DNA of 32,000 bases from Ruminococcus albus 7 = DSM 20455. Its GTDB lineage: Bacteria > Bacillota > Clostridia > Oscillospirales > Ruminococcaceae. The notes under the pieces are model-generated. The model had not been told where the DNA came from, made no database searches, and worked only from the letters and a program-made list of their open reading frames with translations. The stretch is taken from positions 240,001-272,000 of the forward strand of contig NC_014824.1 in the NCBI RefSeq assembly GCF_000179635.2, written 5' to 3'. Below are positions 1 through 32,000 of the stretch, piece after piece. How positions within the stretch are numbered: the first letter of the stretch is position 1; the number at the start of each line of letters is the position of its first letter. The position numbers were made by a program, and so were the translations under genes.

Positions 1-163
1 AGCCTGAAGGAAAACTGAGTAAAGGAAAAGTTCACTGCAGCTGCCCTTGGTGCGCTTTCAGCGGACTGACTTATAGAAGAATAAAACGCGGCACAGCCAT
101 GGATTATTCTGAGAAACACTACGAAGAATATTTCGACGACGTAGTATAATTGGAGGACAAATC

Positions 164-1249
164 ATGTTTGAACTGAATTTCGATGAACTGGATATGCTTT
201 CACCTTTCGAAAAATTCAAAGACAAAATAACAAGATCAGATCTTAAGCCGGAAAGCAAGATCTTGCTGATGACTCATAACGATCTTGACGGTTCCGGACC
301 AGCAGTGCTGCTTAAAAGCATTTTTGTAAAAACAGACGTTATTCACTGTTCTAATAATAATATGGATCGTGAGATAATGAATTCTATGTATATGGCAAAT
401 AAATATGATGCGGTTTTCATTACAGACATATCCTGTACGAAAGAAACTGCAGAAAAGATAAATGAACACTATAATAGGAAGAAGCTTTATCTGCTTGATC
501 ACCACAGAACAGCTGAGTATCTTAATGAGTATGACTGGGCATTTGTTCTGTCAGAACACATCAAAGAATCTTTCATTGATGAATATTATAAGGAACCCAT
601 TGGAAAGCCTTCCGCAACTTCAATAACCTTCGACTTTTTGAAGTACTATGGGCTTACGAAGTATATCAAGAACCTTTCTCTTGCTAAAGAACTTGCTTTC
701 ATGATAAGTGCTTATGATTCTTGGGATTGGGTAAATGTTTTTGAAAAAGATCCAAAGTTTCTGGATCTGAACACTGTATTCTGGATCTACCAGCCGGAAA
801 TATTCGACAACATCTTTTCAAAAAAGATATCTGAAGAAGGAGCAAGGATTCTCGATAAAAGAGAAAACTTTGTACTTATGCTGGAAAAAGGAAGAAACGA
901 AAACTATATCAACTCCAAAAGAGAGTCATTCAAAAAGTGTGTACTTACAATAGATGATGTTTCTTACAAGGCAATTTATTGTTTTGCAGACTCTCACACC
1001 CCGGAACTTTTTGAAGTAATGAAAACTGATTTCCCGGAAGGAGACATTGCAATCATAAATACAGGTTCCAAATTATCCTTCCGTTCCATAGACAATGATA
1101 TCAATGTTGAAAAGCTTGCGAGAAAGCTTGGAGGCGGCGGACATATCAATGCAAGTGGTGTTCATGTTTCTTCTGAGCTTCAGAAAGAATATATGGAAAA
1201 GCTTCTTACAGGAACTATTGAAAAATATAATCAGTCCGCTAATTCATGA
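164..1249 (+). CDS. DHH/DHHA1-family phosphoesterase (stand-alone NrnA/RecJ-like)
   Basis: 361-aa ORF with GGAGGA 6 nt upstream of the ATG. Family motifs are visible in the translation: THNDLDGSG (DxD), LLDHH (DHH) and C-terminal GGGGH (the DHHA1 GGGH motif). Confidence 0.8.
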   Translation: MFELNFDELDMLSPFEKFKDKITRSDLKPESKILLMTHNDLDGSGPAVLLKSIFVKTDVIHCSNNNMDREIMNSMYMANKYDAVFITDISCTKETAEKINEHYNRKKLYLLDHHRTAEYLNEYDWAFVLSEHIKESFIDEYYKEPIGKPSATSITFDFLKYYGLTKYIKNLSLAKELAFMISAYDSWDWVNVFEKDPKFLDLNTVFWIYQPEIFDNIFSKKISEEGARILDKRENFVLMLEKGRNENYINSKRESFKKCVLTIDDVSYKAIYCFADSHTPELFEVMKTDFPEGDIAIINTGSKLSFRSIDNDINVEKLARKLGGGGHINASGVHVSSELQKEYMEKLLTGTIEKYNQSANS

Positions 1250-1281
1250 ATGGAACGTCCTGATAAACTATATTTCAGATT

Positions 1282-1307
1282 AGAGTGTGACACGCGTGAC
1301 ACACTCT
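1282..1307. promoter_or_regulatory. Solitary variant of the double GTGWCAC site (AGAGTGTGACAC-GC-GTGACACACTCT)
   Basis: Same two 7-bp GTGWCAC palindromes 9 bp apart as in the 1941-7160 array, here with extended symmetric arms. Lies 33 nt after the DHH gene stop. Confidence 0.5.
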
Positions 1308-1379
1308 AATACCAAAAATGCGATCAAATTATTAAAGTAATTTACAGTGGAATCTTTTTTATCTATTCCAATTTCCTTG

Positions 1380-1417
1380 TATAATTATATTAGTAGTAAC
1401 TACTGATAATTGGAGTC
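1380..1417 (+). promoter_or_regulatory. Candidate promoter (-10 TATAAT 1380-1385) plus conserved leader motif TGATAATTGGAGTC (1404-1417)
   Basis: TATAAT box followed about 18 nt later by the TGATAW-N2-3-GGAGTY motif. That motif recurs downstream of TATAAT boxes at 11866, 20679, 26177 and 28827. Confidence 0.4.
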
Positions 1418-1466
1418 TGTTTCCGAATGCAGATGTTCCAAAATAAATTATACGAGGTGTAATCGA

Positions 1467-1901
1467 ATGGATAAAGTAACGAAGCAAAAAATAAAACACA
1501 CGCTGAGGAAAAACGGGCTAACTATTTTTTTAGGAATCTCTGTAATATTACTAATAATCATCGCGTTAATGAATGTCAGCGTAAAAAAAGAGAAGATCAA
1601 AAAAGAAAAAGTAGCAAGCAATATTTATTATGGCTGCATCAAGACAGAACATGAAGAAAAAGTTCTGGTGATCACCCAGGCGAATTATTTCATCGAAAAT
1701 GAATGCCTTGATGATGGCAGCGGAGAAAAATATAAAGAACTAAATACAATACTATACAAAAGCGGACTCAAACAATATTCAGAAGGGAAATACTCTTTAA
1801 CAGAAGAAATGAATGAGTCTGACTTAGTTCAGATATTAACTGAGAACAATATGGTTTTGGATTTCAAAAACAAGGAATATAATGATTTCTGCAACAGATA
1901 A
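1467..1901 (+). CDS. Small membrane-anchored hypothetical protein
   Basis: ORF 1410-1901. The ATG at 1467 (MDKVTKQK...) is preferred because GAGGTG lies 7 nt upstream. One N-terminal hydrophobic helix (GLTIFLGISVILLIIIALMNV). No recognisable family. Confidence 0.55.
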   Translation: MDKVTKQKIKHTLRKNGLTIFLGISVILLIIIALMNVSVKKEKIKKEKVASNIYYGCIKTEHEEKVLVITQANYFIENECLDDGSGEKYKELNTILYKSGLKQYSEGKYSLTEEMNESDLVQILTENNMVLDFKNKEYNDFCNR

Positions 1902-1910
1902 TTCAGAAGA

Positions 1911-1938
1911 AAAGCTCATCGATAGATGGGCTTTTTTT
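1911..1938 (+). terminator. Rho-independent terminator
   Basis: AAAGCTCATC / GATGGGCTTT stem with one mismatch, GATA loop and a T7 tract, directly after the stop at 1901. Confidence 0.7.
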
Positions 1939-1940
1939 AT

Positions 1941-4900
1941 TGTGTCACGCGTGACACACTTAGATCAGGTGGATTACGTCCGTTAATTAGAGTGGATTTT
2001 GTCCGTTAATTCAAAGCTAAACTGCTTGAAATTCTGCTTTTCGACTTAATCTGTGTCACGAGTGACACACTCAGATCAGTTGGATTTCATACGTTAGTTA
2101 AGATGGATTGTATCCGTTAATTCGGGCCTTGCTAATATTATGGAGAGTGGATTTTATCTGTTAAATCAAAACTGAAATGCCCGAAATACTGCTTTTCAAC
2201 TTAGTCTGTGTCACGAGTGACACACTCAGAGAGGGTGGATTTCATACGTTAATTCGAGTCTTGCTAGTATTATGGAGAGTGGATTTTGTCCGTTAATTCA
2301 AAGCTAAACTGCCTGAAATTCTGCTTTTCGACTTAATCTGTGTCACGAGTGACACACTCAGAGAGGGTGGATTTCATACGTTAATTCGAGTCTTGCTAGT
2401 ATTATGGAGAGTGGATTTTGTCCGTTAATTCAAAACTGAAATGCCCGAAATACTGCTTTTCAACTTAGTCTGTGTCACGAGTGACACACTCAGAGAGGGT
2501 GGATTTCATACGTTAATTCGAGTCTTGCTAGTATTATGGAGAGTGGATTTTGTCCGTTAATTCAAAACTGAAATGCCCGAAATACTGTTTTTCAACTTAG
2601 TCTGTGTCACGAGTGACACACTCAGAGAGAGTGGATTTCATACGTTAATTCGAGTCTTGCTAGTATTATGGAGAGTGGATTTTGTCCGTTAATTCAAAAC
2701 TGAAATGCCCGAAATACTGCTTTTCAACTTAGTCTGTGTCACGAGTGACACACTCAGAGAGAGTGATTTCATACGTTAATTCGAGTCTTGCTAGTATTAT
2801 GGAGAGTGGATTTTGTCCGTTAATTCAAAACTGAAATGCCCGAAATACTGCTTTTCAACTTAGTCTGTGTCACGAGTGACACACTCAGAGAGAGTGGATT
2901 TCATACGTTAATTCGAGTCTTGCTAGTATTATGGAGAGTGGATTTTGTCCGTTAATTCAAAACTGAAATGCCCGAAATACTGCTTTTCAACTTAGTCTGT
3001 GTCACGGGTGACACGCTCGAAACCAGGAAGTTAGATCATCGCATAGATGGATTGCGACCGTTAATTCAAAATTTAAACTCCCCAAATACTGCTTTTCAAA
3101 TCAGTTTGTATCACTGGTGACACGCTCGAATTCAATACATCTGATCATTGCATAGGTGGATTGCATCCGTTAATTCAAGAGTGAAATACACAGAAATACT
3201 GCTTTCAGCTTTGTTTGTGTCACACGTGACACAATTGAAGCAGAATAATGCTGCGGGTGGATTATATCCGTTAGTTGAGATGGATTCTATCCGTTAATTA
3301 GAGGCTTGCTTGTATTTTGAATGTGGATTGTATCCGTTAATTCAAAACAGAAACTCCCGAAACACTTCGTTTCAACTTAGTTTGTGTCACGCGTGTCACA
3401 CTTAGATCAGGTGGATTACGTCCGTTAATTAGAGTGGATTTCATACGTTAGTTAAGATGGATTGCATCCGTTAATTCGGGTCTTGCTAGTATTATGGAGA
3501 GTGGATTTTGTCCGTTAATTCAAAACAGAAACTCCCCCAAATACATCATTTCAGAATAATTTGTGTCACCCGTGACACAGTCAGATGAGGTGAATTGCGT
3601 CCGTTAATTCAAGAATGAAATACACAGAAATGTTGCTTTCAGCTTTGTTTGTGTCACGCGTGTCACAATCGAAACTATTGAATCAGAATAATGCTGCGGG
3701 TGGATTGTATCCGTTAATTCAAAACAGAAACGCATGAAAATACTACTTTTCAGATTAGTCTGTGTCACGGGTGACACGATCGAAACCAGGAAGTTAGATC
3801 GTCGCATAGATGGATTTCGCTCGTTAATTCAAAATTCAAACGCCCAAAAATACTGCTTTTCAAATCAGTTTGTATCACTGGTGACACGCTCGAATTCAAG
3901 ACATCTGATCATTGCATAGTGGATTGCATCCATTAATTGAAGTGAAATTTGTCCGTTAATTCTAGAGTGAAATACACAGAAATGCTGCTTTCAGCTTTGT
4001 TTGTGTCACGAGTGTCACACTCAGATCAGGTGGATTGTATCCGTTAATTAGAATTTTGAAGCTTGCCTATCATGGATTACGTCCGTTAATTCAAAGCTAA
4101 ACTGCCTGAAATTCTGCTTTTCAACTTAGTCTGTGTCACGAGTGTCACACTTATATCAGTTAGATTACTTCCGTTGATTAGAGTGGATTTCATACGTTAA
4201 TTGAGATGGATTCTATCCGTTAATTCGGGTCTTTCTAGTATTATGAAGAGTGGATTTTGTCCGTTAATTCAAAACTAAAACTCCCCCCAAATACATCATT
4301 TCAGAATAATTTGTGTCACGCGTGACACAATTAAAACAATTGAATCAGAATAATGCTGGTGGATTACATTCGTTAATTGAGATGAATTCTATCCGTTAAT
4401 TAGAGTCTTGCTAGTATTATGGAGAGTGGATTTTATCCGTTAATTCAAAACTATAACTCCCCAAATACTGCGTTTCAGCTTATTTTGTGTCACGCGTGTC
4501 ACACTCAGATCAGATGGGTTGTATCCGTTAATTAGAATTTTTAAGCTTGCCTATCATGGATTACGTCCGTTAATTCAAATTTAAAACTCCCCCAAAATAC
4601 ATCATTTCAGAATAATGCTGGTGGATTTCATACGTTAGTTAAGATGGATTGTATCCGTTAATTCGGGTCTTGCTAGTATTATGGAGAGTGGATTTTGTCC
4701 GTTAATTCAAAACTGAAACTCCCCCAAATACATCATTTCAGAATAATTTGTGTCACGCGTGACACAATTGAAACAATTGAATCAGAATAATGCTGCGGGT
4801 GGATTATATCCGTTAGTTGAGATGGATTCTATCCGTTAATTAGAGTTTTGATACCTTCCTGTCATGGATTTCGCCCGTTAATTCTAAATTAAAACTTCCC

Positions 4901-7160
4901 CAAATACTGCTTTTCAAATCAGTTTGTATCACTGGTGACACGCTCGAATTCAAGACATCTAATCATTGCATAGGTGGATTGTGTCCGTTAATCGAAGTGG
5001 AATTTATCCGTTAATTCAAGAGTGAAATACACAGAAATGCTGCTTTCAGCTTTGTTTGTGTCACGCGTGTCACACTTAGATCAGGTGGATTACGTCCGTT
5101 AATTAGAGTGGATTTCATACGTTAATTGAGATGGATTCTATCCGTTAATTAGAGTTTTGCTAGCATTATGGAGAGTGGTTTGGTCCGTTAATTCAAAACA
5201 GGAACTCCCCCCAAATACATCATTTCAGAATAATTTGTGTCACCCGTGACACAGTCAGATGAGGTGGATTGCGTCCGTTAATTGAAGTGGAATTTGTCCG
5301 TTAATTCAAGAATGAAATACACAGAAATGCTGCTTCAGCTTTGTTTGTGTCACGCGTGACACAATTGAAACAATTGAATCAGAATAATGCTGCGGGTGGA
5401 TTATATCCGTTAATTAGAGCTTTGCTTGTATTATAGAGAGTGGATTTTGTCCGTTAATTCAAATTTAAAACTCCCCCAAATACATCATTTTTTCAGAATA
5501 ATTCTGGTGGATTACATTCGTTAGTTAAGATGAATTCTATCCGTTAATTAGAGTCTTGCTAGTATTATGGAGAGTGGATTTTATCCGTTAATTCAAAACT
5601 ATAACTCCCCAAATACTGCGTTTCAGCTTATTTTGTGTCACGAGTGTCACACTCAGATCAGATGGGTTGTATCCGTTAATTAGAATTTTGAAGCTTGCCT
5701 ATCATGGATTACGTCCGTTAATTCAAATTTAAAACTCCCCCAAATACATCATTTCAGAATAATTTGTGTCACGCGTGACACAATTGAAACAATTGAATCA
5801 GAATAATGCTGCGGGTGGATTATATCCGTTAGTTGAGATGGATTCTATCCGTTAATTAGAGTTTTGATACCTTCCTGTCATGGATTTCGCCCGTTAATTC
5901 TAAATTAAAACTTCCCGAAATACTGCTTTTCAAATCAGTTTGTGTCACTGGTGACACGCTCCAACACAAGAAGTCAGATTATTGCATAGATGAATTTCAT
6001 CCGTTAGATGATGTGGATTCTATCCGTTAATTAAAGTTTTGCTTGTATTATAGAAGGTGGATTTTGTCCGTTAATTCAAAGCTAAACTGCCTGAAATTCT
6101 GTTTTTCAGCTTAGTTTGTGTCACGAGTGTCACACTCAGATCAGGTGGATTGTATCCGTTAAATAGAGTGGATTTCATACGTTAATTGAGATGGATTCTA
6201 TCCGTTAATTCGGGTCTTGCTAGTATTATGGAGAGTGGATTTTGTCCGTTAATTCAAAACTGAAAATCCCCCAAATACATTATTTCAGAATAATTTGTGT
6301 CACCCGTGACACAGTCAGATGAGGTGGATTGCGTCCGTTAATTGAAGTGGAATTTGTCCGTTAATTCAAGAATGAAATACACAGAAATGCTGCTTCAGCT
6401 TTGTTTGTGTCACGCGTGACACAATTGATACAATTGAATCGGAATAATGCTGCGGGTGGATTATATCCGTTAGTTGAGATGGATTCTATCCGTTAATTGG
6501 AGGCTTGCTATTATTTATAAGGTGGATTGTATCCGTTAATTCAAAACAGAAACGCATGAAAATACTGCTTTTCAGATTAGTCTGTGTCACGGGTGACACG
6601 CTCGAATTCAAGACATCTGATCATTGCATAGTGGATTGCATCCATTAATTGAAGTGAAATTTGTCCGTTAATTCTAGAGTGAAATACACAGAAATGCTGC
6701 TTTTCAACTTAGTCTGTGTCACGCGTGTCACACTTATATCAGTTAGATTACGTCCGTTAAATAGAGTGGATTTCATACGTTAATTGAGATGGATTCTATC
6801 CGTATATTAGAGTTTTGCTTGTATTATAGAAGGTGGATTTTGTCCGTTAATTCAATGCTAAACTGCCAGAAATTCTGCTTTTCAACTCAGTTTGTGTCAC
6901 GCGTGTCACACCCAGATCAGGTGGATTACATCCGTTAGTTGAGGTGGATTGTATCCGTTAATTAGAATTTTGGAGCTTTCCTATCATGGATTACGTCCGT
7001 TAATTCAAAACTGTAACGCCCAGAAATACCGCTTTTTAGATTGGCTTGTGTCACGAGTGACACACTTGAAATCTGGAATATTAGATTATTCTACTGGTGG
7101 ATTGCGTCCGTTAGTTGAACGGATTTTATTCGTAAAAGAGGTGGATTTCATCCGTTAGTT
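1941..7160. repeat. 5.2-kb non-coding mosaic array: 35 double palindromes plus about 90 co-oriented iteron-like 20-22-mers
   Basis: Hand-mapped palindrome starts: 1941, 2052, 2207, 2339, 2471, 2603, 2735, 2866, 2997, 3107, 3216, 3383, 3562, 3650, 3761, 3871, 4002, 4132, 4312, 4486, 4749, 4925, 5057, 5236, 5346, 5634, 5765, 5941, 6117, 6296, 6406, 6583, 6715, 6893, 7047. Each is followed by 1-5 copies of (G/A)TGGATTnnnnnCGTTAATT and a conserved tail ...AAATACTGCTTTTCAACTTAGTC. Only three 61-69-aa ORFs fall inside, all within repeats. Confidence 0.95.
2207..2996. repeat. Six near-identical 131-132-bp tandem units inside the array
   Basis: Palindromes at 2207, 2339, 2471, 2603, 2735 and 2866 (next at 2997). 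Each unit is TGTGTCACGAGTGACACA + GTGGATTTCATACGTTAATT + CGAGTCTTGCTAGTATTATGGAGA + GTGGATTTTGTCCGTTAATT + tail. Only a few substitutions or 1-nt indels between copies. Confidence 0.9.
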
Positions 7161-7199
7161 GAATATCGTAAACAGCGGAATTCCGGTCGTTTCAAAGCT

Positions 7200-7319
7200 C
7201 CGTAATCACAATATATATCACATCAACTATCACATATACTATAACTTTAATCACTCTATCTATCATAAACAAGTGAAAGATAGACTGATTTTCACGCAAT
7301 TACATCTGTAATTATTTCC
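7200..7319. repeat. Origin-flanking module, copy 1 (phased ATCACA x3 plus TCTATC/GATAGA inverted repeat)
   Basis: CCGTAATCACAAT...AATCACTCTATCTATCA...GAAAGATAGACTGATTTTCAC is repeated at 7918-8063. ATCACA occurs at 7205, 7217 and 7229 (12-bp phasing). Confidence 0.75.
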
Positions 7320-7476
7320 AGAAAGCTCAAACTTGAAGCCTAAGATTCATAGGAGAGATTTCATTATATTATCTATAGCTTCGGTATAGCTAAAGAAACG
7401 AGCTTGTGGACTGTTCCAATATCTTATCAATAGAATAAATTTTTTCTTGATTTTTCTGATAAATTCTGAACAATCA

Positions 7477-7505
7477 TTGCTATTTTCTCTTTTATATGGT
7501 ATAAT
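7477..7505 (+). promoter_or_regulatory. Candidate sigma-A promoter TTGCTA-17-TGgTATAAT
   Basis: -35 at 7477-7482, 17-nt spacer, extended -10 TGG-TATAAT at 7497-7505. No protein-coding ORF follows before the iteron cluster. Confidence 0.45.
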
Positions 7506-7680
7506 AAGGCTAGAAATCTATGATATACAAGATGAGCTTACAGTATTTGAAAAAATATTTCAAGCAAGTCTGTCTAAATTATAGACAGGTATCTCATTTA
7601 TTTGTATCTTTACGAAAAACTATGATATATGCTTTTCAATATATCAGATAGCTCAGGTATATTGATAGAGAAGCGTAACT

Positions 7681-7880
7681 GAGTGGATTTCATCCGTTAG
7701 TAGAGTGGTTTTCAACCGTTAATTGAGTGGATTCCATCCGTTAGTATGGTGGTTATCATCCGTTAATTGAGTGGATTTGGGACGTTAGTCGGGTGGTTTT
7801 CAACCGTTAATTGGATGGATTCTATCCGTTAGTAGAGTGGTTTTCAACCGTTAATTGAGTGGATTCGGAACGTTAGTTCA
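7681..7880 (+). repeat. oriV iteron cluster: 9 directly abutting 21-23-bp iterons
   Basis: Alternating GAGTGGATTnnnnCCGTTAGTA and GAGTGGTTTTCAACCGTTAATT types, about 22 bp apart and all in one orientation, 315 bp upstream of the Rep_3-like gene. Classic iteron-origin layout. Confidence 0.8.
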
Positions 7881-7917
7881 GCTTTTGAAACGGATTTATT
7901 TCGGTTGTTTTTAAAAG

Positions 7918-8063
7918 CCGTAATCACAATAACTATCACAAAATCTATCACATCAAATATCACATTAAAATCACAAGTATTATAACTGTATAATCACTCT
8001 ATCTATCACCCGATAGAAAGATAGACTGATTTTTCACACAAGAATCTACTTGTTATTATTGCC
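7918..8063. repeat. Origin-flanking module, copy 2 (phased ATCACA x5)
   Basis: ATCACA at 7923, 7935, 7947, 7959 and 7970 (12/12/12/11-bp spacing), then AATCACTCTATCTATCACCCGATAGAAAGATAGACTGATTTTTCAC, homologous to 7200-7319. Confidence 0.75.
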
Positions 8064-8085
8064 GAGATTCACACACTTAATACTC

Positions 8086-8140
8086 AAAAAAATTTTTTTA
8101 TAAAAAAAGATTACATTTGATTTTTTATTTTTTGAAGTTT
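8086..8140. other. AT-rich tract, candidate DNA-unwinding element
   Basis: Almost pure A/T run (AAAAAAATTTTTTTATAAAAAAAGATTACATTTGATTTTTTATTTTTTGAAG) between the iterons and the rep start. Confidence 0.35.
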
Positions 8141-8194
8141 TCTTCTATAATCAATATGTGACTCTAAGTTATGATTCCTTGAAAGGATGTTATT

Positions 8195-9349
8195 ATGTCA
8201 AAGAAAGACGAAAAAACTCAAATATTAGTTGGGTTAGGAGATCCCAAAAAACTGGTGATTCAAAAATCAAAACCATTACTGGATATAGTGAGAATAGGAC
8301 TTCCATTAGATGCGCTCAAGCTTCTCGATGCTTATCTAGCAAAAATTGATACTTATAAGCCAGATAACAAAACTGTCGTATTCGAGGTAAAAGAGTACGA
8401 AGAGATGCTGGGTATCCAGAGACTCCGAACAGAAGTCCTAGACGCTAATCTTGATAAATTGCTTAATCACGTGATTACGCTAAAAAACACTGCCAACGAC
8501 GAAGATGATGATGTAATAAAAATCAACTTGTTTCAAATGGCTAGAAGAAGAATCAACAAAGAAACCCGAATGGGTGAGATAGTGCTGGTTTGTAATGACG
8601 TGGCTAAAGATTTTATTTTCAAATTAGATGATATTAAATACATCAAATATAATCTTGAAGATATAATCAAATTAAATTCAAGATATAGTTACACGTTATT
8701 TTTATACTTAAAAGACAATTTGTATAAAAAAACATGGACTATTAGTTATCCTGAGTTGAAGGTCAGATTAGGATGCGAATCATCGAGATATTCTATGTTC
8801 AGTTATCTAAAAAATGATATCCTCAACCCCTGTAAGAAAGAAATAGAAAGCAAAACAGGTGTCCGCTTCACTTTCGAGCCTATAAGGAAAAACCGCTCTG
8901 TAATTGCTGTAACATTCACGGCTTCGGAAGTCAAAGGTCTTACTGACAAAAAGAAGACTGGTAAGATGGTAGATACTGATAAAATGGTAGATGTTGAATC
9001 AAGTAAATCTGCATCTACTGTACCGGTTGATAATAATGAGGAAAAAGACTGGAAAGCTTTCTATGGTTCATCTGTCCTTGCAGGACTGGCTGAGCAATGT
9101 GAATACACGTTTTCTAAGAAAGAAATGCAGCTTATCCATGCTCTCCTAAAAAAGATAAATATATCGCCGGCTGAAGGAGACAGAACGGGTACATGTAGAT
9201 TCGGAAGGGAAGCGTATTTACAGGAAAAGTATCTGCGTCTGTGTCAGGAAGAAGAAAATAAAGCGAAAAACGGTGAATCTATCACTAACCGTTTTGCGTA
9301 TTTAAGAAAAATGCTTGAAAATGAAGCAGAAGAAGATTCAGATGAATAA
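8195..9349 (+). CDS. Plasmid replication initiator, Rep_3/RepB-like (iteron-binding)
   Basis: 384-aa ORF with AAAGGA SD. The N-terminal pattern (...VIQKSKPLLDIVRIGLPLDALKLLDAYLAKIDTYKP...VFEVKEYEEMLGI) resembles winged-helix Rep_3 initiators. It sits directly downstream of the tandem iterons and the AT-rich tract. Confidence 0.7.
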   Translation: MSKKDEKTQILVGLGDPKKLVIQKSKPLLDIVRIGLPLDALKLLDAYLAKIDTYKPDNKTVVFEVKEYEEMLGIQRLRTEVLDANLDKLLNHVITLKNTANDEDDDVIKINLFQMARRRINKETRMGEIVLVCNDVAKDFIFKLDDIKYIKYNLEDIIKLNSRYSYTLFLYLKDNLYKKTWTISYPELKVRLGCESSRYSMFSYLKNDILNPCKKEIESKTGVRFTFEPIRKNRSVIAVTFTASEVKGLTDKKKTGKMVDTDKMVDVESSKSASTVPVDNNEEKDWKAFYGSSVLAGLAEQCEYTFSKKEMQLIHALLKKINISPAEGDRTGTCRFGREAYLQEKYLRLCQEEENKAKNGESITNRFAYLRKMLENEAEEDSDE

Positions 9350-9421
9350 TTACAACACTTCAACAGAAAGTCTACGGCTTTAACCGTGGGAGGATGTCAG
9401 AGAATGAAAGGAGATATGTAA

Positions 9422-11404
9422 TTGGCAGCATCATACGACAATAACAGTATAAGTTCTCTTAAAGGAGCTGACAGAGTAAGAAAAAGACCCGGTGTTATTT
9501 TTGGCTCTAACGGTCTTGAAGGAGCTCAGCATGCTTATTTTGAGATACTGTCCAATTCCATTGATGAAGCCAAAGATGGGTACGGCAGCAAGATCACAAC
9601 TATTCTGTATGAAGATGGTTCTATAAGCGTCCAGGATCACGGTCGAGGCATTCCACTTGAATTCAATAAAACCGAAAATCGCTATAACTGGGAGCTCGTT
9701 TACTGCGAACTTTACGCAGGAGGAAAATACGATGTTGACGGAGCTAATTATGAGTACAGTCTGGGGCTTAACGGTCTTGGAGCTTGTGCAACTCAGTATG
9801 CAAGCGAGTATTTCGATGTGGAAGTTGTCCGGGATGGCTATAAATATAACCTTCACTTTGAAAAAGGTGAGAATATAGGTGGACTTGTAAAAAAGAAATT
9901 GAAATCAAAATCAGAAACCGGTACATTCCAGAAATGGAAGCCTGATCTTGAGGTATTTACGGATACAAATATCACTTATGAATATTTGCTTGATGTAAAC
10001 AAAAAACAGGCTATGGTCAATAAGGGCATAACCTTCTGCATCATGGACCAGTCTTCTGATACAAACACTGAGTATTACTATGAAAACGGAATAATTGACT
10101 ATATAGAAGAAATTTCCGACGGTAAAAATATTTCTTCTCCGTATTATATCGAGGGCTCCGGAACAGGAAGGGATAGGGAAGACCTTAAAGAGTACAAGGT
10201 CAAAGCCGAGATCGCTTTTGCTTTCAATAACGATGTACCTACCCTTCAGTATTACCACAATTCAAGCTTTCTTGAACACGGCGGAGCTCCAGATAAAGCG
10301 GTAAAGTCAGCTTTTGTAGCTGTTTTTGATAAGATTCTCAAGCAAAGAGGAAAGTATAATAAAGGCGAGACTAAAATTAGCTTTGCTGATATAGAAGACA
10401 GTCTTATAGTCATCGTAAACAGTCTTTCGACAATGACAAGCTACGAGAATCAGACCAAAAAGGCTATAAACAATAAATTTATCCAGGATTTTCTCACCGA
10501 ACTGATCAAAGAAAGACTGGAAATATGGTTTATTGAAAATGCCGGCGATTCCAACAGGGTGATCGACCAGATACTTGCAAATAAAAGAAGCAGGGAAGCC
10601 TCCGAAAAGCAAAGAATCGCACTGAAAAGAAAACTTGTAGGCAAGAGTGATTCTTGGGACAGAGTAAAGAAATTTGTAGACTGCAAGTCTAAAGATACTT
10701 CCATAAGAGAATTATTTATTGTTGAAGGTGATTCAGCTCTCGGTTCGGTAAAGATGGGCAGAGATTCAGAATTTCAAGCAGTAATGCCTGTAAGAGGAAA
10801 GATACTTAACTGCCTGAAATCGGATATTTCAAAAATTGTCAGCAGCGATATAATAATGGATCTGATAAAAGTGCTTGGCTGCGGTATAGAAATACCGATA
10901 AAAACACCCAAGAGGGGAGTCCTCTCTTTCGATATAAACAACCTGAAATGGAATAAGATAATAATCTGTACAGATGCCGATGTTGATGGATTTCAGATAA
11001 GAACTCTGATACTGACTATGATCTACAGATTATGTCCGACTCTTATAGAAGAAGGATACGTTTATATCGCTGAAACTCCACTGTACGAAATGAGATATAA
11101 AACGAGAGCTAATGAGGAAACGTTCTTCGCTTTCGATGAAAAAGAAAAAAACAAGATAATGAAAGGAAAAGATCCTTCAAGATTCTTTATTCAGCGTTCA
11201 AAAGGACTTGGCGAAAATACTGCGGAATTTATGTGGCTCACTACGATGGATCCTAAAACAAGACGTCTTATAAGGGTTACATCTGAGGATGCAAAAAAAA
11301 TGCTTGAGTACTTTGAATTATACCTTGGAAATAATGTAGCTGCAAGAAAAAGCTACATAGAAGAAAACGGACATCTATACACTGATGATCTTGATCTCGA
11401 TTAA
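9422..11404 (+). CDS. Type IIA DNA topoisomerase, subunit B (GyrB/ParE-like)
   Basis: TTG start 8 nt after AGGAGA. Motifs: VRKRPGVIFGS, EILSNSIDEA (ATPase N-box), DHGRGIP, GLNGLGA, Toprim EGDSALGS, PVRGKILN, IICTDADVDGFQIRTLILT. Confidence 0.9.
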   Translation: MAASYDNNSISSLKGADRVRKRPGVIFGSNGLEGAQHAYFEILSNSIDEAKDGYGSKITTILYEDGSISVQDHGRGIPLEFNKTENRYNWELVYCELYAGGKYDVDGANYEYSLGLNGLGACATQYASEYFDVEVVRDGYKYNLHFEKGENIGGLVKKKLKSKSETGTFQKWKPDLEVFTDTNITYEYLLDVNKKQAMVNKGITFCIMDQSSDTNTEYYYENGIIDYIEEISDGKNISSPYYIEGSGTGRDREDLKEYKVKAEIAFAFNNDVPTLQYYHNSSFLEHGGAPDKAVKSAFVAVFDKILKQRGKYNKGETKISFADIEDSLIVIVNSLSTMTSYENQTKKAINNKFIQDFLTELIKERLEIWFIENAGDSNRVIDQILANKRSREASEKQRIALKRKLVGKSDSWDRVKKFVDCKSKDTSIRELFIVEGDSALGSVKMGRDSEFQAVMPVRGKILNCLKSDISKIVSSDIIMDLIKVLGCGIEIPIKTPKRGVLSFDINNLKWNKIIICTDADVDGFQIRTLILTMIYRLCPTLIEEGYVYIAETPLYEMRYKTRANEETFFAFDEKEKNKIMKGKDPSRFFIQRSKGLGENTAEFMWLTTMDPKTRRLIRVTSEDAKKMLEYFELYLGNNVAARKSYIEENGHLYTDDLDLD

Positions 11405-11419
11405 CAATTAGAAAGGGAA

Positions 11420-11806
11420 ATGACTATGACAAACAGAGAGAACATTCAGAGTATGAACACTAAAGATTTTTATGAAAAGCTTGACCAGGTTTTTAAGAAC
11501 CCTTTTTCGGCGTATATCGACTATGAGAAGTATTTTAACGGAGAGGACCCGGATATAAATCACTACATAAAGTGTGAATATGAAGGAACACTTCTCCCTT
11601 CTGAAGCGGATCTCATAAATTCCGACTGCTTAACGGGAATAGATGGAACTCTTAACAAAGAAAAGTATATGAAAGAACACAGCAGAAAAGTACTCGTACT
11701 TAATTCCAAAGACGATTATTATTATGGAGTACAATACGCAACTGTTGCGGATGTTCTGTTTAATAGGATCCTGAAAGTGCCGCTGAACGCTTTGAAAGCA
11801 AATTAA
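11420..11806 (+). CDS. Hypothetical protein (128 aa), co-transcribed with the topoisomerase B gene
   Basis: ORF starts 16 nt after the subunit B stop and has an AAAGGGA SD. No recognisable motif. Its last about 40 nt are duplicated at 13912-13953. Confidence 0.6.
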   Translation: MTMTNRENIQSMNTKDFYEKLDQVFKNPFSAYIDYEKYFNGEDPDINHYIKCEYEGTLLPSEADLINSDCLTGIDGTLNKEKYMKEHSRKVLVLNSKDDYYYGVQYATVADVLFNRILKVPLNALKAN

Positions 11807-11924
11807 ATCAAGTAATCCTTATTATTTTCGCTTATTTTCAAGTATAATATCATTAGATCAGATCTTGATATGTGGAGTTGAAACTACATATCAAGATCTG
11901 AATTATTTTTCAAGGAGTAGATAT
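11766..11924 (+). repeat. Module P copy A (3' end of orf128 + promoter + 5' hairpin + SD + decapitated gene start)
   Basis: Near-identical to 13912-14022 and, from about 11815 onward, to 20624-20738. -10 TATAAT at 11843-11848, SD AAGGAG at 11913-11918. ACG at 11925 aligns with the ATG at 20739 and is followed by a stop two codons later (ACG GCA TAA). Confidence 0.85.
11858..11901 (+). promoter_or_regulatory. Perfect 16-bp-arm inverted repeat at the predicted transcript 5' end
   Basis: TCAGATCTTGATATGT - GGAGTTGAAACT - ACATATCAAGATCTGA, starting about 10 nt after the -10 box. Could act as a 5' stabiliser or attenuator hairpin, or as an operator. Copies occur at 13927-14045 (2 mismatches), 20671-20715 (1 mismatch) and, diverged, at 26166-26203. 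Confidence 0.6.
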
Positions 11925-12001
11925 TACGGCATAATTCAAAGAATCAATGAACAGGTAAATGCAGCACTTCAGAAACTTATACATGGATCCGAAAGACAGA
12001 A

Positions 12002-12057
12002 ATTCATAATGAATGTTAATATTCAACGTTGACATTACAAAATGTTAATGGTATAAT
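12002..12057 (+). promoter_or_regulatory. Consensus promoter with two palindromes (ATTCATAATGAAT; CAACGTTG overlapping -35)
   Basis: TTGACA (12029-12034), 17-nt spacer, TGg-TATAAT (12049-12057). About 59 nt match 18619-18677 with about 5 mismatches. Confidence 0.7.
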
Positions 12058-12094
12058 ATATATATTATTATTATTAGGTAATGGAGGAGTATCA

Positions 12095-12541
12095 ATGCCA
12101 TTTTTGCTAGATGAATCCAACGAAATGTACAATTCTGATAATTACTATTTTTATTCCAAACATCGTTCAAAAGTAAATAAAGTTGCAAGTGTGTGGCTTA
12201 TTGATTTAAAAGAAGAGTTTTCTTTATGTGAAGATGCAATAAAAAAAAGATATCTGCAGGACGATTTTAAATCTGATAACAAAAGATTTGCATATAATTT
12301 AAAGCGAACATCAAATAAACTTGCTATTTTAGGCGAAAGCAATTCTAATGCTAAACATTATGGATTAATAATAGCAAAATTCAACAATGATATTGAAAAG
12401 AGAATATGGCATGGGTATCCAGCAGATTATATAGCTAATCAGCAAGATAAACCTAATGACAGTATACTAAAAGAAATGATAAAAAAAAATTTGATAACTC
12501 CACGTGAAATGAATAAAATTAAAAGAGGACTAAAAATATGA
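12095..12541 (+). CDS. Hypothetical protein (148 aa), first gene of the uncharacterised cassette
   Basis: The ATG at 12095 (MPFLLDES...) is preferred over the track start 12029 because GGAGG lies 7 nt upstream and 12029-12057 is the promoter. Its stop overlaps the next start (ATGA). No assignable family; contains a RIWHGYPADY string. Confidence 0.7.
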   Translation: MPFLLDESNEMYNSDNYYFYSKHRSKVNKVASVWLIDLKEEFSLCEDAIKKRYLQDDFKSDNKRFAYNLKRTSNKLAILGESNSNAKHYGLIIAKFNNDIEKRIWHGYPADYIANQQDKPNDSILKEMIKKNLITPREMNKIKRGLKI

Positions 12542-13767
12542 CAGAAGACAATGATTTTATAAAGAAAGTTATCATACCAGGCGTATATTGGGATAGTTTC
12601 ATATACAAAAAATGGCTTATTCTCATCGGTATGGATGGAACAATCAAATCATATAACTGGGAAAAAATAATTCTAGATGAAATAAGTGATTCTAATGATT
12701 CATTAGCGTATAAATGTGCCTTTCTTCAAGGCAATAATCTGTACGGCATTAATTCCCGAACTCTCATATTACAAGATAAAGAATTCAAAGATTTATTAAG
12801 ACAAAAATTCAAACGAATTAGAGATATTGAAATTTCCGCAGATAAGCTAAATAAATATGCTGCATATAAAAAAGAAGTCGTATTAAATAATCTTACAACT
12901 GATATAGGAATTTATAAAGATACGTTTTATTATTGCAATTCTGATGGTGTGTTTTGCAATGCCCTCAACCCTAGAAATGTCAATTATATGTCAAAAAACT
13001 CAAAAAAACTCTGGGATGGTAATGTTCAAAATCTTCAAGTGGGAAAATACGGTACAATAATCATGTCTGCTTCTTCGGATGGTCTATTTGATTTAACTAA
13101 TAATGATTATATTATTGATTATGATGAATACGATGAATACTATTCAAGTTTTGGTGGAAAGAAGATAGAAAAGAATATTCATCAGATAAGTTCAAAGCAT
13201 TCTTCTTATTGTTCCTGGTCATTCTCAAGTGTATTTAGTGGTTCGTTTATTGATGAGTGTTATTTGATTGCTACAAAATACGAAATCCAAAATGATTATA
13301 AAAAAAAATTAGGAATAATAAAAACTGAAAACGATATTTTTGAAACAAAAAACGAAAATTCTTATGTATTTAGCAATAATGATAAATTCTATCGTTTATC
13401 TACGCAAAAAATAGAGAAAGTTAACTTCTATGTGAAAGATATAAACGTAAATCCATTCAAAAAAAAAGAAGAAAAGAATATTACTTTTGAAGATGAAATT
13501 ATCAATTCTGCGGTTACTGACTTTGGTCTAATAGTTGAAACATCAAGGCACCTGCTTGTATTTTTAAGTAATGAAGAAGTAATTAATATTGCAGACAATG
13601 ATAACGAAGAATTTATCACATGGCGAACTTTTCCTCGTTCAAAATGTTATATTAACCAAATTCACATTGTATATAATGATCGAATAGAAATAGTGTCTAT
13701 CAACTCTGATTATTTCGTTGATCAAAATAGAAAATTTTTTGGAAATAGTTATCATGAAACAAAGTGA
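12538..13767 (+). CDS. Hypothetical protein (409 aa), second gene of the uncharacterised cassette
   Basis: Long uninterrupted ORF in very AT-rich DNA, translationally coupled to 12095-12541. Asn/Lys/Tyr-rich with no catalytic motif recognised. A repeated-beta (propeller-like) fold is only a guess. Confidence 0.75.
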   Translation: MTEDNDFIKKVIIPGVYWDSFIYKKWLILIGMDGTIKSYNWEKIILDEISDSNDSLAYKCAFLQGNNLYGINSRTLILQDKEFKDLLRQKFKRIRDIEISADKLNKYAAYKKEVVLNNLTTDIGIYKDTFYYCNSDGVFCNALNPRNVNYMSKNSKKLWDGNVQNLQVGKYGTIIMSASSDGLFDLTNNDYIIDYDEYDEYYSSFGGKKIEKNIHQISSKHSSYCSWSFSSVFSGSFIDECYLIATKYEIQNDYKKKLGIIKTENDIFETKNENSYVFSNNDKFYRLSTQKIEKVNFYVKDINVNPFKKKEEKNITFEDEIINSAVTDFGLIVETSRHLLVFLSNEEVINIADNDNEEFITWRTFPRSKCYINQIHIVYNDRIEIVSINSDYFVDQNRKFFGNSYHETK

Positions 13768-13911
13768 ATCAAAGGTATATAAAGTCTAAATAAAATTGAT
13801 TATACGTACACGACAAGATTCTCTTTTTGAAGGTAGGGCAGGTTTAACATTTTAAATCTACCTCGTTGGTGTAATACAGCAATTATTCAGGGATTGTTGG
13901 CAGAAAATAAA

Positions 13912-14053
13912 GGATCCTGAAAGTGCCGCTGAACGCTTTGAAAGCAAATTAAGTCAAGTAATTCTTATTATTTTCGCTTATTTTCAAGTATAATATCATT
14001 AGATCAGATCTTGATATGTGGATTTTTAACTATATATCAAAATCTGATTTTTT
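13912..14053 (+). repeat. Module P copy B (duplicate of orf128 3' end + promoter + degraded hairpin)
   Basis: GGATCCTGAAAGTGCCGCTGAACGCTTTGAAAGCAAATTAA... matches 11766 onward. It is interrupted after the hairpin T-tract by the IS605-type left-end relic at 14054. Confidence 0.85.
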
Positions 14054-14171
14054 ATCCTCTTTAGGCAAGAAGACTCCCAACTCTTAGGTGGGAGATGAAT
14101 TGCGTTCCTTGCTCACCGGACTTTTCACTTTGCTCATAGCATAAAATATTCAGTCGAATAAAATGGATTGG
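14054..14171 (+). mobile_element. Relic left end (LE) of the IS200/IS605-family element, copy 1
   Basis: ATCCTCTTTAGGCAAGAAGACTCCCAACTCTTAGGTGGGAG...CAGTCGAATAAAATGGA aligns with 20399-20520 and with the reverse complement of 23120-23241. Truncated on its right side, 11 bp before the IS66 insertion at 14183. Confidence 0.5.
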
Positions 14172-14246
14172 ATCGATGTTTGGTAAGCGTATAACCCCCC
14201 GCATCATAAAAGCAAACAGCCGGGCAGATAACACCCGGCTGTAACA

Positions 14247-14785
14247 TCATATTCTGGCTTTGATTTCTCCATTTCTCTTTGCGTCCATGTATATTTCTTT
14301 GAAATCAGCTTTGCTGTTCGGACCGAATATGATCGGCATAACAGATACAAGGCCATCGGAAATGATCGCATTTTTAAATGGCAGAAGCGCTGCATCAAGC
14401 AAAGTTGGCATCGGTGCATTTCTCAGCATTTCCTCCCAACTGCTGACAATGCCGTTTACAAGAAAAACAGAATTGTCATCGATCGATATAAATACCGATC
14501 CCTTTTTCAAATGTCGCTCAATGATAAATCTGCCGGTGATGCACCCTTTCCAGCTTTTAAGTATCTCCATGTGTTATTCGGGCAGATCCGATCGCTCAAG
14601 ATAATCATCAATGATCCATGTCCGTTCCCATAAAAAGTGGGCAACCTCCGCAGCATCCTGTGGGTCGATCATTCCTTGCCCGAAATAATCTTCCTCAGGA
14701 AGTATATGATATTCTCTGTTCACATAGTCAAGCAGTGGAAAAACAGTTCATAAAACAGCTTTGCATCTTCATTACTAAGTTTCAT
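14247..14785 (-). pseudogene. Degenerate passenger ORF at the 3' end of IS66
   Basis: ATG at 14785 with GGAGGG SD overlaps the tnpC stop. The reading frame MKLSNEDAKLFYELFF / LLDYVNREYHILPEE...LERSDLPE / (TAA) HMEILKSWKG... needs one frameshift (A5 run at 14739-14743) and read-through of a stop. Only the last 107 aa (14247-14570) are an open ORF. Confidence 0.35.
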
Positions 14786-16285
14786 TTTCTTCCCTCCATG
14801 GTAATAATATCGTTCCCGCAGGCTGTGAAAACAGCTCGGTCAGGTATTTCTCAGCATCAACACCGTTCGCCTGTGCAGTTGAAATGATCGAATACAGCGT
14901 TGCACTTGATCTGGCTCCGTTTGCTGTATTTGAAAACAGCCAATTTTTTCGGCCTAACGCAAACGGTCTTATTGCGTTTTCGGCTCTGTTGTTGTCGATA
15001 GGCACGTCTCCGTTTTCAAGAAACGTGTAAAGATATTTCCGTTCATTCAACGCATATCTTACTGCATCTGTCAGCTTGCCCTTACCACTGACCTGAACAT
15101 TTTCAAGCCACGCAAAAACTCGTCAAGCAAAGGCTTTACCTTCACAAGGCGCTGTTTATATCTGTATTCTGTGGAGCTGTCGGCAAGCAGATTTTCTTCG
15201 TGATATATCTTGTTGAAATATTCTACTGCCTTTGCCGCAACAGAAGTGCTGTGCAGCTTTTGGTCGTTCGGAAGAGCCTGAATAAAACCACGCCTTGCAT
15301 GAGTCATACAGCCGCATCGCTTAGCACCCTCGACTGCATTGTAGGCATCGTATCCGTCACAGATAAGATAGCCGATAAATCCTTTCAGGAAATTCGAGGC
15401 GTGCTCACCCTTTCGTGTCGGCTGATAATCGAAAATGATGATGCTCCTGTCATTCATTTTGCCGTTGCAGTAGACCCACATTCTTGATGTCGTGGTAGGC
15501 TTTCGGCCTTCCTCGTGAAGCACCTGAACGGTCGTTTCATCGGCATGGATCATCTGCCCTGCGATAAGCGTCTCATGCATTTTCTCCACAATCGGCAAAC
15601 ACCATTTTTCGGCAGCAGTGCCTACCCAATTAGACATAGTCGCTTTGAGCAGAGGTATGTTTTTGGAATTAAAGTCCTTTTCCTGACGGTGCAGAGGTAC
15701 TGACTTTGCATATTTTTCGTAGATGATATGAGCCAGAAGTTCGGGAGAGCAATAGCTTCCCGGGATCATAGCGTGAGGATATGGCGCACGGATGATATGA
15801 CAAGGTTCGTCCCTTTCTTCGGGCTTTTCTCCGCACTCGGGACACTTGTACTTATGTACTATATGCCTGCGGATATGATATTTTGGCGGCGTAAATATAA
15901 GTTCATCGTAAGCCTTTTCGGGAGTCAGTTCTTCCATTTCGGCGCCGCATATTTCGCATACCGGGTTGTCAATTTTGTGATGTTCTTCTTTTACAGGCAG
16001 ATTGTTCATCCATTCATCGTGAGTGCGTTTTTTCTTGCGCTTGTGTTCGGGAACAGTAATTGTTTCGGCAGATTTAGCTGCGGATTTTTCTTCATTGTTT
16101 CCGAACATGGAAAGCTGAACACCGAACTCCTTTTCCATAACAACAGATGTCTGCTCTGTTTTTCTTCCGAATATCTGCTTTCTGAACCACGCTAACTGCT
16201 GATTGGCAAGTGCTAGTTCTTCCTTGAGAACAGCGTTTTCATTACGGAGCGATACAATTTCCGATGTCATATTTGGTTCGGACAT
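14775..16285 (-). pseudogene. tnpC: IS66-family transposase (tnpC), disrupted by a 1-nt frameshift
   Basis: N-terminal leucine-zipper region (LRNENAVLKEELALANQQLAWFRKQIFG), CPECGEK zinc finger, DETTVQVL, ICDGYDAYN. The C-terminal block NNRAENAIRPFALGRKNWLF is in another frame (ORF 14775-15050). The shift restores ...LLDEFLAWLENVQVSGKGKLTDAVRYALNERKY at the A5/T5 run 15115-15119. Start taken at 16285 (GGAGGGG SD). Confidence 0.85.
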
Positions 16286-16377
16286 AAAGCACCCCTCCGT
16301 TCGTGATGATACTTTAATGATACCACGAAAAGAGGGGCTTTTCAAGCACATATTCTGAATATTCGGTAAGTATTGCC

Positions 16378-16734
16378 TTAATACAGCGCCCCCGGCTTTC
16401 CCTCACGGATAGCCTTCGGCTGCTCTATTTTCAAGCCTTCCAGAAGCCAGCGAATTTGCTGAGATGTGAGCATTACTGCTTCGGTCTCACTGCGCGGCCA
16501 CTGGAATCTTCCGTTGTCAAGGCGCTTGTACAACAGCAGAAAACCATCGCCCTCCCACAGCAGACCTTTGATGCGGTCACAACGTCTGCCGCAGAACAAA
16601 AACAATGCTTTCGAGAACGGGTCAAGTCGAAGCTGAGCCTGAACGATAGTCGCAAGTCCGTCTATCCCGCGTCGAAGGTCGGTGTATCCCGTAACAAGAT
16701 AGACCTGTGCGTCCGCTGCCAGATCATTCAGCAT
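16378..16734 (-). CDS. tnpB: IS66 Orf2-like accessory protein (TnpB of IS66; unrelated to IS605 TnpB)
   Basis: 118 aa. ...VYLVTGYTDLRRGIDGLATIVQ...LFLFCGRRCDRIKGLLWEGDGFLLLYKRLDNGRFQWP... is the characteristic IS66 Orf2 sequence. Confidence 0.9.
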   Translation of the reverse strand: MLNDLAADAQVYLVTGYTDLRRGIDGLATIVQAQLRLDPFSKALFLFCGRRCDRIKGLLWEGDGFLLLYKRLDNGRFQWPRSETEAVMLTSQQIRWLLEGLKIEQPKAIREGKPGALY

Positions 16735-17045
16735 AGCTCATGCACCAAAGCGGTCAGAGTGTCCGCAGATATATCTGCCGGAAGAGATATTTGAAGTCCG
16801 TTTTTCTCAATGCGGATATTTTCGTTTGAGCAAGGAACTGATACAGGAACGATGGTCGGAGAATTTTCGATATACTTTTCACGAACTTTTCTTAGGCGGT
16901 TGTAATACGTGTTTGGCTTGATCCCTTTTTCTTTGCACCATTCCCGGATCGTCAGACCGCTTGCCTGCTGTGCTTTGATCTGCGCAGACCATTCCTGAAG
17001 CTGCATTTCTTTTTTGATTGTTGTGATGGATGTTGTTTTGTCCAT
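16728..17045 (-). CDS. tnpA: IS66 Orf1 (helix-turn-helix accessory protein TnpA)
   Basis: Start chosen at 17045 (MDKTTSITT...) with AAGGAGG 7 nt upstream. HTH-like SGLTIREWCKEKGIKPNTYYNRLRK. Its stop overlaps the tnpB start. Confidence 0.8.
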   Translation of the reverse strand: MDKTTSITTIKKEMQLQEWSAQIKAQQASGLTIREWCKEKGIKPNTYYNRLRKVREKYIENSPTIVPVSVPCSNENIRIEKNGLQISLPADISADTLTALVHELC

Positions 17046-17191
17046 ACCTGTTACCTCCTTGTCTAATCGTCTCCAATGAACTCCATGGATCAATTTGGAT
17101 TATTCAATTTACTTCATGGTGTTCCTTGGAGTTTATTATACTTTATTAGACTTCGGTGGGGTAGGTGCTGGGGGTTATACGCTTACGATGT

Positions 17192-17220
17192 TTGACATCT
17201 ACAGTGAAATAATGTATAAT
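17192..17220 (+). promoter_or_regulatory. Consensus promoter TTGACA-17-TATAAT for the SUKH gene
   Basis: -35 at 17192-17197, partly inside the IS66 target duplication; -10 at 17215-17220. Followed by the hairpin CACAGGGCTCGATCCCTGTG. Confidence 0.6.
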
Positions 17221-17277
17221 AATTCTGTGTTTCACAGGGCTCGATCCCTGTGCGAATTCAAATAAGGAGCATTAAAA

Positions 17278-18261
17278 ATGTTTGATAAAATCGATCTCAA
17301 TGATTTCTGGGACAGCAGCAGTGAATATGATTATCTTAAACTGGAGCCTTTTTCGGAAGAAAAACTTCGGGCTATAGAAAAAGAGATCGGATATAAATTA
17401 CCCGAATCCTATATCGCCCTGTTGCGTGTGCAAAATGGAGGCTGCCCCAAAAATAAAAGAGTCGGAAATACGTCATGGCTGCTCGAAGGCATTTACGGTA
17501 TCTGCAAAGGTGAAAGCGAATTCTGGGAAAATGAGGGGGTAGCTTATCCGAAGATAGGTGTACCTATATGTATAAGCGACTATGACTGTGACAGGATATT
17601 TTTAGATTATCGTGAGTGTGGAAATGACGGAGAACCCAGAGTAGTGGGGATCTCTCCCGAAATGGATACGATCGAATTTATTGCCAAGGACTTTGAATCG
17701 TTCATAAATATGCTTGTCCCTGCAAGATATGATGAAAACGACGAGATTATCGAAGAAGACGTTGTAAAAATAGATCCTTATGAAGGAGTACAGTTCACTC
17801 CCGTAGAAGGAGAGCAGAAAAAAGAATTGGATCGATATATATGGAAAGGCATGCCGGGATTTTCCTTTTTCACTGTATTCTGCATACTGATAGGCATCGT
17901 ACTTGATTTATTTGATACAGATAATAAACTGTTATCGTTATTATCAAACCTGGCATATATCGCAGCCGCACTTGGTTTCCTTATCACGATAGGTGGTATT
18001 ATATATTGTTCTTCTCAGAGCAAGCGTTCTTACGAATGTTATGTTGATACTGTTGATATTGTCTGGGAGGCAAATGAGCCGATCAGTAAAACGAAATATA
18101 ACCAAGAAAAGAGAACGTTCTTTTTTCACCTGACAAAAAGCAAGGCTGAAAGTTACCCAAACACCGAGGGGTTTAAAGAGGGCGACAGAATAAGAGTATA
18201 CCGAGTGATAAACGATAAAAACGGAGAGGTTATGCTTATGAAAGAGCAGGATCAAAAATGA
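17278..18261 (+). CDS. SMI1/KNR4 (SUKH-1) domain protein fused to a two-helix membrane region and a C-terminal domain
   Basis: The N-terminus FSEEKLRAIEKEIGYKLPESYIALLRVQNGG is the typical SMI1_KNR4 signature. Hydrophobic helices FSFFTVFCILIGIVLDLF and LAYIAAALGFLITIGGIIY. AAGGAG SD. Confidence 0.75.
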   Translation: MFDKIDLNDFWDSSSEYDYLKLEPFSEEKLRAIEKEIGYKLPESYIALLRVQNGGCPKNKRVGNTSWLLEGIYGICKGESEFWENEGVAYPKIGVPICISDYDCDRIFLDYRECGNDGEPRVVGISPEMDTIEFIAKDFESFINMLVPARYDENDEIIEEDVVKIDPYEGVQFTPVEGEQKKELDRYIWKGMPGFSFFTVFCILIGIVLDLFDTDNKLLSLLSNLAYIAAALGFLITIGGIIYCSSQSKRSYECYVDTVDIVWEANEPISKTKYNQEKRTFFFHLTKSKAESYPNTEGFKEGDRIRVYRVINDKNGEVMLMKEQDQK

Positions 18262-18338
18262 GAATTTAAGAACACGGGATCCTATCACAACGCTTAAAAG
18301 TTCGGTGTAGTACGATAATAACAATTATTGAAACATAG

Positions 18339-18380
18339 GAAGCTGCCTAAAGCTTAGCTTAAGACAGCTTCTTTTTCTTT
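18339..18380 (+). terminator. Rho-independent terminator
   Basis: GAAGCTG ... CAGCTTC 7-bp stem with a long loop, followed by TTTTTCTTT. Confidence 0.55.
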
Positions 18381-18620
18381 CAGTTAGTGGACGAAGATTT
18401 TGCTTTTGATGAAGTTACGGAAGTATATGAAATGATTGCTGAAAATCTGCTTCGAAATGAGGGTACACTTTTATCTTACTTTGATATTTTTGAACAAAGA
18501 CAGTCAGAAAAATGCTCAAGCATATATTTGATGAACGGCGCAGGATGACATAAACGATTGCACGTTGTAAGTCTGCTCCTTCATTCTTAAAGTTGGTAGA
18601 ACGGCAAGAACAAAACTCAA

Positions 18621-18676
18621 ATTCATAATGAATGCTAATATACAACGTTGACATTATAAAATGCTTATGGTATAAT
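18621..18676 (+). promoter_or_regulatory. Second copy of the palindrome-bearing consensus promoter
   Basis: ATTCATAATGAAT (18621-18633), CAACGTTG (18643-18650), TTGACA (18648-18653), 17-nt spacer, TATAAT (18671-18676). Homologous to 12002-12057. Confidence 0.7.
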
Positions 18677-18713
18677 AAATATAATTAAATAAATAACAGG
18701 AGAAACTTTTAAC

Positions 18714-20336
18714 ATGAAAAAAATAATTACGAGTATGCTGGCTGTTTCAATGATTACAGGAATGGCTTGTATGTCTGCTGGTGCAGAAGCTGAATACAAT
18801 AATGCTAATTCAAATGTGATGGTCGCAAATGAAAATCATATCAGTGCAACCAATCCTGTAGTTGATCTTCTGAAAAGTGCAACCAACGGAAAAGATAGTC
18901 CTTATAATCATTATACAGTATATGATGGTTCGGACGCAAAAAGTTTTAAGGTCAAAGGCAGAACGTACTACTATGGCATTACCCAAAATGGAAATATAAG
19001 CTCATTCTCATTGAATACCCAAAAGGTCAAAAAACTGTCATTCAAGGTTGCACATCTAGATAATTCTAGTCTGGTGGATGATAGTACACTTACCATATAT
19101 CTCGACGGAGAAAAATATAAAACTTATACCTTAACTTATAATATGACATATCTTCCTATAGATATTGATACAACTGAATTTAGCAAGGTAAGATTTGATT
19201 TTGGTGAATACAAGGATTCAAGGTTTGCTTTGGTAGATTTCAAAGTAGATGGTAAAACTGCCCCGAAAGGCGCAGATATACCTAAATATACGTCGGTTGA
19301 TAGCTTAATTAACAGTGCGTACGATACTGATACATTTTGGTTATCCGAAACGACGATATATGACAGCAGTAAAAAACTTGGGTTTAAAATGAAAGGCAGA
19401 ACATACTACAATGGTATATCTATGCGTTCTGGTGGTGGTTTCTCACTAAACACCGAGAATGTAGATTCAATATCTTTTGATCTTAGTCATGTTGATAACT
19501 CGGGAATTGGAGATTCTGCTGTAAAGATATATTTGGATAATGAACTTTACGAGAATAAAGCAATAAGCATTGCACCAAACACCCCTATAAAAAGATATAC
19601 ATTAGATCTGAAAAACATAGATAATCTACGCATTGAAACAAATAGATATACAGAGACATCATATGCAGTGGGTAATATTGAGTTCAATAATATTAAATCT
19701 CAGAAAAGCTATATAGTGCCTACCTATGATGACGCCATAGATTTTATTAACAGCAAATTCAATGACAGCGGCGTAACGGTATATGACAATACTCAAAAGC
19801 TAGGTTTTAATATGGATGGAGTAAATTACAAACAAGGTTTGCTAATGAGTGCTGGAGGCACGGTATCATTCAATACTGAGAGTATAAAGAAACTGTCATT
19901 TAAACTTGGTTATATAGATAACTCAGTTCCTTATTCGGGTAATAAATTACAGGTTTATCTTGATGGTGAACTCAAGGAGATATCGATTGAAAAAAATCAA
20001 AAAAATCAAAAGACCCAGAATGTTGATCTTGATGTATCAAATGTTAAATGTGTAAAGATCAATTTTTCAGACAAATATGCTAATACCAAATACGGTTTGG
20101 CAGATATTGCTATCATCAAAGATGAATCAAAGGTCAATATCCCAAAAGGCGATGTGAATTTGGACAATGTAGTTAATATTACGGATATCACAAAAGTTGC
20201 AGCGCATATCAAGGGTAAAAAGGTTTTGACAGGCGATAGTCTGAAGGCAGCAGATGTTAATGACGACAACAAAATAAATATCACGGATATAACAAAGATA
20301 GCAGCTCATATAAAGGGTCGTATAATTCTGAAGTAA
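18714..20336 (+). CDS. Secreted dockerin-containing protein with three NPCBM-like repeats (cellulosome-type cargo)
   Basis: Signal peptide MKKIITSMLAVSMITGMACMSAGA. Three modules of about 145 aa (…YD.S.K.GFKMKGRTYY.GI…SFSLNT..V..LSF.L.H.DNS…IYLDGE…). C-terminal type I dockerin duplicate GDVNLDNVVNITDITKVAAHIKG / ADVNDDNKINITDITKIAAHIKG. Confidence 0.85.
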   Translation: MKKIITSMLAVSMITGMACMSAGAEAEYNNANSNVMVANENHISATNPVVDLLKSATNGKDSPYNHYTVYDGSDAKSFKVKGRTYYYGITQNGNISSFSLNTQKVKKLSFKVAHLDNSSLVDDSTLTIYLDGEKYKTYTLTYNMTYLPIDIDTTEFSKVRFDFGEYKDSRFALVDFKVDGKTAPKGADIPKYTSVDSLINSAYDTDTFWLSETTIYDSSKKLGFKMKGRTYYNGISMRSGGGFSLNTENVDSISFDLSHVDNSGIGDSAVKIYLDNELYENKAISIAPNTPIKRYTLDLKNIDNLRIETNRYTETSYAVGNIEFNNIKSQKSYIVPTYDDAIDFINSKFNDSGVTVYDNTQKLGFNMDGVNYKQGLLMSAGGTVSFNTESIKKLSFKLGYIDNSVPYSGNKLQVYLDGELKEISIEKNQKNQKTQNVDLDVSNVKCVKINFSDKYANTKYGLADIAIIKDESKVNIPKGDVNLDNVVNITDITKVAAHIKGKKVLTGDSLKAADVNDDNKINITDITKIAAHIKGRIILK

Positions 20337-20365
20337 TTATATGAATGATCAATGAGCATTATCAA

Positions 20366-20398
20366 AGGCGGATCCTATTTAAAAGGGTCTGCCTTTTT
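20366..20398 (+). terminator. Rho-independent terminator of the dockerin gene
   Basis: AGGCGGATCC ... GGGTCTGCCT stem (8 of 10 pairs) followed by TTTTT. The miniature IS605-type element begins immediately after the T-tract. Confidence 0.6.
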
Positions 20399-20623
20399 AT
20401 CCTCTTTCAGCAAGAAGACTCCCACCTCTTAGGTGGTTGATGAATTGCGTTCCTTACTCACTGGACTTTTCACTTTGCTCATAGCATAAAATATTCAGTC
20501 GAATAAAATGGAGTGGCTAAAACACAGTGGATTTTGATAATAAAGCATATTCTTGCTTTACAAGAGGGGAAATTTTTTTAACAGGGCGAGAACACACGTT
20601 ATTTAGGCGGGGGAGGATGTCAC
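20399..20623 (+). mobile_element. Miniature (LE+RE, about 225 bp) derivative of the IS200/IS605-family element, copy 2
   Basis: The first about 140 nt match the LE of 21694-23241. The last about 25 nt (TTAGGCGGGGGAGGATGTCAC) match its RE terminus. No ORF. The LE hairpin is mutated (GGTGGTTGA) and the left arm of the RE hairpin is missing, so it is probably decayed. Confidence 0.5.
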
Positions 20624-20738
20624 CAACATATTTATTATTTTCACTTATTTTCGAGTATAATATCTATAGATCAGATCTTGATATTTGGAGTTGAAACTAC
20701 ATATCAAGATCTGAATTATTTTTCAAGGAGTAGATATT
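20624..20738 (+). repeat. Module P copy C (promoter + 5' hairpin + SD), the functional copy
   Basis: TATAAT at 20656-20661, inverted repeat at 20671-20715, AAGGAG, then the ATG at 20739. Confidence 0.8.
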
Positions 20739-21128
20739 ATGGCACAATTTAAGGAAAATGATTTCATCATCTGTAAGCCGGCAGAAGAAAAAAGAACCAA
20801 AGCAAACGTTGATTTCGAGATCTATGCGCGTATCGTAAAGATCGATGAAAGTACAAATACAGCCTTTCTCGATAAATATCTTGAACAGGGGTTACTTCAT
20901 TGCGAAACTGGAAAAGATATAGACGGAAACGAAGTATATAACAAATTTCCTCTCAACGAAATCGACCGGTTCTATCAGCTTATGAACAATGAAGAAAAGC
21001 ATATATTCAGGGATAATTTGCAGAAGATAAAAGATCGAACAGTAAAAGATCCTTGGAAATCAATTCGTATGTACAGCAATAAAGTGAAAGCAACATACGA
21101 GGCTATTTGCAATGATATAAACGAATAG
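20739..21128 (+). CDS. Hypothetical protein (129 aa)
   Basis: ORF with AAGGAG SD 8 nt upstream. No recognisable motif. A decapitated paralogous start is present at 11925. Confidence 0.65.
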   Translation: MAQFKENDFIICKPAEEKRTKANVDFEIYARIVKIDESTNTAFLDKYLEQGLLHCETGKDIDGNEVYNKFPLNEIDRFYQLMNNEEKHIFRDNLQKIKDRTVKDPWKSIRMYSNKVKATYEAICNDINE

Positions 21129-21147
21129 AAATACAGAATTCAGATCA

Positions 21148-21193
21148 CAAGAAAACGCCCTTCATCTATCATAAGATGTTGGGCGTTTTCTTG
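21148..21193. terminator. Bidirectional rho-independent terminator
   Basis: CAAGAAAACGCCC ... GGGCGTTTTCTTG, a perfect 13-bp stem between convergent ORFs. Confidence 0.7.
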
Positions 21194-21220
21194 TTGTATA
21201 TTAAAATCAATAAGGAGAAG

Positions 21221-21511
21221 CTATCTTCCACGACCGTGACTTTTGGTAATAGAATTATCTAAGCATTCGATCGCTATATCATATAATTTATCCTGATTTA
21301 ATCCGTTAATGTCATGATCCATAAGTCCATCAGATATGGTGGTATAGAATTCATCCGGATCATTATATCCATAAGATACTAACAAACCATTATCATTAAT
21401 AACCATTAGGTTAATGCTAAGCCAGTCGTAAAAACTAGCCGGTATTTTTCCGTCTGATTCACATTCTTTGTAGTAGTTTGCGTACATATCAAGTGCTTTA
21501 GCTAGTGTCAT
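21221..21511 (-). CDS. Hypothetical protein (96 aa)
   Basis: ORF with AAAGGA SD, preceded by a consensus promoter on the minus strand. No recognisable motif. Confidence 0.6.
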   Translation of the reverse strand: MTLAKALDMYANYYKECESDGKIPASFYDWLSINLMVINDNGLLVSYGYNDPDEFYTTISDGLMDHDINGLNQDKLYDIAIECLDNSITKSHGRGR

Positions 21512-21571
21512 AGTAAGTTCAATCCTTTCTAATAATATATGATCAAAATATAGAATTATAAAACTGTTAAT

Positions 21572-21600
21572 ATTATATCACAAAAATATTAAAATGTCAA
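21572..21600 (-). promoter_or_regulatory. Consensus extended -10 promoter (minus strand): TTGACA-17-TGaTATAAT
   Basis: Minus strand reads CTTGACATTTTAATATTTTTGTGATATAATATT. -35 at 21595-21600, -10 at 21572-21577. Confidence 0.6.
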
Positions 21601-21693
21601 GAGCTGCAACGACGTATCCACAAAATAATTGAAAATAAATTGTCATTACCTCTTTTTTTATCTGGATGAGATTTCTGCTATAATAACATCGTA

Positions 21694-21900
21694 GTGACAT
21701 CCTCCCCCGCCTAAAGAGGCGGGGGGCGTCCCCTAACCTCAGCGAGTTCGGTTCTCGTTCGATAGTACTAATGCACTAAGCATAAGCGAGCTAACCCCGT
21801 GTGTCCCACGGTTTTTATGATTTAAGGCTACGCTAATGCTATTCGCATGCCTTCGTTTCTTATATTTATTGCAGCATTTACATCTCTGTCATGGTGAGTT
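21694..21900 (-). ncRNA. Predicted TnpB omega (right-end) RNA scaffold
   Basis: By analogy with characterised TnpB systems, the RNA spans the tnpB 3' end and the RE. The region is GC-rich and structured (GGGGACGCCCCCCGCCTCTTTAGGCGGGGGAGGATGTCAC). The 5' boundary is not determinable by eye. Confidence 0.4.
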
Positions 21901-22955
21901 CCGCATTCGGGACAGTCCCATGCTCTTATAGCAAGGTTCTTTGTTTCCTTATTGATGTAACCACAGCACGAACAAGTCTGACTGCTCGCAAAGAATTTAT
22001 CTATCTTTACAAGTCTTTTGCCTTGTTCTTCCAGTTTGTACTTCAGGAATGTTACAAACATTCCCCAGCCGTTATCAGAAACCGACTTGCCGAATTTAAG
22101 TGCCTGAGACATTGCTTGCATGTTAAGATCTTCTATACATACACAATCATAGGCATTGGCTATCTGTCTTGACTGTTTATGTAGAAAGTCCTTTCGTTGA
22201 TTTGCTACTTTCTCATGCATTTTAGCAACCTTGATACGTTGTTTATCACGGTTTTTAGAGCCTTTCTGCATAAGAGAAAGTTTTCTTTGTTCTCTTTTTA
22301 GCTTTTTTTCGGCTCGTCTATAGTATCTGGGGTAGGCAGGTTCATTGCCGTTGCTGTCTTTGTACAGCTCATGCATCGAAAAGTCAAGCCCTAAGAAGTC
22401 ATGCAGTTCCTGTTCCTGTACTTGGTTTTCGTACTCATACAGAATACTTGCATAGTATTTTCCGCTTGGAGTCTGACTTACTGTCACAGACTTGAGAACA
22501 TATTCATCAGGAATGTTCCTGTGCTGTTTTACTTTGACTTGTCCAACTTTAGGTAATTTCAAGTATCCATTGGATATGGCTATGTTACCATTGATACAAA
22601 CGGTAGAATAGCTGTTCTTTTTACATTTTTTTGATTTAAACCTGGGAAATCCTGTTTTAGGCTGTTTGAAAAAGTTCTGAAACGCTGTATCCAGGTGTCG
22701 AAGCGACTGCTGCAATGATACGCTGTCCACTTCCCGTAAGAATGAGTATTTCTCCATTTTCTTAAGTTCAGCCATTTCTTTAGCAGAGGCATTGTAACTT
22801 AAAGTTGTCTCATATTCTTTATACTGCTTGATTCTTTTGTATAACCAATAGTTATATACCAATCTCACACAGCCGAAGGTTTTGGCAAACAAAATCTTTT
22901 GCTCGTTATTTGGGTGTATTCTGAATTTAAATGCTTTGTTTGCCATAGTGTTCAC
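21828..22955 (-). CDS. tnpB: TnpB RNA-guided nuclease (OrfB_IS605 + Zn ribbon)
   Basis: 375 aa. N-terminal FKFRIHPNNEQKILFAKTFGCVRLVYNYWL. RuvC motifs LGLDFS, CIEDLN, HDRDVNAAINI. Zinc ribbon CSCCGY...CPECG. Confidence 0.9.
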   Translation of the reverse strand: MNTMANKAFKFRIHPNNEQKILFAKTFGCVRLVYNYWLYKRIKQYKEYETTLSYNASAKEMAELKKMEKYSFLREVDSVSLQQSLRHLDTAFQNFFKQPKTGFPRFKSKKCKKNSYSTVCINGNIAISNGYLKLPKVGQVKVKQHRNIPDEYVLKSVTVSQTPSGKYYASILYEYENQVQEQELHDFLGLDFSMHELYKDSNGNEPAYPRYYRRAEKKLKREQRKLSLMQKGSKNRDKQRIKVAKMHEKVANQRKDFLHKQSRQIANAYDCVCIEDLNMQAMSQALKFGKSVSDNGWGMFVTFLKYKLEEQGKRLVKIDKFFASSQTCSCCGYINKETKNLAIRAWDCPECGTHHDRDVNAAINIRNEGMRIALA

Positions 22956-23268
22956 TCCTTTTATGGCTTTATGTTCTTGATTTTAAATTCTTTAGTGTTG
23001 TATTAGTAGTATTATTTGATCTGTCTGACCTCCAGTTATTAATTATTATCTACAATACTATTATACAAGAAAATTAGTAATAATATAAATAGTGCTTTAT
23101 TATCCAAATCCACTGTATTTTAGCCACTCCATTTTATTCGACTGAATATTTTATGCTATGAGTAAAGTGAAAAGTTCAATGAGTAAGAAACGTAATTCAT
23201 CTCCCACCTAAGAGGTGGGAGTCTTCTTGCTTAAAGAGGATTAAAAAAGCAAAACCGATAGCAGAATA

Positions 23269-23297
23269 TTGACAAAAATTATTTTTTTGTGTATAAT
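23269..23297 (+). promoter_or_regulatory. Consensus promoter TTGACA-17-TATAAT upstream of the subunit A gene
   Basis: -35 at 23269-23274, -10 at 23292-23297. Located 28 bp from the LE terminus of the TnpB element. Confidence 0.7.
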
Positions 23298-23322
23298 ATT
23301 TGCGATGGTACTTGAACTGCTT

Positions 23323-23340
23323 TGTGTCACGCGTGACACA
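23323..23340. promoter_or_regulatory. Solitary perfect palindrome TGTGTCACGCGTGACACA (operator or parS-like site)
   Basis: Identical to array units. Centred about 30 nt downstream of the -10 box, in a roadblock or operator position. Confidence 0.6.
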
Positions 23341-23372
23341 AAGTATTTGCAATGAGACGTTAAAATTAAAAG

Positions 23373-23397
23373 GGGAGTCCTAAAGACTCTCTTTTTT
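23373..23397 (+). terminator. Intrinsic terminator-like hairpin within the subunit A leader
   Basis: GGGAGTC-CTAAA-GACTCTC (7 bp including one G-U pair) followed by T6. Lies about 95 nt after the predicted TSS and 94 nt before the ATG. Confidence 0.55.
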
Positions 23398-23429
23398 ACT
23401 ATATATAATTTTTTTTCTATGATAAAATC

Positions 23430-23438
23430 TGCTATAAT
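23430..23438 (+). promoter_or_regulatory. Second, extended -10 promoter (TGcTATAAT) proximal to the subunit A gene
   Basis: TGCTATAAT at 23430-23438 with an A/T-rich upstream region and no clear -35. Confidence 0.4.
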
Positions 23439-23490
23439 ACTATACAGAAACAATATTTTCTATACATAAATATTTTTAAGGAGAATAAAA

Positions 23491-25680
23491 ATGCCGAGAA
23501 AAAAAGCGGAAACTGCTGTTATTGACAGGACCGGTTATGATGAGCACATGAGAGACATAGTTGTATCAGAAGTTCTGACAGAAAACTATATGCCTTATGC
23601 CATGAGTGTTATAAAATCGAGAGCGCTGCCGGAGATAGACGGATTTAAGCCTGCACACAGAAAACTTCTGTATACAATGTATCAGATGAAGCTTTTTGAT
23701 AAAAAGACGAAATGTGCCAATATTGTTGGTCAGACCATGCAGTATAACCCACACGGAGACTCCAGTATCTACGAAACACTCGTAAGATTGACCGAAGATA
23801 ATGAATCCTTGCTTACTCCTCTTATTTCTTCTAAAGGCAATTTCGGTAAGCACTATTCAAGAGATATGGCTTATGCAGCATACAGATACACAGAGGCAGG
23901 ATTTACAAAGATAGCAGCAGAGTTATTTGAGGGTATAAACAAAAACGCCGTAGACATGGCAGATAACTTCGATGCTACAAAGAAAGAACCTGTGCTTCTG
24001 CCAACAAGCTTTCCTAATATACTCGCTATGCCTACTCTGGGAATAGCTGTCGGCATGGCTTCCAATATTGCATCCTTCAACCTTAAAGAACTGTGCGAAG
24101 CTACTATCGAGTATATAAAGGATCCTAAAACAGATATTCTGGATATTATGCCCGGCCCTGATTTTTCTACCGGGGGAGACATCCTGTTTGATCGAGATGA
24201 AATGGACAAGATCTACAGAACAGGGAAGGGGAGTATCGTTGTAAGGAGCAAATATACAGTCGATAAGAAAAACAGAAGAATTGAGATAAGAGAGATTCCA
24301 TATAGTACGACTACCGAAGCTATCATCGAAAATGTTATAAGCCTGTGTAAAAGCAAAAGAATAATGGACATCGATGATATAAGAGACGATACTGATAAAA
24401 ACGGACTTCTTATCACTATTGAGTATAAGAGATCAGCTGACCCTGACGAGATCATGAATAAGCTTTACAGTCTGACTCCGCTTCAGGACACCTTCAGCTG
24501 CAACTTCACAATGCTTATAAACAATAATCCTGTTGTTCTTGGAGTATACGGTATACTCGATGAATGGATAAAGTTCCGTACTGAATGCATCAAGAGAGAG
24601 CTTACATATGATCTTGAAATATTCAGAAAGAAACTCCATCTTATGGAAGGCCTACAGAAGATCCTTTTAAATATCGATAAGGCAATTAAGATCATACGCG
24701 GTACAAAACTGGATAAGGATGTTATCCCCAACTTGATGAAAGGCTTTGATATAGACAAGACTCAGGCTGAATACATCACAGAAATAAGACTCAGAAACAT
24801 AAACGAGGAATGGATCCTTGACAGAACAAAGGAAATCGAGAAAATAAAAGAAGATATAAAGAAAAATGAAACGATAATAAGCAGTGATAAAGCCCTGAAA
24901 AAGCAAATAATCAAGAAACTGAAGGAAATAGCAAATAAAGAGGATTATATCAAACCCAGAAAAACAACTATCAATACGGAAGTTAAGGTTGAAAAAGTAA
25001 CTGTAATTGAAGAAGTGAAAAATTATGATGTAAAGATCATAATTAGTGAACACGGATACGTCAAGAAAGTTCCCACAAGTACGTATAAGGAAGATACAGA
25101 GTATAAGCTGAAAGACGATGATCGTATCCTAAAGATCATAGACGCTCAGAACATCGGAGAAGTACTTACCTTTACTGATAAAGGTGTAGTCTATAAAACA
25201 AAGATCAGCGATATAGAAGTTTGCAAAGCGGGAGAATTTGGAACATTTATCCGTTCTGCAGCCGAAATACCCGACGATGAAAAAACTGTCTTTATAACAG
25301 CAACAGGAGATTTCTCGGGTAACATGATAGTTGTTTTCGAGAATGGTAAAGTTGCGAAGTTCCCGTTAAACGTTTATGAGACAAAACAGAACAGAAAAAA
25401 ACTGATAAATGCCTTTTATACGAACGTAAAGCCCGTCGCATTCTATCATGTTCTTGAAGACGTCAATATAAAGATGAAGAGCGATGGCGGAAAGCTGCTG
25501 ATCTTTAATTCAGAAATGATAAATCTAAAGAATTCAAAGACAACACAAGGAACTCAGGTAATGAAGCTTCCAAAGGAAACAAAGATCCTAAAGTCTAGGA
25601 TCATTGAGGAACTTGATAAAAAAAGCAGTAAAATAGTAGTGAAAAGCATCCCTGCAAGTGGTTTTTCAAGAAAGAAATAA
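23491..25680 (+). CDS. Type IIA DNA topoisomerase, subunit A (GyrA/ParC-like, short C-terminal domain)
   Basis: YMPYAMSVIKSRALPEIDGFKPAHRKLLYTMY, NPHGDSSIYETLVRL, catalytic-Tyr motif AAYRYTEAG. 729 aa. No QRRGGKG-type GyrA box seen in the C-terminal part. Confidence 0.9.
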   Translation: MPRKKAETAVIDRTGYDEHMRDIVVSEVLTENYMPYAMSVIKSRALPEIDGFKPAHRKLLYTMYQMKLFDKKTKCANIVGQTMQYNPHGDSSIYETLVRLTEDNESLLTPLISSKGNFGKHYSRDMAYAAYRYTEAGFTKIAAELFEGINKNAVDMADNFDATKKEPVLLPTSFPNILAMPTLGIAVGMASNIASFNLKELCEATIEYIKDPKTDILDIMPGPDFSTGGDILFDRDEMDKIYRTGKGSIVVRSKYTVDKKNRRIEIREIPYSTTTEAIIENVISLCKSKRIMDIDDIRDDTDKNGLLITIEYKRSADPDEIMNKLYSLTPLQDTFSCNFTMLINNNPVVLGVYGILDEWIKFRTECIKRELTYDLEIFRKKLHLMEGLQKILLNIDKAIKIIRGTKLDKDVIPNLMKGFDIDKTQAEYITEIRLRNINEEWILDRTKEIEKIKEDIKKNETIISSDKALKKQIIKKLKEIANKEDYIKPRKTTINTEVKVEKVTVIEEVKNYDVKIIISEHGYVKKVPTSTYKEDTEYKLKDDDRILKIIDAQNIGEVLTFTDKGVVYKTKISDIEVCKAGEFGTFIRSAAEIPDDEKTVFITATGDFSGNMIVVFENGKVAKFPLNVYETKQNRKKLINAFYTNVKPVAFYHVLEDVNIKMKSDGGKLLIFNSEMINLKNSKTTQGTQVMKLPKETKILKSRIIEELDKKSSKIVVKSIPASGFSRKK

Positions 25681-25841
25681 AGAATTACTTTAATTGGAGA
25701 AGATAAAAAGCCTGCAATATCAACAGAAATCTTCGGAGACTATATACTTGTAACAACAGACAAGGGAGAAAAAATACTTACGAGCGGAACAATGGTTATA
25801 ATCTACGAAGACAAATATTATTATGAAGAGGAGAATAATAA

Positions 25842-26000
25842 ATGACCAGTAAGCAGTTTGATGAGATCATAAAGGAAAATAAAGAGCTGATAGAAAAGGC
25901 TTTCCCGGACGAATATACTCCTGTTGAAGAGATAATCGAGCAGAAAGAAAAGTATGAGGTTATTGTGAAGGGGAAAGATAAGACAGACTCCGAAGCGTAA
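25842..26000 (+). CDS. Small hypothetical protein (52 aa; below the ORF-track cutoff)
   Basis: ATG at 25842 preceded by GAGGAGA. MTSKQFDEIIKENKELIEKAFPDEYTPVEEIIEQKEKYEVIVKGKDKTDSEA. Followed by the hairpin AGCTCTC...GAGAGCT. Confidence 0.4.
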   Translation: MTSKQFDEIIKENKELIEKAFPDEYTPVEEIIEQKEKYEVIVKGKDKTDSEA

Positions 26001-26059
26001 TATAATTATCTGATAAAACGACAAAGCTCTCTCGTCACTAATAGGATGGGAGAGCTATT

Positions 26060-26077
26060 TGTGTCACGCGTGACACA
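26060..26077. promoter_or_regulatory. Solitary perfect palindrome TGTGTCACGCGTGACACA
   Basis: Lies between a terminator-like hairpin (26026-26056) and the promoter of the 26229 operon. Confidence 0.6.
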
Positions 26078-26153
26078 AATAATGAAAAATCAAGATACGA
26101 TAAAAGTCCTTGCAAATTTTTGCAGGGATTTTTTATTGGAGCGAATTTTACCA

Positions 26154-26203
26154 TATAATATATTTGAGATCTTTTATGATAATCTGGAGTTATATAAGAT
26201 CTG
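26154..26203 (+). promoter_or_regulatory. -10 box plus diverged copy of the AGATCTT...AAGATCTGAAT leader hairpin
   Basis: TATAAT at 26154-26159. GAGATCTT (26166-26173) pairs with AAGATCTG (26196-26203). The loop carries TGATAATCTGGAGTT. Confidence 0.45.
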
Positions 26204-26228
26204 AATATTATTAACGGAGGAAAAAAAC

Positions 26229-26801
26229 ATGTCAGCAATAGCAAATGAATTACTAGAAAAGGAGATAATTCGACTTAGAGAAGAAAACAGGAAAATCAAT
26301 GACCAGCTGAATTTCGTGTGTAAAAACAGAGAGGTTATTCAGAAGTCCTATGCAGCATTGGAAAAAAAGTACAATGAATTTGTTGCCAATGCTACGGAAA
26401 TTAATATGGGACTGCTTCATGTTCATACAAACGATAAAGGTAATCCCGGTGTATTTGTTACCTATGATGCATTAAATTCAGTAAATGGTACAGAAATAGA
26501 ACGACAGGCTGCAGTACTTGTTGAGTATAATAAAGAAAGCGGTAGAATACAGGTATTCACTTATGATAGGTATTCGGATGACCCTATAAATTCTTACGAA
26601 ATAGATACAAATTTAAGAGAAACGGCAGCTGAATGCAGACGTAGGATAGCGGAATGCGAGGCAGTTCTCAATGAGGCTTATAAGGAAGAATATCCTGAGG
26701 AGTTTTTAACAGTAATGGAAGAAGCCGAACTCAAAGATGACATAAAGCAATGCGAAGAATACTGCAAAAGATTCACAAAGCTTACAGGAGAAGAAGCTTA
26801 A
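26229..26801 (+). CDS. Hypothetical protein (190 aa, N-terminal coiled-coil-like)
   Basis: GGAGG SD. First gene of a tightly packed nine-gene operon. No motif recognised. Confidence 0.65.
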   Translation: MSAIANELLEKEIIRLREENRKINDQLNFVCKNREVIQKSYAALEKKYNEFVANATEINMGLLHVHTNDKGNPGVFVTYDALNSVNGTEIERQAAVLVEYNKESGRIQVFTYDRYSDDPINSYEIDTNLRETAAECRRRIAECEAVLNEAYKEEYPEEFLTVMEEAELKDDIKQCEEYCKRFTKLTGEEA

Positions 26802-26822
26802 ATAATCAAAAGGAGTACTAAT

Positions 26823-27023
26823 ATGAAAATCAATAACGAAAAAATAAAGAAAGCACTATTTAACAGCGGAACATTAGCGGTGGAAGACTTCTGTGGTATG
26901 GATCTGTCAGGCTATGATAAAGAATCTATTGATAAGATTATGGATGAGGTGATAGATCAAATGCCTGATGATACACTTGAAGAGTATTACAAAATCTACG
27001 TGATCGATGCTGAAAAGGAGTAA
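26823..27023 (+). CDS. Small acidic hypothetical protein (66 aa)
   Basis: AAGGAG SD. About 17 D/E versus 8 K/R residues by hand count. Confidence 0.55.
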   Translation: MKINNEKIKKALFNSGTLAVEDFCGMDLSGYDKESIDKIMDEVIDQMPDDTLEEYYKIYVIDAEKE

Positions 27024-27025
27024 TA

Positions 27026-27343
27026 ATGGATACATTTCAAAAAAATTGTCCTGTTTGCGGAAGCAAAGAATATGGATACGAATCTTATTCTGAATTTGGA
27101 TGGGGCAGTGTGGAGCAGCATGGCTACTGCGATAAATGCGGCTATACAATAGAACAGGCTTATTCACCTGTCTACGAATTCTTCAGTGACTTGCGCAAAG
27201 GATATAAGGATATGGGCGGAACTTATCACGAAAAGAACGTAGTAAGACATAAAAGAATTCGCAGGAAACATTGGGATAACGCCAAAAGAATTCTTGCGAA
27301 AGAACCAAGGATAAACCCTTATATTATGTTTCAATGGTTTTAA
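27026..27343 (+). CDS. Zinc-ribbon hypothetical protein (105 aa)
   Basis: CPVCGSKEY ... CDKCGY (CxxC...CxxC) and a basic C-terminus (HKRIRRKH). Confidence 0.6.
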   Translation: MDTFQKNCPVCGSKEYGYESYSEFGWGSVEQHGYCDKCGYTIEQAYSPVYEFFSDLRKGYKDMGGTYHEKNVVRHKRIRRKHWDNAKRILAKEPRINPYIMFQWF

Positions 27344-27358
27344 GAAAGGAAGAAAATT

Positions 27359-27874
27359 ATGAAATATTTATTTGGATACACTTTTACAGGGATCGATGAG
27401 AATCACCCTCTTTCAGGAAGTAAGGTTAATTCAATTATAGCAGAGAATGACAAAGATGCTGTTGATATAATAAGGAAACTGAAAAACAACGGAATGATAA
27501 ACGAATACGAACTCAAAAAGTTTCCTGCAGCAAAATGCACGATAGATTTCATTTACAAAGAGGAGTCTAATGATCTGCGTTATAGTCACCGGAAGGTAAC
27601 ATCAAATGTCGTGAAAGACTTTTTGAATTCTCAGGAAAACACAAACAAAACCACTAATACTTCCGGTCATATTCCCGGAGGTGAAGCAGAAAAAATTCTG
27701 AATAAGATCATCGATTATTTAGCTGACAATGAGAAAAACGAAGAAGCTGCAATAAACAAGCTTATAAAAATAGGATTCACCGGAGAATCACTCGTTGATT
27801 ATTTCGGCTTCAATATGATGTCCGTAAGTGAAGTTCTTGAGGAACTGCATAATAAAGAAAACAGGACATCATGA
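27359..27874 (+). CDS. Hypothetical protein (171 aa)
   Basis: GAAAGGAAG SD. No motif recognised. Confidence 0.6.
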   Translation: MKYLFGYTFTGIDENHPLSGSKVNSIIAENDKDAVDIIRKLKNNGMINEYELKKFPAAKCTIDFIYKEESNDLRYSHRKVTSNVVKDFLNSQENTNKTTNTSGHIPGGEAEKILNKIIDYLADNEKNEEAAINKLIKIGFTGESLVDYFGFNMMSVSEVLEELHNKENRTS

Positions 27875-27894
27875 ATTATAACGGAGGATTTAAA

Positions 27895-28215
27895 ATGGGA
27901 CTTAATGAAGAAATAGCAGATAATTGGGTCATCTATGTAAACTGGATGAGATGTGGAATGAGAGAAGCTGATGATGCTCTGAACGAAAGCAATCGCAGGC
28001 TAATAAAGGCTTATCAAAAAGAGCATCCAAATGCTAAAGGTTATAAGCTGTGGAAAGGAATTATAGATATTCCTGAACAGGTCTATAATTTTGGAATAGA
28101 TATGATCTTTGAAGGAACGCCCGAAATAATAAACGAAATAAATAATGAATCTGACGAGTTCAAGAGGCTTAAAATATTTGAGAAATATGGAGCTATAGGA
28201 ATCGTCTGGAGTTAA
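27895..28215 (+). CDS. Hypothetical protein (106 aa; alternative coupled start at 27871)
   Basis: GGAGGA lies 6 nt before the ATG at 27895. The track start 27871 overlaps the previous stop (ATGA) and is also possible. Confidence 0.55.
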   Translation: MGLNEEIADNWVIYVNWMRCGMREADDALNESNRRLIKAYQKEHPNAKGYKLWKGIIDIPEQVYNFGIDMIFEGTPEIINEINNESDEFKRLKIFEKYGAIGIVWS

Positions 28216-28239
28216 ATAAAAGTACGGAGGAAAAAATCT

Positions 28240-28746
28240 ATGAAATATATTTATGTCGAAGTCTGGGAAAGAGAGATAGAAAAGCCTGTAGTGTATAATA
28301 CTTATGCTGAAGCAAACTGTCAGATGAGAAAAGATTTTCTGGCAGCAATAAGAGATCGAGCAGAGACTATTCTTTCAGAAGAAAAAATAGACCTCACCGA
28401 GAAGCCTGCATATGGAGAATTTGAGGACTGTGAGATCACACCATATTCTGCATGGGCTAATGATTGTGCAAACCACGATAATTGGGATGCCATGATTTTC
28501 CCTTTCGATGAAAGCAAAGAAGAAAAGCCATCACCTAAAATCGAAGGCTATATTATAATCACCTACAGCAAGAACAAGCCGGAATATGTTGAGATGACGT
28601 CTTTCAGAGGGCTGGATCATTCTCTTACTGCAGATAAAGCCAAGGCAACTGTATTTGAAAGGATAAAAGAAGCAGAAGAAGTTCTTGAATATCTTAATAA
28701 TGTATCGAACAAATATTTTAGAATTGATCCCGTTAAGGTTAATTGA
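28240..28746 (+). CDS. Hypothetical protein (168 aa)
   Basis: GGAGG SD. No motif recognised. Confidence 0.6.
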   Translation: MKYIYVEVWEREIEKPVVYNTYAEANCQMRKDFLAAIRDRAETILSEEKIDLTEKPAYGEFEDCEITPYSAWANDCANHDNWDAMIFPFDESKEEKPSPKIEGYIIITYSKNKPEYVEMTSFRGLDHSLTADKAKATVFERIKEAEEVLEYLNNVSNKYFRIDPVKVN

Positions 28747-28752
28747 TCTTAT

Positions 28753-28781
28753 ACTCTCCCGATGGTTCGGGGGAGTTTTTG
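28753..28781 (+). terminator. Intrinsic terminator or attenuator inside the operon
   Basis: ACTCTCCC-GATGGTTC-GGGGGAGT 8-bp stem followed by TTTTT. Confidence 0.6.
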
Positions 28782-28802
28782 TTATTATATCGAAAAATCA
28801 GA

Positions 28803-28841
28803 TATAATGATTATAGGTGTATTTACTGATAATTCGGAGTT
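28803..28841 (+). promoter_or_regulatory. Internal -10 box plus conserved leader motif TGATAATTCGGAGTT
   Basis: TATAAT at 28803-28808. TACTGATAATTCGGAGT (28824-28840) is nearly identical to 1401-1416. Confidence 0.4.
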
Positions 28842-28869
28842 CAAAAACGTAAAAACGGAGGTATTACTA

Positions 28870-29289
28870 ATGGAAAAATTTTCAAGCAGCAATTATATAA
28901 GCAAAAAATACGGTATTGAAGCAGGAAGTACAGTATATGTAGTTCGTGAACATCTGTATTATCTTCCTGGCGATCCTATTCCCAAACAGGAATTTTGCAT
29001 TTACGAAGCGCAGATAGAGTATTTCAGAAAAGGCGGATACACTGATTTCAAAACGAAAATAACAAAGCCTGCCTTGCAGAACAACATTGATTTTTTCAAA
29101 CTGACCAATCTTAATAACAATTTTGTTTTTTCTGATAAAAGAAGTGCTGCACTTTTTGCAAAAGAACTTACAGATAAATTTGAAGCGAAAAGTTATAGGA
29201 AAAATTGCCCGATGATGAGAAGGACATGGGCTGTTTATCTAGAAGACGATAAGAAAGAGGGAGAAATGAATGAAAAACCAAAAATGTGA
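28870..29289 (+). CDS. Hypothetical protein (139 aa)
   Basis: The ATG at 28870 (MEKFSSSNY...) with GGAGG 9 nt upstream is preferred over the track start 28762, which would span the terminator and promoter. Confidence 0.6.
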   Translation: MEKFSSSNYISKKYGIEAGSTVYVVREHLYYLPGDPIPKQEFCIYEAQIEYFRKGGYTDFKTKITKPALQNNIDFFKLTNLNNNFVFSDKRSAALFAKELTDKFEAKSYRKNCPMMRRTWAVYLEDDKKEGEMNEKPKM

Positions 29290-29491
29290 TTACTGCAGCG
29301 GTGGGGAAGTCCTTATAGGAGAAACTACAGAAATGAAAGTATTTGTTGATGCCGGAAGTACAGGTGAAGCCAGAACGATAAAGGTAGAAAGTATGCCTTG
29401 TCCTGAGAATGCTTTTTGCGGTATGAATGGAATACCTTCCAGAGGAGTGTTTTTGATCAATTACTGTCCGATGTGTGGACGGAAGCTTTAA
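29270..29491 (+). CDS. Cys-rich zinc-ribbon-like protein (73 aa)
   Basis: CDYCSGG ... CPENAFC ... CPMCG. Overlaps the previous ORF by 20 nt. GAGGGAGA SD. Confidence 0.55.
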   Translation: MKNQKCDYCSGGEVLIGETTEMKVFVDAGSTGEARTIKVESMPCPENAFCGMNGIPSRGVFLINYCPMCGRKL

Positions 29492-29507
29492 AGGAGCTTA
29501 ATAGGAA

Positions 29508-29535
29508 AGGGCTGTTGATGTGCAGCTCTTTTTTT
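29508..29535 (+). terminator. Rho-independent terminator of the operon
   Basis: AGGGCTG-TTGATGTG-CAGCTCT stem followed by T7. Confidence 0.65.
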
Positions 29536-29571
29536 GTGGGGGAGGGGAGTTGTTTGAAATTTGTGTCACGC

Positions 29572-29589
29572 GTGACACAAAATCACTTA
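29572..29589. promoter_or_regulatory. Solitary perfect palindrome TGTGTCACGCGTGACACA
   Basis: Lies 37 nt after the operon terminator, flanked by TTT/AAA like the copy at 26060. Confidence 0.6.
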
Positions 29590-29695
29590 TAAACTACAAA
29601 AAGATTTCAGTGTATTATATTTGCCTAAAAACAAATCATTGTTTATGGTAAAAATAGAGTTTTTTGTTAAAAAACGGTTATTTATGTTCGTTTGC

Positions 29696-29723
29696 TTGAC
29701 ATATCATGATTTCATTGTATAAT
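29696..29723 (+). promoter_or_regulatory. Promoter TTGACA-16-TATAAT driving the riboswitch leader
   Basis: -35 at 29696-29701, -10 at 29718-29723. Confidence 0.65.
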
Positions 29724-29769
29724 TATAATAAGGCTAGTTATAATAATTCAGTATTACAATTAGCTGAAA

Positions 29770-29863
29770 ATATAAAAGCAAAATTGCTGAAAAGCAGTGA
29801 CGCAAAGCCAAGGGTCTAAACCGTATGGTATGACAGCCGGTTGCTATAGATAGGTAGGTTATA
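29770..29863 (+). promoter_or_regulatory. c-di-GMP-I (GEMM-I) riboswitch aptamer
   Basis: AAAGCAAAAUUGCUGAAAAGCAGUGACGCAAAGCCAAGGGUCUAAACCGUAUGGUAUGACAGCCGGUUGC...AUAGGUAGGUUAUAGG. Contains the GCAAA element, a GAAA-tetraloop hairpin, GACGCAAAGCC, CUAAACC, and GACAGCCGG(U)UGC / GGUAGGUAG elements. These are shared with the Vc2 and clostridial GEMM-I sequences as I recall them. Confidence 0.75.
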
Positions 29864-29892
29864 GGCAATGCGTTTTGGCGCATTGTCTTTTT
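29864..29892 (+). terminator. Riboswitch expression-platform terminator
   Basis: CAATGCG-TTTTGG-CGCATTG stem followed by TCTTTTT, ending 30 nt before the ATG at 29922. Confidence 0.7.
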
Positions 29893-29921
29893 GTTTTAAC
29901 AGATTGAGAAAGGATGATTTT

Positions 29922-30584
29922 ATGAAAAAGAAAGTATTAGCCTTATCAGCTGCTATAACTATGATTTTGGGTACTGGAGGAGTATTTCCAAAGGCTAAAT
30001 TGGATTTTAGTTCATTGATTTCAGTATACAGTTGGGAAACTAATGAGGGTTATGAATATGAAGTGATTAATCGCGATACGATTTGTATCACAGGATATAG
30101 TGGTTATGATGCAGAAATAATAATACCTGATAAAATAGATGGTAAAAAAGTTACTAGCTTAGGGGAAAATTCTTTTAGGTATACCGGAATTAAAAGCATA
30201 ACGATACCCGATGGCGTAAAGAGTATAGGGGAAAATGCTTTTGATAATTGCGAATACCTGACAAGCATAACTATTCCAGAAAGTGTAGAGAAAATAGAAG
30301 GCTATACTTTTTGGGGTTGTGATAATCTGGAGAGCATAACGTTACCCAATAGCATAACTAGCATAGGGCAATGTGCTTTTGGCGGCTGCAAAAGCCTGAC
30401 AAGTATTACTATACCATATAGCGTTACAAATATTGGAGATTATGCTTTAGGATATAAAATGTTATTAAGGTTTGATGAATATGAGAAACTCCCCAATTTC
30501 AAAATTTATTGCTACAAAGACGCCCAACACATCACCTTATCAACACTAAAAAATACCGAAATTCAGCATTTTTTCAAATGCTGA
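29922..30584 (+). CDS. Secreted BspA-type leucine-rich-repeat (LRR_5) surface protein, probably 3'-truncated or fused
   Basis: The ATG at 29922 (GAAAGGA SD) is preferred over the track start 29868, which lies in the terminator. Signal peptide MKKKVLALSAAITMILG. Repeats ITIPDGVKSIGENAF / ITIPESVEKIEGYTF / ITLPNSITSIGQCAF / ITIPYSVTNIGDYAL. The last about 20 aa look unrelated (junction with the integrated element). Confidence 0.8.
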   Translation: MKKKVLALSAAITMILGTGGVFPKAKLDFSSLISVYSWETNEGYEYEVINRDTICITGYSGYDAEIIIPDKIDGKKVTSLGENSFRYTGIKSITIPDGVKSIGENAFDNCEYLTSITIPESVEKIEGYTFWGCDNLESITLPNSITSIGQCAFGGCKSLTSITIPYSVTNIGDYALGYKMLLRFDEYEKLPNFKIYCYKDAQHITLSTLKNTEIQHFFKC

Positions 30585-30589
30585 ATTTC
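30558..30589. terminator. Perfect 12-bp inverted repeat between convergent genes
   Basis: GAAATTCAGCAT-TTTTTCAA-ATGCTGAATTTC. Overlaps both stop codons and could terminate either strand. Confidence 0.5.
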
Positions 30590-32000
30590 ACCTCAATACC
30601 TGTTTCATCGGATATAAGCACGACATCAATCATCGCTGCCGCTATATCGTGCTTTTCCTGAACCGTCAGTTTATCCCACTGCTTCATAGGTTCTTCCAAA
30701 GGCTTTGTGTCGATTGCTTTACGCTTACGGCACATAGTCTGCAATTTTTTATCAAGCTTCGATTTCTGTTCGTGCAGGGCGCTCACACGCTTCTGAATGT
30801 AGTCAAAAAGTACGCTGTCCGCATCAGCGAGCTTTTCCATGAGCTTCTGGATCTCACCGTCAATGTGAATGATCTCTGTCTTGATACTCTCCGTTTCGGT
30901 GTCGGGCTTGCTGTCCTCACGCTTTGCGATTTTGAGCTGTTCGATACGCTTCTGCATTTCTTCCAGCACAGCGTCCTCGACCTGTTTCGGCTTTAACTGA
31001 ATGGGCGGAGTGGGACAGCCGTTCAGCGTGAACTTGCCGTAGTCGATGAAGCGGTGATACACACACCTTTTCTGTTCGCACAGTGATTGAAGTGCATCGC
31101 ATAGCCGCAGCAGGCACATTTCACCATACCCACAAGCCAAGAGTTCATAGCCTTGCCGTTTGTCGGGAACTTGCTCTGGTGCGACTTCCTGTCCTGCACT
31201 CTCAGCCACGTTTCCGCAGGCACAAGCCCCTCATGGTATGCTACCTTGACGAAATGCGTATCATCAAGCCCAGCGTGGATAAACAAGCCGTGAATGCCGT
31301 CATAGGCTTCAATATCGTCAAGCATTTCATATCCTTTGGAAAGAAAATAGCGGTAGACCTCTTTGTCAGCCCTCACATACAGCGGATTTTCAAGGATACG
31401 GCTCAGGTGCGACCTGTCAAGATTGGAAATGCCTGTTTTCGTGCGTGGTGTCGGTCTTGAAGCATTGATACCGTTCTCCGTCATGTAGCGGATAATATCG
31501 GTCAGAGAGTTTTCGGGATGCTGATACAGGTCATACGCCACACGCACCGCCTCCGCATTCTCCGAGGGAACAAGCACCGAGCCTGTTTTGCCGTTAATAG
31601 TCCGTCTTTCGGGAGTGTAGCCGAACTGAACTTTACCGCCCTGATAGAATCCTGTTTCTCTTGCCTTAGTCTGGAAAGCATCGGCTACACGGGCAGCGAT
31701 AGTCTCACGCTCAAACTCTGCGAAGTTTAGCAGATTGTTTCGCATCATACGCCCCTCTTTTGTCTCCGTATTGAACGGCTCGGAGAGGGAGTAGACGGTC
31801 ACACCATAGCGGTCAAGCTCGTCCGTGATATTCAAGTATTCCCTCATATTTCTACTGAAACGGTCATACTTTTTCACGATAATTCTGCTGATAAGCCCCT
31901 CACGGGCATCGCTCATCATCTGCATAAATGCGGGACGGTGCATCACATCTTTGCCCGACTTGCTGTCATCGCAGTAGATACGATAGTCGCATTCGCCCAC
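30574..32000 (-). pseudogene. Large serine recombinase (5' end outside the window), apparent 1-nt frameshift
   Basis: Resolvase-domain sequence (DDSKSGKDVMHRPAFMQMM...IVKKYDRFSRN...LNFAEFERETIAARV), recombinase domain, and zinc ribbon KCACCGYAM in ORF 31023-32000. The continuation (EQKRCVYHRFIDYGK...coiled coil...) is in ORF 30574-31209. The frame switch lies between about 31060 and 31095, near a T4 run at 31068-31071. Visibly more GC-rich than the flanks. Confidence 0.85.

Follow-up and report, generated by a model that had tools for sequence, protein, structure and literature searches.

From RK2, N15 and bacterial chromosomes, dispersed parS sites and an operator for ParB at its own promoter are familiar. 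Chromosomal Spo0J/ParB systems possess several parS sites, which extend across tens of kb around the origin and are not known to be excluded from genes. A single ParB site is located in the iteron-controlled origin region of Vibrio cholerae chromosome 2 (parS2-B/ori2), where it couples the partition proteins to the sites of the initiator. In mycobacteriophage L5, the phage repressor binds to stoperators, asymmetric 13-mers that occur as many copies in short intergenic gaps, some of them past promoters, where the bound protein could block elongation. N15 possesses SopAB homologues and no array. Its single palindromic centromere sites are described as scattered among transcription units (Ravin & Lane 1999, as cited in PMC3597684). 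The sopC centromere of F, served by the type Ia pair SopA/SopB, is a tandem array of 12 units of 43 bp, each with a 16-bp inverted repeat, TGGGACCACGGTCCCA, of 7-bp arms and a 2-bp centre (PMC3597684); it has no internal iterons and no solitary copies. In the IncC-KorB system of RK2/RP4, the ParB-family protein KorB uses one short palindrome of 13 bp, TTTAGCSGCTAAA, at many intergenic places, with one set at its own operon, and these OB sites potentially serve both partition and regulation (PMC3597684, PMC11790492).

Here we analysed a 32,000-nt stretch of DNA from Ruminococcus albus 7 (in the following: the window), which carries an 18-bp palindrome, TGTGTCACGCGTGACACA, consisting of 7-bp arms and a 2-bp centre, both in an array and at solitary sites. 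Based on the data given below, this palindrome is very probably the parS site of a Spo0J-type ParB, which would be encoded beside a ParA ATPase on the same megaplasmid, outside the window. The relevant features are:

1286..1303, no strand: degenerate solitary site TGTGACACGCGTGACACA with one mismatch and direct-type half-sites, within a 30-bp inverted repeat (1280-1309) in the gap between the DHH gene and a 144-aa gene
1941..7064, + strand: non-coding 5-kb array of ~35 palindrome copies among ~60 Rep3 iterons
7676..7866, + strand: origin iterons with a 22-bp period, upstream of rep
8195..9349, + strand: Rep3-family initiator (Rep3_N + Rep3_C)
9422-11404: gyrB-like gene, after rep
23323..23340, no strand: solitary parS-like site 1, in a 24-bp palindrome (23320-23343); on a transcript starting from the 23269 promoter it would occupy about +19 to +36
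26060..26077, no strand: solitary parS-like site 2, in a 24-bp palindrome (26057-26080), crossover point of a 3.2-kb module relative to the related locus L109
29562..29579, no strand: solitary parS-like site 3, in a 22-bp palindrome (29560-29581), with a mosaic junction at its left edge

A scan of the window with TGTGTCACGCGTGACACA allowing up to three mismatches yields 36 matches, compared to 0.02 expected from 100 dinucleotide shuffles, and a scan with GTGWCACNNGTGWCAC allowing up to one mismatch yields 39 compared to 0.01. Isolated GTGWCAC half-sites outside the known sites are absent from the whole window. All solitary sites (4/4) are intergenic, and the solitary copies have a longer palindrome, TTTGTGTCACGCGTGACACAAA, of 22-24 bp in common. 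The original prediction, according to which the recurrence is not due to chance and always intergenic, is thus borne out. It had also listed three exact 18-mers, two of which are found as given, while the third lies 10 nt away from the predicted position (29572-29589). The variant after the DHH gene is of the predicted direct type, GTGACAC-GC-GTGACAC (predicted with extended arms: 1282-1307). This degenerate site is absent from the related locus L053, in which the DHH-side gene and the 144-aa gene directly adjoin.

In the array, 25 palindromes are of the inverted and 10 of the direct type, and the centre dinucleotide is variable. The ~60 iterons, TGGATTnnnnnCCGTTAA, all have a single orientation, and near the origin palindromes and Rep iteron clusters alternate 1:1. 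With respect to a ParB site (here putative) within an iteron region, this arrangement resembles parS2-B/ori2 of V. cholerae, although here ~35 putative parS sites alternate with ~60 iterons over 5 kb. The tandem array of palindromes with 7-bp arms and a 2-bp centre is reminiscent of sopC, which differs in its unit length and in the features named above. We considered that the palindrome might itself be a Rep3 iteron bound by Rep, and rejected this possibility. In the related locus L068, whose Rep is only 56% identical, both the origin and the array iterons are altered and the palindrome is unaltered; furthermore, no palindrome is found within the origin iteron run. Since the array iterons co-vary with Rep and the palindrome does not, Rep is not its binder.

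To identify genes associated with the palindrome we scanned related DNA with the bare 18-mer, which led to four diverged parA-parB operons (loci L020, L073, L057 and L047). Their ParBs, 27-37% to 72% identical, contain ParB_N and ParB-type HTH domains. In L020 and L073 an exact site is only a few nt away from the parB stop, in L057 one follows this stop by 27 nt, and in L047 two exact copies lie upstream of parA. In a reverse test, a ParB (P0006) was picked by protein search alone and its DNA was then scanned for the motif. Two exact sites are present upstream of its parA, and further ones precede a CI-like gene and a phd/PIN operon. Sites at or adjoining the parAB operon were found in L020, L073, L057, L047, L096, L097, L099 and L103-L106. 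A ParA (257-269 aa, AAA_31/CbiA/ParA) is encoded directly upstream of parB in L047, L057, L096, L097 and L103-L106, and in L073 a 269-aa ORF with a tblastn match to other ParAs takes the parA position. ParB and ParA are the only genes that recur across the motif-bearing loci. Within the locus DNA examined, ParB is present in only 4 of 78 such loci, a figure that is expected of dispersed sites and does not constitute proof.

The 32-kb window itself holds neither a parA nor a parB gene. The ParB P0121 of R. albus ATCC 27210 is 99% identical to P0006, and its parA promoter is bracketed by two exact sites. A record length of 420,706 bp is common to P0121 and to the exact Rep and TopoA of the window, P0121 co-occurs with window genes in the runs SRR4055030/31/34, SRR3925597 and SRR1168528, and in a sister strain a single contig of 387,527 bp carries both parAB and rep, with ~55 kb between them. 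From the record length, the shared runs and the sister strain we infer that parAB is located on the replicon of the window, and we propose the plasmid ParB WP_013483450.1 as the cognate protein of the 18-mer. This would be a known kind of system, ParABS, with a new site sequence; a full-text literature search for the 18-mer gave no match.

P0121 is Spo0J/Noc-like, with 1vz0 as best PDB match (E 8e-15) and 1vz0, 6sdk and 4umk as the closest structural relatives of the ParB. The half-site TGTGTCAC is one base off the canonical parS half TGTTCCAC quoted in PMC3597684 and likewise resembles TGTTTCAC. Chromosomal Spo0J/ParB-parS systems provide the closest protein relatives, a similar half-site and a similar clustering around the origin, whereas here the half-sites are 2 extra bp apart, the replicon is a Rep3/iteron plasmid and coding sequence is strongly avoided. 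In three other ParB lineages the half-sites are the same and the spacer measures 1 bp. HTH residues KFG..KTI go along with the 2-bp centre and KFD..KTM with the 1-bp centre, so that the site class is tracked by two HTH residues and not by overall ParB identity. Because the sample is small (three versus two lineages), this co-variation of site specificity with the ParB DNA-binding domain is suggestive. The CTP-pocket motif reads GHHR or GRHR, compared to the canonical GERR, and clamp-type spreading is uncertain because GHHR takes the place of GERR.

A centromere of the N15/F Sop type was rejected, as the ParA of 257 aa is not a SopA with N-terminal HTH and among solved structures the ParB comes closest to Spo0J and Noc and not to SopB. 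The window shares with N15 that lone palindromic sites are dispersed among transcription units on one replicon. The original proposal of dispersed partition sites is, in its general form, supported by ParB-linked, parS-like behaviour in the same replicon lineage and by the conservation of the solitary copies; the specific analogy to N15 had to be given up. As to phage features, PHROGs revealed no structural genes and the motif has no match in IMG/VR.

A concrete parS sequence with a putative cognate ParB would thereby be available for large plasmids of R. albus, which is among the major degraders of cellulose in the rumen and on whose plasmids hardly any work exists. Spo0J-type ParBs that read canonical-like half-sites 1 or 2 bp apart would represent a natural series for studying the spacing tolerance of ParB dimers. 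Possible uses include stable ruminococcal vectors and the assignment of metagenomic contigs to this plasmid/ParB lineage.

In relatives of the window, the 18-mer is unchanged at orthologous positions inside diverged intergenic DNA. Site 1, for example, forms a conserved island with diverged flanks in L093 and has an orthologous copy at L109:9834, which suggests that the solitary sites are under purifying selection. Across the motif-bearing loci only 9 of 60 solitary sites lie inside ORFs, against an ORF coverage of 76% of bases, in line with the predicted intergenic enrichment. Partition alone does not account for this bias, given that parS sites on chromosomes may also lie within genes. To evaluate a regulatory role, the signals surrounding the solitary sites have to be considered:

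23269..23297, + strand: sigma-70 consensus promoter TTGACA-17-TATAAT (12/12), reading into the palindrome; kept in L093 and L109
~23368..23398, + strand: strong intrinsic terminator between site 1 and topoA, ending a ~90-nt promoter-palindrome-terminator unit
~23431..23439, + strand: extended -10 promoter TGCTATAAT, nearer topoA and likely the topoA promoter
23491-25680: topoisomerase A subunit gene (topoA)
26025..26056, + strand: hairpin with a 12-bp stem, directly abutting site 2
~26098..26138, + strand: intrinsic terminator separating site 2 from the nine-gene-operon promoter
~29504..29536, + strand: terminator of the nine-gene operon
29696-29723: consensus promoter, 117 nt downstream of site 3

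The consensus promoter predicted ahead of topoA exists, and site 1 begins 25 nt past its -10 box. Its assignment to topoA is doubtful, because a terminator intervenes and a second promoter lies nearer the gene; the latter shares the motif AAAATCTGCTATAAT with the parA promoter in L104. As predicted, site 2 is positioned between the hairpin and the nine-gene-operon promoter, with a terminator additionally intervening, and site 3 follows the terminator of that operon.

These positions bear on the possibility that the sites are mainly operators of replicon-wide silencing by ParB, in the manner of RK2 KorB or the L5 stoperators, with the array doing the partitioning. We consider this possible, albeit the less probable reading. 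The parA promoter bracketed by two sites, site 1 at +19 to +36 of a perfect consensus promoter and the avoidance of ORFs all agree with it, as does a 1-bp-spacer variant that in related elements precedes one start codon after another by ~34 nt (13 occurrences within 13 kb). A precedent is given by KorB, a CTPase clamp that represses up to 1.5 kb away (PMC11790492). Conversely, the orientation classes of the genes flanking solitary sites equal the background and include convergent 3'-3' gaps, the spacing from 23269-type promoters to the site varies between relatives (26 vs 46 nt), and sites 2 and 3 are cut off from their nearest promoters by terminators or more than 100 nt. Compared to RK2, moreover, the ParB here is Spo0J-like, the palindrome has 18 instead of 13 bp, a 35-copy array is interleaved with iterons, and no KorA/TrbA-like partner was found; the L5 stoperators differ in that the site here is palindromic and, as it appears, ParB-linked. 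An operator for a repressor titrated by the array, as put forward in the original prediction, is conceivable.

Returning to the parS reading, each ParB monomer would read one GTGWCAC half-site with its HTH and leave the two centre bases unread. The 5-kb array beside the Rep3 origin would represent the main centromere, and the solitary copies would serve as extra high-affinity, always-perfect loading sites tens of kb around the origin, from which loaded ParB could build a larger partition complex. RK2 and large replicons show the same organisation. ParB may in addition dampen nearby transcription, might obstruct transcription from the strong 23269 promoter as a roadblock at +19 and might autoregulate the parA promoter, which would fit the two copies bracketing it. 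A combined role of this ParB, and of related ParBs on other mobile elements of the rumen, as segregation protein and KorB- or stoperator-like silencer of a Gram-positive megaplasmid, physically coupled to iteron copy control and with the sites also shuffling modules, would account for the intergenic bias, the promoter-adjacent sites, the ~34-nt spacing and the alternation with iterons; we regard it as rather unlikely.

Alternatively, the palindromes could act as RNA, either as terminating, stabilising or processing hairpins or within a small RNA transcribed from the 23269 promoter. The ~90-nt unit is conserved and folds well (z = -5), the pairing of its terminator stem is preserved by compensatory changes in L093, and in related elements the palindrome lies just 5' of ribosome-binding sites. 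The palindrome itself, however, has no U-tract, sites also occur in convergent and untranscribed-looking gaps, and both the ParB association and the HTH co-variation would be left unexplained. Because the 10 direct-type copies among the 35 of the array would have a T-T mismatch in their stem and cannot fold into the full hairpin, the centres are free and the stem shows no compensatory change in more than 100 copies, selection seems to act at the DNA and not at the RNA level, and an RNA function appears very improbable. A role as intrinsic terminator was rejected: no T-run follows the solitary sites, and separate true terminators lie beside them.

Two sites flank topoA, and the two-fold symmetry with a 4-bp centre CGCG might suit a 4-bp staggered cut by the plasmid type IIA topoisomerase formed by the gyrB-like and A subunits. 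That the palindromes are binding or cleavage sites of this enzyme is nevertheless hardly credible, considering that L047, L057, L073 and L020 have the palindrome and parAB with no topoisomerase homolog in the DNA examined, and that conservation within the palindrome is lowest at the centre bases.

Comparison of the window with L109 reveals that positions 23234-26077 match L109 9744-12587 at 98% and positions 26060-27297 match L109 15825-17052 at 85%. Both alignment blocks break exactly at the palindrome, indicating gain or loss of a 3.2-kb MerR/sigma module, which in L109 lies between two palindromes and is missing from the window. Flanks likewise switch at the palindrome among the window, L093, L090 and L024, and integrases are present in several motif-bearing loci. 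One could conclude that the palindromes, similar to pdif or attC, are dedicated to site-specific recombination and move gene modules between plasmids. We consider this improbable, since no recombinase family consistently adjoins the sites as ParB and ParA do, the palindrome is fully symmetric in contrast to the asymmetric or spacer-containing cores of dif/pdif, attC and res, and an array with 35 active copies would not be stable. The junctions are explained without such an enzyme by palindrome-induced breakage or by recombination of identical repeats of 18-22 bp. As identical short repeats at the borders of gene modules, the putative parS sites also serve as crossover points between plasmid variants. 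These breakpoints exactly on the palindrome, like the terminators near each site and the second topoA promoter, had been overlooked in the original prediction.

When the window was searched for the 18-mer TGTGTCACGCGTGACACA with up to three mismatches, 36 matches were obtained, compared to 0.02 expected from shuffled sequences, while the looser pattern GTGWCACNNGTGWCAC yielded 39 matches against 0.01 expected. A lone GTGWCAC heptamer occurs nowhere else in the window. The copies comprise the array at 1941-7064 and the solitary sites, which are placed as follows relative to the replication initiator.

1286-1303: solitary variant whose single mismatch converts its half-sites from inverted to direct orientation; within a 30-bp inverted repeat (1280-1309)
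8195-9349: Rep3 initiator gene (rep), preceded by a run of 22-bp iterons (7676-7866)
23323-23340: solitary exact copy
26060-26077: solitary exact copy
29562-29579: solitary exact copy, originally placed 10 nt too high

Longer arms, TTTGTGTCACGCGTGACACAAA, are common to the three exact solitary copies, and the centre dinucleotide is GC in all solitary copies. Copies in the array possess the centres GA, GC, GG, CC, TG or AC, and 10 out of 35 are of the direct type.

The original proposal was to test the sites for enrichment in intergenic and promoter-proximal positions. The intergenic part was borne out: only 9 of the 60 solitary exact sites in low-GC loci, to which this count is limited, fall inside mechanically called ORFs of at least 100 aa, although those cover 76% of the bases. 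In contrast, the flanking genes are distributed over the orientation classes as in the background, convergent gaps included, and thus no specific promoter bias of the sites is apparent. In the sister strain (L109, a 387,527-bp contig), sites are found at places matching those in the window, plus one extra.

Within the array, about 35 ParB-type palindromes alternate with about 60 Rep iterons over 5 kb. After every palindrome come one to three origin-type iterons, in a single orientation throughout, with an invariable 60-nt step between the final iteron and the palindrome that follows. The arrays of relatives (L053, L068 and L109 were compared) are tidier and consist of 153-bp units. Such a pattern makes it possible that copy control and partition are physically coupled. 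Rep itself was considered as binder of the palindrome and rejected. In the relative L068, Rep is only 56% identical to that of the window, compared to 92% for GyrB, and the iterons of both origin and array have shifted along with Rep to TGGATTnnAnnGGTACCTAT, while the palindrome is unchanged. This shows that the array iterons belong to Rep and that the palindrome is read by a different factor.

Searches of Pfam, PHROGs and PDB with the unannotated window proteins provided no DNA-binding fold, which disfavors a binder encoded in the window itself. The same holds for the 390-aa and 86-aa proteins encoded upstream, and a ParM/ParR-like system formed by this pair is unsupported because neither an actin-like motif nor a family match is present. 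Species-representative genomes and metagenomes, scanned for the 18-mer alone, yielded 18 and 51 loci, respectively, mostly rumen Ruminococcus-like DNA along with a few apparent chance matches in unrelated high-GC organisms. When all motif-bearing loci were compared, ParB and ParA were the only recurring protein families; that the palindrome is a topoisomerase site has a low probability. An exact site lies at the edge of four diverged parA-parB operons:

L020 and L073: exact site a few nt from the parB stop codon
L057: exact site 27 nt past the parB stop codon
L047: two exact sites upstream of parA

In the reverse direction, a profile of the motif-linked ParBs retrieved 192 homologues, mainly from Ruminococcus, from which P0006 was picked on the protein alone; its loci contain two exact sites upstream of parA, and others precede a CI-like gene and a phd/PIN operon. 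P0121, a Spo0J/Noc-type ParB of R. albus ATCC 27210 with 99% identity to P0006, shares the record size of 420,706 bp with the exact Rep and TopoA of the window according to a cluster look-up, and occurs in the same sequencing runs as the window's genes. We take the 420,706-bp record to be plasmid pRUMAL01 of R. albus 7; a plasmid of this name is mentioned in PMC4081043. The parA promoter next to P0121 is TGCTATAAT, a motif also found ahead of topoA, the type IIA topoisomerase A-subunit gene (23491-25680), and has an exact site on either side, the two being 121 bp apart. On one 387,527-bp contig of the sister strain (GCA_000526775.1), parAB is located about 55 kb from rep. A tblastn search of PLSDB for ParB gave no match. 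The ParB lineages P0026, P0045 and P0065 are surrounded by the same half-sites with a spacer of 1 bp instead of 2, and two positions of the helix-turn-helix (KFG..KTI vs KFD..KTM) track the site class, which overall identity does not. P0026, at one stage a candidate for the window's own ParB, stems from another strain and was dismissed; it led to the variant site with the 1-bp centre. From the original proposal of dispersed partition sites or a replicon-wide operator, the parS-type reading gains support from the ParB/ParA linkage; an operator role is less likely but plausible.

We therefore propose a model, considered very probable, in which the palindrome would represent the parS of a plasmid-encoded ParB, WP_013483450.1, which has a GHHR variant of the CTP-pocket motif. 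The origin-adjacent array would act as main centromere, and the solitary copies would serve as single, perfect extra ParB loading sites; in the sister strain the zone of sites spans at least about 75 kb. Judged from the two sites bracketing its promoter, parA is likely to be autoregulated by ParB. A predicted ParB roadblock at the 23269 promoter is possible, as is, by analogy, a putative wider KorB-like silencing (cf. PMC11790492).

Site 23323 is situated 25 nt past the -10 box of a promoter with perfect consensus and is followed by a strong terminator. It had been assigned to the topoA promoter; the consensus promoter is indeed present, but topoA's own TGCTATAAT promoter lies beyond the terminator. 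Promoter, 18-mer, terminator and second promoter are shared with the relative L093 (TopoA 92% identical), in which the terminator stem differs by compensatory changes, the sequence flanking the 18-mer has diverged and the spacing between promoter and site changes from 26 nt to 46 nt through an indel of 20 nt. Promoter, palindrome and terminator (23269-23398) form a unit of about 90 nt, which may represent a small RNA or else a topoA leader gated by ParB. Site 26060 has a hairpin with a 12-bp stem on one side and a terminator on the other, and site 29562 comes after the terminator of the nine-gene operon. That the palindrome itself functions as an RNA hairpin is of low probability. A terminator was rejected: a scan flagged some minus-strand array copies, but these have weak tails, and no T-run is present at the solitary sites. 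An end hairpin of an IS200/IS605 element was likewise discarded; TnpB is 368 nt away from site 23323, and in L093 and L109 the site is retained although TnpB is absent.

A dedicated recombination site was considered in view of the junctions found at the solitary copies. Window positions 23234-26077 align to L109 9744-12587 with 98% identity and 26060-27297 to L109 15825-17052 with 85%, so that the crossover falls inside the 18-mer 26060-26077. Since these alignments have nothing but the 18-mer in common, the window lacks a module of 3.2 kb; this module (L109:12571-15842) carries a MerR-like and a sigma-70-like gene between two bounding sites. Flanks likewise switch at the site in an alignment of the window, L093, L090 and L024, and the left edge of site 29562 is another junction. 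As no recombinase is consistently linked to the motif-bearing loci, we read the junctions as arising incidentally from identical short repeats or palindromes at module borders, and a dedicated recombination site is considered improbable.

Dispersed ParB sites are already well known from RK2 OB, chromosomal parS, F sopC and N15, and in the 16-bp repeats of sopC, arms of 7 bp enclose a centre of 2 bp (PMC3597684). Searching the literature for the palindrome sequence yielded nothing relevant. What is new is the site sequence together with a spacing series of 0, 1 or 2 bp between canonical-like half-sites, the use of the palindrome by several kinds of rumen mobile elements, the strictly intergenic placement and, as a feature of the array rather than of the solitary sites, the interleaving with iterons.

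Other ParB clades are found on elements with SSB, ParA, Lar-like and PBECR4 genes (L110:600-12500, L111, L112, L102), which carry the 1-bp-centre variant AGTGTGTCAC(C/G)GTGACACACT in 13 copies in 13 kb. Nearly all of these begin about 34 nt before a start codon, immediately 5' of the ribosome-binding site, a geometry that recurs on the R. albus plasmid at the site close to parA. An operon of 390-aa, 86-aa, DHH phosphoesterase and 144-aa genes occurs immediately left of the window (L036:1-3503), with a further exact site about 140 nt upstream (L036:38-55), and in L053:1-6400, where palindrome arrays flank it on both sides. None of the 390-aa, 86-aa and 144-aa proteins has a family match, and look-ups of the DHH and 144-aa proteins led to contigs of about 3.4 kb ending at repeats. 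Several otherwise unrelated contigs (L068:1-330, L030:3040-3360, L069, L079, L061, L027) share a conserved intergenic stretch of about 250 nt, inverted in one case, that includes the palindrome together with a terminator hairpin (AAAGACAGCTAA...TTAGCTGTCTTT); this may be a small cassette that is mobile or was recombined. The 18-mer also turns up in a single Bacteroidaceae MAG, on five large contigs (L019, L022, L023, L028, L029), with extended arms of its own (AGCTT...AAGC or GGTTT...AAAC), and within 350-bp tandem units of 53%-GC metagenome contigs (L051, L065); no ParB was found in the retrieved stretches of either.

Contigs near-identical to the window are present in GCA_000621285.1 and numerous short-read runs. 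Megablast of two window segments gave no match in PLSDB and only a 1.2-kb match (77%) in INPHARED, in which 13730-14947 aligns to the unannotated human faecal phage contig MT835477.1. A phage origin of the element was rejected, with no structural or lysis genes found in PHROGs and no IMG/VR match to the 18-mer. The split type IIA topoisomerase is plasmid-encoded, with a gyrB-like B-subunit gene (9422-11404) directly after rep and a separate A-subunit gene, which is adjacent in the sister strain (L109:7244-12190). In the window, an 11-kb insertion with IS66, TnpB, SUKH and dockerin genes intervenes. The 27%-GC segment 12000-13800 encodes a 170-aa and a 409-aa protein without family match. The window further harbors BspA-LRR genes and the nine-gene operon of unknowns. 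A perfect consensus promoter (29696-29723) precedes a c-di-GMP-I riboswitch (29767-29848, 71.9 bits) and a terminator hairpin (29863-29888) overlapping the start of a BspA-type LRR gene (29868-30584); the region 29696-29895 thus looks like a plasmid surface protein under putative c-di-GMP control.

What the first reader, a model, noticed from the sequence alone, without database searches (positions are those of the whole stretch)
1941..7160. 5.2-kb coding-free array interdigitating 35 parS-like double palindromes with about 90 Rep-type iterons
About one sixth of the window is a single non-coding locus with a regular grammar. Each unit has one 18-bp site TGTGWCAC-NN-GTGWCACA (two 7-bp GTGWCAC palindromes 9 bp apart). 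It then has 1-5 co-oriented 20-22-bp sites (G/A)TGGATTnnnnnCGTTAATT and a conserved tail of about 40 bp. The 20-mers belong to the same family as the nine abutting iterons at 7681-7880, next to the Rep_3-like gene. The array therefore carries roughly ten times more putative initiator sites than the origin itself. The palindrome half-site TGTGTCAC differs by one base from the Spo0J/ParB parS half-site TGTTNCAC (parS = TGTTNCACGTGNAACA), with a 2-bp central insertion. I do not know a described replicon in which centromere-like and iteron sites alternate over kilobases. Possible roles are a giant centromere, a copy-number handcuffing or titration sink, or a condensate-nucleating maintenance locus. 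No strong promoter is visible within the units, so a binding-site array is more likely than an RNA array.
Basis: partly seen in the sequence, partly recalled or inferred. Interest (0 to 1): 0.9.

Follow-up and report, generated by a model that had tools for sequence, protein, structure and literature searches.

The report
Giant interleaved parS–iteron array on megaplasmid
A 5.2-kb gene-free stretch beside the replication origin of a 420-kb Ruminococcus albus plasmid holds 35 partition-protein (ParB) sites interleaved with about 90 replication-initiator (Rep) sites on a 22-bp grid, an unusually large locus that appears to combine plasmid segregation with copy-number control.

Summary
Window 1941-7160 holds 35 GTGWCAC-NN-GTGWCAC palindromes (0.01 expected by chance) and 89-90 co-oriented TGGATT-N5-CGTTAATT sites. 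These sites belong to the same family as the 9 abutting 22-bp iterons before the Rep_3 gene. No ORF in the array exceeds 69 aa.

New findings:
- All sites sit on one 22.1-bp lattice, and unit lengths are multiples of 22.
- The window is R. albus 7 plasmid pRUMAL01 (420,706 bp).
- A second R. albus strain has the same locus without gaps (37 palindromes, 93 iterons, 5.2 kb).
- In a relative whose Rep is 56% identical, the palindrome is unchanged, but array and origin iterons have both switched to GGTACCTAT.
- The exact palindrome lies within 2-40 bp of five parA-parB operons whose ParBs are only 30-43% identical. One of these ParBs is encoded on the same replicon.
- Between strains, motif arms change 2-3 times less often than spacers.

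Best reading: a multi-parS centromere interleaved with an initiator titration and handcuffing array. Binding and function are inferred, not shown. I found no description of it in the literature. It is a new variant of known kinds. Interest 0.65.

The parts
1941..7160 (+). Composite array. It has 35 units of 88-288 bp (all about n x 22 bp). Each unit has one 16-18-bp palindrome followed by 1-5 co-oriented iteron-like sites.
   Evidence: No ORF over 69 aa. No Rfam match.
1942..7063 (.). 35 palindromes (T)GTGWCAC-NN-GTGWCAC(A), the putative parS sites. Starts: 1942, 2053, 2208, 2340, 2472, 2604, 2736, 2867, 2999, 3108, 3217, 3384, 3563, 3651, 3762, 3872, 4003, 4133, 4313, 4487, 4750, 4926, 5058, 5237, 5347, 5635, 5766, 5942, 6118, 6297, 6407, 6584, 6716, 6894, 7048.
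   Evidence: 0.01 expected by chance. The same 18-mer lies next to parAB operons.
1970..7160 (+). About 90 iteron-like sites, consensus ggTGGATTntaTCCGTTAATTca. All are on the + strand and phased on a 22.1-bp lattice.
2104..3018 (+). Sub-array of about 7 near-identical 132-bp units (96% matches). This is the part whose copy number is least certain.
7098..7160 (+). Three abutting iterons (22-bp spacing) that close the array.
7198..7305 (+). Duplicate of the origin's post-iteron module: CCGTAATCAC, then WATCACW repeats every 12 bp, then CTATCTATCA...AGATAGACTGATTTT. Together with 7098-7160 it forms a second, origin-like module.
   Evidence: Alignment.
7477..7590 (+). Strong promoter-like site (TTGCTA-17-TG-TATAAT, 7477-7505) followed by a terminator-like hairpin (7568-7590), between the array and the origin. 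Possibly a small transcript reading toward the origin.
7681..7880 (+). Origin iterons: 9 abutting 22-bp repeats with a 44-bp super-period.
7915..8040 (+). A+T-rich post-iteron module of the origin, conserved in the L011 lineage. No DnaA box is present.
8195..9349 (+). rep gene: a Rep_3-family initiator (WH1 + WH2 domains) with a C-terminal extension of about 140 aa. It equals ADU23941.1 of R. albus 7.
1287..1302 (.). Dispersed variant palindrome GTGACACGCGTGACAC, between the DHH gene and ORF 1410.
23324..23339 (.). Dispersed perfect palindrome (TTTGTGTCACGCGTGACACAAA), 167 bp upstream of the GyrA/ParC-like gene.
26061..26076 (.). Dispersed perfect palindrome. It is the breakpoint of a 3.25-kb MerR/sigma cassette that is present in other strains.
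29563..29578 (.). Dispersed perfect palindrome upstream of the riboswitch and LRR gene.

Best explanation
The array is a cis-acting maintenance locus of the R. albus megaplasmid pRUMAL01, made of two interleaved sets of protein-binding sites.

1. The 35 palindromes are parS sites for the plasmid's own HTH-type ParB. That ParB is encoded with a Soj-like ParA about 40-50 kb away on the same replicon. Together the sites form a very large multi-site centromere. Further single copies are scattered across the plasmid and flank the parA promoter, much like KorB/OB sites.

2. The roughly 90 co-oriented iterons bind the Rep_3 initiator encoded 1 kb downstream. They carry ten times more sites than the origin. 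They most likely hold copy number low by titrating Rep and by handcuffing the origin, as the incA and ori2-inc loci do.

Both site types sit on one 22.1-bp (two helical turns) lattice, so bound proteins would line up on one face of the DNA.

Shown here: site identity, regular grammar, conservation, co-variation with Rep, adjacency of the palindrome to parAB, and a ParB gene on the same replicon.

Inferred: actual binding, centromere activity, copy-number control, and any coupling between ParB and Rep on the array.
For: 1. Counts far above chance and a strict grammar.

2. Global 22.10-bp phase across 5.2 kb: R = 0.73 for iterons and 0.62 for palindromes, against a maximum of 0.35 for random positions. 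The second strain gives 22.07 bp.

3. Co-variation. The window has TGGATT-N5-CGTTAATT in both array (n=90) and origin. Lineage L011/L091/L106 (Rep 56% identical, GyrB-like 92%) has TGGATTT-N4-GGTACCTAT in both array (n=10 and n=20) and origin. There are no cross-type sites, and the palindrome TGTGTCACGCGTGACACA is unchanged. A third Rep lineage has a third 3' arm.

4. ParB link. The exact 18-mer lies 2-10 bp after the parB stop in L095, L111 and L151-155, with no T-run and the next gene's ribosome-binding site following. It occurs twice around the parA promoter in L085, L134, L135 and L156-159. These proteins match ParB_N + HTH_ParB and ParA (AAA_31/CbiA). Their closest solved relatives are Spo0J, Noc and ParB.

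5. Same replicon. ParB ADU23900.1 and Rep ADU23941.1 are both on the 420,706-bp record. In JAGS01000005.1, parB lies at about 161 kb and the array at about 107.5-112.7 kb.

6. Purifying selection between strains, as mismatch rates: palindrome arms 3.1%, iteron arms 5.5%, spacers 10.7%, iteron variable core 15%, palindrome centre 23%. Fisher p is about 1e-7 to 1e-8.

7. The array is conserved in size (35 versus 37 units) although the units are rearranged. It is present in more than 10 rumen metagenome assemblies.

8. Precedents for each half, and for ParB-initiator crosstalk: PMC3688505, PMC6090056, PMC7671480.
Against: - No binding or genetic data exist.
- parAB is 40-55 kb from the array, whereas classic plasmid centromeres abut their par genes.
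- Only 6 of 35 array palindromes are perfect, so many may be weak sites.
- The ParB has GHHR where CTP-dependent ParBs have GERR, so clamp-type loading and spreading is uncertain.
- The palindrome also marks indel breakpoints. It flanks small repeated cassettes beside a resolvase-like gene in L116. It may therefore have another role, or an additional one.
- The between-strain comparison mixes orthologous and paralogous units.
- Weak minus-strand promoter-like sites recur in units, so transcription is not excluded.
Confidence: 0.7

Rival explanations
1. Regulatory decoy rather than centromere. The palindrome is chiefly an operator for a global repressor, either ParB acting like KorB or another HTH protein such as the XRE-S24 repressor encoded next to parAB. 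On this view the array buffers the free concentration of that regulator and of Rep, while segregation uses only the sites at parAB.
For: Dispersed palindromes lie 85-170 bp upstream of several operons: the Phd/PIN toxin-antitoxin pair, the XRE-S24 repressor gene, parA and the gyrA-like gene. Two copies bracket the parA promoter. parAB is 40-55 kb from the array.
Against: XRE-S24 is absent from the L095, L111 and L151 contexts, which still carry the palindrome at parB. Several dispersed copies sit between a terminator and the next promoter rather than in an operator position. A 35-copy cluster beside the origin is where centromeres of chromosomes and chromids usually lie. This reading overlaps with the best explanation rather than excluding it.
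Confidence: 0.12
2. Neutral satellite. The array is a selfishly expanding or decaying tandem duplication of origin iterons plus one palindrome. It persists through unequal crossing-over and has no function of its own.
For: The 22-bp lattice and the origin-like module at the array end (7098-7305) suggest descent from duplicated origin iterons. Higher-order repeats of about 1.0-1.7 kb and near-identical 132-bp units show ongoing duplication.
Against: Motif arms are 2-3 times more conserved than spacers, and the iteron core is variable. All array iterons changed in step with Rep and the origin iterons in another lineage. Array size is retained in two strains despite rearrangement.
Confidence: 0.06
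3. Recombination sites. The 10-2-10 palindrome is a crossover site for a serine recombinase (hix/gix-like) or another recombination hotspot. The array would then be a by-product of, or a substrate for, cassette shuffling or multimer resolution.
For: The breakpoints of the MerR/sigma cassette indel fall exactly at palindromes. In L116, palindromes flank repeated small cassettes 100 bp from a resolvase-like gene. The central dinucleotide varies among array units.
Against: No recombinase gene accompanies the palindrome in the L095, L111 or L085 contexts, and L151 has a tyrosine integrase instead. Thirty-five crossover sites in tandem would be unstable, yet array size is conserved. The association with parAB is much tighter (five operons).
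Confidence: 0.05
4. RNA array. The units are transcribed, for example from the weak minus-strand TTAACG-16-CATAAT sites, into repeated hairpin-containing RNAs.
For: About 17 repeated promoter-like matches occur on the minus strand: 50 found in the scanned region against 26.7 expected. The palindromes can fold into 7-8-bp hairpins.
Against: There is no Rfam match. The promoter matches are weak (9-10 of 12) and arise from the iteron sequence itself. The L011 lineage units lack them, yet keep the palindrome and matching iterons. Conservation follows a DNA-site pattern: arms conserved, while the hairpin-loop and centre positions are free.
Confidence: 0.03

Closest known systems
F plasmid sopC (12 tandem 43-bp repeats, each with a 16-bp SopB-binding inverted repeat); from my own knowledge
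   Same: A tandem array in which every unit carries one palindromic binding site for an HTH ParB.
   Different: sopC is 0.5 kb against 5.2 kb here, with 12 sites against 35. It abuts sopAB and carries no initiator sites between the palindromes. Here parAB is 40-55 kb away.
P1 incA, F incC and V. cholerae ori2-inc iterons: extra-origin iterons that lower copy number by initiator titration and handcuffing (PMC6090056)
   Same: Initiator-binding repeats of the origin's own family lie just outside the minimal origin, upstream of or around rep.
   Different: Those loci have 5-9 sites, against about 90 here. They are not interleaved with centromere sites and show no long-range 22-bp lattice.
V. cholerae chromosome II parS2-B / 39-mer crosstalk (PMC3688505)
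   Same: A ParB loaded next to inhibitory initiator sites can compete with the initiator, linking segregation to replication control. This is the best precedent for a functional reason to interleave the two site types.
   Different: It involves one parS and a few 39-mers with a different initiator (RctB). The coupling there is shown experimentally, whereas here it is only inferred.
RK2 KorB / OB operators: palindromic ParB sites dispersed over a plasmid, many at promoters; from my own knowledge
   Same: Single perfect palindromes are scattered in intergenic regions across the replicon, including around the par promoter.
   Different: RK2 has 12 single sites and no array. The ParB and site sequences are unrelated.
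Chromosomal Spo0J/ParB with parS TGTTNCACGTGNAACA
   Same: The closest solved relatives of this ParB are Spo0J, Noc and ParB. The ParA is small and Soj-like. The half-site TGTGTCAC differs from TGTTNCAC at one position.
   Different: The site is 18 bp with 2 extra central bases. Canonical parS is absent from the window. The GERR CTP-binding box reads GHHR.
Deinococcus radiodurans cisII / cisMP (PMC7671480)
   Same: A repeat array on a secondary replicon is reported to combine origin and parS-like functions.
   Different: Those arrays are under 0.5 kb with 8-11 direct repeats, and a single repeat type is proposed to serve both proteins. They lie upstream of parAB.

Membership tests
Rep_3 iteron-type theta replicon | Initiator with WH1 + WH2 domains (Pfam Rep3_N, Rep3_C) | tested here: met
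   68.4 and 49.5 bits, against cut-offs of 22.4 and 21.1.
Rep_3 iteron-type theta replicon | Tandem iterons of about 22 bp next to rep, plus an A+T-rich region | tested here: met
   Nine abutting 22-bp repeats at 7684-7878. A+T is 68-81% over 7851-8200.
Rep_3 iteron-type theta replicon | Rep binds the iterons and the region replicates autonomously | not testable with these tools
   Needs EMSA or ChIP and a mini-replicon assay.
Extra-origin copy-control iteron locus (incA-like) | Sites of the same sequence family as the origin iterons, located outside the minimal origin | tested here: met
   Consensus sequences; positions.
Extra-origin copy-control iteron locus (incA-like) | Sites track the specificity of the cognate initiator across lineages | tested here: met
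   Window versus L011/L091: array and origin iterons switch together, with no cross-type sites.
Extra-origin copy-control iteron locus (incA-like) | The locus lowers copy number or exerts incompatibility | not testable with these tools
   Needs genetics.
ParABS partition system (HTH ParB, Soj-like ParA) | ParB with ParB_N + HTH domains and a Walker-type ParA encoded on the same replicon | tested here: met
   Pfam matches. ADU23900.1 is on the same 420,706-bp record as Rep. Same contig in JAGS01000005.1.
ParABS partition system (HTH ParB, Soj-like ParA) | A palindromic site of 14-18 bp associated with the par operon | tested here: met
   Five diverged operons carry the identical 18-mer within 2-40 bp. 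It is absent from ParB_N-only paralogues in conjugative leading regions.
ParABS partition system (HTH ParB, Soj-like ParA) | CTP-binding GERRxRA box in ParB_N | tested here: not met
   The alignment to T. thermophilus Spo0J shows GHHRLEAA in place of GERRYRAA. Some plasmid ParBs also deviate, so this weakens the 'CTP clamp' reading, not ParB membership as such.
ParABS partition system (HTH ParB, Soj-like ParA) | ParB binds the site and the site confers ParAB-dependent stability | not testable with these tools
   Needs ChIP or EMSA and stability assays.
sopC-type tandem centromere | Tandem units, each with one ParB palindrome, lying immediately next to parAB | tested here: not met
   The tandem palindromes are present, but parAB is about 48 kb from the array in JAGS01000005.1 and outside the 32-kb window.
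Canonical chromosomal parS | TGTTNCACGTGNAACA | tested here: not met
   One match at 2 mismatches; 0.11 expected, and 10 of 100 shuffles do as well.
Serine-recombinase crossover site (hix/gix/res site I) | A cognate recombinase gene consistently linked to the site | tested here: not met
   A recombinase gene lies near the site only in L116. None is present in the L085, L095 or L111 contexts.
Known structured RNA or CRISPR-like array | Rfam family match, or unique spacers between repeats | tested here: not met
   The only Rfam hit in the window is a c-di-GMP-I riboswitch at 29767-29848. The inter-palindrome segments are themselves repeats.

The most novel reading that the evidence does not exclude
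The interleaving is itself the mechanism. Rep bound at phased iterons and ParB loaded at the intervening parS sites would form one joint nucleoprotein filament that physically couples segregation to replication licensing. For example, ParB occupancy could evict or mask Rep and release handcuffing only when plasmids are partitioned, or Rep roadblocks could confine ParB into a dense super-centromere. The 90 co-oriented Rep-iteron complexes might also act as a polar fork barrier, which would make replication of the 420-kb plasmid unidirectional and end it at the array. Genes on both sides of the origin point the same way and GC skew does not flip.
Probability: 0.2. Interest if true: 0.85.

Novelty: new variant of a known kind. 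Interest (0 to 1): 0.65.

Why it matters
Each ingredient is textbook: parS centromeres, and extra-origin iterons for copy control. I know of no described replicon that interleaves dozens of each on a common helical lattice over 5 kb, and four full-text literature searches aimed at such an architecture found none.

If the inferred functions hold, this is a natural system in which partition-complex assembly and initiator titration or handcuffing share the same DNA. Crosstalk between segregation and replication control has so far been documented mainly for V. cholerae chromosome II. Here it could be tested directly by site-by-site editing.

The work also defines a new ParB/parS specificity (TGTGTCACGCGTGACACA), shared by megaplasmids and integrative elements of rumen Ruminococcus. 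It defines three matched Rep/iteron specificities as well. These are useful parts for building vectors and orthogonal ParB/parS tags in a genetically intractable, agriculturally important group of bacteria.

Finally, it explains why short-read assemblies of these plasmids break at this locus.

Tried and rejected
- PLSDB blastn of 7161-9400 found no match.
- Phage tblastn with Rep gave only distant hits at 33% identity or less.
- An IMG/VR scan for the palindrome found nothing.
- A genome-contig scan with a Rep profile returned 62 loci with Rep at 39% identity or less. None has the palindrome or a comparable array, and only ordinary 7-14-copy 22-23-bp iterons appear. Most of these are short-read MAG contigs that would break at such arrays.
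- ParB homologues of the P0046 type (about 52% identical, ParB_N only) turned out to be leading-region proteins of conjugative elements with no palindrome. They served as a negative control.
- I considered the XRE-S24 repressor as the palindrome binder. It is absent from three of the par contexts.
- I considered the palindrome as an intrinsic terminator of parAB. There is no T-run, the next gene's ribosome-binding site follows directly, and the sequence is identical across operons that are only about 30% identical.
- GC skew and gene orientation, tried as a test for uni- versus bidirectional replication, were inconclusive because skew follows coding strand.
- No DnaA box at 1 mismatch or less occurs in 1500-8300.
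- Canonical parS is absent.
- Rfam gave nothing in the array.
- I did not run structure prediction or fold search, because they would not bear on DNA-site specificity.

Full report
**1. What is in the sequence**

Window 1941-7160 is a repeat array (Tandem Repeats Finder periods of 109, 132 and 176 bp).
- It contains 35 copies of GT[GA]TCAC-NN-GTG[AT]CAC. A looser scan finds 39 in the whole window against 0.01 expected.
- It contains 89 copies of TGGATT-N5-CGTTAATT at up to 3 mismatches, 57 of them perfect, all on the + strand. At up to 4 mismatches there are 90.
- Nine abutting 22-bp members of the same family lie at 7684-7878. They precede the gene at 8195-9349, which matches Pfam Rep3_N and Rep3_C well above threshold.
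- The longest ORF inside the array is 69 aa, and Rfam finds nothing there.

**2. Grammar and lattice**

Each unit is one palindrome followed by 1-5 iterons (14 units with 2, 9 with 3, 5 with 1, 5 with 4, 2 with 5).
- The first iteron starts 28 or about 49 bp after the palindrome.
- Iterons follow one another at 23, 42-44 or 65-67 bp.
- The next palindrome starts 41 +/- 1 bp after the last iteron.
- Unit lengths are 88, 110, 132, 154, 176-180, 263 and 288 bp, all close to multiples of 22.

A periodogram of site positions peaks sharply at 22.10 bp. R is 0.73 for iterons and 0.62 for palindromes, against a maximum of 0.35 for random positions. Phase is therefore kept over about 236 periods.

This may reflect descent from 22-bp origin iterons. 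It also means that all sites face the same side of the helix.

**3. Where the window comes from**

The DHH protein, Rep and GyrA-like protein are identical to ADU23938.1, ADU23941.1 and ADU23953.1 of Ruminococcus albus 7. Each is recorded on a 420,706-bp record. From my own knowledge this is plasmid pRUMAL01.

Neither of the two held papers that mention pRUMAL01 is about its replication or this locus. No held paper combines Ruminococcus, plasmid and iterons.

**4. Is the array real?**

- An older draft with the same Rep (L140, GCA_000621285.1) has a 1195-N gap and a collapsed segment in the array. Short reads therefore cannot resolve it.
- A second R. albus strain (GCA_000526775.1, contig JAGS01000005.1, 387,527 bp) has the same locus between the same flanking genes with no Ns. 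It carries 37 palindromes over 5.2 kb, 93 iterons and a lattice of 22.07 bp, with a partly different unit order.
- Ten rumen metagenome contigs with a 99%-identical Rep run into array fragments at their ends.

The array is not an assembly artefact. Only the copy number of the near-identical 132-bp units at 2104-3018 remains unverified.

**5. The iterons belong to Rep**

A related plasmid lineage (L011, L106, L091) has a GyrB-like protein 92% identical and a SUKH-domain (SMI1/KNR4-family) protein 97% identical, but a Rep only 56% identical.
- Its origin iterons read TGGATTT-N4-GGTACCTAT.
- Its arrays (153-bp units, one palindrome plus two iterons) carry that same variant.
- Neither lineage contains a single site of the other's type at up to 2 mismatches.
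- A third Rep lineage (54% identical) has a third 3' arm, GTCACRTA.

Dozens of array sites have thus changed in concert with the initiator and its origin sites. That is hard to explain unless Rep reads them.

**6. The palindrome belongs to a ParB**

An exact-match scan of metagenomes for TGTGTCACGCGTGACACA returned 51 loci. About a dozen of them carry several copies.

Three of these loci (L085, L095, L111) encode a ParA (AAA_31/CbiA) and a ParB (ParB_N + HTH_ParB). The ParBs are only 30-43% identical to one another, and each operon has the palindrome directly beside it.

A ParB profile search then found more cases:
- The R. albus ParB cluster (P0009 and P0145 = ADU23900.1).
- A clade from integrative elements (P0007).

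The palindrome's position follows two patterns:
- It lies 2-10 bp after the parB stop and just before the next gene's ribosome-binding site, with no T-run (L095, L111, L151-155).
- It occurs twice around the parA promoter (L085, L134, L135, L156-159).

ParB_N-only homologues in conjugative leading regions have no palindrome.

The closest solved structures are Spo0J, Noc and ParB.

ParB ADU23900.1 is on the same 420,706-bp record as Rep. In JAGS01000005.1, parB (about 160.8-161.7 kb) and the array (about 107.5-112.7 kb) share one contig.

**7. Selection**

I took the best-matching array segments of the two R. albus strains and counted mismatch rates by site class:

| Site class | Mismatch rate |
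|---|---|
| Palindrome arms | 3.1% |
| Iteron arms | 5.5% |
| Spacers | 10.7% |
| Iteron 5-nt core | 15% |
| Palindrome central dinucleotide | 23% |

The differences are significant, with Fisher p about 1e-7 to 1e-8.

Within the window, the iteron arms are nearly invariant (83-90 of 90), while the core varies. One caveat applies: some aligned units are paralogues.

**8. Interpretation**

The best-supported reading is a composite maintenance locus with two parts:
- A multi-parS centromere for the plasmid's ParB.
- A large initiator sink and handcuffing array, with ten times the origin's sites, interleaved with the parS sites and placed 0.5 kb from the origin.

Each half has precedents:
- F sopC and P1 incA (from my own knowledge).
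- Iteron titration and handcuffing in V. cholerae ori2-inc (PMC6090056).
- ParB2 competing with the initiator at inhibitory sites (PMC3688505).
- Small dual origin/parS repeat arrays in Deinococcus (PMC7671480).

What is unusual is the scale, the strict alternation, the common lattice, and the distance from parAB.

Binding, centromere activity and copy control are inferred. Why the two site types are interleaved is unknown. ParB-Rep competition, or confinement of ParB by Rep roadblocks, is plausible but speculative.

**9. Points against, and open questions**

- The ParB has GHHR where CTP-dependent ParBs have GERR.
- Only 6 of 35 array palindromes are perfect.
- Palindromes also mark a 3.25-kb cassette indel and flank small repeated cassettes next to a resolvase-like gene in L116. 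A recombination role cannot be excluded.
- Weak minus-strand promoter-like matches recur in units.
- Genes on both sides of the origin are co-oriented and GC skew does not flip. This is compatible with unidirectional replication, but it is confounded by coding-strand bias.

**10. Verdict**

The locus is a new variant of known kinds and is undescribed in the searched literature. Interest is 0.65.

Noticed in passing
window 7098-7305 versus 7858-8040: The array ends in a second origin-like module. It has three abutting iterons followed by a near-copy of the origin's post-iteron element (CCGTAATCAC, 12-bp WATCACW repeats, CTATCTATCA...AGATAGACTGATTTT). That element is also conserved at the L011 origin. 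The other R. albus strain has six abutting iterons at this position.
   Followed up: partly
window 7477-7590: This is the best promoter match of the scanned region (TTGCTA-17, extended -10 TG-TATAAT). A terminator-like hairpin follows about 60 nt downstream, between the array and the origin. It may be a small RNA or a transcript that activates the origin. L011 has a promoter-like site at the analogous place.
   Followed up: no
window 26061; L160 16495 and 19750: A 3.25-kb cassette (MerR-family gene plus a 518-aa sigma-70-like gene) is present in JAGS01000005.1 and in metagenome relatives. It is flanked by two palindromes. It is absent from the window, where one palindrome remains with the left flank of one copy and the right flank of the other. 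Palindromes therefore act as indel breakpoints.
   Followed up: partly
window 9422-11404 and 23491-25680: The plasmid encodes its own type IIA topoisomerase subunits (GyrB-like and GyrA/ParC-like). In relatives they lie about 1.4 kb apart. In the window they are separated by 12 kb that includes an IS66-family element (15071-17093, minus strand), an IS200/605 TnpB (21828-22955), a SUKH protein and a dockerin-bearing protein.
   Followed up: partly
window 29767-29848: A c-di-GMP-I riboswitch (71.9 bits, E = 1.9e-12) lies directly upstream of a BspA-type leucine-rich-repeat protein gene (29868-30584).
   Followed up: no
window about 23420-23450; L157 about 9100-9130; L011 about 1520-1545; L164 about 270-290 and 355-370: A shared promoter-like motif (A)AATCTGCTATAAT, or TTTCTGCTATAAT, precedes parA, the gyrA-like gene and rep in several lineages. 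It may reflect a common regulator or the plasmid-borne sigma factor seen in relatives.
   Followed up: no
L091 2-629 and 5458-6400 (contig OCTW010998183.1): The related lineage has two arrays in the same orientation. About 4.8 kb separates them, carrying the DHH and ORF1410 homologues and an IS605 TnpB. L160 likewise has two palindromes and one iteron upstream of DHH. The DHH module therefore seems to sit inside a larger array region.
   Followed up: partly
L116 1038-2692 (ERZ780218 NODE-378): Here the same palindrome, and a variant TCTGTCACGCGTGACAGA, flank three repeats of a cassette. Each cassette encodes a small hydrophobic peptide of about 25-30 aa, resembling a type I toxin. A tRNA gene and a resolvase-like gene lie alongside. 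This context differs from the plasmid array.
   Followed up: no
L151-L155 (P0007 loci): ParAB operons carrying the same parS-like palindrome occur in elements with a tyrosine integrase and a T4SS coupling protein, so they look like integrative conjugative elements. This suggests possible partition or regulatory crosstalk between integrative elements and the megaplasmid.
   Followed up: no
P0145 residues about 100-108 (ParB of pRUMAL01; not in the window): The conserved ParB CTP-binding box GERRxRAA reads GHHRLEAA. Box I QPR reads QPF, and box III ENLQRE reads ESNIQRD. Whether this ParB is a CTP-dependent clamp is an open question.
   Followed up: partly

Follow-up and report, generated by a model that had tools for sequence, protein, structure and literature searches.

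Background

Among the class I cyclic di-GMP (c-di-GMP-I, or GEMM-I) riboswitches described to date, Cd1 (Cdi-1-3), associated with the C. difficile flgB operon, is a proven OFF switch, in which ligand binding leads to termination (PMC9262584, PMC6366702). Its aptamer and terminator are separate structures that can coexist, and which compete with a transient antiterminator formed from a strand of the aptamer (PMC9262584, PMC6366702). By contrast, aptamer and terminator are mutually exclusive in the ON switch pilM (PMC9262584). All seven of the functional class I riboswitches in C. difficile are OFF switches, and it has been cautioned that the direction of regulation should not be extrapolated between species, Bc2 of Bacillus thuringiensis being an ON switch (PMC6366702).

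Class I riboswitches carried by mobile elements have been described previously, as have others located in front of adhesin genes. For example, Cdi1_4 and Cdi1_5, found in the C. difficile prophages phiCD630-1 and phiCD630-2 (PhiCD119 lysis-module region), negatively control the downstream transcript, comprising an antitoxin RNA and lysis-module genes, through premature termination (PMC3649979, PMC7699646). Similarly, Bc2 consists of a class I aptamer and a terminator preceding an adhesin-type gene of a Firmicute, the collagen adhesin cap (PMC6366702).

In the Vc2 aptamer, G20 contacts the G-alpha of c-di-GMP (PMC6140456, PMC6456294). Variants with an A at this position that keep A47 and C92, known as GEMM-Ib or A20 variants, include Gs1761, Gmet_0970, Cbe 1-2 and Vc2 G20A. 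A20 variants are reported to bind both c-di-GMP and 3',3'-cGAMP (PMC6140456): binding occurs at 53 nM for c-di-GMP and 120 nM for cGAMP in Vc2 G20A, and at 30 nM and 463 nM, respectively, in the natural Cbe 1-2 of Clostridium beijerinckii. On an A20G substitution, the selectivity of Gmet_0970 reverts to c-di-GMP (PMC6456294).

Here we describe a locus on a Ruminococcus plasmid that shares features with several of these systems. It lies at 29696-29921 of a 32,000-nucleotide stretch of DNA (the window), with its promoter, aptamer, terminator and ribosome binding site on the forward strand. We consider it probable, at roughly 60%, that this region holds the promoter of a monocistronic transcript together with its leader, in which a functional class I c-di-GMP riboswitch acts through transcription attenuation, most likely as an OFF switch; this estimate draws on predicted folds and on analogy with Cd1.

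Results and Discussion

Identity and fold of the aptamer

The sole Rfam 15 match in the window, identified with cmscan at 29767-29848 (+), was to RF01051, the c-di-GMP-I family. Scoring 71.9 bits against a gathering threshold of 35, with an E-value of 1.9e-12 and an untruncated alignment to positions 1-87 of the 87 in the model, the aptamer is a full-length, high-scoring member of the family, confirming the c-di-GMP-I riboswitch that an earlier note had recognised by eye. A single occurrence of the pattern GCAAA-N(8-30)-ACGCAAAGC was found in the window, and 100 shuffled sequences yielded no occurrence, which, along with the Rfam score, rules out a chance match or mis-scored motif.

Twenty consensus base pairs could be mapped, and every one of them is canonical. 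These lie at 29778-79:29802-03, in a hairpin (29783-88:29793-98) capped by the GNRA tetraloop GAAA at 29789-92, and in a long helix (29806-09:29839-42, 29812-13:29837-38, 29814-16:29832-34 and 29821-23:29826-28). The tetraloop-receptor motifs CUAA and UAUGA of this second helix, present as GGGUCUAA and UAUGACAGCC, agree with the consensus, such that the aptamer has the two-helix architecture with tetraloop and receptor. P1, a short and AU-rich helix, is a weaker point of this reading: its pairing is ambiguous (UAUA/UAUA or alternatives). Not all of the hallmarks listed in the earlier note survived alignment: GCAAA is indeed present in the leader, preceded by an A where the consensus has a G, and AUAGGUAGG (29850-29858) falls outside the aptamer, in which the counterpart of the 'UAGGUAGC' of Vc2 is instead UAUGACAGC. 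Save for one G-to-A change at a ligand-contacting base, the riboswitch is a typical example of an established family.

Promoter, terminator and start codon

Upstream of the locus, the last coding sequence of an operon of small ORFs ends at 29491 and is followed by a terminator-like hairpin (GGGCTG/CAGCTC) with seven T residues, read from the sequence at 29509-29535 (+). As the upstream operon appears to be terminated at this point, the riboswitch unit is likely to be a separate transcript. Its sigma-70 promoter, TTGACA-16-TATAAT at 29696-29723, matches the consensus at 12/12 positions, from which a transcription start at approximately 29730 may be inferred. Perfect TTGACA/TATAAT promoters number six in the window, against 0.09 expected, and are also found upstream of two homologous leaders, L272 and L271.

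The strong intrinsic terminator (29863-29898) has an 11 bp stem (29863-73:29878-88) of -15.2 kcal/mol that includes five GC pairs, a UUUU loop and a U-tract at 29889-98, the stem being followed by TTTTTGTTTT; its pairs have probabilities of 0.78-1.0 in the predicted full-length ensemble. The gap separating it from the aptamer measures 18 nt if counted from the 3'-side GGUUGC, or 14 nt if counted from 29848, where the Rfam match ends. The earlier reading of an intrinsic terminator as the expression platform is upheld, although the distance to the start codon is 33 nt from the end of the stem and 23 nt from that of the U-tract, rather than 30 nt. The strong ribosome binding site GAGAAAGGA (29905-29913), which is kept in L272, lies 8 nt before the ATG; as it is unpaired across all predicted folds, translational control is unlikely and was rejected.

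The ATG at 29868 chosen in the ORF track sits within the 5' arm of the terminator and is wrong, as had been argued. Translation should instead begin at the in-frame ATG at 29922, which follows GAGAAAGGA and opens MKKKVLALSAAITMILG. The public draft annotation has a 238-aa version of the protein starting at the mis-called 29868, and its start codon is hereby corrected.

Direction of switching

The aptamer (to 29848) and the terminator (from 29863) share no nucleotides, and the terminator still forms when the native aptamer is enforced. When the transcript is truncated at 29876, the minimum free energy (MFE) structure, at -29.1 kcal/mol, is an antiterminator that is more stable by 12 kcal/mol than the fold with the native aptamer enforced. 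In this structure, 9 of the 11 nucleotides of the terminator 5' arm pair with the aptamer: eight with the core and one with U29829. The partner within the aptamer core is GACGCAAAGCC (29799-29809), with pairs at 29799-804:29869-74 and 29807-09:29864-66 in the proposed ligand-free state. The duplex between arm and core is worth -13.1 kcal/mol, whereas arms of shuffled sequence give -5.3 kcal/mol (z = -4.0) and none of 200 shuffles is as good. Given that in the full-length transcript the terminator wins thermodynamically whether or not the aptamer is formed (pair probability ~1), the antiterminator would have to act as a kinetic trap. A short local antiterminator, 29841-48:29860-68, was rejected as the main pairing, being worth only -2.4 kcal/mol alone, but possibly has an auxiliary role analogous to the pairing in the homologous leader L327.

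These folds suggest a mechanism by which, when ligand is scarce, the core GACGCA...GCC (29799-29809) would pair with the terminator 5' arm GGC..UGCGUU (29864-29874) once this had been made, the metastable antiterminator holding the arm while RNA polymerase crossed the U-tract and thereby allowing transcription of the downstream leucine-rich repeat (LRR) gene. Binding of the ligand would lock the core within the aptamer and leave the arm free, so that the terminator could form and transcription would stop near 29893-29898. On this model, and by analogy with Cd1, the riboswitch is most likely an OFF switch, with a high level of signal shutting off the secreted LRR protein.

Both riboswitches belong to the same Rfam family, occur in Clostridia and are transcriptional attenuators, predicted in the case of the window, with a non-overlapping downstream terminator and an alternative pairing between aptamer and 5' arm. 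They differ in the distance from aptamer completion to the decision point (~26 nt in the window and ~60 nt in Cd1) and in the antiterminator partner, a role filled in the window mostly by the conserved core of the junction, ACGCAAAGCC. Furthermore, Cd1 is chromosomal and controls flagella, whereas the window riboswitch precedes a secreted LRR gene on a plasmid, and its direction is predicted.

The alternative pairing of aptamer and 5' arm was found in 5/5 homologous leaders. In L272, L271, L326 and L327, aptamer and terminator do not overlap, being separated by gaps of 18-36 nt, and the 5' arm pairs with aptamer nucleotides. The terminator of L327 is different, and the partner of its 5' arm is the aptamer 3' strand GGUUGC; in L220, an unrelated GEMM-I riboswitch, the terminator arm holds a 9-nt perfect complement of ACGCAAAGC. 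Because the five homologous leaders share ancestry, conservation of the arm is weak evidence, apart from that provided by L327 and L220.

The ligand-contacting base

The equivalent of Vc2 G20 is an A in the window, A29777, which cmscan aligns to the consensus G at model position 11. The equivalents of A47 (A29804) and C92 (C29844) are both kept, which gives the aptamer the sequence signature of GEMM-Ib (an A at position 20 in combination with C92; PMC6140456). A sequencing error is not responsible, as the same leader sequence is found in the window and three other assemblies. Position 20 is a G in all four of the homologous leaders, the window copy alone having an A, and among 91 unique related metagenomic aptamers it is a G in 81 and an A in 10. 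A20 variants also occur in two aptamers on viral contigs. Searching viral contigs with three lineage-specific or A20-specific patterns returned no matches, and the matches to a looser pattern were mostly chance occurrences inside coding DNA.

The ligand of the aptamer is most likely c-di-GMP. With A29777 replacing the G, binding is expected to be weaker than in G20 relatives and to be accompanied by cross-binding of 3',3'-cGAMP, so strict specificity for c-di-GMP is not assured. The comparison with Cbe 1-2, likewise from a Clostridia host, leads to the same expectation of bispecificity (PMC6140456). A higher switching threshold would follow from this in combination with the short decision window of 26 nt. 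The GEMM-Ib riboswitches of Geobacter are cGAMP-selective ON switches of exoelectrogenesis genes, whereas the window has an OFF-type architecture and closest homologues with G20. The natural G-to-A change and the four homologous leaders form a pair in which the retuning of affinity and specificity by a single nucleotide can be studied on a native expression platform.

The downstream gene and its homologues

The gene at 29922-30584 (+) encodes a 220-aa LRR_5 (BspA-type) protein that is probably secreted, given its signal-peptide-like N-terminus. Its match to Pfam PF13306 (LRR_5; 116.4 bits against 27.7, E-value 1e-33) spans residues 78-203 and positions 1-125 of the 127 in the profile, in accord with the BspA-type LRR gene predicted in the earlier note. 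A domain search of the protein found no anchoring module of the dockerin, LPXTG or cell-wall-binding repeat type. Its description as a surface protein holds as regards the signal-peptide-like N-terminus, but the protein has no anchoring module of the kind that would make it a dockerin-anchored cell-surface or cellulosomal component, and it looks C-terminally truncated beside a foreign insertion. Two homologues that combine LRR_5 and dockerin domains, P0067 and P0084, align with it only to near residue 202-217, continuing into Dockerin_1 beyond the point of divergence. The last ~15-20 codons of the gene enter a hairpin (30557-30590) that sits at the junction with an adjoining high-GC recombinase insertion, the GC content rising from ~33% to ~50% at ~30,600. 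The LRR protein has probably lost its dockerin to this insertion.

Identical copies of the LRR protein were found only in L001-L005, which are 100% identical and represent the same element; the next-best homologues are no more than 64% identical over part of the length. A blastn search of phage and plasmid collections with 29500-30600 returned no match. The genes behind the homologous riboswitches encode large secreted dockerin, VWA, LRR_5 or SdrD-like proteins. That of L326, from a related plasmid (contig k141_73245, 59,065 bp, sample ERZ27247035), codes for 1793 aa with VWA, LRR_5 and dockerin domains. A strict GEMM motif was found at none of 80 LRR_5 homologue loci, and an Rfam scan detected no GEMM-I aptamer at any of 16 such loci in Firmicutes, which led us to reject the idea that BspA/LRR_5 genes generally carry such a riboswitch. 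The link between riboswitch and LRR gene is a trait of this plasmid lineage rather than of the protein family. The window, taken with L272, L326 and L327, points to cyclic-dinucleotide control being exerted, on Ruminococcus megaplasmids and islands, over large secreted proteins of the dockerin, LRR or VWA types.

Alternative interpretations

Adhesin-like proteins might be expected to rise with c-di-GMP, which as a rule favours adhesion, and the riboswitch could then be an ON switch, with ligand promoting read-through of the terminator and high c-di-GMP inducing the LRR protein. Such a direction would be in keeping with the presence of the terminator in the ligand-free full-length MFE structure, but we judge it quite improbable: with no nucleotide common to the ligand-bound aptamer and the terminator, and the terminator left intact by the enforced aptamer, there is no visible route for binding to prevent termination, and the sole strong competitor of the terminator uses core nucleotides that ligand binding would sequester. 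That Bc2, upstream of a collagen adhesin, and Vc2 are both ON switches (PMC6366702) is outweighed by the layout of the window, which by analogy is that of Cd1 and not pilM. A distinctly unlikely variation concerns the signal, rather than the direction: the substitution at position 20 may have produced a GEMM-Ib-type sensor for which 3',3'-cGAMP, alone or with c-di-GMP, is the physiological ligand. The retention of A47 and C92 alongside A20 is the signature of the cGAMP-binding GEMM-Ib aptamers, and the G in the four closest homologues marks the A as a derived, specific change; the restoration of c-di-GMP selectivity by A20G in Gmet_0970 (PMC6456294) also fits. However, selectivity requires A20 but is not secured by it alone: Vc2 G20A and the natural clostridial Cbe 1-2 have an affinity for c-di-GMP that equals or exceeds their affinity for cGAMP. 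The known cGAMP-selective members come from Geobacter and relatives, and the 32-kb window showed no cGAMP synthase (CD-NTase or Hypr GGDEF), nor any other GGDEF gene.

A more far-reaching and very doubtful proposal is that the change made the riboswitch respond to 3',3'-cGAMP in vivo, with the megaplasmid switching off its secreted or surface LRR protein accordingly. A CBASS-type CD-NTase triggered by phage infection, or else a Hypr-GGDEF enzyme, could in that event be the source of the cGAMP; if true, the element would be reading a signal other than the c-di-GMP pool of the host, and would carry a natural cGAMP riboswitch in a Firmicute, on a mobile replicon. The G-to-A change could alternatively, along with the truncation of the downstream gene, mark a decaying locus, in which an intact leader no longer under selection precedes an anchor-less LRR fragment and the substitution is neutral or mildly deleterious. 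The absence of the homologues' dockerin from an ORF ending inside the junction hairpin, the lack of close protein homologues, and the loss from the window copy of a ~17-nt spacer hairpin present in L272, L271 and L326 all point this way. We nevertheless consider decay unlikely, as the 12/12 promoter, the aptamer pairs and tetraloop-receptor motifs, the terminator, the ribosome binding site and the signal-peptide-like N-terminus are all intact, the LRR_5 domain is complete, and A20 variants are functional in nature, accounting for 10 of the 91 related aptamers and occurring twice on viral contigs. A working c-di-GMP-responsive OFF switch remains the preferred reading.

The replicon

The 420,706-bp contig is a Rep3-type Ruminococcus plasmid. 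Its initiator has Rep3_N (1e-18) and Rep3_C (5e-13) domains, falls in a protein cluster named 'plasmid replication initiation protein / Ruminococcus albus', and is preceded by direct iterons of ~22 bp: an array is found at 7676-7866, and ~90 iteron-like repeats extend across 1969-7855. This initiator, the extensive iteron region and topoisomerase II genes of plasmid type bear out the extrachromosomal location that had been supposed. The earlier view that a mobile replicon wiring an adhesin-like cargo gene into second-messenger signalling is notable is weakened by the cases already described, both in mobile elements and in front of adhesin genes. The element is a Rep3 megaplasmid carrying a gene for a secreted LRR protein, unlike the prophages that carry Cdi1_4 and Cdi1_5, and the product is a BspA-type LRR_5 protein, unlike the collagen adhesin controlled by Bc2. 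The current understanding of GEMM-I riboswitches is unchanged. The locus provides a clean and testable case, in a genus of cellulolytic rumen bacteria, of a second-messenger riboswitch carried by a plasmid.

The 16-bp palindrome GTGTCACGCGTGACAC occurs at 29563-29578, 133 nt upstream of the -35 box of the riboswitch promoter. There are 39 copies in the window, where none would be expected, and 36 of these fall within the iteron region (1942-7063) or at its borders. The other three, at 23324, 26061 and 29563, are upstream of transcription units, a distribution suggestive of a replicon-wide operator-like or centromere-like site.

Identification of the riboswitch and its transcript

A covariance scan of both strands of the 32 kb against Rfam 15 gave a single match, to the c-di-GMP-I family (RF01051), at 29767-29848 on the forward strand (score 71.9 bits, gathering threshold 35; E 1.9e-12; the whole model covered, positions 1-87 of 87), bearing out the GEMM-I identity that an earlier note had proposed by eye. 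The core motif GCAAA-N(8-30)-ACGCAAAGC has a single copy in the window, and 100 shuffles yielded none. All 20 consensus pairs are canonical when the Rfam structure is projected onto the sequence. On the forward strand, these form a short helix (29778-79:29802-03), a GAAA-capped hairpin (29783-88:29793-98) and a long second helix (29806-09:29839-42, 29812-13:29837-38, 29814-16:29832-34 and 29821-23:29826-28); the tetraloop-receptor motif CUAA/UAUGA likewise agrees with the consensus. One proposed hallmark, AUAGGUAGG, had been misassigned, lying at 29850-58 and hence outside the aptamer.

The leader starts with a forward-strand promoter (TTGACA-16-TATAAT, 29696-29723) matching the consensus at 12 of 12 positions; six perfect promoters were observed in the window against 0.09 expected. 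Downstream of the aptamer is the intrinsic terminator that had been claimed (29863-29888, forward strand), with an 11-bp stem of -15.2 kcal/mol followed by UUUUUGUUUU. As the upstream operon is closed by its own terminator, a hairpin and T7 run at 29509-29535, the riboswitch heads an independent transcript.

Predicted direction of switching

The aptamer match stops at 29848 and the terminator does not start until 29863, so that they have no nucleotide in common, and structure prediction indicates that the terminator still folds when the native aptamer is enforced. Being disjoint and able to coexist, they leave no visible route by which ligand could block termination. When the transcript is cut at 29876, just 5' of the terminator 3' arm, the MFE structure (-29.1 kcal/mol) is 12 kcal/mol more stable than the enforced aptamer fold and pairs nine of the 11 nucleotides of the 5' arm, joining GACGCA (29799-804) to UGCGUU (29869-74) and GCC (29807-09) to GGC (29864-66). 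This arm-core duplex is worth -13.1 kcal/mol, whereas shuffled arms average -5.3 (z -4.0) and none of 200 shuffles equalled it; the complementarity is not by chance. In the full-length transcript the terminator is predicted to be thermodynamically preferred (pair probability ~1), and an antiterminator must therefore work as a kinetic trap. Without ligand, the GACGCA and GCC of the aptamer core would hold the terminator 5' arm in such a trapped antiterminator.

NMR and modelling of Cd1, a published OFF switch of this class, described a 'transiently stable' antiterminator and an aptamer and terminator that coexist, whereas those of the ON switch pilM exclude each other (PMC9262584). The leader in the window is predicted to resemble Cd1 both in this coexistence and in an antiterminator acting as a kinetic trap, unlike pilM, since its aptamer and terminator are not mutually exclusive. 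All seven functional class I riboswitches of C. difficile are OFF switches, and the study reporting this cautions that direction should not be carried over from one species to another (PMC6366702). An OFF switch is favoured here with a probability of roughly 70%, the most likely mechanism, judged from predicted folds and the parallel with Cd1, being a kinetically controlled OFF attenuator.

Four homologous leaders were found by a metagenome pattern scan and a search via homologues of the neighbouring gene: L272 and L271, which are metagenomic, and L326 and L327, whose plasmid contigs share synteny with 23.5-29 kb of the window. All match RF01051 (71-75 bits) and have the same promoter layout as the window copy; the first hairpin is identical in three, with two one-sided changes in L272. 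Gaps of 18-36 nt separate aptamer from terminator across the five leaders, and in each the truncated-transcript MFE structure pairs the terminator 5' arm with aptamer nucleotides, the partner being the core in four. L327 has a different terminator, whose 5' arm pairs with GGUUGC of the aptamer 3' strand. In an unrelated GEMM-I record, L220, the terminator arm holds a perfect 9-nt complement of ACGCAAAGC.

An adenine at a ligand-contact position

The cmscan alignment places A29777 against a consensus G (model position 11). Directly 5' of the G-C/C-G pairs, it is taken to be the equivalent of G20 in the published riboswitch Vc2, with the A after GACGC, A47, as the anchor for numbering. The equivalents of A47 (A29804) and C92 (C29844) are retained. 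The position-20 column holds G in all four homologous leaders and in 81 of 91 unique related metagenomic aptamers, the other ten having A. A29777 recurs in three independent assemblies beyond the window and is thus not a sequencing error.

G20 reads G-alpha of c-di-GMP, and A occupies this position in cGAMP riboswitches; Vc2 G20A gave 53 nM for c-di-GMP and 120 nM for cGAMP, wild-type Vc2 being picomolar for c-di-GMP, and the natural A20 riboswitch Cbe 1-2 of Clostridium beijerinckii gave 30 nM and 463 nM, respectively (PMC6140456). Conversely, A20G in Gmet_0970 flipped selectivity to c-di-GMP (PMC6456294). By analogy, the best expectation is that the aptamer would keep its c-di-GMP response with lower affinity and cGAMP cross-reactivity; a c-di-GMP riboswitch is supported, the adenine qualifying strict ligand specificity. 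A ~17-nt spacer hairpin found in L272, L271 and L326 is absent from the window copy, leaving ~26 nt between completion of the aptamer and that of the 5' arm; this absence and the G20A change would raise the switching threshold.

RF01051 aptamers with A at position 20 also occur on two IMG/VR viral contigs, L181 (region 6512-8761; 78.8 bits) and L167 (8005-8088; 82.2 bits). That of L181 precedes a lysis module of secreted, holin-like and endolysin-like proteins, the latter two labels being read from translations.

Downstream genes

The annotated start at 29868 had rightly been called wrong: this ATG falls inside the terminator 5' arm, while the in-frame ATG at 29922 lies 8 nt after GAGAAAGGA and begins MKKKVLALSAAITMILGTGG..., the RBS and start both being kept in L272. 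A 238-aa version is called in a public draft record. The 220-aa product matches Pfam LRR_5 (1e-33), in line with the BspA-type gene proposed. As for its being a surface protein, the LRR_5 domain and a signal-peptide-like N-terminus stand, but no anchoring domain was found in the 220 aa to support surface localisation. Two LRR_5 and dockerin homologues, P0067 and P0084, align to about residue 202-217, with dockerins beyond. The final codons lie within a hairpin (30557-30590), where GC rises from ~33% to ~50%. From 30574 to 32000 on the reverse strand, two overlapping ORFs of different frames encode the parts of a large serine recombinase with Resolvase, Recombinase and Zn_ribbon_recom domains, with ~50% GC against ~35% for the plasmid. 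This segment abuts the LRR gene and is read as a foreign insertion that probably truncated it, replacing the native C-terminus of its product.

In L326 (14012-16486) the riboswitch precedes the gene for a 1793-aa protein with VWA (confirmed), LRR_5, Big_2 and dockerin matches. In L272 (4748-8190, reverse strand) the gene it precedes encodes 1088 aa with SdrD_B-like and dockerin domains and lies between a small serine recombinase and an ORF that, going by its translation, resembles a tyrosine integrase. Different adhesin-like cargo thus seems to be combined with a module of riboswitch, RBS and signal peptide. The protein downstream of L327 (>654 aa) had no Pfam match. The theme of this lineage is large, secreted, dockerin-bearing, adhesin-like proteins, in agreement with reports of dockerin proteins encoded on R. 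albus plasmids and LRR modules among ruminococcal dockerin proteins (PMC4081043). The association with LRR_5 is lineage-specific, not general.

Overall, the analysis confirms the earlier observation and supports its interpretation, although ligand specificity and 'surface' localisation call for caution. Class I c-di-GMP riboswitches are known from mobile elements (prophages phiCD630-1/-2 and PhiCD119; PMC3649979, PMC7699646) and upstream of an adhesin (Bc2; PMC6366702), and natural A20 variants are already described. The distinguishing twists, of modest interest, are that the G20A change is derived and that the predicted antiterminator pairs with the aptamer core.

The replicon

The description as a mobile replicon holds in the megaplasmid sense, given a Rep3_N/Rep3_C initiator (8195-9349), the very large iteron region preceding it and topoisomerase II genes; conjugation genes were not seen in the window. 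The proteins of the window are recorded on a contig of 420,706 bp, and the Rep cluster has a member named for Ruminococcus albus. GyrB-like (9422-11404) and GyrA-like (23491-25680) type IIA subunits (PHROG 'DNA topoisomerase II', E 1e-241 and 1e-223) are encoded 12 kb apart, with IS elements and cargo between; they are of phage/plasmid type, with best plasmid matches on large Firmicutes plasmids, those of Monoglobus (176 kb), Vescimonas (861 kb), Bacillus (84-165 kb) and C. botulinum (~200 kb).

Directly upstream of the initiator gene, ~5.9 kb (1940-7870) without an ORF >70 aa contains iteron-like repeats GTGGATTnnATCCGTTAAT, ~90 in number and all in one orientation (0.1 expected), that alternate with 36 copies of the palindrome GTGTCACnnGTGACAC (none expected); together they build higher-order repeats of 132 and 176 nt. 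This far exceeds the usual size of iteron origins, and the region may join origin, copy-control and centromere-like functions. Outside the array, the 16-bp palindrome recurs at 1287, 23324, 26061 and 29563, three of these sites carrying the 22-bp form TTTGTGTCACGCGTGACACAAA, 130-170 nt upstream of ORF 1410, the GyrA-like gene, the ORF 26229 cluster and the riboswitch promoter, which suggests a putative replicon-wide DNA-binding protein site.

Three IS66-family-like ORFs, recognised from translations alone (a 426-aa transposase-like, a 118-aa TnpB-like and a small TnpA-like product), occupy 15071-17093 on the reverse strand in an island of 42-47% GC; draft contig JHYT01000073.1 begins immediately past this copy, as would be expected if the assembly broke at a repeat. 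Further accessory plasmid cargo comprises a SUKH/SMI1-KNR4 immunity-type protein (17278-18261) and a secreted NPCBM-repeat protein with a type I dockerin (18714-20336), the latter preceded by a perfect promoter (18648). An IS200/IS605-family OrfB/TnpB gene (Cas12f-like; 21828-22955, reverse strand) separates the dockerin protein region from the GyrA-like gene. At 164-1249, weak Pfam matches indicate a DHH/DHHA1 phosphoesterase. NanoRNases and cyclic-dinucleotide phosphodiesterases, NrnA and GdpP among them, belong to this superfamily, and the gene might conceivably be connected with the cyclic-dinucleotide riboswitch that the replicon also carries.
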